64,000 nucleotides of DNA from Candidatus Dojkabacteria bacterium (GTDB taxonomy: Bacteria > Patescibacteriota > Dojkabacteria > J137): contig JBDTVZ010000003.1 of assembly GCA_040006935.1 (NCBI GenBank), forward strand, positions 1,102 through 65,101, given 5' to 3'. Positions 1 to 64,000 of the stretch are shown one piece after another. The notes under the pieces are model-generated. The model did not search any database. It worked only from the letters and a program-made list of their open reading frames with translations, and was not told the DNA's origin. The position numbers were made by a program, and so were the translations under genes. Within the stretch, counting starts at the first letter, position 1; every line of letters begins with the position of its first letter.

Positions 1-310
1 GCAAATCCTTAGTAATGCTCTCTACCTCTTTCGTTTGCTCTTTTTTATTCTCATCATTCTTAGCTTTTGATTTATTATCTTTCTTTCTCTTCAATATTTC
101 ATCATTAGTCCAGTCCAGGTCAGACCAACCCATTTCTCCGAAACCATTATCTTGAACCCAGTCTGTTGAATCTTCTGCAAATCTTCTCGCATTTTTAGCA
201 AGACTCTTTAACTTCTTAGAATTTTTTTTGAAATCAACAAGAAGAAAAAACAACAATCCTCCTGAGAGAATGACAGCTAAAACTAAAAGGAAATTAATTA
301 ACTTTTTCAT
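1..310 (-). CDS. hypothetical membrane protein (3' end runs off window)
   Basis: Minus-strand ATG (rc of 308-310) opens a frame with no stop before position 1. N-terminus MKKLINFLLVLAVILSGGLLFFLL is a TM/signal-like helix followed by a Lys/Asp/Glu-rich region. Absent from the ORF track because it is open at the window edge. Confidence 0.4.
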   Translation of the reverse strand, partial: MKKLINFLLVLAVILSGGLLFFLLVDFKKNSKKLKSLAKNARRFAEDSTDWVQDNGFGEMGWSDLDWTNDEILKRKKDNKSKAKNDENKKEQTKEVESITKDL

Positions 311-324
311 ATTTATTTTATAAA

Positions 325-624
325 TTATTTTGCTTCGTCCTCCTCCTCAGTTTCTTCTGTAGGATTTATAACAACGTCTCCTGCGTTTTCTTTTTCTTCT
401 ACAAGCCTTCCATCAACTTCATCTAAATCAGAAGAAGTTTCAAGAGGATTATCTGAAGGAGAATCAGGAGTTAAAGTTTCTTCATCAGTATCATCTTCTA
501 AAAGAGCATCTTGACCTATACCTTCATCGAGCTCAGAATCAACAGGGTTAACATCATCGCTTTGAGTGTCGTCAGAAAAATCATCTCCTGCACTCACTGG
601 TTTTATTTCATCTTCATCATTCAT
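325..624 (-). CDS. hypothetical highly acidic low-complexity protein
   Basis: 99-aa ORF dominated by D/E/S/T. Packed between polA and the edge ORF on the same strand. No recognisable domain. Confidence 0.3.
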   Translation of the reverse strand: MNDEDEIKPVSAGDDFSDDTQSDDVNPVDSELDEGIGQDALLEDDTDEETLTPDSPSDNPLETSSDLDEVDGRLVEEKENAGDVVINPTEETEEEDEAK

Positions 625-682
625 TTTTATTTAATTAAAAATTAAAAGATAGTCAATTAAAAGAAATTTTTTTTAATTCTTA

Positions 683-3316
683 TTATATTGATATCTTTTC
701 AAGACTTCCCCATCTTTTCCCTATGCTAGCTTCTACTTTATAGGTCACTCCGAGGTCGTATGCGTTACACATTACATCATAGACTTTTTTATAGAATTCG
801 GCAACATTTTTGTCATTAATTGATGACCCTTTTATCTCGAACAAGAATTCATCGTGTATTTGCAGTAACAGTTTAGCATTATATTCGGACATGATGTCCG
901 ATAATTTACTCATCGCTATTTTCATAATATCCGCAGCTGTTCCTTGAATTATAAAATTAAACAATTCTCTTTCCGCAGCTGCTCTTAAATTTCTATTATT
1001 CGATTTAATCATATCACTGTATCTTCTTCGCCCCAAAGATGTTTCTGTATAGCCTGTCTTTGTTGCTTCAGCTAAGACTTTATCCATAAAACTTTTTACA
1101 TTAGAATATTTTTCAAAATACTTTGTTATAAACATCGAAGCTACTTCTCGAGGAATCCTCATTCGCTCAGATAATCCAAAAGATGATATTCCATAGATAA
1201 TGCTGAAGTTAATTGTTTTTCCCTGGTCTCTTTGTTCTTGTGTAACTGAATTTATGTCTATTTCAAAAATCTCGGATGCGGTTAACTTATGAACATCTTG
1301 ATTATTATTGAAACTTTCAACCATGGCTTCTTCCCCTGATAATGCAGCTAAGATTCTTAGCTCTTGTTGAGAATAATCGAAAGATAGGAACACTGAATCT
1401 TCTGGAGCAACAAATGCATCTCTAATATTAATATCTCTCACTAAGCCTTTCGGAATATTTTGCAAGTTAGGGTTCTTCGATGAGAACCTGCCGCTAATAG
1501 CTCCAAGTTGATCAAACACGCCATGAACTCTCGAGGAGTCTAGCTCAATATATTCTGGGAGAGGTTTTAAATAAGTAGAAAGTATTTTGTCTAACTCTCT
1601 ATATTCTAGAATAAACTCGACAACAGGGTCTTGACCACTTAGGTAGTTTAAAGATCTCTCATCGGTTGAGTAACTTCCTGACTTTGTTTTCCTTCCGCCT
1701 GTTAAAGCTTTTTCTACAAAAAGCATTTCTCCTACTTGTTTAGGTGAATTTATATTAAATTCATGTCCAACACTTTTGTATATAGCTTGTTTTACAGACT
1801 CTTTTATTGCTTCGAAATTGGACACGTCCTCGTTGAGAAGTTTGGTGTCGAGCTGAATTCCTGCTCTTTCCATCTCACAAACTACAGGTAAAACTAAATG
1901 TTCTAAATTAATAACACCTTTCATTTCACTTCCTTCTTCTAATTTTTCCCCTAATTTTTCTGAAAGATTTTTAATAGAAACTAAATCTTTTAAGAGATCC
2001 GACGCATACTCTCCCCCTAGAAAATGCATTGTTTGACTTAATCCATAGCTAGATTTACCTCCAGATAGTATTACGGAATATATTCCTAGATCTTTAAAAC
2101 TAGAAAAATCTATATAAATATCTCTGTTATGAGATGAATGAATTAATTTTTTTAAATCATATGTTAAAACATCCTTATCCTTAATATTTTCTAAGAAAGA
2201 TTTTAATTGTTCAGAACTAACTGAGTATATTAAATCAGAAGACTCTGTTGTGTAATATAACTTTACCAAATTCCAATGCAGTGGACTTTCGTTAATATTT
2301 TCGTATTCTCCTAACAAATAGATCTTCTCACCTTTTACATCCTTTCCATTCCAGGTTAAGCACTCCGGTTCTATTTGCTCATCAAATAAATTTGGTGCTA
2401 ATTGAGATTGAACAGCCTCTTCTTTTACAGTATATATTTTTGAGAACTTCTCTAACTTTCCTAAAAGAGTTCTAAATTGAAGATCATTAAATAGCTTCTT
2501 TACCCTATCTAGGTTTATGTTTTCAAATTTAGAATGTTCTAAATCGAAAACAACTGGGACTGCACGATTTACTGTTGCCAAACTCTTGGACATCATTGCT
2601 ATTTCGTGATTTTCAGCTAATTTAATTTTATACCTTTCCTTAACTTGATCAATATTCTTGTACACCTCTTCTAGCGATCCGAATTGATTTATCAATTCTA
2701 CAGCACCCTTAGGTCCAATTCCCTTAACTCCAGGAATATTGTCCGAAGCATCCCCAGCAATTGATTTGTAGTCCGGAACCTGGACAGGAGTAATGCCTAA
2801 CTTTTCAACAACATCTTTTGCTTCAAATAACCTGGATTCTGAAAATCTTCTTCCTGCTAAATATACAGAAGTATCATCGTCGACCAACTGGAATAAATCC
2901 TGGTCCCCAGTTACGACTATTGTTTTAGCCCACTTGCCCGAATAGCTGTGATCGATTGTTGCAATAATATCATCCGCTTCTATTCCGTCAATTTTTAACA
3001 AAGGAATGTCAAAGGTTTTTAAAACTTCCTCTATTCTAGGGAATTGAGAAGTCATCATATCGTCAGCAGAATCTCTATTGGATTTGTAAAAGGAATAATC
3101 CGCTTCTCTAACCGTTGGACCTTTTGAGTCCATTACAGCAATTACATTTGTTGGTTTAAATTTCATTAGGACATCCAGCACTAAACTTGTGTAACCATAA
3201 ACTGCATTTACTGGTTCGCCTGTTGAAGTAGTTAAAGAAGGTGGAAAGGCAAAATATGCTCTATAAATAAGAGCGTGAGAATCGATTATTAAAAGGGTTT
3301 TATCTGTATTGGACAT
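683..3316 (-). CDS. polA: DNA polymerase I
   Basis: 877 aa. N-terminal 5'-3' exonuclease region (LLIIDSHALIYRAYFA, GIGPKGA). C-terminal family A polymerase motifs (RRxxK...NFxxxYG, QIHDEF). Confidence 0.9.
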   Translation of the reverse strand: MSNTDKTLLIIDSHALIYRAYFAFPPSLTTSTGEPVNAVYGYTSLVLDVLMKFKPTNVIAVMDSKGPTVREADYSFYKSNRDSADDMMTSQFPRIEEVLKTFDIPLLKIDGIEADDIIATIDHSYSGKWAKTIVVTGDQDLFQLVDDDTSVYLAGRRFSESRLFEAKDVVEKLGITPVQVPDYKSIAGDASDNIPGVKGIGPKGAVELINQFGSLEEVYKNIDQVKERYKIKLAENHEIAMMSKSLATVNRAVPVVFDLEHSKFENINLDRVKKLFNDLQFRTLLGKLEKFSKIYTVKEEAVQSQLAPNLFDEQIEPECLTWNGKDVKGEKIYLLGEYENINESPLHWNLVKLYYTTESSDLIYSVSSEQLKSFLENIKDKDVLTYDLKKLIHSSHNRDIYIDFSSFKDLGIYSVILSGGKSSYGLSQTMHFLGGEYASDLLKDLVSIKNLSEKLGEKLEEGSEMKGVINLEHLVLPVVCEMERAGIQLDTKLLNEDVSNFEAIKESVKQAIYKSVGHEFNINSPKQVGEMLFVEKALTGGRKTKSGSYSTDERSLNYLSGQDPVVEFILEYRELDKILSTYLKPLPEYIELDSSRVHGVFDQLGAISGRFSSKNPNLQNIPKGLVRDINIRDAFVAPEDSVFLSFDYSQQELRILAALSGEEAMVESFNNNQDVHKLTASEIFEIDINSVTQEQRDQGKTINFSIIYGISSFGLSERMRIPREVASMFITKYFEKYSNVKSFMDKVLAEATKTGYTETSLGRRRYSDMIKSNNRNLRAAAERELFNFIIQGTAADIMKIAMSKLSDIMSEYNAKLLLQIHDEFLFEIKGSSINDKNVAEFYKKVYDVMCNAYDLGVTYKVEASIGKRWGSLEKISI

Positions 3317-3336
3317 GATCGAATTATAGCAAGTTA

Positions 3337-3951
3337 TTAACTTTCTGTTACCAACATTTTTAAGATTTCATCTTGCGGTGGAATTAAATTGTTATCGACC
3401 ATATGTTTTATATAGCCATGCATTGCCTGCCTGTAAACTGGGTTCCTCAAATGTTTGAGTAACGGTTCAAAAAATATCTCGGGAATTTGTTCTAAGACCG
3501 ATAAGATATCTGCCAAACTATGCCATTCCCATCTGCCCATCTTATCTTTCTCATTCTCTGGGACAGGATAAAAGGGTTGAGGATCATGTACGAACGAAAT
3601 TTGTGGAGACATAGCATAAACATCATCAACTATAATTTCATCTACAAGATAGATTAAATCAATTTTATCTCTTGCTGAAATTCCTGATTCTTCCAATGTT
3701 TCTCTTTCTATTGTATCTACTATTGTTTTATCACTTGGATCTCTCTTACCACCAGTTACTTGTAAGCCTCCTCTTAGTCCAAATCTTTCACTTAGGAGAA
3801 TTTGCAATTTACCAGATCCAGGTGCTGCGCATAAGATAGTTTCTGTGCCACCAGGAATACATCTCTCCGGCAATCTCCGCAGTTGATCATCTTCATATGA
3901 TCTAATTTCTTGCTTTACAGTAGCAGGGCCTAAATCGATTAACGGTGCCAT
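3337..3951 (-). CDS. Nudix hydrolase
   Basis: Nudix box GGKRDPSDKTIVDTIERETLEESGI, matching Gx5Ex7REUxEExGU. Confidence 0.7.
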   Translation of the reverse strand: MAPLIDLGPATVKQEIRSYEDDQLRRLPERCIPGGTETILCAAPGSGKLQILLSERFGLRGGLQVTGGKRDPSDKTIVDTIERETLEESGISARDKIDLIYLVDEIIVDDVYAMSPQISFVHDPQPFYPVPENEKDKMGRWEWHSLADILSVLEQIPEIFFEPLLKHLRNPVYRQAMHGYIKHMVDNNLIPPQDEILKMLVTES

Positions 3952-4017
3952 AATTGAAGTTTAAATTTAATGGCTAATGATAGTTCGAGATAATACAATA
4001 GTAAGGATATTACTCTT

Positions 4018-4503
4018 TCAATGCCTTTCATATCCAATTTTCCAGATTTCATTTAACCTCTTCATCATATCTGGATTATTCTCATATATTTTAAAGAGAA
4101 CATTTCTAAAAATTTCCCTGAGACTAGCTGCACGAGGCACAGTACCATGTTTCTGAAATTCGCCGTTCAATCCATGCCAACCTAAACCCATAGAAAGATC
4201 TTGCGACTTGTTATTTCCAGTTAAATATAGATCAATAATCCTTATATTTTCTGCCATTACATTCACAACTCTACTTAGAGGTCGTGCAGTGCCGTCAGAG
4301 TACAAGATCATAAATTCTCTACCATTTTCAGATTTGAATGATTCTACTAATCCCCCCAACTTATCTAACATTTCTTCCGGAGTTTTAAATAGTTCTTTAT
4401 CCAAAAATTCCGAAAGAATAGATCCATCTTCTTTAGCATTTGAAATGCCATTATTCTTGTTGTCAGATAAATCATCCATATTAAAACAAAACTTCAAATT
4501 CAT
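4018..4503 (-). CDS. hypothetical protein
   Basis: 161-aa ORF with no recognisable motif. The real start is probably the internal Met (MDDLSD), which would avoid overlap with ftsH. Confidence 0.35.
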   Translation of the reverse strand: MNLKFCFNMDDLSDNKNNGISNAKEDGSILSEFLDKELFKTPEEMLDKLGGLVESFKSENGREFMILYSDGTARPLSRVVNVMAENIRIIDLYLTGNNKSQDLSMGLGWHGLNGEFQKHGTVPRAASLREIFRNVLFKIYENNPDMMKRLNEIWKIGYERH

Positions 4504-6859
4504 CTTTATTCAAAACTTCTTTCTCAAGAAGTTCTGTTGCTACCTTATCTAATTTATCTCTATGTTCTGTCAAAACTTGTACTGCTCTTTTATATGCTTC
4601 TCCTACAATTGCTCGCACTTCTACATCAATCTCTTCAGAAGTTTTTTCTGAATATTCCTTAGTATTACTATAAGCGTATCCTAGATATTCGTTTTCCTCA
4701 AAGTTTCCGTACTGAACCAATCCGAGCTTTTCGGACATTCCAAATTTTTGAATCATTCTTCTAGCTACTGCTGTTGCCTTTTCTATATCATTAGACGCTC
4801 CGGTTGAAACATCAGCAAGCGCAACTTCTTCTGCAGCTCTACCTCCCAAACTAACTGTGATATCAGCTAAAAGCTTTCTTTTGGACATTATATATTCATC
4901 ATTTTCTGGTAAGAACATTGTTACCCCTCCGCTTGAACCTCGAGAAGTTATAGAAATCTTATCCACTGGAGTAGACTCTGGTGTATATTTTGCAACTACA
5001 GCATGTCCTGCCTCATGATAAGCAACAAGTTTTAATTCATTATCTGTCCTTTTTCTTGATTTTTTAGCGGGGCCAAGAATCACTTTAGTTACAGCTTCCT
5101 CAATATCGTCTATTGCGATTTTCTTTTTATTTTCTTTTGCAGCAATAATTGCAGATTCGTTCATAATGTTCTCAAGATCTGCTCCTGTAAATCCTACCGT
5201 TCTTTTTGCAATCTTTTCTAAATCAACAGTTTCATCTAATGGCTTGTTTTTACTATGAACCATTAAAATTTCCTTTCTTCCTTGCATGTCTGGAAGTTCG
5301 ATTCTAATTTGCCTATCAAATCTCCCTGGCCTTAAAATAGCTGGGTCTAATACATCTGGTCTATTTGTTGCAGCAAGTACAATTACGTTAACATTTTTTT
5401 CAAACCCATCCATTTCTACAAGAATTTGATTTAATGTTTGTTCAGTATTTCCAGATTGAATTTTTGTGCCTCTTTTTCGAGCTACGGCATCAATTTCATC
5501 TATAAATATTAGAGAAGGTGCAGCTTTTTTAGCTTTGTCGAATAAATCTCTAACTCTAGAAGCTCCTGCTCCAACTAACATCTCTTCAAATTCAGAACCC
5601 GAAGTATGAAAGAATGGAACGCCAGCTTCACCAGCAATTGCTCTGGCAAGTAAAGTTTTACCTGTTCCTGGAGGACCAACCATAAGTATTCCCTTTGGAA
5701 TTCGAGCTCCTAACTTTCTAAATTTCGATGGTGTTTTTAAGAAATCTACAACTTCATTAAGTTCATCTCTTGCTTCATCAATTCCCGCAACATCCTTGAA
5801 AGTAGTATCTGTTTTAGATCCAAAAAACATTTTTGCTTTACTCTGGCCAAATTGCATTATTCCCATTCCACCGCCTCCCTGCATGCTTCTGTAAAGCATT
5901 ACAGCAATTACAACAAATCCTACTAACGTTAAAATTGTAAGGACATCGTTTAAACCTATTCCTTGAGGAATATTTGCAGAAACTATTTCAAAGTTATCGT
6001 CTGAGATTTTAATTCCTTCTTGTTGCAAAAGAGTTGTAAACGAAGAAATTACTGGAGTCCAATCTAAAAATGCTTTTTGAACTTTATCAGTGCTTATTTT
6101 AGCGATAACGACATTATCTAAATCATAAACTGCGCTTATTTGATTATTAGTTATTCTATCGTTTAAGCTAGACGCCGATATATCTATTGACGCGAATCTT
6201 ATTTTACTCACATTTATTCCTAGTATTGAAAGATCTATTCCTTTATCATCAAGTTTTTGTAGAAATGCTTTTTCATTTGTTCCTTGTACTAATACATCTT
6301 TTTGATTGAAACCTCTTAAACCTAGTAAATAATTATCTCCAATTACTACCTCACTTACAGTTCCATTACCCCTATTCAAAAAGGTTCTAATCTGAGTAAT
6401 TAGGTCTTGATTAGTTAGTATTCCAACAAATGAATCTAAATCCATAGTCTCGAAAGAACTATTTTGAGTACTAGATACTTTTACACTCTCATTACTATTT
6501 AATGAAACTTGGGACTTATCAGTTGAGACTTCTACATAAGTTTTACCAACTGCTTGAACCTTCCCATCGTTTTGAACCACAAGCTGTGAGTACTTATTTT
6601 CTTTTATTCCGGCTACAAGCGTATTTAAATTAATTTTCCCAGTTGCAACATCTCTATTTACGAATTGAAAAAGAAAGAAAAGAATCAAGAGTGTAGTTAC
6701 AATTAGAATTATTGGGTTAATCTGAAAAGAAAAGATTCGTGGACCTTTCTTTTTATTGTTTAGTTGCACTATTTTTTTTGCAATATCGTCAGTGAATTGA
6801 TCTAGATCTTTTCTTGAGTTTTCTTTATTTTTTTGTGGTTCTTGTGGATTTTCATTCAT
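4481..6859 (-). CDS. ftsH: ATP-dependent zinc metalloprotease FtsH
   Basis: Two TM segments. AAA+ Walker A GPPGTGKT and SRH region. Zn motif HEAGHAVVA. An unusually long extracytoplasmic domain of roughly 250 aa lies between TM1 and TM2. Confidence 0.9.
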
Positions 6860-6944
6860 AGATTTATTGTAGCATTCAAAGATAATAGATTACAGATTGA
6901 GAATTTAATAATTATACTCTATCGGGAAGCAGGATTTCCTCAAC

Positions 6945-7035
6945 TTCGCAGGATAAACTTCGTACCGACCTCGGGCTTACCTGCCTGCGTGGCTGCGCCA
7001 GCAGTCAGGCAGGTGAGTCCCACGTTTTCTAAAAT
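6945..7035 (-). repeat. partial tRNA-Met duplicate (anticodon arm to degenerate T-arm) with a 34-nt hairpin insert in the anticodon loop
   Basis: Read on the minus strand: ...CGTGGGACTCA[34 nt]TAAGCCCGAGGTCGGTACGAAG... The genuine tRNA 18 nt away reads CGCGGGACTCATAAGCCCGAGGTCGGCAGTTCGA. The insert CCTGCCTGCGTGGCTGCGCCAGCAGTCAGGCAGG (6980-7013) is an imperfect palindrome with an 8-bp outer stem. Confidence 0.6.
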
Positions 7036-7047
7036 TATTAATGATAA

Positions 7048-7121
7048 TATCAGAGGGCAGGATCGAACTGCCGACCTCGGGCTTATGAGTCCCGCGCTCT
7101 AACCAACTGAGCTACTCTGAT
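7048..7121 (-). tRNA. tRNA-Met (anticodon CAT); elongator Met or Ile2(LAU) type not distinguishable
   Basis: Manual cloverleaf: acceptor ATCAGAG/CTCTGAT with discriminator A, D-arm GCTC/GAGC, anticodon loop CTCATAA, T-arm GGCAG-TTCGATC-CTGCC. 74 nt. There is an A31:G39 mismatch in the anticodon stem. Confidence 0.75.
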
Positions 7122-7212
7122 GCTGTCTCGATTTTAGCAAAAAAGTTCTATTCTTGCTAACTGAATATTCTCCACTCTTACGTTATAATTAGGCAATATT
7201 TAAATAAATCTT

Positions 7213-7992
7213 ATGACTAACGGAATTGATATCTCTGAATTTCAAGGTGATGTGAATTTTGATCTGTTGAATACGCAAATTGATTTTATTTTCATTAGGT
7301 GTTCTTTTGGTGTAGGTTACATGGATAATAAATTCGAGAGGAATCGCAACGAATCAAGAAGAGTTGGTATTTCTAGAGGGTTCTATCATTATGCCTATCC
7401 TCAATACAATAGTCCAGAAGAAGAAGCTAATTATTTTTGTTCTGTTCTAAGCGACTTGGAGAAAGACGAGTTAGTGGCTCTGGATTTTGAAGAACAATGG
7501 AGTGGCGATAAAGTTAACTGGTGTTTAAGATTTTTAAATAGAGTTCACGAAGTTTATGGATTTAAACCCTTACTTTATACAAACTTAGATAAGATTTATT
7601 CTGCAGAATGGACTGCAGTTGTAAATGCGGACTATGGATTATGGCTAGCTACCTGGGATGGGAATAATTCGATAGCACCCTCTACTCCCTGGCCTTTTGT
7701 TGCTTTTAAACAATATAGTTCAACGGGGAGCATAAGTGGCATTGAAGGCAATGTTGATTTTGATGTGTTTTTTGGTGATAAAAATTCATTAAAAAAATAT
7801 GGGTATCAACCTCCTATCAATATTCCTGATCCAATTGAAGATAATCATAATCCTCCAATTAATATACACATCCCTGTTTCAAATCCCATTGAGAATAAGG
7901 AACCAGCCTTTGTTATTGATAAAACTGACCCAACAGACTTGCTTAAAGTTTTTAGAGATCTTCTAAATAAATTCCTAACAATGTTTAGATGA
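7213..7992 (+). CDS. glycoside hydrolase family 25 muramidase (phage-endolysin-like, no signal peptide)
   Basis: GH25 motifs GIDISEFQG, FIFIRCSFG, GFYHYAYP, LDFE, LYTNL and FKQYSSTGSISGIEGNVDFDVFFG. No N-terminal signal peptide. Pro-rich C-terminal tail. Confidence 0.8.
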   Translation: MTNGIDISEFQGDVNFDLLNTQIDFIFIRCSFGVGYMDNKFERNRNESRRVGISRGFYHYAYPQYNSPEEEANYFCSVLSDLEKDELVALDFEEQWSGDKVNWCLRFLNRVHEVYGFKPLLYTNLDKIYSAEWTAVVNADYGLWLATWDGNNSIAPSTPWPFVAFKQYSSTGSISGIEGNVDFDVFFGDKNSLKKYGYQPPINIPDPIEDNHNPPINIHIPVSNPIENKEPAFVIDKTDPTDLLKVFRDLLNKFLTMFR

Positions 7993-8019
7993 GACCATTT
8001 TGTTAAATCAAAAAGCCCC

Positions 8020-8095
8020 TATTTCCGTTGATCTTCAGGTTACCTGCCTGCGTGGCTGCGCCAGCAGTCAGGCAGGTGAGCCTGACTCCAAGTCC
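8020..8095 (-). repeat. partial tRNA-fMet duplicate with the same 34-nt hairpin inserted in the anticodon loop
   Basis: Minus strand reads ...GGAGTCAGGCTCA[34 nt]TAACCTGAAGATCAACGGAAATAGGGGCTTTTT... The genuine tRNA-fMet reads GTCAGGCTCATAACCTGAAGGTCATCCGTTCGAATCGG...AAAGCCCCTATA. The insert at 8043-8076 is identical to that at 6980-7013. The duplicate even includes part of the tRNA's downstream terminator. Confidence 0.6.
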
Positions 8096-8129
8096 CTAAT
8101 GAATCTTTTCCTATAGCTGGCTTTAGACT

Positions 8130-8327
8130 TTAATCTTTTTCAAACTTCAATGCTTCGATTTCATTTTCAAATACTTTGTAACCTAAAAGCTTTAATGGCA
8201 GAAATCTTTTTGTAGTTTTAACTTTTCCCTTTTGGTGATACTGAAGCCTCTGCTCCATATTAGAAGTAAAACCATAATAATGAAATTTACTAACTTTCTC
8301 AGATAGAAGGCAATATACAAAAAACAT
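8130..8327 (-). CDS. small GIY-YIG nuclease family protein (UPF0213/YhbQ-like)
   Basis: MFFVYCLLSEKVSKFHYYGFTSNMEQRLQYHQKGKVKTTKRF...ENEIEALKFEKD matches the GIY-YIG single-domain family (YVYILxSxxxxxxYIGxTxNLxRRLxEHNxGxxxxTK). The track ORF extends to 8438 over the terminator and tRNA, so the start was trimmed to the internal Met. Confidence 0.7.
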   Translation of the reverse strand: MFFVYCLLSEKVSKFHYYGFTSNMEQRLQYHQKGKVKTTKRFLPLKLLGYKVFENEIEALKFEKD

Positions 8328-8340
8328 AATGAAGAATTTA

Positions 8341-8377
8341 TTATAATAAAAAGCCCCTATAAACGTATAGGGGCTTT

Positions 8378-8378
<1 letters not shown>
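8341..8378 (-). terminator. intrinsic terminator immediately 3' of tRNA-fMet
   Basis: 9-bp perfect stem GCCCCTATA/TATAGGGGC with a 4-nt loop (8353-8374). On the minus strand it follows tRNA-CCA-AAA and is followed by TTTTTATTATAA. An A-run and T-run flank it on both strands, so it may work bidirectionally. Confidence 0.7.
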
Positions 8379-8452
<74 letters not shown>

Positions 8453-8506
8453 ATAGCGAAATGATTATATCAGATTTTCGGTGTTATTATCAATGTATTG
8501 AGAATT

Positions 8507-8642
8507 CCCTCTCCTTTCAAGGAGAGGGCTAGGGTGAGGTCATACCGCACCGAAAACTCGTAATAGTTTTTGTGCGGTCCTTATTAGTTTTGCAAATTGA
8601 ATGAGATTACTTCCTCGTCTGTAACTCCTGGCAATGACACCG
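8507..8642 (+). repeat. structured intergenic repeat, copy A (H1 hairpin + GGGTGAGGTC...stem...GGTCC core + AATGAGATT...GCAATGACACC tail)
   Basis: H1 is CCCTCTCC-TTTCAA-GGAGAGGG. The core is GGGTGAGGTCAT-ACCGCAC-CG-AAAACT-CGTAAT-AGTTTT-T-GTGCGGT-CCTTATT. The tail is TTTGCAAATTGAATGAGATT...GGCAATGACACC. Copy B at 40036-40178 is collinear. Confidence 0.65.
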
Positions 8643-8675
8643 AAGTTTATGAGACCCCTCTTTTAATTGTTTTTT

Positions 8676-9086
8676 TTACATTAAAAGTTTAACCCACCAA
8701 TCTGTGTAATCTTTTTTCAAACCTAAATCTAATAATTCCTTTTGCTCATCTAAATAGACAGGCTTTTCTTTTGTTTGGAAAAGTCTTTCATTATCGGAAG
8801 CATAATTTGAGGTTTCTCTAAGTATCAATTTCCTATATTCATCTGACGATACAAAGGTATTCTCCTTCTGTAAATCATCATTTTTTGCAGTAATTTCATC
8901 TAAACTTACCTTCTCGCTTAAAAAAGTTTCGTAATTAGATTTTCCATTTGTTATTACCCTGATTATGTTCACACCCATAATGAAACTTAATGTGAGCATA
9001 AAAATAGTTAAAGGAACTCCTTCAATTACTATTGAATTCTTATAGGATACTATTTGTTTTTTGATATATTTGTAAAGCTTTCTCAT
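8676..9086 (-). CDS. hypothetical membrane protein (N-terminal TM, short coiled coil; FtsB/DivIC-like architecture)
   Basis: 136-aa ORF. TM helix LTIFMLTLSFIMGVNIIRVI followed by a predicted coiled segment (DDLQKEN). No firm family match. Confidence 0.4.
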   Translation of the reverse strand: MRKLYKYIKKQIVSYKNSIVIEGVPLTIFMLTLSFIMGVNIIRVITNGKSNYETFLSEKVSLDEITAKNDDLQKENTFVSSDEYRKLILRETSNYASDNERLFQTKEKPVYLDEQKELLDLGLKKDYTDWWVKLLM

Positions 9087-9162
9087 ATAGGTTAATTGCT
9101 TGATTGACCCTTCAAACTCACTGTGATAACATCCTCTGGTAACTAAGTATAATGTATACTAC

Positions 9163-10014
9163 ATGAATAATGAAGATTTAATCAATAAATTTATTGAATA
9201 TTTAAAACGAAAGGGTAGGTCCGAATCCACTCTCATCGCTTATAAGGCCGACATAATCCAGCTTAGTCATAGTTCGACTAAAAATTTAATTAATTCCGGC
9301 GAAACTGAGATAAATAGTTTCTTAAAAAGACTTAAGGAAAATACAGGATTAACTCCTAAAACAATTTCTAGAAAATTGAACAGTATTAAAACTTTCTATA
9401 AATTTCTAGAGCTTAAGAATTTGGTAAATTCCAACCCTACCAAGGAATTACATCACCCTAAATTTATTAATGCTAAACCTAAATTCTTAAATAAAGATCA
9501 ATATCAAAGATTAAAGGATTCTGCTAAAGCGAGTCCAAAGAATTTTATGATGTTGGAACTTATGCTTCAAACAGGAATGAGAATTAGTGAAGTTTCGAAT
9601 TTAAAGATTAAGGATGTTGACTTAAATCGAGCTCATCCAAGAGTTGAAATTCGTGATAATAAAATAGTAACAAGACAAATTCCTTTAAATGACAAAATCT
9701 TTTTTGAACTAAAAGATTATATTTCTAGTATTGGCAAATCTGATTATGTGTTTACTACTAAGAATAATAAACCTATTGAGGTTCGGAATATTAGAGCTGC
9801 TTTAGATAGAGTGTTCTTGAAAGTAAAGTTACAACAGTACTGTGTTAATGATCTTAGAAATACCTTCATTGTAACGCAACTATCAAATGGCATGAAAATG
9901 TCTGCTTTAGCTAAGATTGTAGGCCATAAAAGCCCTACCGCAACAGAAAGGTACGTAGATATCTTATCTAGGAAGTATAAAGACAGAGGGATAGAGAGTC
10001 TATGCGAGTTATAA
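9163..10014 (+). CDS. tyrosine-type site-specific recombinase/integrase (XerC/XerD family)
   Basis: 283 aa. N-terminal core-binding (SAM-like) domain. C-terminal catalytic region with R...LRNTF...GHKSPTATERYVD (H-x-x-R ... Y). The gene ends 29 nt from the 3' end of tRNA-Ile. Confidence 0.8.
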   Translation: MNNEDLINKFIEYLKRKGRSESTLIAYKADIIQLSHSSTKNLINSGETEINSFLKRLKENTGLTPKTISRKLNSIKTFYKFLELKNLVNSNPTKELHHPKFINAKPKFLNKDQYQRLKDSAKASPKNFMMLELMLQTGMRISEVSNLKIKDVDLNRAHPRVEIRDNKIVTRQIPLNDKIFFELKDYISSIGKSDYVFTTKNNKPIEVRNIRAALDRVFLKVKLQQYCVNDLRNTFIVTQLSNGMKMSALAKIVGHKSPTATERYVDILSRKYKDRGIESLCEL

Positions 10015-10042
10015 AATCTCCTTTGTTAGATTGATGATACAA

Positions 10043-10116
10043 TAGGCCTTCGCGGACTCGAACCGCGGACCCCAGCTTTATAAGAACTGTGCTCTAACCA
10101 GCTGAGCTAAAGGCCT
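10043..10116 (-). tRNA. tRNA-Ile (anticodon TAT/UAU)
   Basis: AGGCCTT-TA-GCTC-AGCTGGTTA-GAGC-A-CAGTT-CTTATAA-AGCTG-GGGTC-CGCGG-TTCGAGT-CCGCG-AAGGCCT-A. Canonical 74-nt cloverleaf with UAU in the anticodon position. Confidence 0.8.
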
Positions 10117-10170
10117 ATGAATGAGTAATGAGAGTATAGCAAAATCTTCTTTACGATACCAGATTGAGAG

Positions 10171-11274
10171 TCAAATCTCCTTCAATAAGTTGTTAGTTCT
10201 ACGGACTGACCCTTCACCCTTTGAATAAACCACAGGGTATCCTACTTCTGTATGATAGTCTGTATTACCAACGGAAATACCTCCTCGAATATTTAACATG
10301 GGAGCATCATTACCTATAAAAGTTGTTGTTTGGGGAGTATCTCCAATTTGTATACTTTCAATTCCATCTGTATTTATTCCATATCGGTCGTAGACCGATA
10401 TGATGTAGTCATTAACTAGATCTCTACAAGCTCTCTTATTAACGGAAACATCAACAATATCAATATTAGGTCTACTTGCAGAACCAGCAAAATAAATTCC
10501 CCAAGTTTGAGTTAGGATTCTGAATGCTTGTAGTAGAGTCATCCTATCTATAACTAATACACCTGTTACTTCCAACCACTCATCCTGAAGTGCTTTATTT
10601 TCAAGTATAAGGTTAAAATCTAAGCCAAAATTAACTCTTGTACCCATTGCAGAAATTAATGCAAAATCTCCGATTTTATATTGAGCTTCTGCTATATTTG
10701 TAGGTTCAAAAAATTTATCACCACCTATCCATTGTGGAGTTAAGGTTACTAGTTCTTCTCGAGTTTCCTTAGCTGTAGTTGCTCTTAGAAGATCAGATAC
10801 ATCAGTATCGGAAACATTTTCCCAGAACGATATTGGCAATAAAGTACTATTAATGAATTCTGCTTCAGTAGAAAATAAATCCCAAGAATTTGCTCCGTTA
10901 CAATTAGACATAACAAATATTAAAGGGGTTCTGCCGTCTCTGCAAAGTAATCTTCCAGCTGTATCATAAGATAGTTCCCCTGCTCTCTCTAAAATCTTTT
11001 TTCTAATGTGTTCACCTAGTACAAATGCCGATTTATCTCGCGCTGTGATTATCGAAATTGCTTCTCCATTCAAAGCATCCTCAATTAGGAGTTGAATATT
11101 CTCATTGTCTAAGTCACTTTGTTGAGTTTCATCAAAGCGAAAATCACCATCATACGTAACTCCATGCTCGCTCACAGTATGATCATAATCAAAATGCTTT
11201 ACTCTTGCTCTTGGAATTATAACCTCACGTAATTCCTTCACAACACCATCGACTGGTGAATAAAAATTCGACAT
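10171..11274 (-). CDS. hypothetical protein
   Basis: 367-aa ORF, good coding length, no TM and no recognisable motif. Last gene of the long minus-strand string. Confidence 0.45.
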   Translation of the reverse strand: MSNFYSPVDGVVKELREVIIPRARVKHFDYDHTVSEHGVTYDGDFRFDETQQSDLDNENIQLLIEDALNGEAISIITARDKSAFVLGEHIRKKILERAGELSYDTAGRLLCRDGRTPLIFVMSNCNGANSWDLFSTEAEFINSTLLPISFWENVSDTDVSDLLRATTAKETREELVTLTPQWIGGDKFFEPTNIAEAQYKIGDFALISAMGTRVNFGLDFNLILENKALQDEWLEVTGVLVIDRMTLLQAFRILTQTWGIYFAGSASRPNIDIVDVSVNKRACRDLVNDYIISVYDRYGINTDGIESIQIGDTPQTTTFIGNDAPMLNIRGGISVGNTDYHTEVGYPVVYSKGEGSVRRTNNLLKEI

Positions 11275-11335
11275 AAGATTTGTAATGAATAAAAAGTTGG
11301 GGAATTATATCATCCAGGAAGGATATTGCGCAATC

Positions 11336-11450
11336 AAGGCAGGCAGGGGGTGAGGTCCTACCTCCCCGAAAGCACGTTCTCTGCTTGGGAGGTCCATATT
11401 AGATTTGCTTTTCGAATCCCAAGGGACGCAGATCTGCGTAGCCTACACTA
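11336..11450 (+). repeat. structured intergenic repeat, copy E (core + short tail; H1 absent)
   Basis: AAGGCAGGCAGGGGGTGAGGTCCT-ACCTCCC-CGAAAGCACGTTCTCTGCTT-GGGAGGT-CCATATTAGATTTGC... The enclosing stem ACCTCCC/GGGAGGT covaries with ACCGCAC/GTGCGGT in copies A-C. Confidence 0.55.
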
Positions 11451-11477
11451 CACTCCTCTTTTTAATTTTTAATTGTT

Positions 11478-13931
11478 CTAAAACCCCGGGAATCCTCCTC
11501 CAAACATTCCTCCTGGTTTCTTTTCCTCAGTCTTTTCTTTTATGAAAGTTCCTCTTAATTTAATCTCATTCTCAATTAAGTTCTTATCTTTACCGTATTT
11601 CAATCTTGAGATTTGTCTTATTATATCTGGTAAATTTGGATCTGGGCTTGGATCAATCATATCGTATGGAGATTCTCCATACCAAGATCTCACTGTAAAT
11701 GTTGGAGTTGGTTTTCCATCAACTTGAATTTTTGTAAATGCTGTTCCGTTTTCGATTTGTTGTAAATCATTTTCTTCAAAATTTCCGTCTAAAACTTTTC
11801 GAAGGAAAGGCGCATCCTCTTCTCCTATTCTGAATATTGCTTTATTACCAACGTTACCAAAAACAGCATCTCTAATTTTATTATCACCTCCAGTTCTTGT
11901 TAACTGTCCTAAGAACTGGTGAGCAATTGTAAGTCCTAATTTGTACTTTCTGGCCTCAGATAAGATAATTTGAATTCCGTCTGTTAAGAAGTTCTGAAAC
12001 TCGTCGATGTATAAGTAGAAAGGAATTCTATCTTTTTCTGGAATTTCGTCTCTTTCCAAAGCTGCAACTAGAATTTTACCGATTAAAATCATTCCTAGAA
12101 GGTTTGCATTCATATCTCCTATTCTACCTTTTGAAAGCTTTGCGATAAGAATTTTCTTCTTATCCATAATATCTCTAAAGTCTATTGTAGAATTTTGTTG
12201 GGCAACAATTGGTCTTAAATATGCGTTTGTTAAGAATGGTGCAAGTTTAGAAACCACATACGGCACAACATTTTTAAGAGATGCCTCTCCTCCAGCTGCT
12301 TCTGCCTGTTTTCTCCAGAAGTCGATGACCTCTTGGTCTTTACACTTCCCTAATTTATAGTTTCTATAACCATCATCTGCAAAGATTTTTGGGATTTCTA
12401 ATAAAGTTGAACCTGACTCTACATCATCTGTTAAAAGCATAATTCCATATCTGAAATATTGCTCAAACATTGGACCTCCAGTTACTTTAAGGTTGTACAA
12501 AGTATCGAAAATATTCAACATTTCGTTTGTTACTAAGGTTCTCTGCTCTGGATTCCTAAACTCCAACATATTCAAACCTACTGGTCTTTCTAAGTCTGAT
12601 GGATCGAATATTACAACATCTTCAACTCGCTCTGGTGGAACTTGAGCCAAGATTTTTTCTGCATCGCTTCCGTGAGGGTCAATGAATGCACAACCATGCC
12701 CCATCTTAATATCTCTAATCATCATTCCTCCCATAAATCCAGATTTACCCGAACCTGTTTGTCCGATGATGTAGAAATGCCTTAAACGTGCATCTGGTTT
12801 TAGAAAAATTTCTTTTTCCTGTCCTCTAAAGGAATTTTTCCCAACATACATAAAATCCGTATCAAAATGACTAGTAGCGAAATCAGGGGCTGGAGCTTTC
12901 TTTGATAAAAGCCATTTGATGTGAGGGGCTTGAACATTTTTATTTGGATAGTGAAAAACCGTTGCAAGTTCTGCAGTATTCAAAATCATTGAGCCTCTAG
13001 GGATTCTGTAAATGAAGTCACTAGATATGGTTTTTACTACATCACCTTTTAATTTTTTAAATTTATTTCCTCCGATTTTACCGTATTGATCAAACGAACT
13101 CATAATATTCGTTAGGTGTGATTCTCCTGAGAATTTATCTGGAGAAACTACAACGACTCTAATATCAGCATGGAAACCATTTTTATCTGCTTTCTTTTCA
13201 ATAAGTTGTAAAGTTTCGTCTGGGACTTTTTGTTTCGGTGTTACAGCTGGCTTACCTTCTGCAGCTTCTTTTGGTTTTGCATCATCCCTAATTTTTTTAA
13301 CATAATCCTTAGAGTTTTTAATCCATTCCCCGCCTGCTGGTGAAATGACCAATTGAAGTGCGGCTGCTTCTCCATCACCTAACTTACTGAAAATGTCTGT
13401 GATTATAGCCATAGTATCCACTGGAAGCTCCTCGTAAGTTTGTATGGGAATTTTAGTATCTTTATCGAGCCCTATTGCTGCGTAGGTGACCTTTGCATGG
13501 TCCGGGAATAAGTTATACTCCTTAACTCTTGTAATCTCCGCTGTAGGATATGCTCCATTAATCTGCCTGTCTATTACGGACGCAATTTTTTTAGGACAAA
13601 CAACATAAAATCTAATACTCTCTTTAAATGCTACAACTTCAAAACTTACAAAAGTTCGAGCACCTATAAATGCTTTAATTCCTGTTAAGCTTTCGCTAAA
13701 GCCAAGAAGACCGAGGAACATTTGCTCCGCTGCCTTGATTTCGACATCGTTTGTTTTAGGTAATCGAATTTCGTAAAACACAAGGTTCAAAGATTTTCTC
13801 ATTAGAACAGCTTCTTTGAAATCTTGCAGAAGTCGTCTGAAAACAAATACAAGCACTACAAAAACTAAAATTGCTAAAGCAAATCCGGTAATGAGAATTA
13901 GAAATGTGTTTTGAGTGTTGTTATCCAACAT
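11478..13931 (-). CDS. VirB4/TrbE/CagE-family type IV secretion ATPase
   Basis: 817 aa. N-terminal TM helix, then an N-terminal domain of about 390 aa. Walker A IIGQTGSGKSG, Walker B LYIDEF. ARKYKLGLTIAHQ region typical of the VirB4/TraC family. Confidence 0.8.
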   Translation of the reverse strand: MLDNNTQNTFLILITGFALAILVFVVLVFVFRRLLQDFKEAVLMRKSLNLVFYEIRLPKTNDVEIKAAEQMFLGLLGFSESLTGIKAFIGARTFVSFEVVAFKESIRFYVVCPKKIASVIDRQINGAYPTAEITRVKEYNLFPDHAKVTYAAIGLDKDTKIPIQTYEELPVDTMAIITDIFSKLGDGEAAALQLVISPAGGEWIKNSKDYVKKIRDDAKPKEAAEGKPAVTPKQKVPDETLQLIEKKADKNGFHADIRVVVVSPDKFSGESHLTNIMSSFDQYGKIGGNKFKKLKGDVVKTISSDFIYRIPRGSMILNTAELATVFHYPNKNVQAPHIKWLLSKKAPAPDFATSHFDTDFMYVGKNSFRGQEKEIFLKPDARLRHFYIIGQTGSGKSGFMGGMMIRDIKMGHGCAFIDPHGSDAEKILAQVPPERVEDVVIFDPSDLERPVGLNMLEFRNPEQRTLVTNEMLNIFDTLYNLKVTGGPMFEQYFRYGIMLLTDDVESGSTLLEIPKIFADDGYRNYKLGKCKDQEVIDFWRKQAEAAGGEASLKNVVPYVVSKLAPFLTNAYLRPIVAQQNSTIDFRDIMDKKKILIAKLSKGRIGDMNANLLGMILIGKILVAALERDEIPEKDRIPFYLYIDEFQNFLTDGIQIILSEARKYKLGLTIAHQFLGQLTRTGGDNKIRDAVFGNVGNKAIFRIGEEDAPFLRKVLDGNFEENDLQQIENGTAFTKIQVDGKPTPTFTVRSWYGESPYDMIDPSPDPNLPDIIRQISRLKYGKDKNLIENEIKLRGTFIKEKTEEKKPGGMFGGGFPGF

Positions 13932-13950
13932 AATAATTTATAATTGAATA

Positions 13951-14511
13951 TTACTTTTCTGCCAATTCTTTAATAAACTTATCCCATAGAACGCTTAGCC
14001 ACCTTTCGGAGGATTTATCATCTTTCTGTGCATTGGCTGCTATGAATTTTTGAGCTTTATTAACATCTGTAGGATCAAAAACTTTAGGATAAAACCCATC
14101 TCCAAAAGGAATATCAATTTTAGGTTCTATAACAGCTTGCTTAGGAGCAATGTTTCTTACTGCTAAATCAGAGGGGGCAGCAGGAGTTGAAACTTCTTTT
14201 GATTTTTCAACTTGCTTTTCTATTTCAAATTTTTTTTCTAAATTAGCATCAAGTTGCTTAAAAGAACTATCTGGCATTGCAGGCATCACTGGCATTGATT
14301 CTACTCCACTCGATGCTTTAGATGGGTCTATCAATTTTGTTTTTACGAAGTTATAAGCTACGTTCAAAAGGACAACTTGACCATTAGGTGCAATTACCAA
14401 AGGTTCTTTAGTTTCGCTAAGTCCAAAAAATTTAAATTCAAATTTTTCAACAGTCTTTAAAATTTCTAAGATTTTTGGATCTGTTATAGATTGAAGTGCA
14501 GTTTGATTCAT
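13951..14511 (-). CDS. hypothetical protein
   Basis: 186-aa ORF directly downstream of the virB4-like gene. No motif recognised. Confidence 0.4.
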   Translation of the reverse strand: MNQTALQSITDPKILEILKTVEKFEFKFFGLSETKEPLVIAPNGQVVLLNVAYNFVKTKLIDPSKASSGVESMPVMPAMPDSSFKQLDANLEKKFEIEKQVEKSKEVSTPAAPSDLAVRNIAPKQAVIEPKIDIPFGDGFYPKVFDPTDVNKAQKFIAANAQKDDKSSERWLSVLWDKFIKELAEK

Positions 14512-14563
14512 AAGTCGTAAATACTTTAAAACAAATACATTCTATCATCTATTTATGATTATT

Positions 14564-15016
14564 TTATCTATATTTTTTCATATCTTGCTCTATGATTCTC
14601 TTCTGTTCTCTCTCTTTTATCTTTTGTCTTTTTTCGTATTTCTTTTTACCTTTTACTAATCCAATTTCTAATTTAATTAAACCTCTGTCATTTGTATATA
14701 CTTGAAGAGGAACAACTGTGGTCCCAGCTGTTTTTAAATTTTCAATTAATTTTCTAATTTGATTTTTTTGAAGCAATAACTTTCTCTCCCTCAGTTCCAA
14801 AAGTTTATCTTGGATGAAAGAAGAAGCTAAAAGTCCAATTCTAGAACCCATTAGAAATAATTCACCATTTCTCTCTCTTATAAAAGCATTTGTAATATTT
14901 GAATTCCCGTTTTTTAAAGATTTAACTTCCCAACCAAATAAAACTATTCCAGCTTCAATCTTATCGATAACCTCATAGTTAAAGTATGCTTTTTTGTTAT
15001 TAATCAGAATTTTCAT
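14564..15016 (-). CDS. smpB: SsrA-binding protein
   Basis: KKAYFNYEVIDKIEAGIVLFGWEVKSL...LLLQK...VPLQVYTNDRGLIKLEIGLVKGKKKYEKR matches SmpB. Start trimmed to the internal Met (MKILINNKK). Confidence 0.85.
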   Translation of the reverse strand: MKILINNKKAYFNYEVIDKIEAGIVLFGWEVKSLKNGNSNITNAFIRERNGELFLMGSRIGLLASSFIQDKLLELRERKLLLQKNQIRKLIENLKTAGTTVVPLQVYTNDRGLIKLEIGLVKGKKKYEKRQKIKEREQKRIIEQDMKKYR

Positions 15017-15087
15017 ATTAGGATTATACAGCCAATACAAAAAAAACTGCACATTTCTGTGCAGTTTAACTTCATTTTATATTTCAA

Positions 15088-15828
15088 TTATCTTCTTAAT
15101 GATTCACTCGTACTGATAATAGATTGTAACTGAGAGACGATATCTTCTAGCTTCCCTCTTTCGAAATCACTTAAATTTTCTCTATTCTCTTCAATTGCAT
15201 TTTCTAAAAAATTAAGAGCATTTTCAACATAAGCCATATGCTTAATAACACCAAACCTACCACTATTCATCTCAATAAGTGATTGTATCCTCCTATCAAA
15301 AACAGCTTTTCTACCAAACATATTCAGAAGGTCTTGATTAGAATCTCCTGTTAAATTCTCAACTTCTCTTATATCTGATGCTTCAGCACCAAATTCATTT
15401 GAATATGAAGCTTTCTTTTCATCAAAAAATTCTTTTGCCCTATCACTTCCTGCAAAGAAACCTTGAGTAAAAAGAGGCGTAAGTAAAATTGCAGATGTAT
15501 CGACCACCACCTCGCTTAAAGTGTCATTTGAATTACGAATAATACTTTGCATCTCTAACTGAAGAGTATCTAATTTTTCATTAAAGTCTTGCACAGCTGT
15601 ATTTAGACTAATCACCCTTGAATCAAACAAATCTGGATTCATTGAATCATCATAAGGCATAAATTCTTGACTTAAGACTCCCATTAAAACAACTGATTTT
15701 TGATAAGCTTTATAGAGCTGTACCAATTGCTCATCTGGAGTACCTTCAAGATTCTCAAATTTTCTTATTAAAACTCCCGCTTCTTCTAAAGTTGGGCTTC
15801 TTAACGACTCTTCTACTGGCAAATTCAT
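15088..15828 (-). CDS. hypothetical protein
   Basis: 246-aa ORF with no TM and no recognised motif. Confidence 0.4.
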   Translation of the reverse strand: MNLPVEESLRSPTLEEAGVLIRKFENLEGTPDEQLVQLYKAYQKSVVLMGVLSQEFMPYDDSMNPDLFDSRVISLNTAVQDFNEKLDTLQLEMQSIIRNSNDTLSEVVVDTSAILLTPLFTQGFFAGSDRAKEFFDEKKASYSNEFGAEASDIREVENLTGDSNQDLLNMFGRKAVFDRRIQSLIEMNSGRFGVIKHMAYVENALNFLENAIEENRENLSDFERGKLEDIVSQLQSIISTSESLRR

Positions 15829-15880
15829 AAGGTAAATTTATAAATAATTAATTGATATTATAGCATTTCACCTTAGTGTC

Positions 15881-18397
15881 TTACAAATCCAATCTAATTA
15901 CTTTAGTCCCATCTAGTACATAAATTGCACTTTCAGATTGGACTACAACAACTTCATCCAAGTCACTGAAGGTTGTCGAATCACTTCCTCTATAATCGTA
16001 TTGTTTAACGAAGTTTATTTTTGCATCGTCAGAATCATCATATTTGAATAATAGAACTCTTCTATTAACCGGATCTCCGACTACAAGATTATTATCTGCA
16101 ACATCTATTGAACTGGCACCTTTTAATGCCTCAAAGTCTGTGTTTAGTAAATTAGTAAATGAGTCAGCAGTCAAAGTATTATCTCCTCCAGCTAAGTATC
16201 TTTTAATTCCTTGAGTTTTTATTAATACCCAAATATCTCTTGGAACGGAAATATCCAAGGCATTTGCAAAATCTGGATCATCTTTCCAATCTGTTTCTGG
16301 ATCTGTTGAAGGTGCTGCTCCTCCAGCAACATAGCCATCATCTTGTGCATTTCTTCTAAATATTTGCCTACTTGTTTGTCTAACTTCGTATAAAGCATTG
16401 TTACCATCATATAGAGCTGCCTCCATTGGCTTTCCTACGCTTGCTGGTGTAAGACCTGCAAATCTTTTTAATGTTGGATCTCCTCCAATGCTAAATTTAC
16501 CTACTGAGCTAGTAGCATCATTATCGTAAAAGATAATATCCCCATCTACATTCCTCACCAATAAGAAAGGTTGTGTTAATCCAGTTGCATATGCTTGTGG
16601 TTGAGCATTAAGGGCATTTGAAGCTACTTTGTAAACAACTCCCCTGGCAGAATCGCTTATGTAAAGATTTCCATTAGAATATACAATGTCCGAAAGTGTA
16701 GCATCCGGGAAATTCTTACCTACATCTGTAACTATCTTTGGGTCTATAACTGCAGTAACTAGCAGAAGATCATCCTGTCTGGACTGAACTTGTTTAGATA
16801 AGTTGTCTAACTCTGTAGTAAATAACCCGGCTCTTTGTTGTAATGAAATATCACTTGTAAGCTTTTGTAATTCATTCAAAAGTAGAGTTTTTTTCTCTTG
16901 ACCTTCGTTTTTAGCCTGAAGAATTTGTGGGGTCAAAGTATCTAAACGATTTCTTAGGTTTGTTAGTTGAGTACTGGCAGTATTAATTTTTTCTTGTTTT
17001 TGCCTAGCATCATCTGCATTTTTTATTCCAACATAAATTAATACAAGTAATACGACGACGACAACTGCCAAAATAATTCGATTTCTCCTTCTTCTTTTAG
17101 CTTTTACCACTCTATCTCTCCTATCATCCGTGCCTATAATCTCTCGTTTAAATAGTTCTAATAATTGATCTAGAACGGATTTAATTCTACTACCAATGTT
17201 TTTTAAGATTTTTGCATATGTTTTATTATTACTCTTTAAAGCTGGCACTACTTTATTTTGAAAAATACTTGAGGCTTTATTTTTAGCTAAATTAGCTTTA
17301 TTAGCTATATTTGTCATTGTTGTAGCTTCTTTAACAACTTCATAATTATTCTCATCGTCTTCAAGAACATAGTTAGTAAACTTCTTATCTTCCATAGGTT
17401 CAAGATCATCTTGGATAGTGAATGTTTCACTCTGAGAAGTTATTCCTTGTGGTTGTCGAAAATTTTTAACTTTTGTAAAAGCTTGTGAAACTAAGGCTGA
17501 AGATTTGATTTTCAGATTACTACCTACTTCCTTTACTTTATTTAAATACTTTGTTGCAGTATTTTCAGGAGCTACATAAATACTTTCATCTTGTTCGGGT
17601 TGAATCGTTGCCGCAGGCGATATATCTTCTTCCACTAAGTGATCTAGGCTTTTATCTACTTTTGGGAGTTGAGCTTCTGCATCTTCAATTGTTTCAACTG
17701 TAAGTTCTTTATCTACCATTGCGGTCTCTTCCTTTGGCATTTCTGTTTGTGGAATAAACCACTCTGCTTTTTCATCTGCTAATATTAAGAATGCAGCTCC
17801 TGTTATGGTTTCTAATTCTTTTAATTTAGAAATATTAAGTTCTTCTAATGTTTCTTGAATAATAAACTCGCCTTTTTCTATAGATTTTGAAGTACCTAAA
17901 CACAGTCTATCTTCCTCTTTTAACTCAACACTTCCAGTTTTAAAGAACCCGAGCATATTAGAATCTACTAGGCCTTTAGAAAGCTCTACAAACTTATTTG
18001 CTCTTTTAATAAAAATCTTGCTCTCGCCTACAACGGCTAGATAAGCAATATTATTTTCGACTACTACAATTGCCATTTCTATGTCTAAACCCTCTTCCGA
18101 AAGACTAGGCTCACGAGACAAAACGTACTCCATCTTGGATTTCATTTTCCAGACAGAATCTTCTAATTTCTCAATATTATCTGTAAATTCTTTTTTTGGA
18201 TTAAAGTAAGTGCCTTGAAGCTCATCTAGAAGAATTTTAGCTATATTCTCAAGACTATATTCGTCTTTCTCTACTGCTATTCTCACTGTTACGAACATTT
18301 CTGCATTAGAAGAGGTATCGTCAGGTCTATATCCATAGACGCCAGACCACTCATTCTCTTTCAATTTTCCAATAAGGTATTCTGCTTTTAATGTCAT
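15881..18397 (-). CDS. large single-pass membrane protein with extracytoplasmic repeat (NHL/beta-propeller-like) C-terminal domain
   Basis: 838 aa. Central TM helix RIILAVVVVVLLVLIYVGI preceded by a basic stretch (KAKRRRRNR). Coiled-coil region after the TM. C-terminal segments such as NGNLYISDSARGVVYKV and NNLVVGDPVNRRVLLFK look like NHL-type repeats. The N-terminal cytoplasmic domain is unassigned. Confidence 0.5.
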   Translation of the reverse strand: MTLKAEYLIGKLKENEWSGVYGYRPDDTSSNAEMFVTVRIAVEKDEYSLENIAKILLDELQGTYFNPKKEFTDNIEKLEDSVWKMKSKMEYVLSREPSLSEEGLDIEMAIVVVENNIAYLAVVGESKIFIKRANKFVELSKGLVDSNMLGFFKTGSVELKEEDRLCLGTSKSIEKGEFIIQETLEELNISKLKELETITGAAFLILADEKAEWFIPQTEMPKEETAMVDKELTVETIEDAEAQLPKVDKSLDHLVEEDISPAATIQPEQDESIYVAPENTATKYLNKVKEVGSNLKIKSSALVSQAFTKVKNFRQPQGITSQSETFTIQDDLEPMEDKKFTNYVLEDDENNYEVVKEATTMTNIANKANLAKNKASSIFQNKVVPALKSNNKTYAKILKNIGSRIKSVLDQLLELFKREIIGTDDRRDRVVKAKRRRRNRIILAVVVVVLLVLIYVGIKNADDARQKQEKINTASTQLTNLRNRLDTLTPQILQAKNEGQEKKTLLLNELQKLTSDISLQQRAGLFTTELDNLSKQVQSRQDDLLLVTAVIDPKIVTDVGKNFPDATLSDIVYSNGNLYISDSARGVVYKVASNALNAQPQAYATGLTQPFLLVRNVDGDIIFYDNDATSSVGKFSIGGDPTLKRFAGLTPASVGKPMEAALYDGNNALYEVRQTSRQIFRRNAQDDGYVAGGAAPSTDPETDWKDDPDFANALDISVPRDIWVLIKTQGIKRYLAGGDNTLTADSFTNLLNTDFEALKGASSIDVADNNLVVGDPVNRRVLLFKYDDSDDAKINFVKQYDYRGSDSTTFSDLDEVVVVQSESAIYVLDGTKVIRLDL

Positions 18398-18475
18398 GCA
18401 ATAGTGCTAAAAATAGGTACGCTTATACAGTATATAATCATTATCCTTCAATTTGAAGTAGTATTTAAAAAGTTT

Positions 18476-18718
18476 TTATCCAATCGGAAGTATTATTATA
18501 AAAATCAACACACTGGCCAGAACGATAGTGTACACCAAGGCTACAAAATTCAGAAAGAATTTATCCGGTGTTTTTATAATATTATTCATCCTCAACATTT
18601 GCCTGACTAATATTAAACCGGCGAGTAAGTGGACAAGTGCAAATACTATTGCAGCTATACGGACTATTTGGATTGCGGAAGAATTAAAATTAAGCTCCAT
18701 CTCTAAAAGTTCTAGCAA
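18476..18718 (-). CDS. possible small two-TM membrane protein
   Basis: 80-aa ORF with two hydrophobic helices, sitting in the gap between the 838-aa and PH-domain genes. It overlaps the 3' end of the upstream gene. Weak support. Confidence 0.25.
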   Translation of the reverse strand: MLELLEMELNFNSSAIQIVRIAAIVFALVHLLAGLILVRQMLRMNNIIKTPDKFFLNFVALVYTIVLASVLIFIIILPIG

Positions 18719-19364
18719 TTCTTGCTAGGTCTGAAATAATATCTCTAACTCTTGTAGGGTTAGCAATAAAGAAAAAATGAATTGTACCGTTACTATTTTC
18801 TGTTGTTATATCTACATTACCATAATTAAAGAAACTTGAAAGTACTCCAGGTGAATTTTGTTTTACACTTTCAATATTTTCTAAAGGAATTTCGTCTACA
18901 GAATAAGATGCGAAAGTTTTTAGATTAAAGTCCAATACCCTCTCATTTGTAACTATATATGTGTCGAAATACCAGTCAATGAAGTTTTTAAATGCGTTTG
19001 TAAATATGAATGAATAATATGCAAGTATAATTACAATGTAGAGCCTTAAACTTAACTCAGGGAGTAAAGGACTGAAAATGTTAAATACGACTGCAAATAT
19101 TATTGGAATTAAAGAATAGAAGATCGTCGAAACAATCCAACCAAAATTCCTTAACCAATGCCTCCTTGCTAAAATATAAATTCTTTCGTCAGGGTTTTGA
19201 CCATCAAATTTTGCTAAAGGTTTTAATTGAATGCTACTAAATCCCCAGCCTTTTTTTTGAGGTACAACACTTTCCATTTCTTGCCTCAAAGCTTGTTTCA
19301 TTTGAGCTCTAAGACTAGTTCTGTCTTCTGAAGAGAAAGTGGATGTTGTAGGTATGTTTGACAT
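18690..19364 (-). CDS. bacterial PH-domain (YdbS/YdbT-like, bPH_2) membrane protein
   Basis: Two TM helices, then a membrane-flanked PH-like region (YIVTNERVLDFNLKTFASYSVDEIPLENIESVKQ). Its start overlaps the stop of the upstream gene (ATGA). Confidence 0.5.
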   Translation of the reverse strand: MSNIPTTSTFSSEDRTSLRAQMKQALRQEMESVVPQKKGWGFSSIQLKPLAKFDGQNPDERIYILARRHWLRNFGWIVSTIFYSLIPIIFAVVFNIFSPLLPELSLRLYIVIILAYYSFIFTNAFKNFIDWYFDTYIVTNERVLDFNLKTFASYSVDEIPLENIESVKQNSPGVLSSFFNYGNVDITTENSNGTIHFFFIANPTRVRDIISDLARIARTFRDGA

Positions 19365-21115
19365 TACTGGACTTCTAAATAAAATGTTTGACTATAAATA
19401 TAATCATATGTTCCCATATCCGATGCCCAAGAGTTCCAAAGGTTTTTAAACCACCAACCTCCTAAAGATCTTGAACCTCCATTTGGCCCTGTAAACCAAA
19501 CTTTTTTAACTCTTTGAGATGGATCTCTTTCAAATGAAATTGATGAGATACTACCTCCGATATCACTGATTATAGAATTTAAATAAGACTTTGTCGAATT
19601 GTCGTAATAGTTTGTTGAAGCATTGTATAAAATCATACTTTTTACTCCATCCAAGTTATGCTGATTTGTTGTTGCTTGCCAATATGTATAATAAGTTGCT
19701 GTTGCTAAACCTGTATCATTTACTGATCTTAAATAAGGCAGAGCTGCTCCATCACCTTGTAAGTTCTGAAATATTGTATCGTTATTTGCAGTACCATTCC
19801 CTTGGCTATTATCTGCTGAGTAAAGTGCTTGAATTATAGAACCTCCGTAAGTTAATACTTGACCTCTAGTCTCATCCGCTGCCCATTGAGCATAATGTGT
19901 ACCATTATAAACTTGAGATCTCGCATCTGAATGGAGGAATCCAGCATTATAAATACCATAAGTTCTAAATGCTACAGCTTGTGCCTTAATAGCCTCTTCG
20001 GGCCAACAGCTCCAACCAGATCCATTATCTAAAGCATATTTAGCAGGATTTTGATTTACTTGGTCTTGGTTTCCGCAAGCTCGTCCAGGAACTTCGCCCT
20101 CGCCTGCAACATAATCTTCAATGTTGATAGAACCATATCCTTCAACATTCACAGCACTATTCTCGTAACCACCGACTACATTAACTCCTGTGTAATAGAA
20201 TCTAAGTATATCTTGATATCCATAGCCTCTCGAACCCATCCCATGTGCTCCCCATTGGCTCATTCCAACTCCGTGACCTTGATATAAATCTCTACCTTGG
20301 CTTCTAAATATAAATCCGCCATTTACTGGAATAGAAGGAGTTACTTGTGGCGGTGGATTGGCAAGGATTTGATCTTCCCTTTGCCTTGCTGCTTGTTGTG
20401 CTGCTTCTAATCCATCAATATTCTGTTGAATATTTTGAATTGATGCACCCAGACTATTAGCTTCTGCACTTCCTGAAGCTAATGCACCATTGTAATACGC
20501 AATACGATCTTCTAATTCTTTTTTCTTACTGGCAAGAGTTACTTTTAAATCTTCTAATTCTTTTATTTTACTATCGTAACTATCTATATCTGTAGAGAGT
20601 TTTTTTAAGTCAGATGCTATTGAAAAAATATTTCTTTGCTGTGCACCTGTTAGACTACTTGAATATTGCTCTATTTTTTTATAATCGAATTCTGTATTTA
20701 TAAATTGACCTAAGTCTAATCTGTTACCGCGCCAATCCATATAGGAAGTCTTCAGTGTTTCCTGTTGATCTATTTGCCTTTGCTGCCTTTCTAATTCTTT
20801 AAGTTTTTTACCTTGCTTAGCCACATCAAGCTCAAGTGTTTTTGCTTTAATTTCGGACTCATTTTGTTCTAACTCTGCCTGTAATTTAGGTAATTCTCCA
20901 GTAGTGGCATCAATAGTTGCTTGATAGTCCTTAAGCGTACTTTGAAGTTGGGCTAAATCATTTTGTGACTGAGTTAGTTGTTCTTGTTGTGCTGCAATAT
21001 CGTCTGCAATTTCCTGCGAAGTTTGTGCAAACGAAATAGGACTGATTGCAAATATGGTAATTGCGAAGAAAGCTCCTACAATAGTCACTTTTGTTTTAAT
21101 ATTTCTAATTTTCAT
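19364..21115 (-). CDS. SpoIID/LytB-domain cell-wall remodelling protein with N-terminal signal peptide and long coiled coil
   Basis: C-terminal YQGHGVGMSQWGAHGMGSRGYGYQDILRFYYTGVNV matches the SpoIID/LytB signature (GHGVGMSQxGA...IL..YY.G). N-terminal TM/signal, then a coiled coil of about 200 aa. Confidence 0.7.
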   Translation of the reverse strand: MKIRNIKTKVTIVGAFFAITIFAISPISFAQTSQEIADDIAAQQEQLTQSQNDLAQLQSTLKDYQATIDATTGELPKLQAELEQNESEIKAKTLELDVAKQGKKLKELERQQRQIDQQETLKTSYMDWRGNRLDLGQFINTEFDYKKIEQYSSSLTGAQQRNIFSIASDLKKLSTDIDSYDSKIKELEDLKVTLASKKKELEDRIAYYNGALASGSAEANSLGASIQNIQQNIDGLEAAQQAARQREDQILANPPPQVTPSIPVNGGFIFRSQGRDLYQGHGVGMSQWGAHGMGSRGYGYQDILRFYYTGVNVVGGYENSAVNVEGYGSINIEDYVAGEGEVPGRACGNQDQVNQNPAKYALDNGSGWSCWPEEAIKAQAVAFRTYGIYNAGFLHSDARSQVYNGTHYAQWAADETRGQVLTYGGSIIQALYSADNSQGNGTANNDTIFQNLQGDGAALPYLRSVNDTGLATATYYTYWQATTNQHNLDGVKSMILYNASTNYYDNSTKSYLNSIISDIGGSISSISFERDPSQRVKKVWFTGPNGGSRSLGGWWFKNLWNSWASDMGTYDYIYSQTFYLEVQ

Positions 21116-22638
21116 TATGCAAAATTTATTAAAAGAACTTGTCGAGATTGCATTAAATTATTTACAAAATCTAAGATTTCCTGAACAAAGTTACAATTTA
21201 CAATTAAAATTGGTAATAGGTTAGTATTTACATTTACTGACCCACTCTCTCTACCCATTTGTTCTAAAATTTGTGCTTCTAACTCTGGCTTCATTTTACC
21301 TTCTAAACTAAATTCTATATTTTCTTTTTCTATTTTTAAGATATCAACTTCCCTTCTCTTTTTATAATATTCTTCTGTATTAATGCTTTTTGATTCGATC
21401 TCTTTCAATTTAGAATCTGTGTCTATTTGTTCTTTTAAAAGTTTTGTCTTTCCCTCAGATAACTGTGTCAAATTCTTATCTCCTAGTCGTGTGTTCATTG
21501 TTGTTTCGATAAGAGATAACTCACCTTGCAATGCGTTTACCCATGCTGTGTTTAGAATCAACCTATTTTCATCTAAATCCATTTTAGGTGATAGTTGATT
21601 GTTCGAATCAACATCTACATCATCATTGGTAAACCTACCTTCATATCTATTAGCATACCTATTGATGTTCACTAGCAACATCAATACTAGCAAAGTTACA
21701 GCACTAAATAATCCTATAAATAATTGTACCAGTTGAAGTGTAATTATAAAAAATAGTAATGAAAATATACATTGCAGAACTACAAGTGCAACCATCCATT
21801 TTGCTATGAATAAAGGCATCTCTGGGCCTTCTTCTTCTATGTTTCTACCTGGAGTTTTTTTTACAGTTCGAAGATTTGAAGCTAACATTTGTGATCTGCT
21901 TTCTTTTATTTTTTCAACTTTTTGTGAGATTGTTGAGTCCGTTGTAATATTATTAAATTTTGTTAGCTCTTGTTTAATTCTATTCTGAGATTCTATAAGC
22001 ATATTTACCGACGAGAGTTTATCGTCGATAGCTTTCACTTCACGATCTATTCGTTCTTTATCTTTTTTAATTTCTTCTTTATTTTTCTTCTCATTTTGAT
22101 AAGAACTCACCTCAACTTCCATATTCTTTATCTTGACGCTTACTTCTCTATATCTAACTAACTTATCTGATTCTTCCTTGGAAAGTCCCTGTGAAGCTTG
22201 AGTTACAAGGGCTTCTATATTCCCGTCAGGTGAATTATTGATAGGTAAAAATTTTGAAGTTAATTCAGCTAAATTTGTAATTCCTGCTTTATTACAATCG
22301 AGGATTATTTCTTTCCAGGATTCATTATTAATATTCAAACCTGTTTTTTCTGAAAGGATTTGATAGATATTCCCAGGAGTTTCGATACTATTTACAAGAA
22401 TTTTCAGGGTTTTTGTTTGATAGTCCTTTACAAGAGTAATTTTTTCATTTAGTAATTGCATTTCTATTTCCGATGTTTGAATTGTATTGGTTTCTGGGAA
22501 ATTAGTTAGCGAAATTAAATCATTAACTAAAAAAACTAACTTAGAAGATGGAGATAATGTATTTCGAAAATCAATTTCAAAAGTCTCTGATTGTGTTATG
22601 ACTACTCTATATTTTGATATAGACAAAGAATAAGTCAC
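21115..22638 (-). CDS. hypothetical coiled-coil membrane protein
   Basis: 507 aa. Central hydrophobic segment (LFIAKWMVALVVLQCIFSLLFFIITLQLVQLFIGLFSAVTLLVLMLLV). Flanking K/E-rich coiled-coil regions. Its stop overlaps the downstream start. Confidence 0.5.
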   Translation of the reverse strand: MTYSLSISKYRVVITQSETFEIDFRNTLSPSSKLVFLVNDLISLTNFPETNTIQTSEIEMQLLNEKITLVKDYQTKTLKILVNSIETPGNIYQILSEKTGLNINNESWKEIILDCNKAGITNLAELTSKFLPINNSPDGNIEALVTQASQGLSKEESDKLVRYREVSVKIKNMEVEVSSYQNEKKNKEEIKKDKERIDREVKAIDDKLSSVNMLIESQNRIKQELTKFNNITTDSTISQKVEKIKESRSQMLASNLRTVKKTPGRNIEEEGPEMPLFIAKWMVALVVLQCIFSLLFFIITLQLVQLFIGLFSAVTLLVLMLLVNINRYANRYEGRFTNDDVDVDSNNQLSPKMDLDENRLILNTAWVNALQGELSLIETTMNTRLGDKNLTQLSEGKTKLLKEQIDTDSKLKEIESKSINTEEYYKKRREVDILKIEKENIEFSLEGKMKPELEAQILEQMGRESGSVNVNTNLLPILIVNCNFVQEILDFVNNLMQSRQVLLINFA

Positions 22639-22733
22639 CCTATTTTAATTATAATAGTTAAAGTGCATATATATTCTACCGCAATGAAAGTATTGATGCT
22701 AGTAGTTCGTTAAGAAGATAGTCAATTTTTATA

Positions 22734-23486
22734 TTATTCGTTAGAGATTCTTTCTAATTTCCAAATATTGTTCTCACATCTGAAGATATAAGTCTTTGTG
22801 GCTGTTGTGCAGGTCTGAGGATCACCATTTGTTGGACAAGCAAGTCCTGTTAAGCTTCCAATGGAAGAGCTAGATAAGCTTGTTCTTGTCAAATCATCGC
22901 ATGAAGCGAACTGTGATCCATTTGGATCTGTACATAAATCGGTGAAGAAAAATTGGAAACCAATTCCAATGTTATTACCTCCAGTTAAACCTTGATAGCA
23001 TTTGACTTGATTATTTACTCCAAGAAGTTTGAATATCGTAACTAGTATTGGAACAGCAAGGAAAACCAACATAAATCCAATAATATAATTAAGAATTCTC
23101 TTTCTAATTTCTGTAATTTTAGTTACATCTCCTCTTGAGATTAAGTATTGATAACCCAGGTAAACTAGTAATAGGAACGAAAATGTGGCAACTATTGCCC
23201 ATATTGCATACACTACTCTAACAAAAAGGACTTCCAACTCCTGGAGTGCGGGTGGTTTTAAAACAGCCTTTATCCTAACTCCATCTTCATCAATACAATA
23301 AAACTCTCCTTGTGCAGAATCAAATTGAACTGTTGCAGAAATCAATGTTCCGTCTTGTTTAAAACATTGATAGCTACTGGCATTGTTCCCGGAAAAAGGG
23401 GCTTCCTGTATTTGTGCTTTTACTACAGGCGATATGAGTGCGAATAGAACAAAAAATGCTACTGAAGTCAGTATAGACTTTCTCAT
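22734..23486 (-). CDS. pilin-like two-TM protein paralog 1 (signal peptide, Cys-rich N- and C-terminal ectodomains)
   Basis: Signal peptide. TM - LISRGDVTKITEIRKRILNYIIGFMLVF - TM core shared with the five downstream paralogs. Cys-rich C-terminal tail. Confidence 0.5.
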   Translation of the reverse strand: MRKSILTSVAFFVLFALISPVVKAQIQEAPFSGNNASSYQCFKQDGTLISATVQFDSAQGEFYCIDEDGVRIKAVLKPPALQELEVLFVRVVYAIWAIVATFSFLLLVYLGYQYLISRGDVTKITEIRKRILNYIIGFMLVFLAVPILVTIFKLLGVNNQVKCYQGLTGGNNIGIGFQFFFTDLCTDPNGSQFASCDDLTRTSLSSSSIGSLTGLACPTNGDPQTCTTATKTYIFRCENNIWKLERISNE

Positions 23487-23968
23487 AGGTTAGGCTTGAC
23501 TGTATTTGGAATAACGTTATTGATTTCGTTTAAATCTCCTCCAACACTTGCGTTAAAGAATGCAAGGATAATAACTATTCCAATAATACCAATGAACAAA
23601 GCAGCTATACCTATAAATACAGATTTAATAGCTTTTTGTGCTTCTTGAATTTTTGTATCGTCACCTTCACTCCTAATGTATTTGATTGCAGCTCTTATAA
23701 TTATGTAAATTGAAACTACAATAATACCAATGAAGATTAATTGTAATGCTAATCTTACTAGGGAAACTCCTGCTCCAACAGCAACCGATCCGTCAACTTG
23801 ATCTCCGCACAATGTACCTGCTCCAAAGCCTAGGTTTTGAATAAATGGAAATATTGTACAAATCAAATTCTGTGCATGGACTGGCATTGCAAACAATATA
23901 TTATTTAAACTGAACAATGAAAATACTAATGTTGAGATTGCAAATATTTTCTTTGAGATATCTTTCAT
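23483..23968 (-). CDS. pilin-like two-TM protein paralog 2
   Basis: Signal peptide. TM1 - IRSEGDDTKIQEAQKAIKSVFIGIAALF - TM2. 4-nt overlap with the upstream gene. Confidence 0.55.
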   Translation of the reverse strand: MKDISKKIFAISTLVFSLFSLNNILFAMPVHAQNLICTIFPFIQNLGFGAGTLCGDQVDGSVAVGAGVSLVRLALQLIFIGIIVVSIYIIIRAAIKYIRSEGDDTKIQEAQKAIKSVFIGIAALFIGIIGIVIILAFFNASVGGDLNEINNVIPNTVKPNL

Positions 23969-24034
23969 GAATTGTTAATTAAAATATACTTTTATTTATA
24001 TTATAAGAATTATCCTGTCAATGTCAAAAAGAAT

Positions 24035-24403
24035 TTACAAAGGAATGGTTACTCCTGGAGGAACAATGGGAGTTGTATTAATAATTCCCCCTGCTCCAAA
24101 GAATGCTATGACCACTACAAGTCCGATTAATCCAACGAATATGAGCACTATTCCAATAAATACGCCCTTAACCATTGAATATCCTTCTTGTATTTTAGTA
24201 GGATCCCCTTCACTTCTGACAATCTTTAGAACAGCTTTAACTACAATGACAATTCCATAAATAATAATAATGGCAAATATAGAAGCCATACCTATTCTTA
24301 ATAAACCTCCAATACTTGTAAAATTCCAAAAAGGTGAGTTTAGAAATTGAGTACAACCTAATAATCCACATCCAGTTTGATTATCGAAAAACATTCTACT
24401 CAA
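24035..24403 (-). CDS. pilin-like two-TM protein paralog 3
   Basis: TM1 - VRSEGDPTKIQEGYSMVKGVFIGIVLIF - TM2, with a Gly-rich C-terminus. Confidence 0.55.
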   Translation of the reverse strand: MSRMFFDNQTGCGLLGCTQFLNSPFWNFTSIGGLLRIGMASIFAIIIIYGIVIVVKAVLKIVRSEGDPTKIQEGYSMVKGVFIGIVLIFVGLIGLVVVIAFFGAGGIINTTPIVPPGVTIPL

Positions 24404-24469
24404 TTAAAAATTATAAATTAAGAATTATAAGAAGGACTAAAATTCTAGAACCTTTATAATCCCTCATTT

Positions 24470-25009
24470 TTAATTTTGTGAGCTTAAACCGCAAACCTGA
24501 GAAGCAAACGTGGTAGGGTCTTCTCCAGCCGGTGCATTAAAATATGCTTTGAAATAATATTCATACTCTGTATTTGGGCAGCCACTGAACATTTTAGGCC
24601 AATTGAAAATACTACCTATTCCTAATACAAATCCAATTACTGTTAATAATATTGGTATTAAAAAAGTTAAAGCTACGCCAACTAAGCTTGCCTGGATCTT
24701 TTTGTACGACTCTGATAATTTTTCAGGATCTCCTTCACTCCTTACTGCATCTAATCCTGCAAGAAGAATTCTAACAATCCATAGAATTATAACTAAAATG
24801 ATAATTACACTCCCAGCAAATGTGATCCAAGAAAGTACAGTGAAGTACTGGGGATTTATAGAACCAAAAACTGGGAAGAAAGGAATTATAATCGGGTCTA
24901 TATTTAATTTATTACCGGTGATATCTAACGCCTGTGCGTGAAGAACTAAAGGTGAGAAAATAGACAATGAGCCTAAAATTGTTAAGAGCGTTTTCTTTAA
25001 ATTTTTCAT
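24470..25009 (-). CDS. pilin-like two-TM protein paralog 4
   Basis: Signal peptide. TM1 - VRSEGDPEKLSESYKKIQASLVGVALTFL - TM2. C-terminal tail with two Cys. Confidence 0.55.
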   Translation of the reverse strand: MKNLKKTLLTILGSLSIFSPLVLHAQALDITGNKLNIDPIIIPFFPVFGSINPQYFTVLSWITFAGSVIIILVIILWIVRILLAGLDAVRSEGDPEKLSESYKKIQASLVGVALTFLIPILLTVIGFVLGIGSIFNWPKMFSGCPNTEYEYYFKAYFNAPAGEDPTTFASQVCGLSSQN

Positions 25010-25011
25010 TT

Positions 25012-25641
25012 TTAAGTTATAACAATTTCTGTACCTGTATTGGTAACATTAAGATCATTCAAATTCCCAATTCCTAATACTGTTGCTACAAATTGGATTA
25101 TAAATATAAATGACCAAGCAAGTATAAACCCAATTATTAAATTTACAATCTCCTTGTTTATTTTTGAAATATCATCACTTGAAGTTACTCCTGGTCTAAT
25201 TACTGCACCAAGATAAGCTCCTCGAGCTAAAGCATATATTGAAACTATTCCTAAGAAAGTTGATATTATTGCATTAATTAATGAAGGTATGCTTCCAGAT
25301 GAGAATGAAAATTTTGTTCCAAAAATATTAAAGGATCGAATTAAGCTTGCATCCCCAGGATCTATTGTCCCGATTGTACCCCCTCCATTACATTTATTAG
25401 AGCAACAAATTGTTTGTGGATTTAGGAATTTCGCATTTGAACATGAAAAATCGGGAACGTAGCAATTTGTATCGTTTTGGGATTTACAAGCAGTTGGACA
25501 TGCATCTGGTATTCCAAAGGGTGCCTGGCAACCAGCGGGGAATCCTGAATCTGCATTGATTTTATTTACGGATTCGAAGGATAATAGCGCAAAGAAAAAT
25601 ATGCTTAACAAAAGAATACTTTTTGAATATCTTTTAATCAT
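25012..25641 (-). CDS. pilin-like two-TM protein paralog 5 (Cys-rich N-terminal ectodomain)
   Basis: Signal peptide. Roughly 80-aa Cys-rich region (CQAPFGIPDACPTACKSQNDTNCYVPDFSCSNAKFLNPQTICCSNKC). TM1 - IRPGVTSSDDISKINKEIVNLIIGFILA - TM2. Confidence 0.5.
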   Translation of the reverse strand: MIKRYSKSILLLSIFFFALLSFESVNKINADSGFPAGCQAPFGIPDACPTACKSQNDTNCYVPDFSCSNAKFLNPQTICCSNKCNGGGTIGTIDPGDASLIRSFNIFGTKFSFSSGSIPSLINAIISTFLGIVSIYALARGAYLGAVIRPGVTSSDDISKINKEIVNLIIGFILAWSFIFIIQFVATVLGIGNLNDLNVTNTGTEIVIT

Positions 25642-25650
25642 ATTTATTAA

Positions 25651-25959
25651 TTAACCTCCAGATAAACCTAATCCTTGTACTCCTATTAATCCTGCTACAA
25701 AATTTACAATTGTTGGTGCAAGAACTGCCAATACAAAACCAATTATTGCAGCAATGATGATTTTTCTCGCACTCGAAACTTGCTCTGCATTGTCTCTAGC
25801 AGTTAAATACTGAAAAGCTCCAAATAAAAGCATTGCTGCAAATGTTAATAAGAACACAGGGACAACTAATCTTGTAATGGCGTTAATAATATCTTCTAAA
25901 TTATTGAATACAGTGGGGTTTGGGATTTGAAAAGCTTTTCCACTATTAGTTACGTCCAT
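25651..25959 (-). CDS. pilin-like two-TM protein paralog 6
   Basis: 102 aa. TM1 - LTARDNAEQVSSARKIIIAAIIGFVLAV - TM2. Most diverged member of the array. Confidence 0.5.
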   Translation of the reverse strand: MDVTNSGKAFQIPNPTVFNNLEDIINAITRLVVPVFLLTFAAMLLFGAFQYLTARDNAEQVSSARKIIIAAIIGFVLAVLAPTIVNFVAGLIGVQGLGLSGG

Positions 25960-25982
25960 ATTATTTTATTAAAATCTAGATT

Positions 25983-28571
25983 CTATTTAATTTCTTTAAC
26001 TTCAAGTCCACTAAAGTAAACATCGTTTCCTGATTTTAGTCTACCTTGAATTATTAAGTTTGCCAATATATCTTCAATGTTATCTTGCACAACTCTCTTT
26101 AATTCTCGGGCACCATAGATTGGATTGTACGCAAGTGCTGAAAGTTCTTCCAAAGTTTTTTCATCCCAGAATACAGACATACCTTTTGTTTCAAGGTTAC
26201 GATCCAATGCTTTTAGATTAATTTCAACAACCTCTTTGATCTCTTCTTGATTTAAGGACTTAAACATAATTAATTTATCAAATCTGTTTAAGAATTCGAT
26301 TCTGAACTCCTTTCGAAGAATTGGTGCGGTTTCTTTAAGGACTTCATTATATTTTTCCCCCCTCTCAATTAATTCTGCAATTTGTTCGGATGCGGCATTG
26401 GATGTCATTATTATGATTGTATTTGTGAAATCTACTTTTCTACTCATGCCATCAGTTATCGATCCTTCATCTAGTACTTGAAGGAATAAATCTAGAACTT
26501 TTTTATTAGCCTTTTCAATTTCGTCTAACAGAATTAGTGAATATGGTTTTAATTTAACAGCATCCGTTAGATAGCCTCCCACAAAATTACCACCATTATC
26601 AGTATAACCAATAAGCCTATTCAAGTTTGACTCTTCTTGGTATTCGGACATATCTATTCGAATCATTAAGTTTGAGCTACCATAATAAACGTCCGCTAGA
26701 GTTTTTGCGGACTCGGTTTTCCCCACTCCTGTTGGACCATAAAATAAGAAACTCGCTACCGGTTTTTGCTTGAAGCCACTAAGTCCTGACCTTGCTCTTC
26801 TGATTGCCATAGCGATACTTTTAATCGCATCGTCTTGACCCACGACTCCTTCATGCATGGTATCTTCCAGCTTCATTAATCGTTCGGATTCTCCTTGATC
26901 CACTGTTCCTATATTTATTCCCACTTTACTAGAGATTAATTGCTCTGCGATTTGATTATTTAGGTAATTAAGCCCTTGGCTTTTTGCTAATAGTATTGCT
27001 TCCTCTAAAAGATCGATACCCTTATCTGGCATTGATCTTTCGGCTTCAAATCTAGGAGCGAATTCAACTATTTTTTTAATTGCACTTACCTGAACTTTAA
27101 TTCCATATTTATTTTCTAGCTTATCTAATTCGTCTACTAGGATTTGCTGAGAAAGATAACTTGAAGGTTCTTTAATTTCGACAACTTCGAAAAGAGATGC
27201 GAGAGACTTTATGGGTTTAATGTATTTATTGTAAATTGTAAGGTTACTTGTCGCTATTAACCTTAATTTAAGCGCATCAATAGCATTAACTAACAGATTT
27301 ACTACTTCCATCCGACCTTCTTCTCGTATTGACATTACTTGTCCTATCTCTTCTAAAACTAGGATAATATTTCCTGAATTTTTTACTTCCTCTAAGCATT
27401 TTTGAATTATTGCTTTGAAACTATCTATAGAGCCTGCTTTAGTTAAAACCTTATTAAGATCAATGGTAATTAATCTCGAATCCTGAAGGCTGGCTGGAAC
27501 ATCCTCTACGCTCATTTTTGTAGCAAGATACTTTACAAGAGTGGTTTTACCAACGCCAGGTTCTCCAAGTAATAGACATGCCGCTCCTGAACCTTTTTGA
27601 AGAATTCTTAGAAAGTTAGATATTTCGATTTCACGTCCTATCGAAGTTGTAAATTCACCTTTGGCAGATCTCGCAGTTAGGTCCTCTGAGTAAATATCCA
27701 AAGTTGGGGTAGCACGAGAAGTATATGACCGGTTGATAGGGCCTGTGGGTTTAAGTTTAGAAATAATTTTCCATCTTTTGTAATAATTTTCTTTTCTTAA
27801 TTCGTTTTTTTGCCAAACTTCAAGTGAATTAATGTCTAATTCGTTTACTCCAAAGCTTAATAAAGCACTTTTTAAAACTCCTCTACATAAAACAAAGAAC
27901 ATTGTTACCACATCGATTTTGTCTCCTCCTAAAAATATTGCTTCTTGAGTACTAGCTACTAAAAGACCAATATAATTGGAAGTGAAAGTGCAATCAATCG
28001 TTTGCAAATACGACATGGATTTCTGAATTATATTTGAAGAATTTACCCCTAATCTTTTCTCAATCAGTTCCCGAAGATTTGAATGATTTAATACATACGA
28101 AATGAAAATTTTAAGAAAGTCTTTTTCAGATTCAAAGTATAAGTTATCTAAAACAGTTAAAAGTTCCACGGTCAAAAATTCATTTATAATCAGTCCATTT
28201 CTTTTTCCTTTAGTTGCCCTATCCAACTCTTTTGGTAAGTTTGTAATTCGATCAGAATCGAGAAATTCTTCTCTATTTCGTTTAAGGAAGAGTCCATAAA
28301 GCCCTACTGGCATTGCCATATAAGCTAAGAGATATTCAAAAGAGCTGGGGAATAAATAACCTTGTAAATCGAATCCAGTAAAAAATATTGTTATAAAAAG
28401 ACTAGATAAAATAATTAATATAGCTAAAACAACAAGTGCGTTACCAAAACTTTTTTCAATAGTAATTTTATTCTTTAGCCCCCCTCTATCTTTAAATAAA
28501 TGAGATAAATCTATCCGGACATCTACCCCATTAACTGTTCCTATTTTTTGAGTTCCTCTTAATATTTTCAT
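25983..28571 (-). CDS. Clp/Hsp100-family double AAA+ ATPase (ClpC/ClpB-like) with N-terminal transmembrane extension
   Basis: N-terminal region of about 100 aa with two hydrophobic helices. Clp_N-like repeats follow. D1 Walker A LLLGEPGVGKTTL preceded by DLTARSAKGEFTTSIGREIEI. D2 FLFYGPTGVGKTE...RLIGYTDNGGNFVGGYLTDAV...LLDEIEKA. Confidence 0.75.
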   Translation of the reverse strand: MKILRGTQKIGTVNGVDVRIDLSHLFKDRGGLKNKITIEKSFGNALVVLAILIILSSLFITIFFTGFDLQGYLFPSSFEYLLAYMAMPVGLYGLFLKRNREEFLDSDRITNLPKELDRATKGKRNGLIINEFLTVELLTVLDNLYFESEKDFLKIFISYVLNHSNLRELIEKRLGVNSSNIIQKSMSYLQTIDCTFTSNYIGLLVASTQEAIFLGGDKIDVVTMFFVLCRGVLKSALLSFGVNELDINSLEVWQKNELRKENYYKRWKIISKLKPTGPINRSYTSRATPTLDIYSEDLTARSAKGEFTTSIGREIEISNFLRILQKGSGAACLLLGEPGVGKTTLVKYLATKMSVEDVPASLQDSRLITIDLNKVLTKAGSIDSFKAIIQKCLEEVKNSGNIILVLEEIGQVMSIREEGRMEVVNLLVNAIDALKLRLIATSNLTIYNKYIKPIKSLASLFEVVEIKEPSSYLSQQILVDELDKLENKYGIKVQVSAIKKIVEFAPRFEAERSMPDKGIDLLEEAILLAKSQGLNYLNNQIAEQLISSKVGINIGTVDQGESERLMKLEDTMHEGVVGQDDAIKSIAMAIRRARSGLSGFKQKPVASFLFYGPTGVGKTESAKTLADVYYGSSNLMIRIDMSEYQEESNLNRLIGYTDNGGNFVGGYLTDAVKLKPYSLILLDEIEKANKKVLDLFLQVLDEGSITDGMSRKVDFTNTIIIMTSNAASEQIAELIERGEKYNEVLKETAPILRKEFRIEFLNRFDKLIMFKSLNQEEIKEVVEINLKALDRNLETKGMSVFWDEKTLEELSALAYNPIYGARELKRVVQDNIEDILANLIIQGRLKSGNDVYFSGLEVKEIK

Positions 28572-28897
28572 ATTTGAAATCTCAGAAAGTTAATAATTTG
28601 CAATGGAAGGATCAAAGGAAGTGAAAATAGGAAGATAAATATTAATACATTCGGAACAATAAAAATAAAACTAACTACACTACCACTTGCAATCCACCAT
28701 AACCTGATTATTATTCCTAAAAATTTCCCCAGGGATGAACTATCTTGATATAAAGGTTTTCCAAAATTCTTGGCATTAGGCAATGCATTGGTTACATTGA
28801 GTAGATAAGAAAAACGAAGCGTAACATGATCTCGAAAGAAACCAAGAACAAAAATTTGATAGTACCAAACAAAGAAATTTAGAATATATTCTTTCAT
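28568..28897 (-). CDS. small polytopic membrane protein (translationally coupled to the Clp-like gene)
   Basis: 109-aa hydrophobic ORF. Its stop overlaps the start of the Clp-like gene by 4 nt. First gene of the long minus-strand string. Confidence 0.45.
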   Translation of the reverse strand: MKEYILNFFVWYYQIFVLGFFRDHVTLRFSYLLNVTNALPNAKNFGKPLYQDSSSLGKFLGIIIRLWWIASGSVVSFIFIVPNVLIFIFLFSLPLILPLQIINFLRFQI

Positions 28898-29014
28898 TTA
28901 TAGAGTTTATTAATACGTCAATTGTACAGGAAATTCTTATGCTTTTGTATACACTACAATCCTTTACAGAATTTACTGAGAAAGGTATAATTCGGCTTAT
29001 ATTACATACTGATA

Positions 29015-29500
29015 ATGGAAATAAGAATTTTAGATAATATACTATTTGATGATTATAATGTTACAGAATTTACTGATAATCTTCAGTTGAACTTAGATAC
29101 CTTAAGCAAATTTCTTCCATTTAAAGGATTTAACAATCACGAAAGCACTTTATTAAACGCGCTCGCAAGTCTCTTACATAATTCTCACATACCTTTAAGC
29201 TCCTTAGGCCTAAGGAGTAATCCATTTACTGACCATATGAACTTTATAGGATTTATTCTAAACGATTCTATACAAGCAAGCGTTGAGTCTAATGAAGAAG
29301 CACAGGAGTTATTTTTCAAAATATTTAGAGATATCCGACAGTTCTTCACATTCATTGCTAAACATCCAGAAAGTAAACTTACAGAGGAACAACTAAACAT
29401 TGTTACCGGATTAATCCTAAAACCACTTAAAGAAATGGCAAAATTATTAGAAATTGATTCCGAAAGACCTTTACCTGATATAGCTGAAAATCAAGAATAA
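29015..29500 (+). CDS. hypothetical protein
   Basis: 161-aa ORF, divergent from the cluster. No motif recognised. Confidence 0.4.
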   Translation: MEIRILDNILFDDYNVTEFTDNLQLNLDTLSKFLPFKGFNNHESTLLNALASLLHNSHIPLSSLGLRSNPFTDHMNFIGFILNDSIQASVESNEEAQELFFKIFRDIRQFFTFIAKHPESKLTEEQLNIVTGLILKPLKEMAKLLEIDSERPLPDIAENQE

Positions 29501-29568
29501 AAAAGAGTCCCAATCTCTCAGGACCCTCTTCTCGTAACTCATTCACACATAATCTAAACCTCTCTAAT

Positions 29569-31218
<1,650 letters not shown>

Positions 31219-31243
31219 TTAAAAGATTTCAATTTAAGAAAAA

Positions 31244-31549
31244 TTACGCTTGAACAGCAATTATGTCAGATTCCTTCATTATTAAATAATTTTCACCGTC
31301 GATCTCTACTTCTTCCGGGGTGTATTTTTTAAAGAAAACTAAATCGCCAACCTTTACATTAAAGTGAATCACTTCTCCTTTATCATTAAGCCTTCCTGTT
31401 CCAAGTGCTGCTACTTCTCCTTTCTGTGGTCTTTCGCCCTTATTTGAGCTTTGAATTATTAAACCAGAGGCAGTAGTCTCTTCTTCTTTAGTTGGACGAA
31501 CAAGGATATACTCTCCTATTGGCTTTATTTTTAATGTCGATTTTGCCAT
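31244..31549 (-). CDS. groES: co-chaperonin GroES
   Basis: 101 aa. IKPIGEYILVRP...ASGLII mobile loop. Immediately upstream of groEL. Confidence 0.9.
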   Translation of the reverse strand: MAKSTLKIKPIGEYILVRPTKEEETTASGLIIQSSNKGERPQKGEVAALGTGRLNDKGEVIHFNVKVGDLVFFKKYTPEEVEIDGENYLIMKESDIIAVQA

Positions 31550-31573
31550 AGGTAAATATTTAATAAGTAAGAT

Positions 31574-31600
31574 TTAGCAGTTATAATAAACAGCTGCCAA
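31574..31600. promoter_or_regulatory. CIRCE-like inverted repeat upstream of groES
   Basis: TTAGCAGTT-N9-AGCTGCCAA has 9-nt arms (7/9 complementary) and a 9-nt spacer. The CIRCE consensus is TTAGCACTC-N9-GAGTGCTAA, so the left arm matches 7/9 and the right arm is more diverged. Confidence 0.4.
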
Positions 31601-31639
31601 GAATGTTAACAATTCCAATAAATTTCTGTCAAGGGATAG

Positions 31640-33685
31640 CTAATTTATCTTTATACTTACTCGCGAAGAGACTGAGGGAATTCTCTGTAAAAATTCTGGC
31701 ACAAATCCTGGAGTAAAATAAATTTTATAATCCTGTAAGTCACTAACATTATCAAAGTATTTTCTAGCATCGCTAAGGCTCTGCCCTTGAATATTGGATC
31801 TTATTTCTTCTTCTGTCACTCTGAGTCCAACTGATCCTTGAGATGAAATCGATAATGTATAACCTGTAGAATTCTTCTCAACTTTTTCTACTACTGGAAG
31901 TTTCAAATTATCTATTACAACCTGCGAACCACTTACAGGTAATTGATCATTTTGAATAAGGAACTCCCCTGCTTTTCTTAGATCATCATTTTTTACAGCA
32001 TAACCTGTAACTGACATTTCTACACTTAGGTTAAATGTTTTGTCTGATGGCGCCTCTGCACCTACAACGGGAGTTGAAGTAACACTTGTTTCCTTATACT
32101 CTATTGTCTCTGGAATTAGCATAGATCCAGCTGGGATTATATTCCTTAGTTTATTCTCAGCTTGTTTTTTAAGTTCTTCTATTTTATCAGCTTTTAATTT
32201 ATCAACATTATCTTGTGATACAACAATTATCGGTGTCGATGTTCCACCTTCAATTGCCCTTACCCTAGTTCCTCTAACATCACCTACATTGTATCCTTCT
32301 ATCACAAATCTAGTACTTGGATCACTTGATGCTACATTATATTCTGCACCTACATCGGTTGCTTCGATTGGAACATCCTGTACATAAAATGCATTTGTGA
32401 CTCCTCCAGAACCAACTGTTGCGGGTTCCAACGTAACTGCTTGAGTAAGAATATATACTTTACCAGAAGCTTCAGAAGTTGCTTTTGTACCCACGGGAAG
32501 ATTAATTGTTTGTTGAACTCTAATATTATAGATATCTAAGAAGCCTTTAGCTTTATCTCCTTTTTTACCGTCTCCAGTTGCTTGCCCAGTCCAAGATGAA
32601 CTTACTTTTTCTACTAATAATACCTGCGCTGGGATTTGAATTGGAGTTGTAGAACTATTAACTTCTGTTATGTTTGGATTTGTATCTACTTGCCCGGCAA
32701 TTGGAATTTCCTGAGATTTAAATCTTACTCTAACGTCTACGCTTGAGAATTCAAAAATTATCAAATACAAAAGGACAATTATTACCACTCCAGCAATACC
32801 ACCTCCAATCATCATTAGCTTTCTTTTTTTTGCTCGTGCTAAAGAAGTTTCTGGAGACTCATCTAAAGAAACTCTTCTATTTCTAGAAAATAGTTTAGAA
32901 AAGAAACTAGAAATACCGCTTTCGGAATTTACAACTCTTGTAAAATCCTTTCCAGTAAATTTAGTTCTTGGCGATGCATTTATAACTCTTTCTGTATTTT
33001 GCATAGTATTTAATTCTTCATTTTCTGAATTAGCCTTTATTTTAGCATAATCCTGGGTATTCTTATTAAATTTGCTTATGTCTCCTCCGCTCATCATTTC
33101 AATTCCATCCAAATCAATCACCTTTGCTTCGACCCTAGGTTTCTGATAAGTTTCTACTGCCTCTTCTTCTACAGGATTTTCTTGTACATCATCATTTTTA
33201 TATTCTTCTGTTTCTTCTACTGTATTAAGTTTATCACCTTTTTGGACATCTTGCTCAATATTTAAATTTTGAGTGTCCGAAATATTTTCTTCTACAATTG
33301 AATCTTCTTTCTCAGTTGAATCTGCAACTGTTGTACTTAGTTCTTTTTTCTTAGCAAGAAGTTTTTCGAGAAAAGTATCCATTCTATTTTTTGCAACTGC
33401 CCAGGATTCACCAGTAATTTGGCTAACTTTAGATGCAACCACAAACCCTACTTTCTCTGCTATATATATTCCGTAAGAATCCTCTGTTACAACTATTGAA
33501 GCTTTTCTAAGCTTAGCCACTTCTTTAAACAAAATTTTAATACTTATTGGACTACTAAGAATTAAAGCTCCTTGAGGAATAATAAAAACTACCTTAGTTT
33601 TATCTGAAGCCAATACCCTATCAATAACGAAAGTTATTTCTTCCTTCTGGTCTATAAATATTTTTTCTGCTGTTAGTATTGACAT
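31640..33685 (-). CDS. hypothetical single-pass membrane protein (large cytoplasmic N-domain, roughly 370-aa extracytoplasmic C-domain)
   Basis: 681 aa. TM helix MMIGGGIAGVVIIVLLYLIIF around residue 300. No family recognised. Confidence 0.45.
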   Translation of the reverse strand: MSILTAEKIFIDQKEEITFVIDRVLASDKTKVVFIIPQGALILSSPISIKILFKEVAKLRKASIVVTEDSYGIYIAEKVGFVVASKVSQITGESWAVAKNRMDTFLEKLLAKKKELSTTVADSTEKEDSIVEENISDTQNLNIEQDVQKGDKLNTVEETEEYKNDDVQENPVEEEAVETYQKPRVEAKVIDLDGIEMMSGGDISKFNKNTQDYAKIKANSENEELNTMQNTERVINASPRTKFTGKDFTRVVNSESGISSFFSKLFSRNRRVSLDESPETSLARAKKRKLMMIGGGIAGVVIIVLLYLIIFEFSSVDVRVRFKSQEIPIAGQVDTNPNITEVNSSTTPIQIPAQVLLVEKVSSSWTGQATGDGKKGDKAKGFLDIYNIRVQQTINLPVGTKATSEASGKVYILTQAVTLEPATVGSGGVTNAFYVQDVPIEATDVGAEYNVASSDPSTRFVIEGYNVGDVRGTRVRAIEGGTSTPIIVVSQDNVDKLKADKIEELKKQAENKLRNIIPAGSMLIPETIEYKETSVTSTPVVGAEAPSDKTFNLSVEMSVTGYAVKNDDLRKAGEFLIQNDQLPVSGSQVVIDNLKLPVVEKVEKNSTGYTLSISSQGSVGLRVTEEEIRSNIQGQSLSDARKYFDNVSDLQDYKIYFTPGFVPEFLQRIPSVSSRVSIKIN

Positions 33686-33704
33686 ATTTATTTAGTTTTA
33701 TAAC

Positions 33705-33735
33705 GGGATTGCTTCGCTTCGCTCGCAATGACACC
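33705..33735 (+). repeat. tail-module copy of the structured repeat (GGGATTGC...GCAATGACACC hairpin)
   Basis: GGGATTGCTTCGCTTCGCTCGCAATGACACC has ATTGC/GCAAT stem arms as in the tails of copies A and B. Confidence 0.5.
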
Positions 33736-33756
33736 TTTGAGATTCTCTCTTAGTTA

Positions 33757-34980
33757 TTAATTGTCTAGTATCATTCTCGCTAGTGCCAACGGTGCTACAT
33801 CTATAGGCATTGTTGCAGTTTTAGTTTTATCTGTAACATTACGTATTGCATTAGGAAAAATGAAATTTACTTTTGGATATTTTTTAAAGTTTAAACTTTG
33901 CATCCAAGGATAAGATATTAATTCCTCTTGTATTTGTGGAAGTAATGCTCCTCCTCCGCATAAGTAAATATTTGGTGGATACTCATTAACATCTTCAAAT
34001 TCTTCTAATGCAACTTCTACTCCACTTGCCCATATTTTAATATCATTTTCAAATGCTCTTCTTATTTCTGTACTTTCTGTATTTGTTAGTTTACCATCAA
34101 TGAATTTTAATTTTTTATCTTCGGCATCTTCGTAAGATAACCCTTTTTCCTTTTCTATTCTTCGTGAGAATACTCTCCCTCCAATTGCAAACATTTTTGT
34201 ACCCACAATATCTCCATTTTTTACAATAGCTACGTCAGTAGTCCCTCCTCCAATATCAATAATAATTCCGTTTGCATCATTTCGTCGCATGTCGTTCATT
34301 CCCATTGAAACGGCATAAGGTTCTACAACAATTTTTAATATATTTACTTTCAAAAGTCTTGCTATTTGATTTATTGTATCGATATGGACTCTTGGTGCGA
34401 ATGTTGAGAAAACTCGGTAAACTAATTCCGAACCTTTATAACCTAAAGCATTTAATACTCTTACACCATCTATGTAAACACTATTAATATAACTATCAAT
34501 TTCTACAAGTTGCTTGGAAGGAATTCCTAGCTCCTCAGATAAGTCTTCCTTTGTACTTTCAAATGTATGTTTCTTAACTTTTTGAATTATCTGTTCAATT
34601 TCCTTCTCAGTAATTTCAGTATCTGGACTTTCTCTTTCTACATTTACTAATATGTTTACTCCTTGGACAGATTCACCTGCAATTCCAATTATCATATCCT
34701 TAGGAAGTGCATAATCTCCTTCAAAATATTCTTTTGCCATTCCAATAGCTTCGCCAATTGATTTATCTAAAGCATCAACAACTTCTGTAATATCTAAAAC
34801 GAAAGCTGCATACATTGCACTACTTTTTTGTTTTACTCTGGTATAACCAATAATATTTACTTCTTTCTCTTCAACTATAAAAACTGCACACTTTATATAT
34901 TCTGTTCCAATATCGACCGAAAGGTAGCTTGGTTTTTTAGAAGAGTTCTGAGTTTTTACTTTTTTAAAACGTTCAAACAA
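33757..34980 (-). CDS. actin-fold ATPase, FtsA/PilM-like
   Basis: VDIGTEYIKCAVF and IIIDIGGGTTDVAIV phosphate-binding motifs, plus FAIGGRVFSRRI. 407 aa. No ftsZ is adjacent in this window. Confidence 0.55.
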   Translation of the reverse strand: MFERFKKVKTQNSSKKPSYLSVDIGTEYIKCAVFIVEEKEVNIIGYTRVKQKSSAMYAAFVLDITEVVDALDKSIGEAIGMAKEYFEGDYALPKDMIIGIAGESVQGVNILVNVERESPDTEITEKEIEQIIQKVKKHTFESTKEDLSEELGIPSKQLVEIDSYINSVYIDGVRVLNALGYKGSELVYRVFSTFAPRVHIDTINQIARLLKVNILKIVVEPYAVSMGMNDMRRNDANGIIIDIGGGTTDVAIVKNGDIVGTKMFAIGGRVFSRRIEKEKGLSYEDAEDKKLKFIDGKLTNTESTEIRRAFENDIKIWASGVEVALEEFEDVNEYPPNIYLCGGGALLPQIQEELISYPWMQSLNFKKYPKVNFIFPNAIRNVTDKTKTATMPIDVAPLALARMILDN

Positions 34981-35168
34981 TGGAATTTAAAGTAACAGTT
35001 AATCCTGAATAACTAAAGTTTCGAACTGGGATTACGCCCTACTATAATATACCAAATCTTCTTTATAATCAAAGTGTTTGAAAGTGTTTGTTAATTTGCA
35101 ATAATAATATCATAGTGATATACTAGCCGTATTTGATAACCCTAATTACATTTTAATTTCGAGTATAC

Positions 35169-35738
35169 ATGAAAATTCTAGCTACAGTTCCAGAAGTGTC
35201 GAACGACAAGATTTTAAAAACTTTTTTGGAAGCTGTAAAGATCTTAAAGAAACAAGGTCACAACGTAACCGAAATTAAAGCTGATAATTCAAAAAAATCC
35301 GCAGATTTAGCAAAAGCTTTTAATCAAATTGATAAATATATTAAAGATACTGATATTTTAATTACTGATGTAACTAACGCAGATAGCAAAGTTGGCTACG
35401 AAGTTGCAAGAGCATTGGATGAAAAGAAAGTTGTAATTGCTTTAGAAGAAGAAAAATCTAAAAATCAGTTTGTTGTTATACATGGGAATAAAAATAGACA
35501 AATTGTACATGCAAAATACAATGCAAAAAACATAGAAACAGTAATCGCAGATGTAGTAAAAGAAGCTTCCAGTAGATTAGACTCAAAATTCATTCTTATC
35601 ATCTCTCCGGAAATGGATAGGTATTTGAACTGGGCTTCAAAAGTTAAGAGAACACATAAAGCTCAAGTTGTAAGAACTGCTCTTGAGGCTTTAATTAAGA
35701 AAGATAAAGAATACAAAGATTACGTACAAGGAGAATAA
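35169..35738 (+). CDS. hypothetical protein
   Basis: 189-aa ORF. No secure family assignment. Confidence 0.4.
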   Translation: MKILATVPEVSNDKILKTFLEAVKILKKQGHNVTEIKADNSKKSADLAKAFNQIDKYIKDTDILITDVTNADSKVGYEVARALDEKKVVIALEEEKSKNQFVVIHGNKNRQIVHAKYNAKNIETVIADVVKEASSRLDSKFILIISPEMDRYLNWASKVKRTHKAQVVRTALEALIKKDKEYKDYVQGE

Positions 35739-35873
35739 TAAAATGAAGAAATGCTATTCTAATTTCTTCTGAATTGCCGCCAAGATTTTTCTAAGCTCTT
35801 TTATTTTTTACTGTACTCTTCGAATTCATTATTTTCTATATAATCACTATCCTTCAGTAAGTTAATCCAGAGG

Positions 35874-36077
35874 TCACTCTCTATGAGTTCTTTGTATGCT
35901 ATCTGCATCTTTAGATATACTACCTTGAGCTTCATAAATATTACCTCCTACAGAAGTACCACTTCTTAAAAGTTGTTTACTTAAAACAAATTCTTTCTTG
36001 GAAATAAGAGATTTATATAAAATGACAATTTCAAGCGAAAATTTATATGATTTATCTAGAATAGTGTTTTGTTTCAC
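35874..36077 (-). pseudogene. four-helix-bundle protein (TIGR02436-like) C-terminally truncated fragment
   Basis: EFVLSKQLLRSGTSVGGNIYEAQGSISKDADSIQRTHRE* matches the central FxLSxQLxRSxxSIGANIxEA motif of this family, then diverges and stops about 50 aa early. Confidence 0.5.
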
Positions 36078-36155
36078 CCCAGTATTTTCCTAGAAGTGGT
36101 GAGAATTAGCAATGTGTCGCAATACAAATTAGGGAAATTTCTTCATTCCTTCATT

Positions 36156-37358
36156 TTAGGAGTAGACTCCAATATCATCTGGAATAAATTGTCTAAAGTT
36201 ATCTTTTGTTATTCGGACACCTTTAACCAACCCCTGGACTATTTGCAGGGCTACTTTTCTAGCTAATTCGGTCAAAGTTCTTTCTAACTGCCTAACTCCT
36301 GCGTCAAATCCTAAAGGTCTAATTACTAAAGGCCAAACATCATCATCAAATGCAAGTTGATCCTCCTGCATGCCGGTTGCTTCCCTTACTTTTGGTAGAA
36401 GGTAATTTTTTGCAATCATCATCTTGTCATTGTCCGTATAACTCCCAAACCTAATTACTTCAAGCCTATCCAGAAGAGCCGCAGAAATTCCTCCGAGATT
36501 ATTAGCAGTACAAATAAACATTGCTTTGGATAAATCTACAGGATAATCTACATACTTATCCATGAAAGTCGAGTTCTGCTCAGGGTCTAAGATTTCTAGT
36601 AAAGCAGCCATAACGTCCGCTTTAGTTCCTCCAGAACTTGATATCTTTTCTATTTCGTCTAATAGAATCAAAGGGTTCATACTTTCTGTTCGAACCAAAG
36701 ACTTTATGATCTGACCGGGCTCTGCATTTAGTTGACCTCTTACAATACCTCTAATCTCTGTTACAGAGCTCAAACCTCCAAGAGAGATTCTCATAAATTT
36801 CCTATTTAATGCCAAAGCCATGGCCTTAGCAATCGATGTTTTACCAACTCCTTGGATACCTACAAAACAAAGTATTGGTGCGTGAGATGAATTTCCCTGC
36901 AATCTAGACATTTCATCAGAAGAATCTCCAACAGCACTCTCTGCTACTTTCCCTTGCTGGTTTTGAAGCTTTGTAACGGCTAAATATTCCATTACTCTAT
37001 TCTTCACTGGCTCAAGTCCATAATTATATTTATCTAAAACCGCTTTTGCATTTACTAAGTCCAAAGTTTCTTCTTGATATTTACCAAATGGAATTTGACT
37101 TACCCAATTGATATATTCTGATACTGGTTCAAACTCTTGAGAATAACCTCCTGTTTGAGCCATTTTTACAAGTCTGAATATCATTCCTTCTGCCTTTTCT
37201 TTGAGTCCAGTAGGCATTTGTGATACCTCTATTTTCTTCTTTAAAGCATCTATTTCGACGTTTAAATCCAACACTGCTGATGATGATGCGACTGGCGTTA
37301 CTGTTGGCTGCTGAGGAGCTGGTGTTACTGGTTGTGGATTTGAATTTACTGGTTCCAT
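36156..37358 (-). CDS. Lon-like AAA+ ATPase module lacking the protease domain
   Basis: LKEKAEGMIFRLVKM...YINWVSQIPFGKYQ...YGLEPVKNRVMEYLAV is the Lon middle region. Walker A GIQGVGKTSIAKAMA. RISLGGLSSVTEIRG, ALLEILDPEQNSTFMDKY, ICTANN and LLDRLEVIRFGSYT follow. The ORF stops at ...FIPDDIGVYS, exactly where the Ser-Lys protease domain should begin. Confidence 0.7.
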   Translation of the reverse strand: MEPVNSNPQPVTPAPQQPTVTPVASSSAVLDLNVEIDALKKKIEVSQMPTGLKEKAEGMIFRLVKMAQTGGYSQEFEPVSEYINWVSQIPFGKYQEETLDLVNAKAVLDKYNYGLEPVKNRVMEYLAVTKLQNQQGKVAESAVGDSSDEMSRLQGNSSHAPILCFVGIQGVGKTSIAKAMALALNRKFMRISLGGLSSVTEIRGIVRGQLNAEPGQIIKSLVRTESMNPLILLDEIEKISSSGGTKADVMAALLEILDPEQNSTFMDKYVDYPVDLSKAMFICTANNLGGISAALLDRLEVIRFGSYTDNDKMMIAKNYLLPKVREATGMQEDQLAFDDDVWPLVIRPLGFDAGVRQLERTLTELARKVALQIVQGLVKGVRITKDNFRQFIPDDIGVYS

Positions 37359-37518
37359 TTATTTATTTAAATACACTCTATTCTCAAGAATTAGCAGAGA
37401 TTTGTCAAGGATTACCTCACCCTGCCTCTTTAAGATATCTCTAAAATTTGAAATCTGCGGGCAGGTTAAAAAGAGGAGGGGGAATAAAAAAAGAGCCCTG
37501 TTTCCAGGACTCCTTTCA

Positions 37519-37563
37519 ATTATTAATGAGATTGCCTTGCCTTTCAGGCTCGGAATGACACAT
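37519..37563 (+). repeat. tail-module copy of the structured repeat
   Basis: AATTATTAATGAGATTGCCTTGCCTTTCAGGCTCGGAATGACACATTAC, compared with the copy B tail TAATTAATGAGATTGCTTCG...TCGCAATGACACC. Confidence 0.45.
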
Positions 37564-37567
37564 TACA

Positions 37568-38242
37568 CTATTTCTTCTCTTCTGCTTCAGGTGTCACGAC
37601 AGCTTCACCTTCTGCAGGGACTACAGGAATTGGATTTCCGTCTGCATCTAATTGAGGTTCAACTACTGCAATTTCTTCAACAATTTCCTTTTGAGGAGCT
37701 GCAATGTTTACAATGGCTGCGTTCTCACCAACACTAGAATCAAATTCTACACCTTCCGGAAGTTTCAAATCTCCAATATTTACTGCATCTCCAATGCTCT
37801 CCAGTTTAGAAAGATCAACATCTAAATGATCTGGTAAATCTTTTGGTAAACAATGTAGAGCAACAGAATCCATTATTGTGATTAAGAATCCAACATTTAA
37901 TTTAACTGCTGGAGCTTCTCCAAGGAAGTGAATAGGAACTTCTACTGTGATCTTACTTTCTTCATCAATCTGATAAAAACTTACTTCTAAAAGCTTGTCG
38001 GATACTGGTTCAGTAGCATAGCTCTTAACAAGAACCTTAGATGGTTTTGAACCCTCTACTTCTAAGTCAAAGAATTTGTTAAAGCCAACGTCTTTGAATA
38101 CTTTAGAAAATTCTTTTTTATCAATTTGAATACTTTCTGATTTTTTCTTTGGACCATATACTGATGCAGGAACAATTCCCTTTTCTCTCAAAGTCTTTAC
38201 CTTTCGTCCAGATATTTCTCTTTTTTGTGCTGTTAGCTTCAT
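37568..38242 (-). CDS. rplY: 50S ribosomal protein L25 / general stress protein Ctc
   Basis: N-terminal LTAQKREISGRKVKTLREKGIVPASVYG and the following beta-barrel region match L25/Ctc. Acidic C-terminal tail. Confidence 0.8.
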   Translation of the reverse strand: MKLTAQKREISGRKVKTLREKGIVPASVYGPKKKSESIQIDKKEFSKVFKDVGFNKFFDLEVEGSKPSKVLVKSYATEPVSDKLLEVSFYQIDEESKITVEVPIHFLGEAPAVKLNVGFLITIMDSVALHCLPKDLPDHLDVDLSKLESIGDAVNIGDLKLPEGVEFDSSVGENAAIVNIAAPQKEIVEEIAVVEPQLDADGNPIPVVPAEGEAVVTPEAEEKK

Positions 38243-38332
38243 AGTTTTGAATTTAAATTATATGCCAAATGCGGAGAATTATACTATAAACATAATCAGA
38301 TATACAAATGGAATTAAGTGTATTAAGACTTC

Positions 38333-39190
38333 TTATTCACTCTTTTTCAATTCTTTCTCCATATTTATTAGATTAATTCTATTCACATACAGCTGCTGCA
38401 ATACTCCAAAAGTACCTTGTGCAATCCAGTATATGCTTAATCCTATCGGGAATCCCCAAGCCCCGAATATTAATAATGCTGGGAATAAAATCATAGTCTG
38501 TTGAGTTGTTTGAGTTACAATATTGCTAAAATCGTCTGGAGAATTTGGATCTTTTTTCTTTTCTGTCTTCTTTTTTGTATCCTTAGAATATTTTTCTCTC
38601 AATTCTTTCATCTGTGCTTGACCTTTAAAACTCAACTTCATAGAAGCATATTGGATAACTCCAGCAAGTACTACAAATATTACATACGGAAGGATGACTA
38701 ATAGATTATCGAATCCTATACTACTCCCAGTTTTACTTAAATCTACAATTCCAAAAAAAGATGAATTGAATGTGTAATTATCTGCAAACCTAGGGATGAA
38801 ACTGTAAGCTAAATTATTAAAACTAGAAGCTCCTTGGCTGAAAATATCTCGAATAACGTGATCTATATTGATGAATAGTATTAACTGAATTATTAAAGGA
38901 AGGCAACCACCCAAAAGTGCTGGCATGTATTCAGAATTAGCTTTCATCAGTTCTTCATTTTGCTTTTGCTTATCGTTCTTATACTTTTCTTTAATCTCTT
39001 TCATCTTATCGTTTGCCTCCATATTTTTCCCTAACATTTGAGACTGTCTTACAATCACAGGAAACATTATCAGTTTTGATATTAATGCTATTGCAATAAT
39101 TGATAAGCCTAAATTCTCTGAGAAAAATCTATAGAAGACTACAATTAGATTATAAATTGGCTGGTAGAAGAAAATTGTAAAAATGTCCAC
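38333..39190 (-). CDS. yidC: membrane protein insertase YidC (short form)
   Basis: 285-aa polytopic protein with a conserved YidC/Oxa1 core (hydrophilic helix followed by 5 TM). Its C-terminus is basic, K-rich. Confidence 0.75.
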   Translation of the reverse strand: MDIFTIFFYQPIYNLIVVFYRFFSENLGLSIIAIALISKLIMFPVIVRQSQMLGKNMEANDKMKEIKEKYKNDKQKQNEELMKANSEYMPALLGGCLPLIIQLILFINIDHVIRDIFSQGASSFNNLAYSFIPRFADNYTFNSSFFGIVDLSKTGSSIGFDNLLVILPYVIFVVLAGVIQYASMKLSFKGQAQMKELREKYSKDTKKKTEKKKDPNSPDDFSNIVTQTTQQTMILFPALLIFGAWGFPIGLSIYWIAQGTFGVLQQLYVNRINLINMEKELKKSE

Positions 39191-39394
39191 AAGGTATTAA
39201 GTAATCTATAAATAAATGACTCCCTATGATAGCACAAGCAGTTATATTGAATTACAGAAACTCTAAATCCTAAGTTCTAAATTTCAAACTCTAATATTCA
39301 AATGTTCTAAGTTTTGGATTTGAGTATTAGAATTTTTGAGATTATTTGTTTAGGATTTAGTGTTTAGAATTTAGAACTTAAATAAAAAAGCCAC

Positions 39395-39432
39395 CACGAA
39401 CGTGTGATGGCCTTTTGGTGGAGATGACCGGT
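39395..39432 (-). terminator. intrinsic terminator (minus-strand reading)
   Basis: Hairpin GCCATCACACGTTCGTGGTGGC (7/8-bp stem). On the minus strand it is followed by TTTTTTATTT. It lies between the upstream ORF-free region (and comF) and the yidC promoter region. Confidence 0.5.
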
Positions 39433-39997
39433 TACCCGGTGTCCATGTAAACTTCAAATAACACAGCTTTACATACTTAGTACATTTGGATACATAAGCT
39501 CATAAAAATATACAAAAACAAGCTTAAGAATCTCCCCTATCTTAATTTCAAAACTAAAAGATTAAAGGGTTTTGAAAAGCATTCTAACTTTGGGACGCTT
39601 ACAGTTCTCATTAGAAGGAAGAAATTGTAAACGGCAGTCCTACTTGTTGTTTCGGTCTGCTCTTATATTTTAGGCAAATGCATAATTCACATTTCCCAAA
39701 GGAGCAGTGAGTAAATTCTTTACAAAAGATACAAGATTTGAAATTGGTTTGACGTTTAGGTCAAGTTTGCCCGAAGGCAAGTTAAATTTTTTTTAACGAA
39801 GATTCTTAACTAAACTTCGGTATGCTATGAAATTTTTAATCTACTGTCGAGAAAACATCCCCCTTAAAAAGTCTTCCGTTCTGAGTTTCCAGTCTTGAGA
39901 AACTACTTAAGGTGAACGATTTCAGACATGTTAATTATACCATAGAATAACAATTTTGACGACACTACTCTCCGGCTCTTATTTCGACCAGGCCGCG

Positions 39998-40178
39998 TTA
40001 CCTGCCTGCGTGCGCAGTCAGGCACGGCAGCCTAATCAGAATGCTCCCTCTCCTTTTAAGGAGAGGGTTGGGGTGAGGTCATACCGCACGGAAATCACAA
40101 GACCGCTTGTGTGCGGTCCCTATAGATTTGCTAATTAATGAGATTGCTTCGAAAACTTCGTCTCCTCGCAATGACACC
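39998..40178 (+). repeat. composite repeat, copy B: diverged 34-nt-hairpin homolog + H1 + covarying core + tail
   Basis: TTA-CCTGCCTGCGTGCGCAGTCAGGCACGGCAGC (diverged form of the 6980-7013 hairpin). H1 CCCTCTCC-TTTTAA-GGAGAGGG. Core GGGGTGAGGTCAT-ACCGCAC-GGAAAT-CACAAG-ACCG-CTTGTG-T-GTGCGGT-CCCTAT. Tail TAATTAATGAGATTGCTTCGAAAACTTCGTCTCCTCGCAATGACACC. Confidence 0.65.
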
Positions 40179-40197
40179 AAGAACATTGAGACTTCTT

Positions 40198-40896
40198 TTA
40201 ATTATTTATTCCTCCCGACTTCGCAAAGGTATACCCATAGACTCTTTGGACTCCATTCTCCTTAAGAACTTTTGCACACTCATTTAAAGTACTTCCCGTA
40301 GTATAAACATCGTCAACTAGAATTACTGAACTTGTGGAATACACATGCTGAAGATCTTGATCAATTGCGAAGATTCCTTTTAGGTTAGAACGTCGTTTTT
40401 CACCACTCAGATCTGCTTGCGCAGAAACATCTTTAGTCCTTTTTAATAAGTTGATTGTCTTAAAATCAATATATTTTGAGATCTCGTTACAAATTACCTC
40501 TGACTGATTAAATCCTCTTTTATTCTTTTTCTTTCTAGTTAAAGGTATTGGAACAAGAATTGAATGCTCATCAAGGCTAAAGAGCCTAATGAACTTGGAC
40601 ATTTTCTGTCCGATAAATTTGAAATTATTATAGTAAAAAGAGTATTTACCCTGCATAATGAGCTCTTTGACTCCTTCGTTATAGCTCACCATGAATATAT
40701 GACCATCTAAAAATGTTTGATCCTTACATTCATCATGGATAAAACCTCTTTTTACCTTGGAATTACAAACACAGCAATATGTATTCCAATTTACAAATAT
40801 TTTATCTCTAATGCAGCGGGTGCATAAGGACACTCCTACTCTATTACACATTAGGCAATAACTTGGTATCAAAGTATTTATAATTGGATTAAACAT
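40198..40896 (-). CDS. comF: ComF family protein (phosphoribosyltransferase domain)
   Basis: N-terminal Cys4 zinc ribbon (CLMCNRV...CTRC). C-terminal PRTase motif ILVDDVYTTGSTLNE. Confidence 0.75.
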   Translation of the reverse strand: MFNPIINTLIPSYCLMCNRVGVSLCTRCIRDKIFVNWNTYCCVCNSKVKRGFIHDECKDQTFLDGHIFMVSYNEGVKELIMQGKYSFYYNNFKFIGQKMSKFIRLFSLDEHSILVPIPLTRKKKNKRGFNQSEVICNEISKYIDFKTINLLKRTKDVSAQADLSGEKRRSNLKGIFAIDQDLQHVYSTSSVILVDDVYTTGSTLNECAKVLKENGVQRVYGYTFAKSGGINN

Positions 40897-40948
40897 AAAA
40901 TACTATATTGGTAAATAGTTATAAATATTAACATTTTGGGTTAAAATT

Positions 40949-41362
40949 ATGAATATGAAAATACTATCAATAGATTATGGAACTAAAAGAGTTGGTTTAG
41001 CTATCTCAGACGAGACACTAACTTTTGCACATAGATTGGATCCGATAAAAAATTATAAAGATGAAAAAACTTTAATAGGAGATTTAGCTAACTTATCTAT
41101 AAAATACGCGGTTAGCCTAATAGTTTTAGGGGTTCCCCTTGGTGTTGAAGAAAAGGATACAGAAATGTCAAAAAAGATAAATTTGTTTGCACAAAAGCTG
41201 GAAACCATTAATGGGATTAGCGTGAAAACTGTTAACGAAACTTATACAACCAGGCAGGCATATTCTAATTTAGGTAAAAATAAAGGTAAAAAATCTATTG
41301 ATAGCGAATCTGCTAGAATACTTCTACAAGAGTACTTGGATGATAAAAAATTAAGAAATTAA
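40949..41362 (+). CDS. ruvX: Holliday-junction-resolvase-like pre-16S rRNA nuclease YqgF/RuvX
   Basis: ILSIDYGTKRVGLAISD matches the YqgF N-terminal motif (GxDxGxKRIGxAxSD). 137 aa. Confidence 0.8.
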   Translation: MNMKILSIDYGTKRVGLAISDETLTFAHRLDPIKNYKDEKTLIGDLANLSIKYAVSLIVLGVPLGVEEKDTEMSKKINLFAQKLETINGISVKTVNETYTTRQAYSNLGKNKGKKSIDSESARILLQEYLDDKKLRN

Positions 41363-41390
41363 ATAATTTTAACTAACTTATCTATAAACT

Positions 41391-42479
41391 ATGGATTCAA
41401 AAATACAAAAAAAGAAAAGTCACTTTCAAACATGTTTTCTAGTCATAGTCTTATTAATAGTCTTAGTACTTTTAGCTGGATTCCTTGCAGTAAATTTCTA
41501 TAATAACGCAATATACTCCCCTGCTTCGGACTCCAGTGAGCTTGTTAGCCTAAAGGTTTCTGAAGGAGACACTTTAACTTCAATAGCAAAAACGCTGGAA
41601 GATAAAGGGTTAATAAAGAATTCGGAAATTTTGAAAATATATTTGAGATTAAATAGCACTTCCCCCAATATTAAAGCTGGGAATTACTCTATTCCTAAAA
41701 ATAAAACTGCCATTGAAATTATAGAGATACTTGAGGATGGCGTTCTAAAGCCTGGAGTAAGAGTAACAATAAAAGAAGGCTCTATGGATGTAGAAATAGG
41801 GCAGAAAATTACATCTTCCCTGGGAACTGATGCTTTATTTAATGTCGCTGAATTTAGAGATATAGTTGTAAACCCAGATAGTTATACATTTTCTGTTGAT
41901 GTACAAACATTCCTAAATACCTATAAACCAAGTGGAAAGCCATTGGAAGGATTCTTTTACCCGGATACTTACGAGTTTGCTGGAGACCAAACAACTCTAC
42001 AGATTGTAGATAGAATGGTGCAGAATTTTATTGTTAAAGTTAATGATAATATTAACTTAAATAATTTGAATTTAAATCAAAGCGAAGTCACTACTCTATA
42101 CGATGCTTTAAAACTCGCCTCTATAATTGAAAAAGAAGCTGGGAAAGATTCCGACAGAAAAGATATTTCGAGCGTTTTTCACAACCGAATACAAAACGAT
42201 ATCCCCCTAGAGTCTGATGTTACAGTCAATTACGTAACGGGCCAAAATAGCGATTATGTATCCATAAGCGACACCCATGTAGACTCACCATATAATACAT
42301 ATCAAAACCTAGGATTAACTCCTACACCTATCAATAACCCCCGAATTGAGTCTATTGTGGCGGCACTTTACCCAACACAAACTGACTACTTCTACTTTCT
42401 GTATTATGATGGAACAACATATTTCTCAAAAACTTTTGAGGAACATCAACAGAAAGCGTGTCAATATAGGGGTTGTTAG
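41391..42479 (+). CDS. mltG: endolytic murein transglycosylase MltG (YceG family)
   Basis: N-terminal TM. YceG-like core (NYSIPKNKTAIEIIEIL, ASIIEKEAG, YNTYQNLGLTPTPI). Confidence 0.8.
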   Translation: MDSKIQKKKSHFQTCFLVIVLLIVLVLLAGFLAVNFYNNAIYSPASDSSELVSLKVSEGDTLTSIAKTLEDKGLIKNSEILKIYLRLNSTSPNIKAGNYSIPKNKTAIEIIEILEDGVLKPGVRVTIKEGSMDVEIGQKITSSLGTDALFNVAEFRDIVVNPDSYTFSVDVQTFLNTYKPSGKPLEGFFYPDTYEFAGDQTTLQIVDRMVQNFIVKVNDNINLNNLNLNQSEVTTLYDALKLASIIEKEAGKDSDRKDISSVFHNRIQNDIPLESDVTVNYVTGQNSDYVSISDTHVDSPYNTYQNLGLTPTPINNPRIESIVAALYPTQTDYFYFLYYDGTTYFSKTFEEHQQKACQYRGC

Positions 42480-42511
42480 TGTAGAATATATCTGAATTTA
42501 ATCAGAATTTT

Positions 42512-42862
42512 ATGCATAAACTAAACCCACGGGATCTTCCAGAAATGAAGATTGTGGATATAACACTACCTAGAGCTATTGCGATTTTAGTAAGCGTTAC
42601 TCTATTCTTTGCATTGCCTGTAGTGGGAATAACTTATTACCAAGCTCATCCTGCGCCACAGGAGACTGAGACGGTTAGTACTTCTCAAAATATTGAACCT
42701 AAAGTGGCTGGAGCTAGTACAGAAGCAACAAATCCGGGTCTAATTTTCGGAATAGATATGAACTCAGAGCAAGGATTGTTACTTATGATAGGTGTAATAA
42801 TGATAGGAATTTCATTTATACTGGTAATATTCTTCTTACTTGAGAGTCAGAAGAAGGGTTAA
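42512..42862 (+). CDS. hypothetical membrane protein
   Basis: 116 aa with two hydrophobic helices. No family recognised. Confidence 0.35.
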   Translation: MHKLNPRDLPEMKIVDITLPRAIAILVSVTLFFALPVVGITYYQAHPAPQETETVSTSQNIEPKVAGASTEATNPGLIFGIDMNSEQGLLLMIGVIMIGISFILVIFFLLESQKKG

Positions 42863-42882
42863 CCCTCTGCTATAATTACTCC

Positions 42883-43311
42883 ATGCAAATCAAGTCCATT
42901 CATCCTGTTAAAAAATCTAAAGAGACTTTACTTCCTTTTTATCTTGAATCTATAAAAGCTGGATTTCCCTCTCCCGCGGATGATTTTATAGATAAGAAAC
43001 TAGATCTAAATGAATATTTAGTTAAACATCCTGTGGCAACATTTTTTGTGAGAGTTTCGGGAGATTCTATGATAAATGCTGGCATACATACAGGTGATAT
43101 TTTGGTTGTAGATAAAGCATTGGATGCAAAAGATAAGAATATTGTTGTTGCTGTGATAAATGGCGAACTGACTGTAAAAAGACTCCGTATGAAAGACGGG
43201 AAGGTAGCATTAATGCCCGAGAATTCAAACTATAAGCCGATTATTATAACTTCGGAAGATAACTTCTCTATTTGGGGAGTTGTAACAAATGTAATTCATA
43301 ATTTAATCTAA
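42883..43311 (+). CDS. UmuD-like S24 peptidase (LexA-family autopeptidase fold without HTH)
   Basis: VSGDSM (catalytic Ser) and ...VKRL (catalytic Lys). At 142 aa it is too short for a LexA HTH domain. Confidence 0.7.
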   Translation: MQIKSIHPVKKSKETLLPFYLESIKAGFPSPADDFIDKKLDLNEYLVKHPVATFFVRVSGDSMINAGIHTGDILVVDKALDAKDKNIVVAVINGELTVKRLRMKDGKVALMPENSNYKPIIITSEDNFSIWGVVTNVIHNLI

Positions 43312-43333
43312 ATCCCTACCTAAGAACTCCTAA

Positions 43334-43436
43334 CCCTCCCCTTAATTTAAGGGGAGGTGTCCGCCTTATGCGGACGGTGGGGTTAATACCGCACCAGAAT
43401 CACACGAATGTTTGTGCGGTCCTTATTTGAGTTCTT
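43334..43436 (+). repeat. structured intergenic repeat, copy C (H1 + extra hairpin + core; no tail)
   Basis: CCTCCCC-TTAATTTAA-GGGGAGG; extra hairpin GTCCGCCTTATGCGGAC; then GGTGGGGTTAAT-ACCGCAC-CAGAATCACACGAATGTTT-GTGCGGT-CCTTATT. Lies between convergent genes. Confidence 0.6.
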
Positions 43437-43668
43437 GTAATTTTTCCTGGATATATGGTTCTGACCAATACGATAGTGCAGTTTGAAGATCATCCTTAGC
43501 TTTTTCTTTATTACCACTCTCAAGTTCAGATATAGCTAGATTGTAATATGTTCTAGCTTGAGTTTTGGGAACTCCAACAGCGAAAAAATATGCAAAGAAT
43601 ATTCCAGCAGTTATTATAGAAGCGAATATAACGTAGAAAGTGTTTTTGAAAATACTCTTAAATTTCAT
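43423..43668 (-). CDS. hypothetical small membrane protein
   Basis: 81 aa. N-terminal TM, TPR-like C-terminal helix pair. Its 3' end overlaps repeat copy C. Confidence 0.3.
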   Translation of the reverse strand: MKFKSIFKNTFYVIFASIITAGIFFAYFFAVGVPKTQARTYYNLAISELESGNKEKAKDDLQTALSYWSEPYIQEKLQELK

Positions 43669-44869
43669 CCAGAGCTTCCTTATTCAAGTAGTTAGTTTTA
43701 TATATATCTAGCAAGGTGAATAATATAACGATTATTAGTGGTCCGTAGAATATTCCAAAGAATCCGAATATTCCTATTCCCCCGATTACACTGAGGATCG
43801 TTACTAATGGATGAAGGTTTACGTCTTCTTTAATTAGCCTTGGTCTTAATATAGAATCTACAACGTTAATCATTATTCCACTGTAAACGATTATAAATAT
43901 TCCAGCTATGACCCCTGCTGGTGATTGGTTTACAAAACCTTGGATAATCATTATTGCTCCAATTGGTGCCCAAACTAATCCCGATCCTATTGGAATTATT
44001 GAGAGGATAAGCATAATGATCCACAGTAATACTGGTGCCCCTACTCCAAGAAAAATCATCGGAATTATTACCACTGTGGCTTGTGCAATTGCGACTATAA
44101 AACTTCCATTAATTACACTTTTTAATGTATTTATAAACTTTCTATAAATAATTTCATCATATTTAGCATCTAACGGAGAGAATTTTGCCACAATCCTTGG
44201 TAATTTCTCATATGCTGGGAACATATAAACTAAACAAAGAATAAGAATAAATATACTAAAAAGTATCCCTCCTCCTATAGAAATTAAGTCTTTTAATATT
44301 GGAAGTAGTTGATTAGATAGAAAATCGGATTGACGAACTCCAGCAATAAGAGTTTGCAAGTCCAGCTTAGAAATATTATCTGAGAAATTATTTATATAGG
44401 TAACAGCTTGATCAATTGAATCCTTAAATCCTTTAAAACTATCCAGATTATCTAAGATTCCTGTAGATCGAATTACGTTTTGAACTTCGTTAATGCTAAA
44501 TACAACTATCAAAACGATTGGAACTATAAATAAGACTAGTACTAAAATAATAGATAATGTTGTAGATAGTCCATTACTCTTTGTCTTATCCTTTATGAAC
44601 GCGTATATGGGATGGAAAAGTTGAACAATAATCAAACTTAATATTAATACATTAAAGAAGGGAGAAAAAACGTTAAATGCTAAACTCGCAAACAATATTA
44701 GTGCAAATAGAAGCATTAAATCTTTAGCTTTCAAGGAACTAAGTTGCTTCATTTGGGAGTAAATAAGAAAAATACTAAATAAGCATAGCATTTTGATAAC
44801 TACTATGACAATAAATTTATCCAGCTCTAGCTTGAAATTTTGGAGTCTACTGGTATAATCAACGTGCAT
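43658..44869 (-). CDS. AI-2E family transporter (PerM-like permease)
   Basis: Polytopic membrane protein, 8 TM, with AI-2E-like layout. The true start is probably an internal Met, because the annotated start abuts tRNA-Asn. Confidence 0.7.
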   Translation of the reverse strand: MHVDYTSRLQNFKLELDKFIVIVVIKMLCLFSIFLIYSQMKQLSSLKAKDLMLLFALILFASLAFNVFSPFFNVLILSLIIVQLFHPIYAFIKDKTKSNGLSTTLSIILVLVLFIVPIVLIVVFSINEVQNVIRSTGILDNLDSFKGFKDSIDQAVTYINNFSDNISKLDLQTLIAGVRQSDFLSNQLLPILKDLISIGGGILFSIFILILCLVYMFPAYEKLPRIVAKFSPLDAKYDEIIYRKFINTLKSVINGSFIVAIAQATVVIIPMIFLGVGAPVLLWIIMLILSIIPIGSGLVWAPIGAIMIIQGFVNQSPAGVIAGIFIIVYSGIMINVVDSILRPRLIKEDVNLHPLVTILSVIGGIGIFGFFGIFYGPLIIVILFTLLDIYKTNYLNKEALDEI

Positions 44870-44941
44870 TCCTCCTTAGCTCAATGGTAGAGCAATCGAC
44901 TGTTAATCGGTGTGTTGAAGGTTCGAGTCCTTCAGGGGGAG
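44870..44941 (+). tRNA. tRNA-Asn (GTT)
   Basis: TCCTCCT-TA-GCTC-AATGGTA-GAGC-A-ATCGA-CTGTTAA-TCGGT-GTGT-TGAAGG-TTCGAGT-CCTTCA-GGGGGA-G cloverleaf with anticodon GTT. Confidence 0.8.
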
Positions 44942-45039
44942 TTCTTAACCTGAATTCTCAATTCTTTACCTTATACTTAATTCTAAGAATTTAGATTAAG
45001 AATTAGGTAGTACCACTCTCCTATAAATCTAACAAGTCT

Positions 45040-45105
45040 AATGGTGGATTCCGCCTAGGCGGATTAATCGGTGTGTTGTCCGTTTCCTCCAGGGGCGGAC
45101 TTCTA
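45040..45105 (+). repeat. degenerate duplicate of the tRNA-Asn 3' half, beginning in the anticodon loop
   Basis: GGCGGATTAATCGGTGTGTTGTCCGTTTCCTCCAGGGGCGGAC, compared with the genuine tRNA TGTTAATCGGTGTGTTGAAGGTTCGAGTCCTTCAGGGGGAG. The 15-nt block TTAATCGGTGTGTTG is identical. It lies about 100 nt downstream of the tRNA in the same orientation. Confidence 0.55.
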
Positions 45106-45285
45106 GCAGCACTTAAAGGGGAGTTTTTTATTTCTTCAATATTAGCGTAAAAGTTGTAGGAACCTCATAACCCAAAATACCCAACTCTCTTGATTGTTTC
45201 CCAATGTTCTCATTTAATTGAATAATCTTGAATCCAGCTTCCACCGAACTATTTATATATTCTTGAAAAGTAAATGTCGGATGCT

Positions 45286-45798
45286 TTACGGTAATACCAC
45301 TACCACCCCCGCTAAAGGGAATTCTACGATTTCTTTTACATCATATCTTTTTGATTTCTTTCTAAAGAATCCTACTAAAGGATGAGCATCTCTAAAACAA
45401 AAATATCCTCCTTTTCTTAGAGAGGCATGCACTCTCTTCATTAATAGTTCAAGGTTATTAGTATAATGGATAGAGCACATTCCAAATACAAGATCATATG
45501 AGGCTTTTTTTGACTGAAATTCATCAATATTAGCAAGCTCAATCTTTGTTCTGGAATCATTAACTATTTCTCTGAATTTATCAAGCATCTCTTCAGAATT
45601 ATCAATCCCCTTGTAATTTTTTATATTTGAATACTTATTTAAAAAGTATTTTGCATCTATACCACTACCATATTCCAGTACATCGATTTCCTTATCTTCT
45701 AAATTTAGGATTTTTATAAAGTCATCCTTAGCAGCTGCGGAGTTACCCAACATATGTTGATGATATCCTGAAATTATATCTGAGTATTGAGTCTTCAT
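45286..45798 (-). CDS. class I SAM-dependent methyltransferase
   Basis: Motif I VLEYGSGID. Post-I acidic residue. Motif II/III region DLVFGMCSIHY...LRKGGYFCF. Confidence 0.6.
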   Translation of the reverse strand: MKTQYSDIISGYHQHMLGNSAAAKDDFIKILNLEDKEIDVLEYGSGIDAKYFLNKYSNIKNYKGIDNSEEMLDKFREIVNDSRTKIELANIDEFQSKKASYDLVFGMCSIHYTNNLELLMKRVHASLRKGGYFCFRDAHPLVGFFRKKSKRYDVKEIVEFPLAGVVVVLP

Positions 45799-45931
45799 AT
45801 TTGAATATTACCACAACCACTCTCCTATATTATTTTTTTTTGACATAGATTTTTAACTTTTGTATCCTCAAGAGGATTTAAAAATTTTTATGGAAAATAA
45901 ATTAATCTCAAATAACAAACTATAACTACTC

Positions 45932-45957
45932 TAAGAGCCGAAAGGCTCTTTTTTTTA
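45932..45957 (+). terminator. intrinsic terminator-like hairpin with T8 tail
   Basis: AAGAGCC-GAAA-GGCTCTTTTTTTT. It is oriented for a plus-strand transcript, yet it lies upstream of the next plus-strand CDS. Confidence 0.45.
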
Positions 45958-45999
45958 TTATGAAATAACAAGATTTATCTTATTTTTTAATTAAAAGAT

Positions 46000-47103
46000 A
46001 TGGCTCTAGATATACAAAAAAAATTCGGAGATCAAATAAATGAATTTATCGAGCAAGGTGTTGCAGTGGCTGTTCCCACATTAGCTGAAATTGACCCTAA
46101 GGGACATATAAGTGAAGAAGTTTTAAGTCGACTCGTGATAGCCATAGAAGTAGGAAACCCCAAGGAATGGATGTCAGAATATTTGGATAATGAAATTGAA
46201 TTCCCTATTGATACTTTTCCCCCTGAATTCCAGGAGTTTTACAGAGGATTTTCTGAAAGAGAACTTGCGGAAATTAAAGCATGTACTTCCTTAATGACCC
46301 AAATAGCAAATGTGAGCAGATTATCAAACGAAGACTTTCAGAGGGCAAATCCAGAAATTATTGCTAAATTTAAAACTCTGTATAAATTGGCAGAAATGAG
46401 AATTATGTACTTTATCAAAAATAAGATAAAAGATTTAATTAATGAGGGACTGCCAGAGGGTGAAAGTAAAGATCCTAAAAAGGTTTTAAATCTATTTGCT
46501 CTACGAGGGGCGAAGGTATTCGAAAATCAATATAACTTTGGAGTTTCGAAAGAAGTTGAAATGAAGAGAATCCCTCTACTAGATGGGAGTTACGTAGTGG
46601 GGGTTGGTCCAGAATTTCAGCAATTGCTAGATATGCCTTTAGAGGAAAAAGCCATGGTCGAAGATGTTATATTACCAGACGATTGTATTTCTACAGGTAT
46701 GAGTGAAGGAGCACTTGTAAAATTATTAAAAATGGCAGGATTTAATCCTAAAAGAATTATTATTCCTGCAACTGTTGCAGTTAGAGGTGGATTGGCGTAT
46801 ATAGCAAAAATTGTTAAAGAAACATTTCCTGACTGTACACTTTCACTTCCAGCGGGGGAACCCTGCTCTTCTGTAAATGATTTAATGTACTTAATGGTAA
46901 AGAAGTTATTTAAAGTAGGAGATATGGGATTTTTTAATTACGTAGCCTCTAATGAGGATTTAGCAAATGTTCCTACTGGTGAAACCCCAATGAATACGAA
47001 TATGGATCTTGTGAAGCTAGCATTTTATGTTACGGATCCAGAGGGGCTATTACGTTATCTTGAACACGTAACTAATCAGCTATTCTCCACAACTGAAGCT
47101 TAA
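46000..47103 (+). CDS. phosphoribosyltransferase-domain protein with N-terminal extension
   Basis: C-terminal half has a type I PRTase PRPP-binding motif (VEDVILPDDCISTGMS), preceded by VVGVGPEF. The N-terminal region of about 180 aa is unassigned. Confidence 0.5.
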   Translation: MALDIQKKFGDQINEFIEQGVAVAVPTLAEIDPKGHISEEVLSRLVIAIEVGNPKEWMSEYLDNEIEFPIDTFPPEFQEFYRGFSERELAEIKACTSLMTQIANVSRLSNEDFQRANPEIIAKFKTLYKLAEMRIMYFIKNKIKDLINEGLPEGESKDPKKVLNLFALRGAKVFENQYNFGVSKEVEMKRIPLLDGSYVVGVGPEFQQLLDMPLEEKAMVEDVILPDDCISTGMSEGALVKLLKMAGFNPKRIIIPATVAVRGGLAYIAKIVKETFPDCTLSLPAGEPCSSVNDLMYLMVKKLFKVGDMGFFNYVASNEDLANVPTGETPMNTNMDLVKLAFYVTDPEGLLRYLEHVTNQLFSTTEA

Positions 47104-47112
47104 ATAAAATAC

Positions 47113-47140
47113 GGCGAGTTTATCTCGAGATAAACTCGCC
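47113..47140. terminator. bidirectional terminator between convergent genes (perfect 14-bp palindrome)
   Basis: GGCGAGTTTATCTC|GAGATAAACTCGCC. Overlaps the stop codon of the minus-strand methyltransferase. Confidence 0.55.
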
Positions 47141-48016
47141 TAGAATATGAACTCCTTGTTTTAATCTCCCATTAATACGTAAACCTAAATTTAATTCTTT
47201 GTTTAATTCAAGACTATATTGAGATAAAAGCTCCTTCCATTCCGACCATTTATAATATTGACCCGTCCAAGGCATATGTGGATTTTTTACATTAATTATC
47301 CAGTCATTTGCAATAATAAATTCCCACCTCTGCTCTGTTGTTAAATCGTAAAACCTTTTTGTAAATTCTTTATCTGTTTGGATATTAATTTTCTGATTTC
47401 CCGAGCACAGAGAATCAATATCAACTTGATCCACAAAGGTTTCTTCCCACAAAATTAACCTTCCGCCTTTGTTTAGAGCCTGCTTACAGTTTTGAAGCAT
47501 TCTTTTAATAGCATCTAAGTTTTCAAAGTGATGAAACACAAATTGAATGTTTATTAAATCTACAGAATTACTTTCTATTGGAAATTCTGATGCATCTGGA
47601 TCTGTTTGATAGTAAACACATTTATCAGGCTTTAAGAACACACCTTTTTGAGGAATAATATCTATTCCAATGAACTTTTCGATATTACTGTATTTAGTTG
47701 ATAGGTAATTGATTGTATCTAATTTGTTCGCACCTACATCAAGGTAAGTCTTTACGTTTGAATAATCAAATAAGTCTATAGAATTTGCTTCTGTGATTTT
47801 ATTTGTAACAAGCTGTTTTGCATTTTGGAACTTTTGATCTATTACTTGCCTCTTTTCATCCAAACTCCCTTTCCTATCTCTCGCCTCCCAGGACATATCA
47901 ACAATTCCCTGACCAATAGATTCGTCTATACCGGACTGAGCAAAGTTAGCTTTAAAAAAATCCGTTAGTAGATTTTTAACTTGTTGTGTATGCCAAATTT
48001 TTAGTGGATCGATCAT
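47120..48016 (-). CDS. class I SAM-dependent methyltransferase
   Basis: Motif I LDVGANKLD, FIGIDI, and LNKGGRLILWEE. Confidence 0.55.
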   Translation of the reverse strand: MIDPLKIWHTQQVKNLLTDFFKANFAQSGIDESIGQGIVDMSWEARDRKGSLDEKRQVIDQKFQNAKQLVTNKITEANSIDLFDYSNVKTYLDVGANKLDTINYLSTKYSNIEKFIGIDIIPQKGVFLKPDKCVYYQTDPDASEFPIESNSVDLINIQFVFHHFENLDAIKRMLQNCKQALNKGGRLILWEETFVDQVDIDSLCSGNQKINIQTDKEFTKRFYDLTTEQRWEFIIANDWIINVKNPHMPWTGQYYKWSEWKELLSQYSLELNKELNLGLRINGRLKQGVHILGEFISR

Positions 48017-48029
48017 TTGTAAATATAAT

Positions 48030-48410
48030 TTATAATTTACTAAACATCTGGATTATGTTTCCATCAAGGTCTTTTGCGGTAAGAACTCTGAGATCACCTG
48101 TTGGAGAATCATGAGGTTCTGCGATAAATTCTACCCCTCTCTCTTTCAACGTCTCATAAATTTTATCGACATCGTCGACAAAATAAGAAATCATTAATCT
48201 GTAGGGTTCCTTAGTTTTACCTTTAACTTCGGAATGATAGCCTATCCATAAATACATATCGTTTGATGGATCAATTTCAAAAGCGATTGCTTTATCTTCA
48301 GGAATATCGACTTCTAGAACTTGTTTTAAATTAAATTTCTCCTTGTACCAATTTGCAAGGGACTTATAATCCTCACTCCAAATTGTAAAACCTTCGAACT
48401 TTTTTAACAT
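48030..48410 (-). CDS. VOC-family (glyoxalase/bleomycin-resistance fold) protein
   Basis: 126 aa with the beta-alpha-beta-beta-beta duplicated module typical of VOC proteins (IAFEIDPSND...HSEVKG ... GNIIQMFS). Confidence 0.55.
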   Translation of the reverse strand: MLKKFEGFTIWSEDYKSLANWYKEKFNLKQVLEVDIPEDKAIAFEIDPSNDMYLWIGYHSEVKGKTKEPYRLMISYFVDDVDKIYETLKERGVEFIAEPHDSPTGDLRVLTAKDLDGNIIQMFSKL

Positions 48411-48452
48411 AAGGATGATGTAAAAAATAAATACTGTGATTTTAAATTTATA

Positions 48453-49733
48453 TTAAATTTTCACCTCTAACAATTCTCCCCACTCAGTCGTGAAACGATT
48501 ACTAATTCTATTCTTTCGACCTCGCCAACTTTGTTTTATACCGGTTGCTGCCACCTTAATTACTTCTCTTCCCCACTCATTATTTACTTCATCTACTGCT
48601 TCCATTAAACCCTCTCTCTCCTCTTCGTTCTGTTTATTATCTAAAGTCATTTGAGCATAACCTATTTTAGGAATAATTCCTGTTAGCAATACCCCTGCTT
48701 TTCTATACTTAAGATTAGGTTGATATAGCTGTCGTAGTGTTTTTTTCGCAGCCTTAATAAGTGTCGGTGTGTAGTCGGATGGTGCATCCAAAGTAGCTCC
48801 TAAAAAATCAAACTTATATCTCTTTTCTTCCTTATCAATATCTCCTGCTGATTTAATACTAACACCAACATAGCTGGCCATCGAACCTTGCCCTCTAAGC
48901 TTTTCCCCTGCAATAGACATAAAAGTTGCCACAGCCTCTTCAAGCTCTTCTAAGGACACAACATTCTTACCAAAAGATCTGGAACTAATCACACTTTTTC
49001 TAGCTACATGGTGATCCATTTCCACACAATTCACTCCATTAATTTCTAGGTACGTTCTCTCTCCACCTACTCCCAACTTTGCCTTAACAAGTAGTCTATC
49101 CATCTTTTTAAAATCGTAGACACTGTAAACACCTGAGTAGTTTAATTTTAAAGAATATTTACGTCCTATTCCCCAAGTATCTTCCACTTCAATGTTAGAA
49201 AGCAATTCCTTGTTTTCTTGCTCTGAATGAATCCAGAAAACTCCTTGTGTGGCTATATAATTCTTCTTCGCAACCTTATTCCCTAATTTTGCCAAAGTCT
49301 TAGTTTCGGAAATACCAATAGAAGTTGGGATTCCCACCTCTTTCTGTATTCTTTTAACTATTGCCTTACAATATTCCTCAACGTTGTCTGTTTTAACAAA
49401 TTCTAAGTTTAAAAACGCCTCGTCTATTGAGTAGACTTCAATATCGGGAGAATATTCTTTTAAAATCATCATCACTCTTTTAGAGATATCTCCATAAAGC
49501 GTAAAATTAGAAGAAAAAACATACATATCGTACCTATCTATCAAATGTTGCCACATGTGAATCGGCGCTCCCATTGGAATCCCTAAAGCTTTAGCTTCGT
49601 TGGAACGCGCAATAATACAACCATCATTATTTGAAAGTATAACTACTGGTTTTCCATTTAATTTAGGATTAAAAATCCTTTCGCAGGAAGCATAAAAGTT
49701 GTTGCAGTCCAAAAGGGCGTAAAGTTTACTCAT
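48453..49733 (-). CDS. Y-family DNA polymerase (UmuC/DinB-like)
   Basis: ALLDCNNFYASCERIFNP...GKPVVILSNNDGCIIARSNEAKALGI, plus palm, fingers and little-finger regions. 426 aa. Confidence 0.85.
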   Translation of the reverse strand: MSKLYALLDCNNFYASCERIFNPKLNGKPVVILSNNDGCIIARSNEAKALGIPMGAPIHMWQHLIDRYDMYVFSSNFTLYGDISKRVMMILKEYSPDIEVYSIDEAFLNLEFVKTDNVEEYCKAIVKRIQKEVGIPTSIGISETKTLAKLGNKVAKKNYIATQGVFWIHSEQENKELLSNIEVEDTWGIGRKYSLKLNYSGVYSVYDFKKMDRLLVKAKLGVGGERTYLEINGVNCVEMDHHVARKSVISSRSFGKNVVSLEELEEAVATFMSIAGEKLRGQGSMASYVGVSIKSAGDIDKEEKRYKFDFLGATLDAPSDYTPTLIKAAKKTLRQLYQPNLKYRKAGVLLTGIIPKIGYAQMTLDNKQNEEEREGLMEAVDEVNNEWGREVIKVAATGIKQSWRGRKNRISNRFTTEWGELLEVKI

Positions 49734-49771
49734 ACTAAGATTTTAGCAGAAGGACTTTGAATTGTGACAGA

Positions 49772-50185
49772 CTATCTAAACTTTGATTCTGGATAAAAAT
49801 CTTTTTCGTGTTCCTTTGGAATCTTTAGATGCGTATGCTTAATCGCACAACTGTAAACCTCAGTTTGAATTCCTACTCCCTTTGCCCAGGCAAATATTCC
49901 GTTTACGTATTCACAATAGAAGCAATCAATCTTTTGTAACCAATTTAGTCTTTTTAAATCCCACCTTTCAAAAGAAATGTAGTCAGATTTTTTAACCATT
50001 GGAATGTCGTTTATCTTAAAGTATATAAACTGATAAATTGTTAACCAAACATCCAGTAGAACTACAGGAATCACGACAGAGTAAATCGCAATGCTAGAAA
50101 AAGGAACTAAGAATGGATTCGCTTTTATTCTTTTACCTTCTTGAATAATTAATGCTGGTGTTTCTTTTTCGTAATATTCGGGCAT
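49772..50185 (-). CDS. hypothetical membrane protein
   Basis: 137 aa. One TM plus a CxxC-containing soluble part (CFYCEY). Confidence 0.35.
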   Translation of the reverse strand: MPEYYEKETPALIIQEGKRIKANPFLVPFSSIAIYSVVIPVVLLDVWLTIYQFIYFKINDIPMVKKSDYISFERWDLKRLNWLQKIDCFYCEYVNGIFAWAKGVGIQTEVYSCAIKHTHLKIPKEHEKDFYPESKFR

Positions 50186-50206
50186 AAAAATAGATTTAAA
50201 ATATTA

Positions 50207-50638
50207 TTAATTATTTTCTAAATATTTTTCAATTAACTCAATATGTTCAAAATCTTTAGGTCTGCCCATAGCTTTTTTCCACTTGATTAAATTTTCTAAA
50301 TTTACATACCTGATACTATCAAAAATATCTGCAGAATCTATCAATTCATCAATGTCCCAATACCCCGGAACCCAACTATTGAATATCTCTATCGAGCCTT
50401 CATTCAGTTCAATTACTTTTCCATCTCCTTGACTTGGCTTCTCAGGCGTGCCTAATTCTAATGCTTTTTCCCATGCTGTTCCTCTGGCTACTATATCCAG
50501 ATCGTGACCTAAATCTTTAATTCCTCTAGGATACATTGGGCCACTGCCAAATACTGCGAAATCTTCAGAAGGTAAATTTAATTCTTTTAGAGACTCTAGA
50601 AGCTTCTCTCCTGTTATTCTTTTCGAATCCTTATTCAT
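50207..50638 (-). CDS. nucleotidyltransferase-fold protein
   Basis: FGSGPMYPRGIKDLGHDLDIV fits the Pol-beta-superfamily motif GS-x(9-13)-DhD. Confidence 0.4.
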   Translation of the reverse strand: MNKDSKRITGEKLLESLKELNLPSEDFAVFGSGPMYPRGIKDLGHDLDIVARGTAWEKALELGTPEKPSQGDGKVIELNEGSIEIFNSWVPGYWDIDELIDSADIFDSIRYVNLENLIKWKKAMGRPKDFEHIELIEKYLENN

Positions 50639-50639
50639 A

Positions 50640-51584
50640 TTATTCTGCTAAAAATAAATAATCTGATGCAGACCTCCTCTGCTTACCTTCTAGTTGAACT
50701 TCTAATAATTCTAAAGATCCATTCCTTAAATTTAAGAACAGGGATTTCCCTTCTCTTTCTATCTTAATCTTATCTAATGAATCGTTAACCATTGACCGTA
50801 AACCGCAAACCTTTGCGTGAAAGATCTTCAAAACTTTACCATCTTTTAACTTCACCCATGCAACCGGCCAAGGGTAAAATGCTCTCACCATTCTTTCGGC
50901 TAATTTCGCATCAGTTTCAAATGTAATCTCTGCTTTATCTTTGGAAATATCATCTTTATAGCAATAAGTTGCTTTTGAATGATCCTGCTCTACTGCTTGG
51001 ATTTTACCTTCAGTCCATGATCTTAAATCTTCTTCTAAATGATCAACTGCTAGCTGTGATAATCTAGACATCAATGTTTCTGTAGTCTCATCACTCGCAA
51101 CTAGTAACCCGTAACTAGTAACTACATCTCCTTCATCCATCTTCTCTGCCATCTTTTGAATAGTTACGCCAGTTTCTGTGAATCCTTGAAGGATTGCCAT
51201 TGGAACTGGAACCGCTCCTCTTAGCAATGGAAGTAGAGATCCATGAATGTTCAAACAAGAGTATTTAGGACTATCGATAATATTATTCGGAATGATTTGA
51301 CCATACGCTGCGACGATAATTAATTCTGGCTGAAATTTTTCTAACAATTCTTCAGATATTTGCCTAATTTTAATTGGCTTTAATATTTCGAATTCTGAAT
51401 TTTGAGTTTTTACAAACTCTCCTACTGGTGTTGGAGTCAGTTCTTGTTTTCTTCCGACAGGTTTATCTGGTTGAGTAACAACAGCAGCTAGATCTATAAA
51501 ATCTATTTCACGAAGTTTTTGTAATACTGGAACAGCAAACTCACCAGATCCAATAAAGATTGTTTTTATTTTATTCATATTCAC
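50640..51584 (-). CDS. fmt: methionyl-tRNA formyltransferase
   Basis: N-terminal formyltransferase domain (IFIGSGEFAVPVLQKL, NIHGSLLP) and C-terminal Fmt domain. 314 aa. Confidence 0.85.
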   Translation of the reverse strand: MNMNKIKTIFIGSGEFAVPVLQKLREIDFIDLAAVVTQPDKPVGRKQELTPTPVGEFVKTQNSEFEILKPIKIRQISEELLEKFQPELIIVAAYGQIIPNNIIDSPKYSCLNIHGSLLPLLRGAVPVPMAILQGFTETGVTIQKMAEKMDEGDVVTSYGLLVASDETTETLMSRLSQLAVDHLEEDLRSWTEGKIQAVEQDHSKATYCYKDDISKDKAEITFETDAKLAERMVRAFYPWPVAWVKLKDGKVLKIFHAKVCGLRSMVNDSLDKIKIEREGKSLFLNLRNGSLELLEVQLEGKQRRSASDYLFLAE

Positions 51585-51630
51585 AATTATAGCTTTGTTT
51601 GCTTTTCAAGCCAAGGATATTGATATGTGA

Positions 51631-51712
51631 ACTCTCCTCCTCTTTTAAGAGGAGGTCGGGAGGAGTTAATACCGCCCCGAAATCACTCTTTTCTTTGGGC
51701 GGTCCTTTTTGG
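51631..51712 (+). repeat. structured intergenic repeat, copy D (H1 + core with compensatory stem; no tail)
   Basis: CTCCTCCTC-TTTTAA-GAGGAGG(TCGGGAGGAG) then TTAAT-ACCGCCC-CGAAATCACTCTTTTCTTT-GGGCGGT-CCTTTTT. A further hairpin CCCCTCTTACAAAGAGGGG follows at 51731-51749. Confidence 0.55.
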
Positions 51713-51835
51713 TGTCCATAACTCCCCTAACCCCTCTTACAAAGAGGGGAATAGTTATACCGTCGATTTCTATTGTGGATCTGCATAAATAAATGTAAAA
51801 TACAGATTGAATTTATCTGATTAAAAATTCAAAAT

Positions 51836-54811
51836 ATGTACAACAAGCCAAACCCCAAGCAAAAGTTTTTCGAATTGGAACAAGAACTCTTAAAATTCTG
51901 GAAGGATAAGGACATTCTAAACAGGTCTATCCAACAAAGAAGTGAAGAGAATCTAAAAACGTTTTACGATGGTCCTATTACTGCAAACGGAAATCCTCAT
52001 AGTGGACACGCGTTAACTTTCTCATTAAAAGACATTATTCCTAGATACTGGTCCATGAAAGGATTTAGAGTTTCTAGAAGTTTAGGTTGGGATTGCCAAG
52101 GATTGCCTGTTGAATACGAAGTTGAAAAGAATCTAGGATTTAAAGAAAAGAAAGATATTGAAAAATATGGAATTGCAAAGTTCAATGACCTTTGTAGAGA
52201 ACTTGTAACAGTAAATCGAAATAAGATTGTTGATTTAGAAGAATTGATGGGTAGACTTACAAACTCAGAAGAAGAGTACGCAACAATGGATAAAAATTAT
52301 ATTGAATCTGTTTGGTGGTCTTTAAAAGAACTTTATACAAAAGGTTTACTTTATGAAGGATTTAAGGTTGTACCTTACTCAACAAGAGCTGGTACTACTC
52401 TATCTAATGCAGAAGTTGCACTAGGTGGTTACAAATCTATGAAGGATCCTGCTATAACTGTTGAATTTCCGTTAGTTGAAGATGACAAAATAGTTCTACT
52501 TGCTTGGACTACTACTCCATGGACAATACCTGGAAATTTAGGATTAGCTGTAGGAAGCAAAATTGAATATGTAAAAGTAACCTTAGAAGATTCTGATAAG
52601 AATTATGTTCTTGCTAAAGATTTAGTTGAGAAAGTATTTAAGGATAAAGCTTATAAAATAGTTGGAAGTGTTGATATTAAGGATTTACTTGGGAAAGAAT
52701 ATACTCCTCCATTCGATTATTATGTTGGAAGAGACAATGTTCATAAAATTTACGAAGGTGGACATGTAACTACAGATTCCGGAACTGGAATTGTTCATTT
52801 AGCACCTTATGGAGCTGAAGATAATGAAATATTTCAGAAAGTTGGAATTCAAAGTTTTGATTATTTAAATGATCAAGGAGACTTTACGACAGAAATCCCT
52901 GACTACTCAGGAAAGTTCTACAAACAAGCAAATCCGTTGATCGTTGAAAATCTTACATCAAAAGGAGTACTTTTTGACTACGAAGAATACGAACACGAGA
53001 TGCCAATGTGTTGGAGAACTAATACTCCTTTAATATACAAGCCTATCAAGTCTTGGTATGTTGCAATGAGTACTTTGAGAAAAGAATTAGTTGATAATAA
53101 CAACAAGATTAATTGGAATCCTAAACATGTTAAAGATGGACGATTTGGGAATTGGCTTTCTGAAATTAAAGATTGGGGAATTTCTAGATCAAGATATTGG
53201 GGAACTCCTCTACCTATTTGGAAATCTGAAAGTGGGAAAGTAATGATATTAGGTTCTTATGAAGAACTTGAAAAATTATCTGGAGTAAAAGTTGATGATC
53301 CTCACAGACCTTACATTGATGATATTGAATTTGATTTCGATGGAGAACATTACAAAAGAATTTTAGATGTTCTGGATGTTTGGTACGATTCCGGATCTAT
53401 GCCCTTTGCTAGATTTCACTATCCATTCGAAAATAAAGAGAAGTTTAAAAAGAAATTTCCTGCTCAATATATTGCAGAAGGTGTAGATCAAACTAGAGGT
53501 TGGTTTTACTCTCTTCATGCGATTTCTACCGCTCTATTTGAAAGAGAAGCTTATCAGAATGTGATCGTTAACGGAACTATTCTTGATGATCATGGTGCAA
53601 AATTAAGTAAGAGTAAGAAAAATTATATTGATCCAGATTTATTAGTAAAGGAGTTTGGTGCAGACACTTTAAGAATTAATTTCTTTAGTTCACCAATTGC
53701 ATCTGGTGAAGACGCTTCTATTACTCAAAAGACTTTAAAGTTAATAACTCAAGAGTATATACTTCCAATCTGGAATATATTCTCATACTTAACAACATAC
53801 GCAAATATTCACGAATGGCATCCTAATGAGCAGTTAGCTTACAATGGACGAAATGTAACCTCGGATACACATCCATGGGATCATATTCCATTTGATAACA
53901 TGACTAATAGCGTTGATGCTTGGATAATTTTGAGATTACAAAATACAATTTTAGAAGTAACAACGGCTTTAGATAATTACGAAATACAAAAAGCAATGCG
54001 TCCTTTGAGAGCATTCTTTGAAGATATTTCTAAATGGTACATTAGATCAAATAGAGATAGATTTGCAGAAGGTGATCCATCTACAATCAATACTCTATTC
54101 TATGTATTTGTAGAAGCATTAAAATTACTTTCACCATTTGCTCCATTTATTACTGAAGGTATTTATAGAGAATTAGTTGTTAGTGAAATAGAATCTCTGC
54201 CAGAATCTATTCATTTAACTGACTACCCTGTTTACGATAAAGCATTTACAGAAAACTATAGTGCTTTAGAATATGAGATGGAATTTGTTAGAAGGGTTTG
54301 CGAAATGGGACATGAGCTTAGAGTTTCAAATGGTTTAAAAGTAAGACAACCTTTAGAGAAATTAGTAATACAAACAGATAACGAGAAAGTTGCGATAGTC
54401 ACAGATTGGATGAGAGATTTAATTATGAAAGAATTAAATGTTCTATCAGTAGAAGATACAATCCATTTTGCTGCAAGCACTACTCTTAAAACTTCTGAAG
54501 ATGCTAATTTGAAAATTAAGATTGGTTTAGAAACTCAAATCACACCAGAATTAAAAGAAAAAGGAACAGTACGGGAAATAATAAGAACAATTCAAGCCAC
54601 AAGAAAATCTGAGAATTTTCAAATGGGTGATAAAGTAAAGATTCTATATTATACTGAGAACATAGATTTAAAAAATATAATAGAAAAAAACAAAGATTTA
54701 ATATTTGAAGCTACAAACACTGTTTCCATTGAATTCAATGAGAGTTTAGAATCCCCTACAGAAACTAAAATTGAAGACAGTGTTCTAAAGCTCACACTCG
54801 AAAATGTTTAA
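51836..54811 (+). CDS. ileS: isoleucyl-tRNA synthetase
   Basis: 991 aa. HIGH-type motif PHSGHAL. KMSKS-type KLSKSKKN. Conserved editing (CP1) domain. Confidence 0.95.
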   Translation: MYNKPNPKQKFFELEQELLKFWKDKDILNRSIQQRSEENLKTFYDGPITANGNPHSGHALTFSLKDIIPRYWSMKGFRVSRSLGWDCQGLPVEYEVEKNLGFKEKKDIEKYGIAKFNDLCRELVTVNRNKIVDLEELMGRLTNSEEEYATMDKNYIESVWWSLKELYTKGLLYEGFKVVPYSTRAGTTLSNAEVALGGYKSMKDPAITVEFPLVEDDKIVLLAWTTTPWTIPGNLGLAVGSKIEYVKVTLEDSDKNYVLAKDLVEKVFKDKAYKIVGSVDIKDLLGKEYTPPFDYYVGRDNVHKIYEGGHVTTDSGTGIVHLAPYGAEDNEIFQKVGIQSFDYLNDQGDFTTEIPDYSGKFYKQANPLIVENLTSKGVLFDYEEYEHEMPMCWRTNTPLIYKPIKSWYVAMSTLRKELVDNNNKINWNPKHVKDGRFGNWLSEIKDWGISRSRYWGTPLPIWKSESGKVMILGSYEELEKLSGVKVDDPHRPYIDDIEFDFDGEHYKRILDVLDVWYDSGSMPFARFHYPFENKEKFKKKFPAQYIAEGVDQTRGWFYSLHAISTALFEREAYQNVIVNGTILDDHGAKLSKSKKNYIDPDLLVKEFGADTLRINFFSSPIASGEDASITQKTLKLITQEYILPIWNIFSYLTTYANIHEWHPNEQLAYNGRNVTSDTHPWDHIPFDNMTNSVDAWIILRLQNTILEVTTALDNYEIQKAMRPLRAFFEDISKWYIRSNRDRFAEGDPSTINTLFYVFVEALKLLSPFAPFITEGIYRELVVSEIESLPESIHLTDYPVYDKAFTENYSALEYEMEFVRRVCEMGHELRVSNGLKVRQPLEKLVIQTDNEKVAIVTDWMRDLIMKELNVLSVEDTIHFAASTTLKTSEDANLKIKIGLETQITPELKEKGTVREIIRTIQATRKSENFQMGDKVKILYYTENIDLKNIIEKNKDLIFEATNTVSIEFNESLESPTETKIEDSVLKLTLENV

Positions 54812-55436
54812 TGACTTAAGAAAAAATTTAAAGGAAAGAAACTTTGGAGCTTATATTCCACTCTTCATCGCGGACTTTTTACAGAGCGTTGTTATTGCGA
54901 TTGCAATTTGTATTGCTGTATATGTTTTTATTGCTACTCCAAATCAAATAGACGGGGAATCGATGGAGCCTAATTTTACGAATAGTGAAATTATTATAAC
55001 TAACAAATTAACTGAATGGCTTGGTTCTTCGGACTTTGGTAAAAATGCTGGGTTAGACTATCAAAGAGGAGATGTGGTTGTTTTCCAAAAACCAGGTAAC
55101 GAGGACTTTATTAAAAGAATTATTGGAATCCCAGGAGATAAAGTAGCAATAAAAGACGGTTATGTTTATCTAAATGGGAAGAAAGTTATAGAAAGTTATT
55201 TACAACCCTCTACTTTTACTCGAGGTGGAAATTTTATAGAAGAAGGTGCAGTGGAAAGAGAAATACCCGTTGGTAAATATTTTGTATTAGGAGATAATCG
55301 AAATAATAGTCACGATTCAAGATTTTTAGATATTGGATTTATAAACCGAGATTGGCTTAAAGGGAAAGTAATATTACGTTACTGGCCAATCAATAAATTT
55401 GGTATAGTCAGTCAAGGAGAACTACAATTCAATTAA
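54804..55436 (+). CDS. lepB: signal peptidase I
   Basis: N-terminal TM. S26 box B GESMEP (catalytic Ser). Box D/E GDNRNNSHDSRF. Confidence 0.85.
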   Translation: MFNDLRKNLKERNFGAYIPLFIADFLQSVVIAIAICIAVYVFIATPNQIDGESMEPNFTNSEIIITNKLTEWLGSSDFGKNAGLDYQRGDVVVFQKPGNEDFIKRIIGIPGDKVAIKDGYVYLNGKKVIESYLQPSTFTRGGNFIEEGAVEREIPVGKYFVLGDNRNNSHDSRFLDIGFINRDWLKGKVILRYWPINKFGIVSQGELQFN

Positions 55437-55508
55437 AATTTAAAAATTAAAAGAGAATCTCGGTTTATTTTATTCTTCTCTTAATTTTTAATTGATTTCT
55501 TTTAATTT

Positions 55509-56333
55509 ATGATATTAGCTGTAACAAATCAAAAAGGAGGAGTTGGAAAAACTACTACAGTATTGAACTTAGGAGTTTATCTTGCTGTAAAAGGACAAAA
55601 AACCCTTTTAGTTGATATTGATCCCCAGTCTAATCTAACTTCCGGGCTAGGTGTTAAAGGAGATTTACAAAATAAAGAGAATATTACTAACCAGGAGCCG
55701 AAAACTATTTACGATGTCCTTGTAAATAAAGAACCTGCAGAGAGTGCAGTTTTGAAAACTAGAATTAAAAATTTAGATATTATTCCCTGTACAATTGAAT
55801 TAGCTGGAGCAGAAGTTGAACTTGTTGGATCTTTGTCTAGAGAAAGTATATTAAAAAAAGCTATAGAAAATGTTTCTAAGAATTATGATTTTGTAATTAT
55901 CGACTGCCCTCCTTCACTAGGATTACTGACTATAAACGGACTTGTAGCTGCAAATAACGTACTTATACCTGTTCAATCAGAGTATTACGCTCTTGAAGGT
56001 TTAGGACAGCTTATAAACACTGTAAAGCTTATTAAAAACAACTTAAATTCTTCAATGGATGTTGGTGGAGTTATTTTAACAATGTACGATCCAAGAACTA
56101 ACTTAAGTAAAGATGTTGCTGGAGAAACTCAGAATTTTTTTGGAGATAAAGTATTTAAATCTGTCGTACCCAGAAATATTAAGCTATCTGAAGCACCCTC
56201 TCATGGGCTCTCAATCTACGAATACGCTCCTAACTCCTCCGGCGCACAAGCATACGAGCAACTTGCAACTGAAGTAATTAAAAGATTTACCAGGGAAGGA
56301 TTGGTAAGACCAATGCTTACAAAAGCTGGTTGA
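55509..56333 (+). CDS. parA: chromosome partitioning ATPase ParA/Soj
   Basis: Deviant Walker A AVTNQKGGVGKTTT. The full ParA fold is present. Confidence 0.9.
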   Translation: MILAVTNQKGGVGKTTTVLNLGVYLAVKGQKTLLVDIDPQSNLTSGLGVKGDLQNKENITNQEPKTIYDVLVNKEPAESAVLKTRIKNLDIIPCTIELAGAEVELVGSLSRESILKKAIENVSKNYDFVIIDCPPSLGLLTINGLVAANNVLIPVQSEYYALEGLGQLINTVKLIKNNLNSSMDVGGVILTMYDPRTNLSKDVAGETQNFFGDKVFKSVVPRNIKLSEAPSHGLSIYEYAPNSSGAQAYEQLATEVIKRFTREGLVRPMLTKAG

Positions 56334-56406
56334 TAAACTTTGCAATTTGTGGAAAGATAGAATGAATTAACAACTTCCAAATTGCAAACAAGACTGTATT
56401 ATAAGT

Positions 56407-57303
56407 TTGGGAATTGAAAATTATAATATTGAAAATTTTAATAATATGAACAGTAAGAAAAGCTCAGGTTTAGGAAGAGGTTTATCCGCATTAATAAGCC
56501 AACAAGCAGTACCCGAACTATCCCAAGGATTTATTCCCAATTTACCAATTGATTTAATAGTCCCAAATCCTTACCAACCAAGAATAGAAATAAAGCCAGA
56601 ATCGCTTATGGAATTGGCAGATTCTATTCGAGAACATGGAGTAATTGAACCACTTTTAGTAACTAAGAATGATGGTAAGTATGAATTAATTGCAGGAGAA
56701 AGAAGATGGAGATCGTCAAAATTAGCCGGATTAGAAACAGTTCCTGTTGTTGTAAAGGAATCATCTCCTCAGGAAATGCTTGAACTTGCAATTGTAGAAA
56801 ACGTACAAAGAGCAGATTTGAATCCTTTAGAAGAAGCTTTAGCATTCGAACAATTAGTAAAGGCATTTAATATGTCTCACGAGATTATTTCTAAAAGAAT
56901 TGGACTTTCAAGGCCAGCCATTGCAAATAAGATAAGACTATTAGCTCTTCCAGATGAAATTAAAAAAGCATTATTAGAAGAAAAAGTATCAGAAGGACAC
57001 GCAAGAGCTTTGTTAGGTTTGAACTCTACAGAAACAATGATTGCAGCTTACAAAATTACTATCCGAGACCACCTCTCTGTTCGTGCTGTAGAAGAATTAG
57101 TTAGAAGATTAAACAAAGGAAAAAAATTAAAACAACGAAAGGATATGAGAATTGTAGATGACAAAACTACAGAACTTGAAACTAATTTAAAACAAAAATT
57201 TGGACAAACAGTTAGTCTATCCCGATCTCAAAAAGGAGGGAAAATCGTTATCCCTTTCAATAATGATGAGGAGTTGGATAAGATAATCACAGAACTTCTA
57301 TAA
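56407..57303 (+). CDS. parB: chromosome partitioning protein ParB/Spo0J
   Basis: ParB box GERRWRS, HTH region, C-terminal dimerisation segment. Confidence 0.9.
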   Translation: MGIENYNIENFNNMNSKKSSGLGRGLSALISQQAVPELSQGFIPNLPIDLIVPNPYQPRIEIKPESLMELADSIREHGVIEPLLVTKNDGKYELIAGERRWRSSKLAGLETVPVVVKESSPQEMLELAIVENVQRADLNPLEEALAFEQLVKAFNMSHEIISKRIGLSRPAIANKIRLLALPDEIKKALLEEKVSEGHARALLGLNSTETMIAAYKITIRDHLSVRAVEELVRRLNKGKKLKQRKDMRIVDDKTTELETNLKQKFGQTVSLSRSQKGGKIVIPFNNDEELDKIITELL

Positions 57304-57380
57304 AGATACTCAACCAGTAACCCGTAACTCGCAACCATTAACGATTTGGTGCTATAATTTGTCCATCTAAACTAACACTT

Positions 57381-58577
57381 ATGGCTCGAATTCTTGTTTC
57401 TGCTGCTCATACGCTTGAAAGTCCTGGTGCAATAAATGGCGACCTAAGAGAAGCAGATTTAACTCGAAATATCTTAAAGAAAGTTATTCCTCACCTAGAA
57501 AAAACAGGTGTGGAATTTAAAGCTGTACCATTGGACCTTCCTCTACTCCAAAGGATTGATTGGATTAATGAAACAGGGTTTAGCGAAGCCAGTGGAGATA
57601 TCTTCTTAGAAATTCATATTAACGATGGCAACAAAAGAGGTATCGAAGCTTGGTTTAAAGGCTCAGGTTCTGAAGATAATAAATCGCAAAAGCTTGCTAC
57701 AAAAGTTGCTGATGAGGTTTGTAAAAAAACAAATTATCAAAACCAAGGAACTAAAAGTGAATTTGACCATGATTTAGGGAGTTTACTTATTCTAAATCAA
57801 ATAAATCCAACCGGCGTAGCGATTGAGTTCTTATATATCGATAATGAAGAAGATATTAAAATCTTAAAAGATGATGCTAAGCTCGACGAACTCGCAAAAC
57901 TCATTGCAGATAGCATGGCAGACTTTGCAAAGAATGATAAGACTAAACCAGCTGAAACTACAACAGAAACAAAGGTAAAATCTCCCCTCTTCCCAATGAA
58001 TGATAAGCCAATGACAACCCCTCCGTCTGCTTTATCAGGTGGTTTTGGAAGTGGATTTCCATCTATGGGAGCAACACCAAGCAGTCCTGCTTCCAAAACC
58101 AATACTCTGATGGATAGAGGTGAAAGAACAGAAATGATTAAAAAAATTTATAAAAAGATCTTAGGGAAAGAGCCTAATCAAAATGATCTAAACTTCAATC
58201 TTAATACAGCAGTTTCGGAAGAAGATTTAACTAAAAAACTTTTGGAGTCTAAAGAATTTGAAGAAATGGTAAAAGATGCAGCAGAAGCTAAGGAATTGAG
58301 AACTAAAGCAACTAAAGCCGAATCTGAGCTCGCCACCATTTCCGGAAGTATTGCAGATATGAAAGATATGGCTGCGGGGTTAAATAGGCTATTAGAACAG
58401 AAAAATAAGTATATAGGACAACTCCACGGCGAATTAGAAAGAAATAATTTAATAAAAAAAGGAGAAAGGTTTAACTCTGGAACTCGAAAAATCTCCAACG
58501 AGGCAAAAAAACTTGAAGGACAAGCATCTCTTAAGTCCACACTCATAAAAATTTTAATGAAAGTTTTTGATGTCTAA
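57381..58577 (+). CDS. N-acetylmuramoyl-L-alanine amidase (Amidase_3 domain) with C-terminal coiled coil
   Basis: ILVSAAHTLESPGA...E (the GHGG-type region), DIFLEIHIND (the SIHAN-type region), and LLILNQINPTGVAIEFLYIDNEEDIKIL match the Amidase_3 layout. Confidence 0.55.
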   Translation: MARILVSAAHTLESPGAINGDLREADLTRNILKKVIPHLEKTGVEFKAVPLDLPLLQRIDWINETGFSEASGDIFLEIHINDGNKRGIEAWFKGSGSEDNKSQKLATKVADEVCKKTNYQNQGTKSEFDHDLGSLLILNQINPTGVAIEFLYIDNEEDIKILKDDAKLDELAKLIADSMADFAKNDKTKPAETTTETKVKSPLFPMNDKPMTTPPSALSGGFGSGFPSMGATPSSPASKTNTLMDRGERTEMIKKIYKKILGKEPNQNDLNFNLNTAVSEEDLTKKLLESKEFEEMVKDAAEAKELRTKATKAESELATISGSIADMKDMAAGLNRLLEQKNKYIGQLHGELERNNLIKKGERFNSGTRKISNEAKKLEGQASLKSTLIKILMKVFDV

Positions 58578-58792
58578 TATGTTATAATTTTGTAATCTTT
58601 TTAGGAGATTGATTATCTTTAAATAGCAAGAAAATTGAAAGAATTTAACTACAAAAATTTAAAAGCAAAAGTTACTAATTTAATTGAATTAGATAGCTCT
58701 GCATTACCTATTTTAGGTTAATTTTGTATATAAATTCAGAATTCTTCGAGATAACTTCCCCTAAGTAGACATATAAATTTTAAAGTTTTGTT

Positions 58793-60367
58793 ATGGATAT
58801 ATCATTTATTTTAGTGGCAGTTCTTCTTATTGCTGCAATTGCAGGGATAGGTTTTGCTGTAGTACTCTACTCTCAGCTAAGTAGTCTTAAAAAGACAAAA
58901 GAAGAAGAGATTAATAATTTAGTCAATAAATCTAAAGAAGTAAAACAACTTTCTGAGGAAGAAGCTATCGAAAAAGCAAGCCGAAAAGCAAAAGAAATGC
59001 TTACAGAAGCGGAGAGAAAAGCTTTGGATATTGAAACTAAAGCACAGGAAAATTTGAGACTTGCGAGAAATCAATTAAAAGATCAGGAAAGAATTCTTGA
59101 AGAAAGAGAAAGAAAGTTAGTAGAAAGAAACACTACTCTAGACATGCGTAACGATCAAGCAGATAAAAAAGAGCAGGAAATTGAAGCAATTAAAAAAGAC
59201 ATTGCAACAAAGCGTGAAGAACTTGCAATTAAACTTCAAGAAGTTGCTAAATTAACTCGAATAGAAGCAGAAACTCAGTTAAAGCAAGAGGTTGAGAAAG
59301 ATCTTCAAGATTGGGCTGCTAAAAAAATTAGAGAATCTGAAGCTATGATCTCTCAAAAATCTGATGAAGCTGCTAAAACTATCCTTGTGGAAGTTATGGC
59401 TAACGCTGCTACAGATTATGTTGCAGAAACAACTACAACTACTGTAACAATCGATGATGAGACTATGAAAAGTAAGATCATTGGTAAGCAAGGTAGAAAT
59501 ATTAGAACTTTTGAAAAGCTTACTGGCGTTGATTTAATTGTAGACGAAACTCCAAATCAAGTTACAATTTCTTGTTTTGATCCAATTCGAAGAGAAGTTG
59601 CTGCATTAACATTGCAAAAATTACTATCTGATGGGAGAGTTCATCCAGGATCTATTGAAGAAACTGTAGAGAAAGTTAAAAAAGAACTTTTGAAAGTGAT
59701 TAAAAAGACCGGAGACGATATGGCATATGAAACTGGATTTAATAATCTACCAAACGAAATTATTATGCTTTTGGGAAGATTTAAATACAGATTTAGTTAT
59801 GGACAGAACTTAGTAAAACATACGCTAGAAATGGTAAAAATTGGAGAAGCTTTAGCTAAAGAATTAGGTGCAAATGTACAAACTACAAAGTTAGCTTGTT
59901 TACTACACGACATCGGTAAAGTGGCTCCAGAAGAAGGAAAACAACATCACCACATCTCTTCTGAGCTTGCTAGAAAGTATTTCCCTAACGACGAGAGATT
60001 GGCTAACGCAATAGAAGCACATCACTTTGATATTGATGCAAAATATGTTGAAGCAGAAATTGTAAGAATTGCAGATGCAATTTCCGGAGCAAGACCAGGA
60101 GCAAGAGTTGAAAATTACGAGGACTATATAAAAAGAATTAGAGCATTGGAAGACATCGCAAATAAGCATAAAGGAGTTAAAGAATCCTTTGCTATCTACG
60201 CTGGAAGAGAGATTAGAGTTATTGTTAAACCAGACGAAGCATCTGATGAAGATGTGAAAGTAATGTCATTTAAAATTGCTAAGGAAATTGAGGAAACTCA
60301 AAATTACCCTGGAGTAATTAAGGTGACAGTGATTAGAGAGACGAGAAGTATTGTTGAGGCGAAGTAA
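58793..60367 (+). CDS. rny: ribonuclease Y
   Basis: N-terminal TM. Long coiled coil. KH domain (IIGKQGRNIRTFEKLTGVDLIVDETP). HD domain (LLHDIGK...HH). Confidence 0.9.
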   Translation: MDISFILVAVLLIAAIAGIGFAVVLYSQLSSLKKTKEEEINNLVNKSKEVKQLSEEEAIEKASRKAKEMLTEAERKALDIETKAQENLRLARNQLKDQERILEERERKLVERNTTLDMRNDQADKKEQEIEAIKKDIATKREELAIKLQEVAKLTRIEAETQLKQEVEKDLQDWAAKKIRESEAMISQKSDEAAKTILVEVMANAATDYVAETTTTTVTIDDETMKSKIIGKQGRNIRTFEKLTGVDLIVDETPNQVTISCFDPIRREVAALTLQKLLSDGRVHPGSIEETVEKVKKELLKVIKKTGDDMAYETGFNNLPNEIIMLLGRFKYRFSYGQNLVKHTLEMVKIGEALAKELGANVQTTKLACLLHDIGKVAPEEGKQHHHISSELARKYFPNDERLANAIEAHHFDIDAKYVEAEIVRIADAISGARPGARVENYEDYIKRIRALEDIANKHKGVKESFAIYAGREIRVIVKPDEASDEDVKVMSFKIAKEIEETQNYPGVIKVTVIRETRSIVEAK

Positions 60368-60370
60368 TTA

Positions 60371-60442
60371 GAATTCTGCGCGAGCCAAAGGTGAGCGCAT
60401 AGAATTCTGTTATCCTGATCCGCCCTTTGGCGGAGATGGATC
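60371..60442 (+). terminator. tandem hairpins downstream of rny
   Basis: GAATTCTGCGC-gagccaaaggtga-GCGCAtAGAATTC (11-bp stem with a 2-nt bulge, 60371-60407). It is followed by GATCCGCC-cttt-GGCGGAgATGGATC. Confidence 0.55.
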
Positions 60443-60521
60443 TTAGAATGATATCGGGACCTCAAACTACTCTACTAATAAAATTAAATATTCTGTAAAG
60501 AAATATACTATCATTATTGGA

Positions 60522-61133
60522 ATGAGTGTTGACAAAAATATACAAAAAACAAAGATCTGCCCTTTTTGTTCAGAAGAAATAAAATTAGATGCTGTAAAGT
60601 GCAGGTATTGCGGCGAGTTTCTGAATAAAGAGTTAAAAAAAAGTGAAAGAATAAATCCAGAGGAAAATCTCCCTATAAAAAAAGATAGACAAAGTTTAAA
60701 CGGCATTTTTGCTGCGATATTTGTAATTATTATGATAGGTTTTCCTTCATTCCTTGGATTAGGCGGAATTATACCAAGCATGGTAGCAGGAATTTTTGCA
60801 GGATTATGGGTATGGGTCATAGATAAATTACCTGGTATGCAATGGCAGAAAGTACTGATTCTTATTTTAACGATCTCCTTAACCTATGGGTTAACCACAG
60901 TCCTATTGAATAATACTAACTTATTTCAACAAATAAATATTTCGAAAGGAGATAATAAATTAAATGATTGCCTCGATACTGCTAAAAATCAATATCGATT
61001 GAACTGGGATAAGCAATGTAGTGATACAAATCAAAATGATTCCTGTAAGTTACCTACAGCAACTGCACAATTACTTGAAGATAGGCTAAATAGTGGTAAA
61101 CAAGAATGCTATTATAAATTTGGAAGCAAATAA
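60522..61133 (+). CDS. hypothetical zinc-ribbon membrane protein
   Basis: N-terminal CPFC...CRYCGE zinc ribbon, then three TM helices and a Cys-containing C-terminal domain. Confidence 0.45.
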   Translation: MSVDKNIQKTKICPFCSEEIKLDAVKCRYCGEFLNKELKKSERINPEENLPIKKDRQSLNGIFAAIFVIIMIGFPSFLGLGGIIPSMVAGIFAGLWVWVIDKLPGMQWQKVLILILTISLTYGLTTVLLNNTNLFQQINISKGDNKLNDCLDTAKNQYRLNWDKQCSDTNQNDSCKLPTATAQLLEDRLNSGKQECYYKFGSK

Positions 61134-61380
61134 ATTATACTCCACATAAGGACCAGGCCGCCCAAAGATACACGACGAACGTAGCGAGGAGATGTAGATT
61201 TGCGCCTACTTGGTGTTACAGCCTATTACTTTTTTATGTCATTTCGAGCGATCCGCCCTGGGCGGAGAGTCGAGAAATCTTTAACCACCTTACCGAATTG
61301 ACTGGACAGTGGTTACAGATTTCTCCATTCGTCGCTTGAGCTCCTCAGTCGAAATGACACAAAACCCTAATCTGAAATGC

Positions 61381-61845
61381 TCAATACCCTTTCGGAGGAT
61401 ATGTTCTTTGTCCAAAGTATTCAATATTAAGTCCCTCTACTTCCTTTAAAATTCTCTCCGTTTCATTCTTAACGAATTCTGCGTCTGCTCCTAATCCTTC
61501 AAGAACAAACTCTACTGTTTTATCCACGTTATTCTTAAATTTCTTATTAATGTCTTTCCATTTTATATCTTTGAGTAGCTCTATCATTTTAGGATCGTAA
61601 GAAATTTTTCCTTTCATCATTAAAACTGAAATCATTGGATAACTTAACTGACCTACATAAAAGGCACTATTATCGTTCGACATCATAGCAGTAAAGTCAT
61701 CATTCCAAGTTACAGTATAGAATTTACCCTTTGAAGAAGAATACATTTTAGCTTCGTTTTTATCTGGGGAGATTTCTATTCGTTTATCTGCAATTGCACC
61801 TAAAGCTTCGTATACTTTTGAAATGTGAGGTTTTGACCAGTTCAT
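61381..61845 (-). CDS. hypothetical protein
   Basis: 154-aa ORF. No motif recognised. Confidence 0.4.
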   Translation of the reverse strand: MNWSKPHISKVYEALGAIADKRIEISPDKNEAKMYSSSKGKFYTVTWNDDFTAMMSNDNSAFYVGQLSYPMISVLMMKGKISYDPKMIELLKDIKWKDINKKFKNNVDKTVEFVLEGLGADAEFVKNETERILKEVEGLNIEYFGQRTYPPKGY

Positions 61846-61855
61846 TTAAAGAGGT

Positions 61856-62980
61856 TTAAATAAAATCTCTTTTCATAGTTTCTACCCAACCCTTGACTTC
61901 ATCTCTTATAGAAATTCCTGTTGCCCAATTTAGTTCTGTGCTATCCAAAGTTTTTTCAAATCTAACTTGCTCATCTTTATTATCGTCAATGATGTCATGA
62001 AGTCTCTGCACCTCCATAACTTCGATTAAAGATTGTATATAATCTCTAACTTGCTCAGTAAAAGAATTAATCCTCCATTGCTTTAACTGGTTAGAGAACA
62101 CAACATTATCTAGATTCTTAATAAGCTGTTCATAAAAATAGCTTAATACTTTCTTTATAAGATCATCTCCTTCGGGTTCGTTAGATGGATCATTTGAAAC
62201 TCTTATCTCAAAAGGAAACATTCCCTTCGCTTCTGCAACAGTAAAATTTGCCTTTAAGGCTTTCTCTTTATCGTCTAAAAGAGACTTTTCCAGTACAGCC
62301 TTCGGATTCTCAACAAATCCTCTTTCTGTGAAATTAGAATCTAATTTTGATTTATTTTTATAATAATCTTCAATCAAATCGATTATATTACTGATTCTTT
62401 CCTCTATATTGCCAAAATTAAGCTTCTTAGACATTAATTGTTGGCTTTTTAATAATTCTAAGTGACTTGCTAACTCATTCTCAGTAAAAATTGTGTAGTG
62501 TTTAGTATCACCTTCTGCTAAAGAAGAGACTCTATCCTCCTTCTCTAGATCATCAGGTACAAGAATTGTCCCGCTCTCGAGACTTTTTATAATCTTCTCA
62601 AAAGATTCAGTTGCTGTTTTCATTTCCCTATAGCCCTCTTCGTTAATATAATATTCTAGACAAATTAGTAAAACCTCTAGAGCTTTATCATAATTTTCGT
62701 CATAGTTTTCACTTAGGATAGAATCTTTTAAAGACTTTATTAGTAAGGAAAAAGTATTTCTATGAAATAAGCTTTCATCGTCTGGGTCTACTGAGGTAAG
62801 TATATTGTGAATTTGATTGTGATCGTCTCTAAATAGTATCGAGAGATTATATTCATACATCTCCATTAATTTTGCTAAAGATGTCGATAAGACCGAAGCT
62901 TCTCTTCTCCTTTCTATTCCTCTTGGATCATTAGCTGGTTTATTTAGCGCTGTGTTAATAGCATCATCCCAAATAGACAT
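61856..62980 (-). CDS. hypothetical protein
   Basis: 374-aa ORF, K/E-rich, predicted helical. No motif recognised. Confidence 0.4.
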   Translation of the reverse strand: MSIWDDAINTALNKPANDPRGIERRREASVLSTSLAKLMEMYEYNLSILFRDDHNQIHNILTSVDPDDESLFHRNTFSLLIKSLKDSILSENYDENYDKALEVLLICLEYYINEEGYREMKTATESFEKIIKSLESGTILVPDDLEKEDRVSSLAEGDTKHYTIFTENELASHLELLKSQQLMSKKLNFGNIEERISNIIDLIEDYYKNKSKLDSNFTERGFVENPKAVLEKSLLDDKEKALKANFTVAEAKGMFPFEIRVSNDPSNEPEGDDLIKKVLSYFYEQLIKNLDNVVFSNQLKQWRINSFTEQVRDYIQSLIEVMEVQRLHDIIDDNKDEQVRFEKTLDSTELNWATGISIRDEVKGWVETMKRDFI

Positions 62981-63054
62981 ATGACAAAAGATAATAAATA
63001 GATTATTGTTAATATATCACTCTTCCCTCTTCGTTAATCATAAAATTAAAGGTT

Positions 63055-63651
63055 TTAATTAAACATCTCAACTATATTTTTATCACCCTTCTCTAATACA
63101 ACTGACCAAGCATCGAAGTAATCTTTATCTATATTCTTTGTATTTTCTATATCTGCCAAGAAATCCTCATCTGTAAATACATCTTTGTAAACAAGACTAT
63201 GGATTGCATGAACAGGAATATGAACATACGTTTTCTTTGCGATATCACCTAAAGATTCTAAATAGTTTTTTAAATTCATCATTTTTCCCCAACTATTATC
63301 TACTAAAATATTATGAATTATTTCGTGGGTTAATACGTTTATCCAAGACCTTAAGGTTTTATCCTGCATCTTGTTCAACCATACAGACATTGTTAGTGGT
63401 GATGAGAACGGGACAGCTTTCCCAACCAGATAGACAATAATTTTTTCTGATTTCCATTCTAAACCAGACTGTTTAGAAATACTTTCTAATATCTTTGCTC
63501 CGTTATTTTTCCAATACGTCTCGGCCTCCTCTATTCTTCCGAAAATATCCTGCTTGCTTGGGTAGTTTGAATCTAACTTTAGCAGCTTAAAGTATTCTAG
63601 CCAATGTTTATCATAAACATCTGAGTATTTAAATTCAATTACTGGTGTCAT
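63055..63651 (-). CDS. hypothetical HExxH-motif protein (putative zinc-dependent hydrolase)
   Basis: LTHEIIHNIL contains HExxH. Start trimmed to the internal Met (MTPVIEFKY) to avoid overlap with the upstream gene. Confidence 0.35.
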   Translation of the reverse strand: MTPVIEFKYSDVYDKHWLEYFKLLKLDSNYPSKQDIFGRIEEAETYWKNNGAKILESISKQSGLEWKSEKIIVYLVGKAVPFSSPLTMSVWLNKMQDKTLRSWINVLTHEIIHNILVDNSWGKMMNLKNYLESLGDIAKKTYVHIPVHAIHSLVYKDVFTDEDFLADIENTKNIDKDYFDAWSVVLEKGDKNIVEMFN

Positions 63652-63655
63652 TCCT

Positions 63656-64000
63656 TTATTGTTTATAAATAACTTTTCCCTCCGCAATCGCACTTTCTAA
63701 GAAGCCTTCTCCTTCCTCATTAACCATAAAGTCAAACTCTTGTGGAGTATAAACTAAAGGCTCTAAAATTGGCTCTCCTCCCTTTGTTAAATCTCGAACA
63801 TAAGTAAGCCTATCAATAAATCCTAATGTTGTTTCTCCAATTATCAAAACATCCATCGTGCTTGTTCTAGGATTGATATTATCTCTAGCAAAGCTTCCGA
63901 ATAAAATAATCTTTTCCACTTTAATCTTATCTGCCACTTTTAATGTAGCAACAATATTATCAATACGTCCTAATACTTCTTCTTCAGTAAAGTAGAAATC
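63656..64000 (-). CDS. nucleotidyltransferase-domain protein (MNT-like; 5' end outside window)
   Basis: ILFGSFARDNIN...MDVLII fits the minimal nucleotidyltransferase motif (GSxAR...DxD). The reading frame stays open upstream to position 64000 (...EEVLGRIDNIVATLKVADKIKVEK), so the true start lies beyond the window. Confidence 0.6.
   Translation of the reverse strand, partial: DFYFTEEEVLGRIDNIVATLKVADKIKVEKIILFGSFARDNINPRTSTMDVLIIGETTLGFIDRLTYVRDLTKGGEPILEPLVYTPQEFDFMVNEEGEGFLESAIAEGKVIYKQ

Follow-up and report, generated by a model that had tools for sequence, protein, structure and literature searches.

A GC-rich palindrome in the loops of displaced tRNA copies and its link to small GIY-YIG nuclease genes in bacteria

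Two identical copies of a GC-rich palindrome lie in the anticodon loops of displaced, partial copies of the two Met-type tRNA genes in a 64-kb stretch of a Candidatus Dojkabacteria (CPR) genome (the window, meaning the whole stretch of DNA analysed), and a small GIY-YIG nuclease gene adjoins one of them. The same architecture, an intact tRNA gene followed by a displaced copy that the palindrome splits with no base duplicated, occurs in several phyla and with the palindrome in either orientation; GIY-YIG is the only gene family recurrently linked to the palindrome, and displaced T-loops next to such nuclease genes are almost always occupied. We give about an even chance to the reading that the window copies are relics of a tRNA-targeting homing-type cassette built around the GIY-YIG nuclease, with the palindrome at the presumed break site of the displaced tRNA copy.

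Results

Palindromes and displaced tRNA copies in the window

The 34-mer (CCTGCCTGCGTGGCTGCGCCAGCAGTCAGGCAGG) occurs on the + strand at 6980–7013 and 8043–8076 with 0 mismatches between the copies, for a chance expectation of 0.00 (100 shuffles, even with 3 mismatches allowed), and 25 of its 34 bases are G or C in a window of 31–37% GC. Just 3' (in the tRNA sense) of each Met-type tRNA gene, the intact elongator-type tRNA-Met (CAT; 7048–7121, minus strand) and the intact initiator tRNA-fMet (CAT; 8378–8452, minus strand), there is a partial copy in the same orientation, and flank alignment confirmed both of these duplicates, which had been proposed in a sequence-only reading of the window. The displaced tRNA-Met copy (about 6925–7031, minus strand) covers approximately positions 19–65, with flanks that align to tRNA positions 19–36 and 37–65 and a T-arm that is degenerate and partly repeated, and is split at 35|36 by palindrome copy 1 (6980–7013), a 34-nt long form that is antisense to the pattern strand used in our scans and folds as a DNA hairpin at -12.4 kcal/mol. 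The displaced tRNA-fMet copy (about 8010–8089, minus strand) covers positions 25–48, its flanks matching positions 25–34 (10/10) and 35–48 (13/14), and holds the identical palindrome copy 2 (8043–8076) in its anticodon loop; it then has an internal deletion followed by a remnant, the 3' half (AAATAGGGGCTTTTT) of a second tRNA-terminator copy. The terminator itself is a hairpin-like feature directly after tRNA-fMet (8351–8376, minus strand), kept in the empty-site relative described below, and its repeated 3' half lies at 8010–8023. The acceptor 5' strand and the D-arm are missing from the window partial copies.

Read in the tRNA sense, both 34-mers split the sequence CTCA|TAA, that is, they fall between A35 and U36 of the CAU anticodon, with 0 bases duplicated and 0 lost. 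The flanks are consecutive tRNA positions, which upholds the earlier description of identical 34-mers inserted into partial tRNA-Met and tRNA-fMet copies without target duplication. The two 34-mers have stayed identical, whereas the pseudo-tRNA flanks show substitutions and indels.

A decayed third copy (39985–40040, minus strand) contains a short-form palindrome at 40001–40026 with a few changes and with fMet-type flanks (AGGCT...|...TAAC), and is placed between composite repeat B, 14 nt away, and the tmRNA gene (39416–39862), which it precedes by ~140 nt. The diverged hairpin reported at composite repeat copy B is thus real, and the accompanying idea that hairpin and structured repeat make up one composite element is weak, the two being adjacent at copy B and not elsewhere. 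A decayed tRNA-Asn pseudo-copy (45040–45125, plus strand), ~100 nt downstream of the real gene (44869–44942), has GC-rich palindromes of other sequence at comparable places, CCGCCTAGGCGG immediately ahead of position 35 in the anticodon loop and TCCGTTTCCTCCAGGGGCGGA within the T-arm; palindromes unrelated to the 34-mer also hold these positions in two other loci (L125 and L130).

The GIY-YIG gene and its family

The small GIY-YIG nuclease gene (8068–8327, minus strand) lies between tRNA-fMet and its partial copy. It reads for 65 codons (8133–8327) to a stop, and the frame resumes at 8139–8068; comparison with relatives points to an apparent single 1-nt loss in a run of T (GATTTAAAG to GATTAAAG). 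The frame-restored protein has 88 aa and ends ...ESGSPA, and the TGA stop (8068–8070) of the corrected ORF comes from palindrome copy 2. The gene matches Pfam PF01541 (E = 4.4e-13) and is annotated in the MAG as a 65-aa GIY-YIG protein; its relatives P0077 and P0078 are intact. A word-indexed search with the window protein matched only the query, and its relatives came from an exhaustive search.

Proteins of this kind are about 77–90 aa long and consist of the PF01541 catalytic domain alone, of Slx1/UPF0213 type, with no recognisable sequence-specific DNA-binding module beside it in the cassette proteins of 77–90 aa; the nearest solved structures are those of the UPF0213 proteins 1zg2 and 1ywl, and also SLX1. 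The family comprises 864 representative clusters, many of them predicted with an N-terminal stretch translated from tRNA sequence and some being tandem fusions, and its carriers include a cultured organism, Psychroflexus longus (L007). Among 145 ORFs within 600 nt of the hairpin, GIY-YIG was the top Pfam family (14/145), and no transposase or integrase family was found among the Pfam families matched by at least two of these ORFs, leaving GIY-YIG as the only gene family recurrently linked to the palindrome.

Filled and empty sites in relatives

A Dojkabacteria contig (L120) is syntenic to the window, with the gene order PolA-DUF4377-FtsH-tRNA-Met-lysozyme-tRNA-fMet. Both tRNA genes are present there, 96–97% identical to those of the window and with the same fMet terminator, and the locus has no partial copies, hairpin or GIY-YIG gene, so that it offers the empty sites which the sequence-only reading had proposed to look for in relatives. 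The syntenic tRNA-fMet is filled in the window and in four relatives (L129, L130, L131 and L135). More broadly, the cassette architecture is found in the CPR relatives L018, L124, L129, L130, L131 and L135 and, in Bacteroidota, at tRNA-Glu, Leu, Arg, Phe and others. Relative to the nuclease ORF, the palindrome is on the 3' side in the window and on the 5' side in L124, L131 and L135. A nested arrangement is seen in L129. In three further CPR loci (L126–L128) the GIY-YIG gene directly follows the tRNA, with no partial copy and no palindrome.

A palindrome family across phyla

The palindrome has a 27-nt core (CCTGCCTGCGTGACGCAGTCAGGCAGG), to which the 34-nt long form adds 7 central bases that make an inner stem. 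Searching for the 34-mer beyond the window, as the earlier reading had advised, returned the same or a near-identical palindrome (27-nt core or 34-nt form) at no fewer than 119 genome loci in several phyla, mostly Bacteroidota, including an identical 34-mer in a Chitinophaga MAG (L046); several loci come from one assembly, as in the Bacteroidota MAGs CAWFMT01 and CAIOYH01. The empty sites, this wide occurrence, the Chitinophaga copy and the insertion without target duplication together support the original suggestion that the hairpin is a small mobile or transferable element. The pattern had 0 matches among the 2.9 million viral contigs of IMG/VR, which makes a phage vector unlikely.

About 44% of the copies lie precisely in the loops of tRNA pseudo-copies, at T-loop 56|57 or anticodon 35|36. 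Classified by loop context (n = 135), 49 copies are in T-loops, others are in anticodon loops (4 of the CAT and ~7 of the Arg(CCG) type), and 82 are outside recognisable tRNA loops (~60% in Bacteroidota loci), many of these within short tandem repeats and without a nearby GIY-YIG gene; 34 of 133 copies are at most 300 nt from a tRNA or tmRNA gene. Flank alignment gives consecutive tRNA positions, 55|56 in local numbering (canonical 56|57) or 35|36, with no base gained or lost. The proposed targeting of Met-tRNA anticodon loops survives in so far as the site CTCA|TAA recurs in CPR genomes (L018, L124 and L129); overall the element is not restricted to Met tRNAs, its commonest site being the T-loop (TTC|GAA) in copies derived from many different tRNAs and from tmRNA (the latter in L047, L092 and L095), with D-loops and tRNA-Arg(CCG) anticodon loops used as well.

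The palindrome occurs in both orientations, even at the same phosphodiester bond: at CTCA|TAA it is a sense 34-mer in L018, an antisense 34-mer in L129 and an antisense 27-mer in L124. Its left flanks vary (TTC, CTCA or TTA, TTCC, GATA). Its copies range from perfect to decayed, as at 40001–40026 of the window and 2440–2500 of L018. Such palindromes also occur without a neighbouring nuclease gene, in full-length tRNA-like genes of an array (L065) and in a full-length copy of tRNA-Arg (L102), which indicates that the palindrome can spread on its own. The more general proposition that it is always in the loop of a pre-existing hairpin is weakly supported: it holds for tRNA-like contexts and not generally, with flanking stems of at least 5 bp at 33% of copies against 23% in re-paired controls.

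A strict T-arm regular expression found this palindrome family alone; the loci had been pre-selected for the palindrome, so the result is uninformative on diversity. In an unbiased sample of 120 homologues of a Chitinophagaceae-type GIY-YIG protein, ~72 homologues run into a T-arm copy, at least 64 of which terminate within a palindrome of this family or pass through it (...LPA, ...LPD or ...LPE before the stop), and none of the ~72 reads through an intact T-loop. Palindrome type tracks relatedness of the GIY-YIG proteins, the nearest neighbour having the same type in 51 of 60 cases as against 35.3 +/- 4.4 in 2000 permutations. This co-variation could be ordinary vertical descent of orthologous loci, and the differences in palindrome orientation and length among relatives at the same site fit turnover or re-insertion better than simple co-inheritance. 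Across four cassettes all 27 of 27 palindrome bases are invariant, and about two thirds of the nuclease-gene alignment columns vary.

Discussion

A proposed homing-type cassette at tRNA genes

The account to which we give an even chance is that a conserved GC-rich palindromic module accompanies very small selfish cassettes lodged at tRNA genes, with a stand-alone 80–90-aa GIY-YIG nuclease of the Slx1/UPF0213 branch as their probable core. At such a site one tRNA copy is intact and a second, partial copy lies beyond the nuclease gene with the palindrome in its loop centre, at anticodon 35|36 in the CPR Met and fMet copies and at T-loop 56|57 in most Bacteroidota copies. The fMet site of the window would then be a relic with the full architecture and one apparent frameshift in the nuclease gene, and the Met site a relic from which the gene has been lost and the hairpin-bearing pseudo-copy kept. 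The nuclease may break tRNA genes at the loop centre, possibly while their DNA is extruded into hairpins, and the cassette would spread by homing as the break is repaired from a cassette-bearing copy; break site and homing step are both deduced from the anatomy alone. The palindrome would be copied along because it is at the edge of the copied segment, and its role may be to destroy the target in the redundant copy and so give immunity from re-cutting. Recombination upstream of it would yield a dead tRNA, which would disfavour loss of the cassette, and palindromes in tRNA arrays and elsewhere may have arrived by the same break-and-copy route via short homology. Since the supposed target would persist in the intact tRNA copy, the immunity of cassette-bearing genomes is incompletely explained.

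A free-standing GIY-YIG homing endonuclease gene, segB of phage T4, lies in a tRNA gene cluster (PMC2330249). With free-standing GIY-YIG homing genes the cassettes share a nuclease ORF at a conserved gene, the tRNA neighbourhood and a presence that varies among relatives; in both, too, the target gene is intact on one side of the ORF and has a displaced partial copy on the other. A further parallel is offered by endonuclease ORFs of mitochondria that supply their host gene with a replacement 3' end, Allomyces atp6-ORF360 being one of them. Unlike such homing genes, the cassettes encode a protein of 80–90 aa with the catalytic domain alone, from the Slx1/UPF0213 branch, and without the joined sequence-specific DNA-binding module of I-TevI and the Seg proteins; they are chromosomal in several bacterial phyla and, judged by the palindrome, absent from viral contigs; and they have a conserved palindrome at the centre of the displaced copy's loop. 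The structure-specific GIY-YIG nucleases of the Slx1/UPF0213 type (YazA, BH0048, EF2693) are the best sequence relatives with solved structures, and Slx1 cuts branched and stem-loop DNA, an activity that would suit a target defined by hairpin loops. Unlike them, the cassette protein has no Slx4-like partner and no zinc-finger extension, and its gene behaves as a mobile cassette, not as a housekeeping repair gene. Several observations count against a homing cassette: the non-loop copies, the palindromes of L065 and L102, the arrangement in L126–L128, the orientation and length variants, and the unrelated palindromes at the same positions.

A possible independent mobile repeat

These observations bring in a rival that we consider possible, though on balance improbable, namely that we are dealing with a non-autonomous mobile repeat (REP-, MITE- or GC-cluster-like) in its own right, which enters any dispensable sequence with the right short target or hairpin loop, that the pseudo-tRNAs beside GIY-YIG cassettes are its commonest tolerated targets, and that the nuclease has no role in its spread. 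It would account for the 82 of 135 copies that are in no recognisable tRNA loop and have no GIY-YIG gene near them, for the copies in the full-length tRNA-like genes of L065, for both orientations at one site and length variants among relatives, for an identical 34-mer in CPR and Chitinophaga genomes, and for the perfect-to-decayed spectrum together with several unrelated palindromes at the same positions. A neutral coloniser would not be expected to occupy the displaced T-loops almost always (0 intact) unless its insertion rate were very high, nor does independence agree with GIY-YIG as the sole recurrently linked gene family or with a palindrome that is invariant across cassettes whose nuclease genes have strongly diverged; moreover, there is no candidate transposase among the recurrent hairpin-adjacent families or the 20 window ORFs. 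As to a MITE in particular, inverted arms are present but there is no target-site duplication, the flanks being consecutive tRNA positions.

Mobile GC clusters are among the nearest known parallels, and GC42 of yeast mitochondria is a mobile GC-rich palindromic cluster of an AT-rich organelle genome (PMC4478555). The palindrome described here is likewise short and GC-rich in an AT-rich genome, sporadic, and present as identical copies in different species, with variants by nesting or merger and conservation above that of its flanks. Allomyces double-hairpin elements and Rickettsia palindromic elements are comparable mobile palindromes. It differs from mobile GC clusters in having no target duplication, in preferring exact loop positions of tRNA copies, in its link to one nuclease family and in its occurrence in free-living and episymbiotic bacteria of several phyla.

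A possible role as recognition element

A more ambitious reading, which we hold to be doubtful, has the palindrome serve for recognition in a minimal homing system that depends on hairpins, in which the Slx1-like nuclease would bind the conserved CCTGCC...GGCAGG arms (as DNA or in its own transcript) and the flanking tRNA segments would direct it to the matching tRNA gene loop.

Less likely readings: functional RNAs, transposon-derived elements and integrase scars

It is unlikely that the tRNA fragments with the hairpin act as RNA, be it as tRNA-like decoys or as elements for processing or stability transcribed together with the tRNA or the nuclease mRNA, or that the hairpin is excised from the transcript like an intron. 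The fragments do lie directly downstream of highly transcribed tRNA genes in the same orientation, and with the hairpin added the stem of the anticodon or T arm becomes a long helix (a T-arm example with the palindrome folds at -19.4 kcal/mol, z = -5.7); the inner stem shows one compensatory change (TGGC/GCCA vs TGAC/GTCA), and some full-length tRNA-like genes with intact stems carry the hairpin (L065). Such a function is hard to reconcile with both orientations at the same site, which alter the loop and the strand-specific sequence, with a palindrome that lies 3' of the nuclease ORF in the window and 5' of it in three relatives, with window copies that lack the acceptor 5' strand and D-arm, and with the complete absence of the fragments from the close relative L120. 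Nor is there a match to an Rfam family: searches of the window and 19 loci at gathering thresholds, and around the three window copies at permissive E-values, returned tRNAs and tmRNA only. A tRNA intron was rejected on the predicted fold, in which by inspection the flanks form 4-nt/3-nt internal loops and not a bulge-helix-bulge, and for a group I intron 34 nt is far too small.

It seems very unlikely that the palindrome is an IS200/IS605- or REP/RAYT-type element that moves as single-stranded DNA under the action of a Y1 HUH transposase from another locus of the genome. The resemblance on which the sequence-only reading had based its suggestion of an IS200/IS605-derived palindromic element is real, in that an imperfect palindrome of 20–40 nt is present in many copies per genome, at REP-like abundance in some Bacteroidota MAGs, and inserts as a hairpin without target duplication. 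Two of the three defining features of such elements nonetheless fail. There is no conserved head tetranucleotide or fixed target word on one side, since the palindrome takes both orientations at the same phosphodiester bond (L018 and L129 have exact reverse-complement 34-mers at the same CTCA|TAA site), and there are no distinct left and right end hairpins, only a single symmetric palindrome of 27–34 nt, here inside tRNA-like hairpin loops. Y1_Tnp, OrfB_IS605/TnpB and IS110 were absent both from the recurrent families near 136 copies and from the 20 window ORFs.

The notion that the partial tRNA copies are att-site scars of tyrosine-integrase elements, with the hairpin as crossover debris, is largely refuted and scarcely credible: integrases that target tRNA genes classically cross over in the anticodon loop or the T-loop, as Williams reportedly set out in 2002, tmRNA is used and direct repeats of tRNA 3' parts are present, but one repeat is interrupted at the crossover by the palindrome, the segment between repeats (about 25–360 bp, an insert of tens to hundreds of bp) contains the GIY-YIG gene and no integrase, integrase recombination does not insert a conserved 27–34-nt palindrome, and the one tyrosine recombinase gene of the window (9163–10014) scores best against Xer families, lies outside the repeats, is a conserved syntenic neighbour in relatives and has a similar gene at only 1 of 128 other loci. 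For Ms6, attB is in a T-loop (PMC1762012).

Conclusions

A search of the literature for the palindrome sequence and for GIY-YIG proteins with tRNA, palindromes, Bacteroidetes or Patescibacteria found no description of this arrangement. tRNA genes are the classic landing sites of integrases, and the evidence for a GIY-YIG homing-type cassette suggests that a second and much smaller class of selfish DNA, made up of a catalytic-domain-only GIY-YIG nuclease and a conserved palindrome, uses the same loop positions in Bacteroidota, CPR and other phyla, where the family is visible in hundreds of protein clusters annotated merely as 'GIY-YIG nuclease family protein'. Such a class would explain many of the odd tRNA fragments, tandem arrays of tRNA ends and tRNA-like pseudogenes in carrier genomes, spurious ORF extensions such as ...GGDTGSLPA, and some of the GC-rich hairpins that AT-rich CPR genomes contain. 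Should the recognition-element reading prove true, the system would be a two-part, structure- or homology-guided nuclease that is re-targeted by exchanging its flanks. Were the nuclease to cut tRNA genes at their hairpin loops, it would provide a compact tool with structure specificity, and also a new model of how homing elements spare an essential target.

Results

The hairpins and their tRNA copies

The sequence-only reading reported one 34-nt hairpin in partial copies of both Met-type tRNA genes, and this was confirmed: CCTGCCTGCGTGGCTGCGCCAGCAGTCAGGCAGG occurs at 6980-7013 and 8043-8076 with 0 mismatches, each time inside a partial copy of the tRNA gene directly upstream in the tRNA sense (tRNA-Met, 7048-7121, and tRNA-fMet, 8378-8452, both on the minus strand). 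The hairpin flanks are consecutive positions of the matching tRNA in both copies, 19-36 and 37-65 in the Met copy, whose T-arm is degenerate, and 25-34 and 35-48 in the fMet copy, which then passes by a deletion into a second copy of the tRNA-fMet terminator. Both are interrupted at the same anticodon-loop point, CTCA/TAA (A35/U36 of the anticodon; slashes mark insertion points), and, as also first described, there is no target-site duplication at either 34-mer, nor is any base lost. The 34-mer, with 25 of 34 bases G or C (window GC, 31-37%), is predicted to fold in two alternative hairpin registers, and nothing like it is expected in the window by chance. The diverged third copy was borne out as a short-form hairpin with a few changes at 40001-40026, with fMet-like flanks (AGGCT../..TAAC). 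In total, the window holds 14 GC-rich perfect hairpins versus ~0.4 in shuffles.

Several other features of the window were observed. The tRNA-Asn gene has a decayed pseudo-copy of itself ~100 nt downstream (gene and copy together, 44869-45125) with GC-rich palindromes unlike the 34-mer, CCGCCTAGGCGG at the anticodon loop and another in the T-arm, so that hairpin-bearing self-copies occur at three of the four window tRNA genes. A decayed fMet-type copy adjoins the tmRNA gene (39416-39862), and the tRNA-Ile gene (10042-10117, minus strand), whose TAT anticodon gives an AUA reading uncommon in bacteria, has no adjoining pseudo-copy. An intergenic stretch of 45 nt upstream of the L25 gene (37421-37465), with CCTGCC...GGGCAGG arms and an AT-rich centre, may be a 'cargo'-bearing relative or may match only by chance. 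A composite structured repeat, for which no Rfam match was found, has at least four window copies (8507-8650, 40046-40200, 43335-43420, 51634-51749), each of which opens with the hairpin CCCTCTCC..GGAGAGGG, in this or a closely similar form, and then has the hairpin ACCGCAC...GTGCGGT.

Empty sites in a relative

The lysozyme gene between the two tRNA genes (7213-7992) encodes a protein 100% identical to that of a Candidatus Dojkabacteria MAG (213-kb contig). A second Dojkabacteria contig, L120 (L numbers denote genome loci collected for comparison), has a lysozyme 60% identical to the window's, the same gene order (PolA-DUF4377-FtsH-tRNA-Met-lysozyme-tRNA-fMet), tRNAs 96-97% identical and a nearly identical tRNA-fMet terminator. 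L120 lacks any partial tRNA copy, hairpin or gene between terminator and lysozyme gene; its syntenic tRNA-Met and tRNA-fMet sites are thus empty sites of the kind that the sequence-only reading proposed to look for.

A GIY-YIG nuclease gene

A GIY-YIG ORF (8327 down to 8133; PF01541, E = 4.4e-13) separates tRNA-fMet from its partial copy. It stops after 65 codons, and the public MAG annotation gives it as a 65-aa protein. The frame resumes one base over and runs to ...RDLESGSPA, and its restored stop, TGA, falls within the hairpin. Comparison with the intact relatives P0077 (...LRGSPA) and P0078 suggests that one T was lost from a T run (8130-8140); this may reflect genuine decay or a fault in the assembly. 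Among solved structures, those of UPF0213 proteins and SLX1 come closest. In an exhaustive protein search 864 representative clusters matched the 65-aa fragment, mostly 77-130 aa long; the N-terminal extensions of many are translated tRNA genes, and some clusters are tandem fusions.

Distribution and architecture of the palindrome family

When a single genome per species was scanned with a pattern whose centre could vary, the palindrome turned up in at least 119 loci. Those listed are mostly Bacteroidota (Chitinophagaceae, Saprospiraceae, Bacteroidales, Cyclobacteriaceae, Flavobacteriales), with others in Saccharibacteria, Ignavibacteriaceae and Neomarinimicrobiota; 2.9 million viral contigs yielded none. 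The common form has 27 nt, CCTGCCTGCGTGACGCAGTCAGGCAGG, and the 34-nt form has seven additional central bases that make an inner stem, with one compensatory variant (TGGC/GCCA versus TGAC/GTCA). The window's 34-mer itself recurs exactly in a Chitinophaga MAG (L046).

The usual Bacteroidota order is tRNA, terminator, GIY-YIG gene and a tRNA copy that begins near the anticodon loop and carries the palindrome in its T-loop, often followed by a truncated second terminator and nuclease gene copy. CPR relatives of the window carry the cassette at the syntenic tRNA-fMet. The damaged tRNA copy is the downstream one in the window, L018, L129 and L130 and the upstream one in L124, L131 and L135, and the damage in CPR copies is always by CCTGCC...GGCAGG-type palindromes, at 14/15, 25/26, 35/36 or the T-loop.

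Some loci are more elaborate. L013, L030, L070, L084 and L090 hold tandem arrays of tRNA 3' ends in 80-305-nt units with a palindrome in every T-loop, most without an internal nuclease gene. A Ferruginibacter array (L065, 1400-2800, minus strand) includes full-length tRNA-like genes with intact stems and T-loop palindromes; one gene has an additional unrelated palindrome, CCCGATAGCTATCGGG, in its anticodon loop, and ARAGORN calls one a 95-nt tRNA-Ile. At L129 (2241-2380) palindrome halves of this family enclose a complete tRNA-Met gene, and the palindrome itself interrupts a tRNA-Met pseudo-copy at 35/36. Further decayed family palindromes in L018 (2440-2500), near the acceptor 3' end and within the loop of the duplicated terminator hairpin, are confined to the displaced unit, the functional unit having none.

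Insertion positions

Of 133 palindrome copies, 34 have a tRNA or tmRNA gene no more than 300 nt away, against an expectation that we estimate at ~1% (~45 tRNA genes over 4 Mb). Flank-to-tRNA alignments elsewhere are as precise as in the window, and the commonest site is the T-loop, GGTTC/GAATCC (canonical 56/57), in copies of tRNA-Glu, Leu, Arg, Ser, Thr, Cys, Gln, Phe and Met and of tmRNA; tRNA-Arg(CCG) copies have the palindrome at 35/36, and a few copies lie in D-loops. Among 135 copies, 49 have a T-loop context, 4 are in CAT loops and ~7 in Arg anticodon loops, the rest being located elsewhere, frequently within short tandem repeats. Orientation in strictly defined T-arms is sense in 12 and antisense in 7, and L018 and L129 carry exact reverse complements at one site, CTCA/TAA.

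Linkage of palindrome and nuclease

GIY-YIG is the top Pfam family (14 members) in a set of 145 ORFs lying no farther than 600 nt from a palindrome, and no transposase or integrase family is found among those with at least two matching ORFs. A second sample comprised 120 homologues of a Chitinophagaceae cassette protein, picked by protein similarity alone: 45 ORFs terminate ahead of the tRNA copy and ~72 enter it (their tails include ...GGDTGS). Of the latter, 46 end in ...LPA with the stop within CCTGCCTGCGTGA, 9 in ...LPD and 6 in ...LPE (palindrome-family variants), 3 translate through the palindrome and ~7 have point variants; not one continues across an intact T-loop. The nearest GIY-YIG neighbour has the same palindrome type in 51 of 60 cases, versus 35.3 +/- 4.4 in permutations. 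In four cassettes the 27-mer is invariant while about two thirds of the nuclease-gene alignment columns vary, which argues that the palindrome is preserved, or continually renewed, with far greater fidelity than its surroundings.

Discussion

It is well supported that the window hairpins belong to a multi-phylum palindrome family, that this family is linked to small tRNA-gene cassettes of the GIY-YIG type, and that it sits at the very centre of loops in redundant tRNA copies. We infer that the nuclease would break tRNA-gene DNA at loop centres and that the cassette would spread through repair templated by a cassette-bearing copy; the palindrome would be carried along at the margin of the stretch being copied, disabling the target in the redundant tRNA copy.

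The leading alternative has the palindrome as an independent repeat, one that simply builds up in expendable tRNA copies. It is favoured by the many palindrome copies unconnected with tRNAs or nuclease genes, by tRNA arrays whose full-length genes carry palindromes (L065, L102) and by variation of orientation and length at a single site among relatives; the linkage to the nuclease speaks for the homing cassette, and the two views are compatible. That the hairpin-bearing tRNA copies are functional RNAs is weakened by the two orientations of the palindrome, by its shifting placement with respect to the ORF and by the existence of empty sites. The integrase att scar proposed from the sequence was not supported, since the only window recombinase, an Xer-like tyrosine recombinase (9163-10014), lies outside the tRNA repeats; together with a small gene that is DivIC-like in relatives (8676-9086) it is a conserved tRNA-fMet neighbour in L129, L130, L131 and L135, which looks like ordinary synteny outside the element. 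Derivation from IS200/IS605, also suggested there, fails on two of three defining features, a one-sided fixed target word and distinct left and right ends; as to the third, a Y1 transposase, no such family recurred among the 145 palindrome-adjacent ORFs or turned up in 20 window ORFs.

Functionally the cassette is most like a free-standing GIY-YIG homing gene combined with the mobile GC-rich palindromes of organelles. Homing genes that preserve their target by part-duplication are known from mitochondria, and the likeness to free-standing GIY-YIG homing genes lies in a target gene that stays intact through partial duplication. Phage T4 SegB is a free-standing GIY-YIG homing gene amid tRNA genes (PMC2330249), and the palindromes resemble the mobile GC-rich ones of AT-rich organelle genomes (PMC4478555). 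No description of such a tRNA-gene GIY-YIG/palindrome arrangement was found in the literature searched, whose coverage was incomplete, so that 'undescribed' is provisional. The cassette differs from both known systems in having a minimal Slx1/UPF0213-type nuclease, in a palindrome placed precisely at loop centres with no duplicated target, in that nuclease cassette and palindrome almost always come together, and in its host range.

Follow-up and report, generated by a model that had tools for sequence, protein, structure and literature searches.

Five homologous intergenic repeats in a Dojkabacteria (Patescibacteria) genome of 33% G+C are probably copies of a composite interspersed DNA repeat, in which a predicted triplex motif is followed by a second hairpin, and not of an RNA gene; judging from the sequence, we place the probability of this reading at roughly 60%. 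DNA-level elements are likelier than a new RNA gene because the sequence follows the rules of BoxC/PIT/TM triplexes. What is new here is a variant of this known class of DNA repeat joined to a second hairpin; the triplex module itself is widespread in other bacteria.

The window analysed is a 64-kb stretch of this genome. Copies A, B, C, D and E lie at positions 8507, 11336, 40036, 43334 and 51631 (parts in Table 1). A covariance model built from the five copies and run with filters off, a search that the initial annotation had proposed, returned the same five as its sole matches in the 64 kb (69-80 bits, with a best non-copy score of 18.9 bits), which bears out the number of copies originally claimed. 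Their intergenic position also stands, for five of five; the 3′ flank of copy D, CCTTA, is the source of the stop codon of an 81-amino-acid open reading frame (43423-43668, − strand). Copies A and C are identical at 44 of 44 arm positions, and their identity outside the arms is 57% in the interior of the second hairpin, 70-75% in the tail and 48% in the upstream flank. The repeats are real and are kept by selection, and their arms are under constraint. All five copies have the same orientation, on the + strand (two-sided P = 0.06), an observation that the DNA model leaves unaccounted for.

Table 1 Repeat copies, their component parts and neighbouring features in the 64-kb window.
Feature	Position	Strand	Details
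Predicted tRNA-Met promoter	8493-8464	−	Beside copy A
Copy A triplex motif	8507-8540	+	Nine valid triads, 0 mismatch; flank-shuffle P = 0.00045; Y arm CCCTCTCCT 8507-8515; loop 8516-8519; R arm AGGAGAGGG 8520-8528; loop CTA 8529-8531; reverse-Hoogsteen strand GGGTGAGGT 8532-8540
Copy A core	8528-8594	+	
Copy A P2	8544-8578	+	Arms ACCGCAC 8544-8550, GTGCGGT 8572-8578
Copy A P2 variable interior	8551-8571	+	Own stem AAAACT/AGTTTT
Copy A 3′ flank and tail	8579-8670	+	Begins CCTTATTAG; shared with copy C at 70-75% identity
Tyrosine integrase, ordinary	9163-10014		Only recombinase of the window
Copy B core	11344-11409	+	
Copy B reverse-Hoogsteen segment	11348-11356	+	GGGTGAGGT alone
Copy B P2	11360-11393	+	Arms ACCTCCC 11360-11366, GGGAGGT 11387-11393
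Predicted tmRNA promoter	39962-39934	−	Beside copy C
Copy C triplex motif	40046-40079	+	Y arm 40046-40054; loop 40055-40058; R arm 40059-40067; loop TTG 40068-40070; reverse-Hoogsteen strand GGGTGAGGT 40071-40079
Copy C core	40067-40133	+	
Copy C P2	40083-40117	+	Arms ACCGCAC 40083-40089, GTGCGGT 40111-40117
Copy C 3′ flank and tail	40118-40205	+	Homologous to copy A tail
Copy D triplex motif	43335-43384	+	Nine triads; Y arm CCTCCCCTT(A) 43335-43344; R arm (T)AAGGGGAGG 43348-43357; reverse-Hoogsteen strand GGTGGGGTT 43376-43384
Copy D loop 2	43358-43375	+	GTCCGC-CTTAT-GCGGAC hairpin
Copy D core	43372-43436	+	
Copy D P2	43388-43420	+	Arms ACCGCAC 43388-43394, GTGCGGT 43414-43420
Predicted fmt promoter	51614-51586	−	Beside copy E
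Copy E triplex motif	51636-51667	+	Flank-shuffle P = 0.00015; Y arm CCTCCTCTT 51636-51644; R arm AAGAGGAGG 51647-51655; loop TCG 51656-51658; reverse-Hoogsteen strand GGAGGAGTT 51659-51667
Copy E core	51655-51719	+	
Copy E P2	51671-51703	+	Arms ACCGCCC 51671-51677, GGGCGGT 51697-51703
E′, inverted triplex motif right of copy E	51720-51749	−	Eight triads; flank-shuffle P = 0.0057; read on the − strand: CCCCTCTT-TGTA-AAGAGGGG-TTA-GGGGAGTT

The first module comprises a hairpin (H1) and the G-rich segment that follows it. H1 had been described as common to all copies; it is present in A, C, D and E but missing from copy B, which we therefore regard as truncated or deleted. As the initial annotation had noted, H1 differs among copies and stays paired; each of these hairpins is perfect. 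Covariation in the family is strongest between the purine arm of H1 and the next G-rich segment, GGG(G)TGAGGT. This segment is the mirror image of the arm, in an antiparallel purine-purine relation that is not Watson-Crick, and both change together, the five copies yielding four independent and distinct triplex variants. GAGGTC, previously taken for a conserved unpaired element, reads GGGTTA in copy D and GAGTTA in copy E, and covaries with H1 as part of the mirror repeat. G always faces G, and A faces either A or T. H1 and the G-rich strand after it are thus predicted to constitute a class II purine-motif intrastrand triplex motif.

A purpose-written finder, with the class II triads G.G-C, A.A-T and T.A-T as its rule, located exactly five sites in the 64 kb: the H1 regions of A, C, D and E, and E′. 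Across 100 dinucleotide shuffles the mean was 0.1 sites and the maximum 2, and the E. coli BoxC pair, which served as a positive control, was detected as well. The window holds exactly five pyrimidine/purine hairpins of at least 7 bp, every one of which has a full-length matching third strand. Matched to its own third strand, each purine arm forms 8-9 valid triads, compared with 4-7 for the third strands of other copies, and flank shuffling gives P values of 1.5e-4 to 2.4e-2 per site. Two other relations of the G-rich segment were rejected as worse than the mirror: a direct repeat fits at 4-7 positions, and Watson-Crick pairing to the pyrimidine arm fits at 4-5, except in copy E. The class II strand order (Y arm, loop, R arm, loop, reverse-Hoogsteen arm) is present on the + strand at A, C, D and E and on the − strand at E′; the five sites have 8-9 triads and no mismatch, for a class range of 6-15 triads with at most one mismatch. 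Loops fall within the class range of 1-6 nt at four sites (about 3-4 nt for loop 1 and 3 nt for loop 2), and at copy D loop 2 is 18 nt long and forms its own hairpin. In copy E, the fullest copy, the triplex motif and the hairpin are followed by a further triplex motif in inverted orientation, which makes an imperfect palindrome of the whole unit.

BoxC/PIT/TM repeats have been known since the 1990s, thousands of them across bacteria, and we know of no established function for them; the description of PIT elements as intrastrand triplex repeats reportedly goes back to Hoyne et al. in 2000. BoxC, PIT and TMECO are class II purine-motif intrastrand triplex repeats of E. coli and many other bacteria (Holder et al. 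2015, PMC4666352). The TMECO pattern is CCCTCNCCC N3-6 GGGNGAGGG N3 GGGNGAGGG, class II motifs are always intergenic and sometimes form inverted pairs, and class II DNA oligonucleotides form triplexes by CD and NMR (PMC4666352). The class is without a demonstrated mechanism, because in vivo DMS footprinting of E. coli TMECO gave no stable triplex signal and no promoter, terminator or other function was found for it (PMC4666352).

The modules described here have the same order as this class, with pyrimidine arm, loop, purine arm, 3-nt loop and reverse-Hoogsteen strand, and copy A (CCCTCTCC-TTTCAA-GGAGAGGG-CTA-GGGTGAGG) is nearly identical in sequence to the E. coli motif (CCCTCTCCC-TGA-GGGAGAGGG-TTA-GGGTGAGGG). 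Both are intergenic without a linked transposase, and both include inverted pairs and truncated copies. The strict TMECO consensus has no match in the window; shortened by one base per arm, it fits A and C (by inspection) as well as the E. coli control, and D, E and E′ differ from it. Within the window the copies are unlinked to transposons, phages and plasmids, as in TMECO, although related modules lie on plasmids and in one microvirus. They depart from BoxC/TMECO in having stems of 8-9 nt, four sequence variants in one genome, a single orientation, a conserved second hairpin 3 nt after the third strand, and a Dojkabacteria host of low G+C content in place of Proteobacteria or Cyanobacteria. 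The earlier statement that no known family could be recognized is accordingly correct for the second hairpin only, as the triplex part is of the BoxC/PIT/TMECO class. H-DNA is similar in the mirror relation of its purine tracts, in its reverse-Hoogsteen triads and in being favoured by negative supercoiling, but there the duplex mirror repeat donates half of one strand, whereas here the duplex is a hairpin within a single DNA strand, which supplies all three strands of the triplex.

The four G runs in the purine arm and third strand of every variant could instead form a two-tetrad G-quadruplex (GG-N-GGG-N-GGG-N-GG). We consider this very improbable: a quadruplex needs no A/T mirroring, yet these positions are mirrored at 13 of 13; it must compete with a perfect hairpin of 8-10 bp; and NMR of TMECO indicates a triplex, not a quadruplex (PMC4666352).

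The second module is a hairpin (P2) with a G+C-rich outer stem of 7 bp, which begins exactly 3 nt past the third strand and encloses a hypervariable interior of 19-21 nt. All 35 cells of this stem are paired, and in two columns both partners have changed, which confirms the two double compensatory changes originally claimed; 6 of 500 shuffles reach the same pairing, and slid controls are 29-51% paired. The stem sequences had been read correctly but partly assigned to the wrong copies: ACCTCCC/GGGAGGT belongs to B (11360) and ACCGCCC/GGGCGGT to E (51671), and ACCGCAC/GTGCGGT, attributed to A-C, occurs in A and C, not in B, and also in D. The inner stem keeps its pairing clearly in three copies, but in different registers, and D and E have merely 3-4 A-T pairs there; we rejected it as a conserved helix. 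CGAAA, which had also been listed as conserved and unpaired, reads CAGAA in D, and in A and B part of it is paired. The arm GTGCGGT resembles the core of the Haemophilus uptake signal, a reading that we rejected because the arm changes with compensation and is not conserved. The tails shared by A and C were rejected as a structured module (fold z-scores near 0), and alignment gave no clear sign that the tails are decayed right-hand triplex motifs.

The perfect Watson-Crick hairpins fold equally well as RNA, from either strand. A structured RNA from the + strand, whether a small RNA or a cis-regulator built of H1 and nested stems with P2/P3 as a terminator-like 3′ hairpin, would agree with the P2 compensatory changes, with strong predicted folds in four of five copies (z-scores −6.7 to −2.5) and with the position of copy D after a + strand gene. 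T makes up 3-6 of the 8 nucleotides after P2 on the + strand; in A, D and E this moderately T-rich tract could be that of a weak terminator. There is also a weak match of copy A to whalefall-1 (RF01762), at 19.5 bits for a gathering score of 37 and with no reported match for the other copies. Whalefall-1 was described as an RNA and is known only from a metagenome (Weinberg et al. 2010, PMC2864571). Its consensus, CuCuCC..GGaGaG..[24 nt]..GgGuGAGG, aligns with H1 and the G-rich segment in copy A, and the mirror rule holds within the consensus as well. Its 24-nt insertion has a counterpart in loop 2 of copy D, and the whalefall-1 motif may represent the DNA element described here.

We nevertheless find a + strand RNA quite unlikely. 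The comparison with Rfam 15, another check suggested at the outset, left only four tRNAs and the tmRNA above the gathering threshold in the window; the copies, searched at both gathering and E-value thresholds, belong to no family, whalefall-1 being their one weak match. A promoter scan at the copies found no + strand promoter upstream, only the − strand promoters of neighbouring genes, and A, B and C, which lie between − strand genes, would be antisense. The consensus terminator scan found no proper terminator at any copy, its sole nearby call being a 6-bp fragment of H1 (40063-40044, − strand). An outer helix, GGTGAGG/CCTTATT with G-U pairs, was rejected at 80% paired versus 77% when shuffled, not above shuffled or slid controls, and no G-T pair occurs among about 70 stem pairs (by inspection). 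The mirror covariation between the G-rich segment and H1 is unexplained by RNA pairing, and the purine-motif triplex that it implies forms in DNA and cannot form in RNA (PMC4666352).

The − strand offers a different RNA. Copies A-D start 0-10 nt from the stop codon of a − strand gene, and transcriptional read-through would place them in the 3′ untranslated regions of these genes; A, C and E end just upstream of the predicted − strand promoters of tRNA-Met, tmRNA and fmt. Hairpins in such positions could protect the 3′ end of the upstream mRNA or block read-through into the next promoter, and might include a pyrimidine-motif triple helix of C+.G-C and U.A-U triads, since intrastrand triplexes of the pyrimidine type can form in RNA (PMC4666352). 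This alternative, too, is unlikely. Opposite A, the third strand has T at 9 of 13 positions, which fits a purine motif on the + strand and leaves the − strand with A where a pyrimidine-motif triplex needs U, and a − strand triplex would consist mostly of C+.G-C triads in a row, an arrangement that neutral pH disfavours (PMC4666352). The − strand has no T run, and its hairpins are not canonical terminators because no U tract follows either of them. Copy E has no upstream − strand gene, and E′ is opposite in orientation. The initial verdict of a functional RNA and not a decaying palindrome is therefore upheld as to a real family with stems kept by compensation, but not as to RNA: the mirror covariation fits a class II DNA triplex, and G-T pairs, a promoter, a canonical terminator and an Rfam family are all lacking at the copies.

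When plasmids and phages were searched with copy A by BLAST, matches were confined to its triplex part (query 4-45) and lay in 31 plasmid records and one Microviridae genome; the four matches that we inspected obey the triad rule, each with its own variant. The module on proteobacterial plasmids and in the ssDNA microvirus is nearly the same as here, including the 5′ ATT flank. Photobacterium sp. GJ3 pGJ3-2 and Azospirillum brasilense p1 carry a triplex motif, a hairpin and an inverted triplex motif, the architecture of copy E (51636-51749). Their hairpins begin a few nucleotides past the third strand (3 nt, with a 7-bp stem, in Photobacterium), and the Azospirillum unit resembles copy D in having a hairpin inserted in loop 2. 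Unlike the repeats described here, however, they have central hairpins of unrelated sequence, and they keep both triplex motifs, whereas A-D lost the right-hand one or never had it. The exact core pattern of the A/B/C type had 0 matches in viral contigs, and its 2 matches in GTDB genomes and 1 in JGI metagenomes were all rejected by the model as chance; this pattern is too strict, because copies D and E would fail it. A broader core pattern also had 0 matches in viral contigs.

About 120 kb from relatives (about 75 kb non-redundant, with Fmt at most 63% identical) contained no triplex motif and no match to the model. The fmt-ileS spacer is 251 nt long here and 85-189 nt in three relatives; in relative L007 it is 398 nt and carries its own repeats. 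The S24 gene and the gene for the 81-amino-acid protein overlap in relative L012 and are 111 nt apart here, with copy D between them. The elements thus occupy extra spacer DNA at two sites of conserved synteny and are absent from these sites in the relatives.

Spacers that are longer by about the size of an element, a modular and palindromic build, truncation (copy B and the right ends of A-D) and a nearly identical triplex module in distant phyla, plasmids and an ssDNA phage would also suit a non-autonomous mobile element of the MITE or REP type. Its folded strand would be the substrate of a trans-acting enzyme from another locus, such as an HUH/Y1 transposase or a recombinase, and its structure would be kept for mobility and not for host function. 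This account, which overlaps with our preferred one, is possible, but we hold it with low confidence. The 64-kb window encodes no transposase, RAYT, Y1 transposase or reverse transcriptase, no target-site duplications were seen at the copies, and TMECO is not associated with mobile elements (PMC4666352). There was no recent burst, because copies are only 57-75% identical outside the arms. As for MITE-type ends, copy E is bounded by inverted triplex motifs, and A-D have no right-hand repeat. REP/BIME elements are likewise short, G+C-rich intergenic palindromes in mosaic arrangement, with compensatory hairpins and action at the DNA level, but REPs do not have a triplex module, and inspection of the five copies found no GTAG head beside either hairpin.

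If the family is a composite DNA repeat, the Y and R arms would pair as a perfect hairpin, and the G/A/T strand of the GGGTGAGGT type, after a loop of 3 nt (18 nt in copy D), would fold back antiparallel on the purine arm as the third strand, in G.G-C, A.A-T and T.A-T triads. The structure would form on the G-rich (+) strand when the DNA is single-stranded or strongly negatively supercoiled, as happens at replication forks or in the wake of RNA polymerase at neighbouring promoters; extrusion of both hairpins would free the intervening strand to serve as the third. The likely effect would be local non-B DNA that could absorb supercoils, pause polymerases and promote small rearrangements. The non-B structure could also be what allows the element to be copied or retained. 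A replication origin at copy E was considered and rejected, because the site lacks a cluster of DnaA boxes.

Covarying stems in intergenic repeats do not in themselves point to RNA. For the CPR, the family represents structured repeat DNA in a streamlined genome of low G+C content, placed beside the promoters of tRNA, tmRNA and fmt/ileS. The presence of several variants in one small genome, each with its matched third strand, is direct evolutionary evidence for conservation of triplex-forming capacity and not just of the hairpin, and the set of variants suits third-strand swap experiments. We tentatively suggest that an intrastrand DNA triplex with a hairpin at fixed spacing could be under natural selection as a folded ssDNA signal, read by machinery conserved from the CPR to Proteobacteria and phages; the third strand tracks the purine arm in the four variants here, and in more variants in Proteobacteria and the ssDNA microvirus. 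If this is true, the element could be, for example, a signal for priming or replication restart, for recombination, or for mobilisation by an enzyme that acts on ssDNA.

Searching the window, filters off, with a covariance model built from the cores of the five copies (A–E) recovered these copies only (69–80 bits; next best match, 18.9 bits), all five on the plus strand and where they had been annotated initially. Each is intergenic against the gene calls, as had been claimed, and their G+C content is 45–57%, compared with 33% for the window. The stop codon of a minus-strand gene lies 0–10 nt from the start of copies A–D, and predicted minus-strand promoters lie 14–84 nt beyond the ends of copies A, C and E, placing these copies upstream of the promoter. 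The window derives from a Candidatus Dojkabacteria MAG, and the Fmt protein encoded beside copy E is 100% identical to NCBI MEP7103873.1. No transposase, RAYT or reverse transcriptase was found among the genes of the 64-kb window.

Wherever the upstream hairpin, H1, is present, its 5′ arm is all pyrimidine and its 3′ arm all purine; it is a perfect hairpin of 8–10 bp in A, C, D and E, but B, which had been thought to share it, is without H1. The segment that follows, GGG(G)TGAGGT, was initially described as conserved and unpaired; it is instead the mirror image of the H1 purine arm and varies with it. With the two aligned antiparallel, G always stands opposite G, and A opposite A or T. A purine-motif triplex has an antiparallel third strand with G.G-C, A.A-T and T.A-T triads (PMC4666352). 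Set against its own third strand, a purine arm forms 8–9 triads; set against those of other copies, it forms 4–7. Two other readings of the G-rich segment were rejected: a direct repeat (4–7 matches versus 8–9 triads) and Watson–Crick pairing to the pyrimidine arm (4–5, copy E excepted).

Copies of the element (positions of A–E are those of their cores), associated predicted promoters and inspected BLAST matches
Feature	Position	Strand	Purine arm	Following segment	Context or variant
Copy A	8528-8594	+	AGGAGAGGG	GGGTGAGGT	between tRNA-Met 8378-8452 (-) and ORF 8676-9086 (-)
Copy B	11344-11409	+			between ORF 10171-11274 (-) and VirD4-like ATPase gene 11478-13931 (-)
Copy C	40067-40133	+	AGGAGAGGG	GGGTGAGGT	between tmRNA gene 39416-39862 (-) and phosphoribosyltransferase-domain gene 40198-40896 (-)
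Copy D	43372-43436	+	AAGGGGAGG	GGTGGGGTT	between convergent genes: LexA-like S24 peptidase (+), 81-aa ORF (-)
Copy E	51655-51719	+	AAGAGGAGG	GGAGGAGTT	between divergent genes fmt (-) and ileS (+)
Inverted extra copy	51720-51749	-	AAGAGGGG	GGGGAGTT	right of copy E
Predicted promoter, tRNA-Met	8493-8464	-			copy A upstream
Predicted promoter, tmRNA	39962-39934	-			copy C upstream
Predicted promoter, fmt	51614-51586	-			copy E upstream
Microvirus match					GGGTGTGGT
Acinetobacter match					GGGAGAGGT
Photobacterium match					arm AGGGGAGGG, third strand GGGTGGGGT
Azospirillum match					GGGTGAGGG

A triplex-pattern finder written for this analysis returned exactly five sites in the 64 kb (A, C, D, E and the inverted extra copy), compared with a mean of 0.1 and a maximum of 2 in 100 dinucleotide shuffles; with only the local flanks shuffled, P = 1.5e-4 to 2.4e-2 per site. 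The window holds five pyrimidine/purine hairpins of at least 7 bp, all of which are the triplex sites. Spacing is constant, with a third strand of 9 nt, then 3 nt (CAT, CCT or AAT), then P2, the 7-bp second hairpin.

All 35 cells of P2 across the five copies are paired, with two-sided changes in two columns (G-C to T-A in B; A-T to C-G in B and E). Among 500 shuffles, just 6 matched this pairing with its double changes, and slid controls paired at 29–51%. Compensatory changes in the variant outer stems thus exist as annotated, although the copies carrying them had been swapped. The inner stem, also said to be kept, is convincing in A, B and C, in differing registers, but amounts to just 3–4 A-T pairs in D and E. 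An outer helix, GGTGAGG/CCTTATT, which needs G-U pairs, does not beat controls. When A is aligned with C, the H1 arms, G-rich segment and P2 arms are identical at 44 of 44 positions, compared with 57% in the P2 interior, 70% in the tail and 48% in the upstream flank; the arms are therefore constrained.

The initial annotation, largely right in what it observed, read this covariation as that of a functional RNA, which our results do not support: the covariation is of the mirror type, inspection found no G-T pairs among ~70 stem pairs, and promoter and terminator scans called neither a plus-strand promoter upstream of the copies nor a canonical terminator at them. Copy E is flanked by two predicted, divergent promoters and so need not fall within either adjacent transcript. 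According to PMC4666352, RNA can form pyrimidine-type triplexes but not those of the purine motif. On the minus strand the motif would be of the pyrimidine type; however, the plus-strand third strand has T at 9 of 13 A positions, which on the minus strand would become A.A-U mismatches, and the remaining triads would mostly be consecutive C+.G-C, disfavoured at neutral pH (PMC4666352). These observations make a DNA-level structure on the plus strand the best reading of these sequences, with an RNA role less likely.

Pyrimidine arm, purine arm and third strand on one strand constitute a ‘class II intrastrand triplex motif’ (Holder et al. 2015; PMC4666352). The Escherichia coli BoxC repeats, or PIT elements (Hoyne et al. 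2000), were re-described as TMECO, with the pattern CCCTCNCCC N3-6 GGGNGAGGG N3 GGGNGAGGG; they are intergenic without exception, occur also as inverted pairs, are linked with small deletions and have neither promoter nor terminator activity, and their DNA forms stable triplexes by CD and NMR, with a stable triplex not detected in vivo (PMC4666352). Copies A and C come close to this pattern in sequence, but in its strict form it has no match in the window, and the copies are therefore not TMECO in the strict sense. As positive controls, a BoxC-like query matched E. coli genomes at a median of 18 places per genome, and the triplex finder recovered an inverted BoxC pair in one E. coli genome. 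By its sequence pattern, the greater part of the element falls into a known DNA repeat class; the novelty lies in a second hairpin that is conserved, in several covarying variants sharing one genome and in the CPR host.

A BLAST search of plasmids and phages with copy A matched the triplex part alone, in 31 plasmid records and one Microviridae genome. All four matches inspected follow the triad rule, each with its own variant, and have a 5′ ATT flank in common. Those in Photobacterium and Azospirillum are arranged like copy E, with a central hairpin between a triplex motif and an inverted one, and in Azospirillum loop 2, between purine arm and third strand, holds a hairpin, as in copy D. The microvirus (PQ006671.1; L013 2905-2937, record 3881-3913) has a perfect 9-triad motif, CCCTCTCCT-TGAA-AGGAGAGGG-CCA-GGGTGTGGT, inside a ~970-nt non-coding region of its ssDNA genome and on the strand of all its genes. 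In Microviridae, the gene strand is the packaged strand. Rfam whalefall-1 (RF01762) gave a weak match (19.5 bits versus a threshold of 37) because its consensus, CuCuCC / GGaGaG / 24-nt insert / GgGuGAGG, is itself such a triplex motif and follows the purine-motif mirror rule; RF01762 might be a DNA repeat of the triplex type rather than an RNA.

In relatives whose synteny is conserved (Fmt identity 63% at most), ~75 kb of non-redundant sequence contains no triplex motifs and no model matches. The fmt-ileS spacer is 251 nt in the window versus 85–189 nt at three relatives’ loci, and the S24 gene and 81-aa ORF, overlapping in one relative (L012), are 111 nt apart in the window, the gap being the site of copy D. 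The elements were therefore gained in this lineage or lost elsewhere. In the closest relative found (L007, Fmt 63% identical) the spacer is 398 nt with a different repeat set of its own, a (CTACAAC)n tandem array beside a G+C-rich segment (L007 3700-3830). This spacer is filled by different repeats in different lineages. The divergent fmt/ileS arrangement is kept in relatives; in the window, this is where the sign of the GC skew reverses and the genes change orientation (~51000-52000), with parA and parB at 55509-57303. The region looks like an origin-proximal strand switch; the window has no DnaA-box cluster (22 near-matches versus 18.6 expected).

Other features of the window were noted. A 34-nt G+C-rich palindrome, CCTGCCTGCGTGGCTGCGCCAGCAGTCAGGCAGG, occurs in identical form within 6955-7030 and 8030-8095, with a diverged third copy at 39999-40030. 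It is embedded in incomplete copies of the anticodon stem-loop part of the tRNA-Met genes nearby (7048-7121 and the one beside copy A), dividing the CAT anticodon after its A, and each fragment resembles the tRNA next to it. Run with introns allowed, ARAGORN called no tRNA at these fragments; they may represent pseudo-tRNA fragments, remnants of attachment sites or sites targeted by a small insertion element. A tRNA-Ile gene (10042-10117, minus strand) with anticodon TAT, unusual for bacteria, adjoins a tyrosine integrase gene (9163-10014). The tmRNA gene beside copy C (447 nt) reaches just 51.5 bits where the gathering score is 47, without an ARAGORN call; SmpB is encoded at 14564-15052. Small G+C-rich intergenic hairpins of the form TCCGCC-loop-GGCGGA, a further type, recur at 43359-43375, ~45050-45063, ~45078-45100 and ~61252-61266; one sits in loop 2 of the copy D triplex motif, and 61233-61289 also bears a GTCATTTCGAG...TCGAGAAATC-type hairpin. 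The long minus-strand cluster at 11478-28897 is a type IV secretion-like locus, encoding a VirD4/TraG-like ATPase, two T4SS-pilin-domain proteins, a SpoIID-domain protein, ClpB and many ORFs without a Pfam match.

These sequences show adherence to the triad rules, covariation, constrained arms and a broad distribution of the triplex module; how such an element might act is inferred. When the region becomes single-stranded or comes under strong negative supercoiling, H1 and P2 would extrude; the 12–15 nt between them would be freed, and their plus-strand copy would fold back on the H1 hairpin to supply the third strand. At copy E, both strands would be capable of triplex folding, one at each end. 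Likely effects would be supercoil absorption, polymerase pausing and local instability; the fold could in addition be recognised by some enzyme that propagates the element.

Follow-up and report, generated by a model that had tools for sequence, protein, structure and literature searches.

The window, a 64-kb stretch of a Candidatus Dojkabacteria (WS6, Patescibacteria/CPR) chromosome, carries between positions 10171 and 28897 a string of 18 co-directional minus-strand ORFs (Table 1). A preliminary description had counted about 20 genes, uninterrupted by any plus-strand gene and joined by ATGA at four junctions. The co-directional string is there with 18 members in the ORF listing, which contains no long plus-strand gene breaking it up, and all four junctions overlap, although only those at 23483 and 28568 are ATGA (4 nt), those at 19364 and 21115 being TAATG (1 nt). 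Shared direction is nothing special here, because the minus strand holds ~87% of the coding bases in positions 1-51.6 kb, where GC skew is negative throughout. Promoter-like sites are as numerous as expected from shuffling. A perfect sigma-70 consensus at 24027-24000, within the pilin array, suggests separate transcription units.

Table 1. Features of the gene string.
Feature	Coordinates	Strand	Basis or remark
Six tandem VirB2-type (T4SS_pilin) paralogs	22734..25959	-	PF18895 and shared two-TM core
Pilin 1 in transcription order, 102 aa	25651-25959	-	PF18895 E 1.6e-12, above gathering score
Pilin 2, 209 aa	25012-25641	-	PF18895 below gathering score
Pilin 3, 179 aa	24470-25009	-	PF18895 below gathering score
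Pilin 4, 122 aa	24035-24403	-	No Pfam match; shared core
Pilin 5, 161 aa	23483-23968	-	PF18895 below gathering score
Pilin 6, 250 aa	22734-23486	-	PF18895 E 4.6e-8, above gathering score
817-aa membrane-anchored T4SS-superfamily ATPase	11478..13931	-	TM helix, DUF8128, RecA-type motor
186-aa soluble protein, directly upstream of ATPase	13951..14511	-	10 orthologs
583-aa SpoIID/LytB-type peptidoglycan-remodelling enzyme	19364..21115	-	TIGR02669, PF08486
bPH-domain membrane protein, 224 aa	18690-19364	-	PF14470, 24.8 bits, above cutoff
Two-TM DUF5657 protein, 80 aa	18476-18718	-	PF18901, 28.8 bits, above cutoff
838-aa single-pass membrane protein	15881..18397	-	Family profile against PDB
507-aa coiled-coil protein with TM hairpin	21115..22638	-	hhalign against L016 AAA_23/SbcC
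smpB, trans-translation housekeeping gene	14564..15052	-	PF01668 E 1e-46
246-aa orphan gene in variable insertion slot	15088..15828	-	No homolog in 44 related loci
367-aa orphan gene	10171..11274	-	No homolog in relatives
862-aa membrane-anchored Clp/Hsp100 double-ring AAA+ ATPase	25983-28571	-	AAA_2, AAA, ClpB_D2-small
109-aa two-TM protein	28568-28897	-	ATGA-coupled to Clp gene

Nearly all of the preliminary domain calls were borne out. The six tandem two-TM pilin-like paralogs are supported by matches to PF18895 (T4SS_pilin), two of them above the gathering score, and by a core common to all six (TM1, an (R/S)xEGDxxKI loop, TM2) with pairwise identities of 12-42%. Four of the six also carry a signal peptide and a Cys-rich extension. 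Orthologous arrays occur in at least 13 Dojkabacteria loci, and the conserved 102-aa pilin is likely to be the major subunit. In Patescibacteria, arrays of 2-11 divergent VirB2-like genes with a mean identity of 25% have been reported, and they are essential in Southlakia (PMC12102498, PMC10633639).

In the 817-aa ATPase, an N-terminal TM helix is joined to a VirB4-like N-domain (DUF8128) and a RecA-type motor, whose Walker A and B motifs are both intact. The protein is 100% identical to one from a Dojkabacteria MAG. Its earlier placement in the VirB4/TrbE class holds for architecture: the VirB4-specific N-domain is one that coupling proteins lack, and the nearest relative of the motor is a Gram-positive VirB4. 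R388 TrwK/VirB4 and Thermoanaerobacter VirB4 (PDB 7o42, 8rtd, 4ag5) count among the closest known systems. Against this assignment, the family matches are of coupling-protein/HerA type (TraG-D_C, SXT TraD, DotL, TrwB), PF19044 gave no match to the protein, and the canonical type with PF19044 and TrsD is not what is found. As the published CPR VirB4 proteins in the accessible part of Table S3 mostly bear PF19044 and nearly all adjoin TrsD, this genome may carry its canonical VirB4 outside the window, within which none was found. The nearest non-CPR homolog is encoded on a Bacillus plasmid beside a relaxase, and that plasmid also encodes a separate TcpF-type VirB4. Speaking for a T4SS are plasmid homologs in Bacillus, Streptomyces, haloarchaea and Sulfolobus, which cover the host range of MPF_FATA-type systems. 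The adjacent 186-aa protein is confined to the nearer Dojkabacteria clade, has no match in Pfam, NCBIfam, PHROG or PADLOC, and no homology links it to TrsD or to the small ORFs that precede the DUF8128 ATPase genes of other CPR classes.

Between the pilins and the ATPase lie several envelope proteins. The SpoIID/LytB call was confirmed (TIGR02669, E 2e-33, 116 bits against a cutoff of 83; also PF08486), as was its long coiled coil, an N-terminal segment of ~230 aa; the protein also has a signal anchor. Orthologs hold the same position in related loci, and the enzyme is a candidate functional analogue of VirB1. The bacterial PH-domain membrane protein, likewise predicted, is a bPH_3 protein whose gene overlaps that of the DUF5657 protein; the pair, spanning 18476..19364 (-), follows SpoIID in every lineage examined and has no significant match to PrgI/TrsC. 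The extracytoplasmic repeat domain noted in the 838-aa protein proved to be a six-bladed NHL beta-propeller, preceded by a cytoplasmic PP2C-like domain, a TM segment (436-464) and a coiled coil. With a family profile searched against the PDB, the propeller is of PknD-sensor type (Pizza/PknD, E 2.5e-22 to 1e-11) and the PP2C part matches PstP at E 4e-3; the NHL repeat was found in 11 of 23 family members. The protein thus resembles the PknD NHL sensor (PDB 1rwi, E 1e-11) in its extracytoplasmic propeller, single TM segment and cytoplasmic signalling-type domain, but that domain is a kinase in PknD and PP2C-like here. Because few acidic residues are conserved, catalysis is doubtful, and the PP2C-like domain is probably degenerate.

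Other genes in the string appear foreign to such a machine. The coiled coil and TM hairpin described for the 507-aa protein are present, but its role as an apparatus component did not hold up. Along 506 columns it aligns end to end, central TM hairpin included, with a 719-aa AAA_23/SbcC protein of a distant Dojkabacteria locus (hhalign probability 99.3%, E 2e-20), whose gene lies, together with a Metallophos partner gene, upstream of SpoIID. The 507-aa protein is a degenerate relative of a membrane-inserted SbcC/YhaN-like ATPase. Unlike SbcC/Rad50-like SMC ATPases (AAA_23/AAA_27), it has lost the Walker A/B residues and lacks an SbcD-like partner gene, and so cannot be an ATPase; it is probably not a T4SS part. 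Pfam matches to AAA_27 underlie the comparison with YhaN, and we presume the family to be linked to B. subtilis YhaN/SbcE. The smpB gene was correctly identified but is a housekeeping gene, found inside the string at every Dojkabacteria locus examined. It probably starts at the ATG at 15016; the ortholog at one related locus (L008) begins MKVLINNKK.

The 367-, 186- and 246-aa proteins had been called unassignable, and they remain so: the first two have no family matches and the third no homolog among the related loci. The 246-aa and 367-aa genes are, however, lineage-specific inserts outside the system. Homologs of the former were absent from 44 related loci, L008 has three different genes in the equivalent slot, and a perfect 10-bp hairpin terminator (15044-15067) follows it. 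The 367-aa gene is separated from the ATPase gene by a 203-bp gap and has no homolog in 40 related loci; in relatives, xerC comes next to the ATPase gene.

Conservation of the arrangement in relatives, which the preliminary description had left to be checked, is extensive. Across the 40 related loci compared, almost all from Dojkabacteria, gene order is kept in ~30 Dojkabacteria species, and the order pilins-507-SpoIID-bPH-DUF5657-838-smpB-186-ATPase recurs complete in at least nine loci and in part in further ones (amino-acid identity 35-80%). As the unrelated flanks (groESL, xerC, ftsH) are just as conserved, synteny alone is no proof of one machine.

Pfam scans of the larger ORFs in the window agree with the earlier statement that it contains no relaxase, VirB11 or separate VirD4. 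Profile searches returned VirB2-type matches (PF18895) but none to VirB3, VirB6, VirB8 or PrgH; VirB3, VirB6, VirB8 and TrsD went undetected by Pfam and by profile comparison with pCF10 and pGO1 components, and the string contains no polytopic protein with at least five TM segments. The locus shares with MPF_FATA systems (pCF10 Prg/Pcf, pGO1 Trs, pCW3/Tcp-like Bacillus plasmids) a monoderm setting without an outer-membrane core and a dedicated peptidoglycan enzyme, and the 817-aa protein has a full-length homolog in the DUF87 ATPase encoded by a Tcp-like Bacillus plasmid (E 1.5e-41). Those systems, however, have a relaxase, a T4CP and VirB6-, VirB8- and VirB3-like proteins and usually lack a pilin; no protein of the locus matched PrgH/I/L or TrsC/D/F/L, and the Bacillus ATPase homolog stands in a coupling-protein position beside the relaxase, unlike the one here.

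A closer likeness is to the T4SS of Patescibacteria, represented by SEML1_0006-0019 of Southlakia epibionticum and by the loci that Quinonero-Coronel et al. 2025 surveyed (PMC10633639, PMC12102498, PMC12857230). Both are chromosomal loci of monoderm ultrasmall bacteria with tandem divergent VirB2-like (PF18895) pilins, a VirB4-superfamily ATPase, a nearby non-VirB1 wall hydrolase and no relaxase, and both presumably serve host interaction, not conjugation. The Dojkabacteria locus differs in that TrsD, PrgI/VirB3 (PF12666) and VirB6 are undetected and the wall enzyme is SpoIID-type. Its ATPase has a fused VirB4-like N-domain and its own TM anchor and is unmatched by PF19044, whereas the published Patescibacteria VirB4 clade is PF19044-type with TrsD separate. 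The bPH/DUF5657 pair, the PP2C-like/NHL protein and smpB are conserved within the Dojkabacteria string. This layout is not described in the three papers, which name Dojkabacteria in genome tables and in a single list but nowhere else. The combination had been described as matching no textbook Gram-negative or Gram-positive T4SS, but it is not without precedent; since relaxase-free Patescibacteria T4SS loci with pilin arrays were published in 2023-2025 (PMC10633639, PMC12102498, PMC12857230), the locus amounts to a class-specific variant of a system already described, not to a new kind of machine.

We therefore consider it reasonably probable that the string, a class-conserved chromosomal neighbourhood, encodes the T4SS-like pilus apparatus of Patescibacteria in its Dojkabacteria form, with housekeeping genes interspersed. 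To this apparatus we assign the six-pilin VirB2-type array, the membrane-anchored VirB4-architecture ATPase and the SpoIID-type wall-remodelling enzyme, in keeping with the T4SS-family parts first recognized in the string, and more tentatively the bPH/DUF5657 pair and the PP2C-like/NHL-propeller protein. A single ~19-kb apparatus of ~20 genes, as initially proposed, does not stand, given the equally syntenic flanks and the exclusion of smpB, the 507-aa SbcC-like protein, the two orphans and, probably, the Clp pair. Domain identities, the ATPase fold and gene-order conservation are established here; the mechanism that we infer would run as follows. Two-TM pilins, four with a signal peptide and an exposed extension that is Cys-rich and variable, would enter the membrane, where the hexameric ATPase, tethered by its own N-terminal helix, would extract and polymerize them into a conjugative-type pilus or tube, a role modelled on VirB4 in canonical systems. 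SpoIID, kept off the membrane by its coiled-coil stalk, would locally open the peptidoglycan, and the NHL propeller may sense or bind an external ligand (host-surface or wall) and signal inward. With neither a relaxase nor a separate coupling protein, the apparatus most likely serves an epibiotic lifestyle through contact or exchange with host cells. The preference for a lineage-specific contact or pilus apparatus over conjugation, already voiced in the preliminary description, is thus upheld and matches the conclusion of PMC10633639, PMC12102498 and PMC12857230.

The string could instead comprise two or more unrelated modules, kept adjacent solely by the rarity of rearrangement in small CPR genomes, with the pilins serving a canonical VirB4/TrsD/VirB3/VirB6 set elsewhere and the SpoIID-to-ATPase operon doing something else, such as envelope remodelling at division or DNA/protein translocation by a coupling-protein-like motor. 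In distant Dojkabacteria that core operon has SbcD/SbcC-like genes, not pilins, upstream, which argues against a single apparatus, and DUF8128 ATPases of other CPR classes have unrelated neighbours, pilin and SpoIID genes being absent. The T4CP-like family matches, the Bacillus homolog beside its relaxase, the equally syntenic housekeeping flanks and the promoter consensus within the pilin array point the same way, as do the ~two "T4CP" matches per CPR genome, mostly distant from virB4, and the dispensability of the Southlakia "T4CP" (PMC12102498). We nevertheless regard this separation as possible but unlikely: the ATPase has the VirB4-specific N-domain and a motor nearest to a Gram-positive VirB4, pilins and ATPase lie no more than ~10 kb apart in at least 13 loci (41-77% ATPase identity), and the window yielded no canonical VirB4.

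An apparatus extended by the Clp protein and its 109-aa partner, with Clp as a ClpV-like unfoldase extracting or recycling pilins alongside the VirB4-like motor, seems improbable. The Clp/Hsp100 identity given earlier is secure (ClpB/ClpA/ClpV models, E 1e-119 to 1e-142), and the protein has predicted N-terminal TM segments, no Clp_N domain and, by our own reading of the sequence, neither M-domain nor ClpP-binding loop, an architecture found in full in only ~22 clusters, from Dojkabacteria. The ATGA-coupled pair lies directly upstream of the first pilin (23-bp gap), between groEL and the pilins, an order preserved in 12 loci. Yet its place right after groES-groEL is a typical chaperone neighbourhood, at least one relative (L018) passes from groEL to pilins with neither gene, more distant pilin-bearing Dojkabacteria have no Clp near the pilins, and a Daviesbacteria Clp without Clp_N also lacks nearby pilins. 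We know of no T4SS that employs a Clp ATPase. The pair is probably, with groESL, a neighbour and not a component. Least probable is that the string is an integrated element, conjugative or mobile, whose relaxase was lost, as the T4SS-family genes, a nearby tyrosine recombinase (9163-10014) and tRNA genes might suggest: relaxase and replication genes are absent, GC content and skew match those of the flanks, the recombinase gene is XerC-like and conserved at this position in most relatives, and the locus occupies one chromosomal position across the class.

The 18 closely spaced minus-strand ORFs at 10171-28897 probably include a Dojkabacteria variant of the T4SS-like pilus apparatus known from Patescibacteria. 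Its core would consist of the pilin array, an ATPase of VirB4 architecture and a SpoIID protein, set inside a syntenic housekeeping neighbourhood; the NHL-propeller protein and the pair of bPH and DUF5657 proteins are tentative members. By analogy with canonical VirB4 and VirB2, and given the published epibiotic context, we infer that the ATPase would extract and polymerise membrane-inserted pilins, that SpoIID would open the wall, that the propeller could sense a ligand outside the cell and that the whole may serve host contact or exchange. The gene string is essentially as the preliminary description had it, and all four junctions named there are true overlaps (ATGA at 23483 and 28568, TAATG at 19364 and 21115). 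That its genes point one way is little informative, because the minus strand carries about 87% of the coding bases in the window's first 51.6 kb. Promoter-like sites occur as often as expected from shuffling, and three signals possibly mark transcription-unit boundaries: a perfect sigma-70 consensus (TTGACA-16-TATAAT, 12/12), a perfect hairpin and a terminator. The first could provide the last two pilin genes and those downstream with a promoter of their own.

Features of the gene string, in order of transcription, and of its surroundings in the window
Feature	Position (strand)	Remarks
Terminator	29532-29499	3' of groEL
109 aa	28568-28897 (-)	two TM segments; ATGA-coupled to Clp gene
862 aa	25983-28571 (-)	Clp
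102, 209, 179, 122, 161, 250 aa	22734-25959 (-)	pilin array
Promoter	24027-24000 (-)	promoter-like consensus site, in 66-bp gap between pilin genes 4 and 5
507 aa	21115-22638 (-)	
583 aa	19364-21115 (-)	SpoIID/LytB; signal anchor and coiled coil
224 aa, 80 aa	18476-19364 (-)	bPH membrane protein, overlapping DUF5657
838 aa	15881-18397 (-)	NHL/PP2C-like
246 aa	15088-15828 (-)	orphan
Hairpin	15044-15067	10 bp, between 246-aa gene and smpB
SmpB	14564-15052 (-)	
186 aa	13951-14511 (-)	
817 aa	11478-13931 (-)	ATPase; followed by 203-bp gap
367 aa	10171-11274 (-)	orphan
tRNA-Ile (UAU)	10042-10117 (-)	just downstream of string
tRNA-Met(CAU)-type genes	7048-7121 (-), 8378-8452 (-)	
GH25 muramidase, Amidase_3	7213-7992 (+), 57381-58577 (+)	outside string
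681 aa, 407 aa	31640-34980 (-)	681 aa just upstream of groES, 407 aa beyond
tmRNA	39416-39862 (-)	
S24 peptidase	42883-43311 (+)	LexA-like
IMS polymerase	48453-49733 (-)	Y-family
fmt	50640-51584 (-)	
Switch region	51585-51835	
ileS	51836-54811 (+)	

A divergent array of VirB2-like (PF18895) pilins, a feature of the Patescibacteria T4SS clade, is present as six paralogs. Five of them match PF18895, two above and three below the Pfam gathering score, and the 122-aa protein has no Pfam match; all share a TM1-(R/S)xEGDxxKI-TM2 core at pairwise identities of 12-42%, and four carry Cys-rich extensions as well as signal peptides. Compared with the closest relative, identity is 82% for the 102-aa pilin and 55-61% for the other five, against 61-81% for neighbouring genes. 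Across 3,035 Patescibacteria genomes, a 2025 survey reports VirB2 arrays of 2-11 genes with a mean identity of 25% (PMC12102498). A type IV pilus does not fit: its marks would be pilins with class III signal peptides and a single N-terminal TM helix, together with PilB, PilT and PilC, but the pilins here have two TM helices and match PF18895, which is not among the type IV pilin families; Pfam scans of the string found no PilB, PilT or PilC.

Sequence and structure place the 817-aa ATPase differently. Its weak sequence matches point towards coupling proteins or HerA: Pfam finds TraG-D_C and DUF87, without a PF19044 match, and NCBIfam the TraD proteins of SXT and TOL and a CD1115 VirD4-like model. 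A PDB search with the single sequence returned no matches, and the family profile found only DotL and TrwB among PDB sequences, around the Walker A region. A protein of a Dojkabacteria MAG, on a 213.5-kb contig, is 100% identical to it, its nearest relatives are from Dojkabacteria, and precomputed annotations of relatives give a DUF8128 N-domain with TrwB_AAD_bind and T4SS-DNA_transf. The structure favours VirB4, in that the AlphaFold model (pLDDT 84.9) has R388 TrwK/VirB4 as its best Foldseek match (roughly full-length alignments, E 2.8e-14), and a separate model of the N-domain (residues 47-345, pLDDT 84.5) has TrwK/VirB4 chains as all of its top 13 PDB matches (E 7e-7 to 4e-5, TMq 0.45-0.53), followed by unrelated folds. 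The ATPase is not closer to FtsK/HerA, the outcome that had been set against the proposed VirB4 class. Because the structure matches TrwK/VirB4 and coupling proteins are not known to have such an N-domain, we conclude that the protein, as modelled, has VirB4 architecture with a TM anchor of its own. The general attributes of a T4SS ATPase, a VirB4 N-domain and a RecA-like C-domain with intact Walker motifs, are present.

This ATPase family is, we conclude, distinct from the published pair of TrsD and VirB4. In the available part of the survey's table, CPR VirB4 proteins nearly all have TrsD as a neighbour, with PF19044 in most cases (in a few, PF01935, PF12846 or no Pfam match), and a protein bearing PF12696, PF10412 or PF02534 is counted there as T4CP (PMC12102498). 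Whereas VirB4 of the Patescibacteria T4SS clade, in that part of the table, mostly has PF19044 and an adjacent TrsD, the ATPase studied here has neither; the 186-aa protein encoded upstream of it shows no similarity to TrsD of pGO1. The CPR-wide DUF8128 family, though of VirB4 architecture, is probably being counted as a coupling protein. The closest homolog outside CPR, alignable over its full length (hhalign E 1.5e-41, blastp 1.7e-39, HMM 6e-68), is a DUF87 protein (3558-6215) adjoining a Replic_Relax relaxase on the B. subtilis plasmid NZ_CP154917.1, which has its own TcpF-type VirB4 (AAA_10, E 8e-116) and TcpC. Plasmid homologs suggest a conjugation ATPase family that is under-recognised in Firmicutes, actinobacteria and archaea. 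This 27-kb Tcp-like plasmid is labelled non-mobilizable by MOB-suite, a label borne by 177 of the 222 plasmids that carry a DUF8128-ATPase homolog.

The arrangement is conserved in relatives, as the preliminary description needed it to be. Scanning species-representative genomes with the SpoIID protein gave 40 loci, almost all from Dojkabacteria/WS6 MAGs, some of them auto-labelled 'Saccharibacteria'; loci with SpoIID only (L017, L023, L025 and others) were rejected as relatives of the string, the protein there being a paralog in unrelated contexts. At least nine of the 40 keep the full order groES-groEL-109-Clp-six pilins-507-SpoIID-bPH-DUF5657-838-SmpB-186-ATPase, bordered by xerC-p136-ftsH, and several more keep it in part. 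Four contigs whose ATPase homologs are 43-74% identical share the order (pilins)-~510 aa-SpoIID-bPH-DUF5657-~800 aa-SmpB-~185 aa-ATPase; more distant lineages (ATPase ~42% identical) keep SpoIID-bPH-838-SmpB-ATPase and have, upstream of SpoIID, either SbcD/SbcC-like genes or pilins several kb off. Matches to PF18895 and PF18901 in the string are consistent with a CPR origin. Between the 838-aa gene and smpB is a variable slot, where the closest relative (L008:12542-14984) encodes a 594-aa protein and two small membrane proteins; in none of the related loci is there a counterpart to the 246-aa or the 367-aa gene. In every Dojkabacteria locus examined, smpB lies between the NHL-propeller gene and the ATPase gene; in the window, the tmRNA gene is ~25 kb from it.

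Conservation alone cannot define one machine, because plainly unrelated genes are covered equally. Of the lineage-specific contact apparatus proposed earlier, the T4SS-like core without a relaxase is supported; the idea of a single machine is not, given that conservation spans unrelated genes and the 246-aa and 367-aa proteins lack counterparts. The pilins and the ATPase operon might instead be separate modules, with a canonical VirB4 encoded elsewhere, an explanation that we consider less likely although it is the main competitor. In its favour, DUF8128 ATPases outside Dojkabacteria have unrelated neighbours; against it, the scanned ORFs of the 64-kb window contain no second T4SS ATPase or canonical VirB4, and pilins and ATPase are no more than about 10 kb apart in at least 13 loci. 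In one Dojkabacteria genome (L010:17-1291), a further ATPase (TrwB_AAD_bind, TraG-D_C, DUF87, AAA_10), with 35% identity to the motor domain of the 817-aa protein, lies upstream of the 109/Clp pair, at the place of groEL in other genomes. A degraded mobile element is scarcely credible and was rejected, because the string is like its flanks in composition and occupies one and the same chromosomal position throughout the class; among the scanned window ORFs, as had been claimed, there is neither a relaxase nor a separate VirD4, so that the pairing of relaxase and separate T4CP on a mobile element that marks a conjugative T4SS or ICE is absent.

In an extended version of the pilus apparatus that we favour, the membrane-anchored Clp would act on the pilins as an unfoldase, but this is very doubtful. 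The 862-aa protein is a double AAA+ protein resembling ClpB, ClpA and ClpV, in which TM segments are predicted at the place of Clp_N; by reading of the sequence, its D1-D2 spacing is too short for a ClpB M-domain, and an IGF/IGL ClpP loop is lacking. The full architecture is found in only ~22 protein clusters, after which scores fall sharply to ordinary ClpB/ClpC, and a search with the N-terminal 310 aa found one fragment only. Against a role in the apparatus, the related locus L018 has its pilins directly after groEL, without Clp or the 109-aa gene, and a Daviesbacteria Clp without Clp_N has no pilin neighbours. Improbable, though less so, is a broader reading in which DUF8128 ATPases, with their fused VirB4 N-domain, own membrane anchor and coupling-protein-like sequence signature, would be an unrecognised second VirB4 lineage that surveys score as 'T4CP'. 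They would power a Dojkabacteria VirB2-type pilus instead of the TrsD+VirB4 pair, partnered by SpoIID for opening the wall, the NHL-propeller protein as a sensor and perhaps a ClpV-like unfoldase, anchored in the membrane, for recycling pilins; if true, this would be a minimal T4SS-derived contact pilus without a VirB3/6/8 channel.

Further T4SS components were sought among the string proteins. None matches PF12666 (VirB3/PrgI-like) in Pfam, and hhalign comparisons of the DUF5657 and 109-aa families with PrgI and TrsC were not significant; a VirB3 analogue may nonetheless be among these two, because each has two TM segments and the size expected of a VirB3/PrgI-like protein. A hydropathy scan of the string found no VirB6-like polytopic protein (at least five TM segments), VirB6 being scarce in some CPR classes according to the survey (PMC12102498), and hhalign found no string protein matching TrsL, PrgH or TrsF. 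No VirB8/TcpC-like protein was detected by Pfam or by hhalign against PrgL and TcpC-like proteins. Comparing the 186, DUF5657, bPH, 109, 507 and pilin families with 20 small T4SS proteins of pCF10, pGO1 and Bacillus plasmids gave nothing significant by hhalign, the best result being the 507-aa TM hairpin against TrsC at 15% probability. A wall hydrolase is kept in the string as the SpoIID/LytB protein, an analogue and not a homolog of VirB1/CHAP.

In the 507-aa protein, coiled coils flank the TM hairpin, and it aligns end to end with a 719-aa AAA_23/SbcC-like protein from another Dojkabacteria genome (probability 99.3%, E 2e-20) but has itself lost Walker A and B. Upstream of SpoIID in more distant Dojkabacteria (L016:6725-9938, L004:250-1965, L049:295-3509) lie an SbcD-like gene of Metallophos type and a gene for an SbcC/AAA_23/AAA_27-type ATPase that has a TM hairpin at its centre. 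The 507-aa protein derives from this ATPase in shortened form and without its motifs; an SMC-like ATPase inserted in the membrane is already unusual. The 838-aa family profile finds PknD-type NHL propellers in the extracytoplasmic half (E 1e-11 to 2.5e-22) and a weak PP2C phosphatase match in the cytoplasmic half (E 4e-3). The search for an assignable family for the 186-aa protein found none, PADLOC gave no matches to the orphan ORFs and PHROGs a single weak one, to the 838-aa protein (E 0.0035).

Patescibacteria account for much of bacterial diversity and seem to live on other cells, and CPR T4SS-like pilin loci are essential in the single species tested genetically. In the saccharibacterium Southlakia epibionticum, the T4SS genes reported include pilin arrays, which are essential, but neither a relaxase nor a coupling protein (PMC10633639). 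The survey places the VirB4 proteins in a distinct clade inside MPF_FATA, finds TrsD, VirB3 and VirB6 to be widespread, and reports abundant 'T4CP' matches, mostly distant from virB4 (PMC12102498); a 2025 review counts the Patescibacteria systems as a new T4SS-superfamily branch (PMC12857230), and a 2026 preprint shows tubular structures that may be T4SS pili where parasite and host meet. The locus is a class-specific variant of this published kind of system and shows a T4SS-like gene arrangement for the whole class Dojkabacteria. What goes beyond the literature searched is the VirB4 architecture of DUF8128 and a Dojkabacteria layout conserved with SpoIID, bPH/DUF5657, PP2C-like/NHL and embedded smpB: the survey's main text mentions neither Dojkabacteria nor SpoIID, ClpB or SmpB, Dojkabacteria are named only in its genome tables and one preprint list (PMC12102498), and the literature searched yielded no mention of DUF8128 or DUF5657. 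If the DUF8128 ATPase drives the pilus, the list of CPR components would be revised and a much simpler machine suggested; if not, the string is a caution that conserved co-directional strings in tiny genomes mix unrelated functions.

Several features around the string deserve mention. GC content in the window is ~34%, and GC skew is negative from 1 to about 52 kb, turning positive between fmt and ileS, where gene orientation also changes from minus to plus; the switch region has the pattern expected of a replication origin, which would place the string ~23-41 kb away, and searches of the window found no dnaA gene and no enrichment of DnaA boxes. The UAU anticodon of the tRNA-Ile next to the string is uncommon in bacteria, and two tRNA-Met(CAU)-type genes lie nearby. 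The 681-aa protein has no family match, and a weak ortholog keeps the same position in L018; the 407-aa protein is of FtsA/MreB/PilM-like actin fold. An S24 peptidase gene and an IMS polymerase gene are both present in the window, which therefore holds an SOS-type mutagenesis module in a very small genome. Outside the string, the window encodes two more wall hydrolases, of which one is a GH25 muramidase and the other an Amidase_3 protein.
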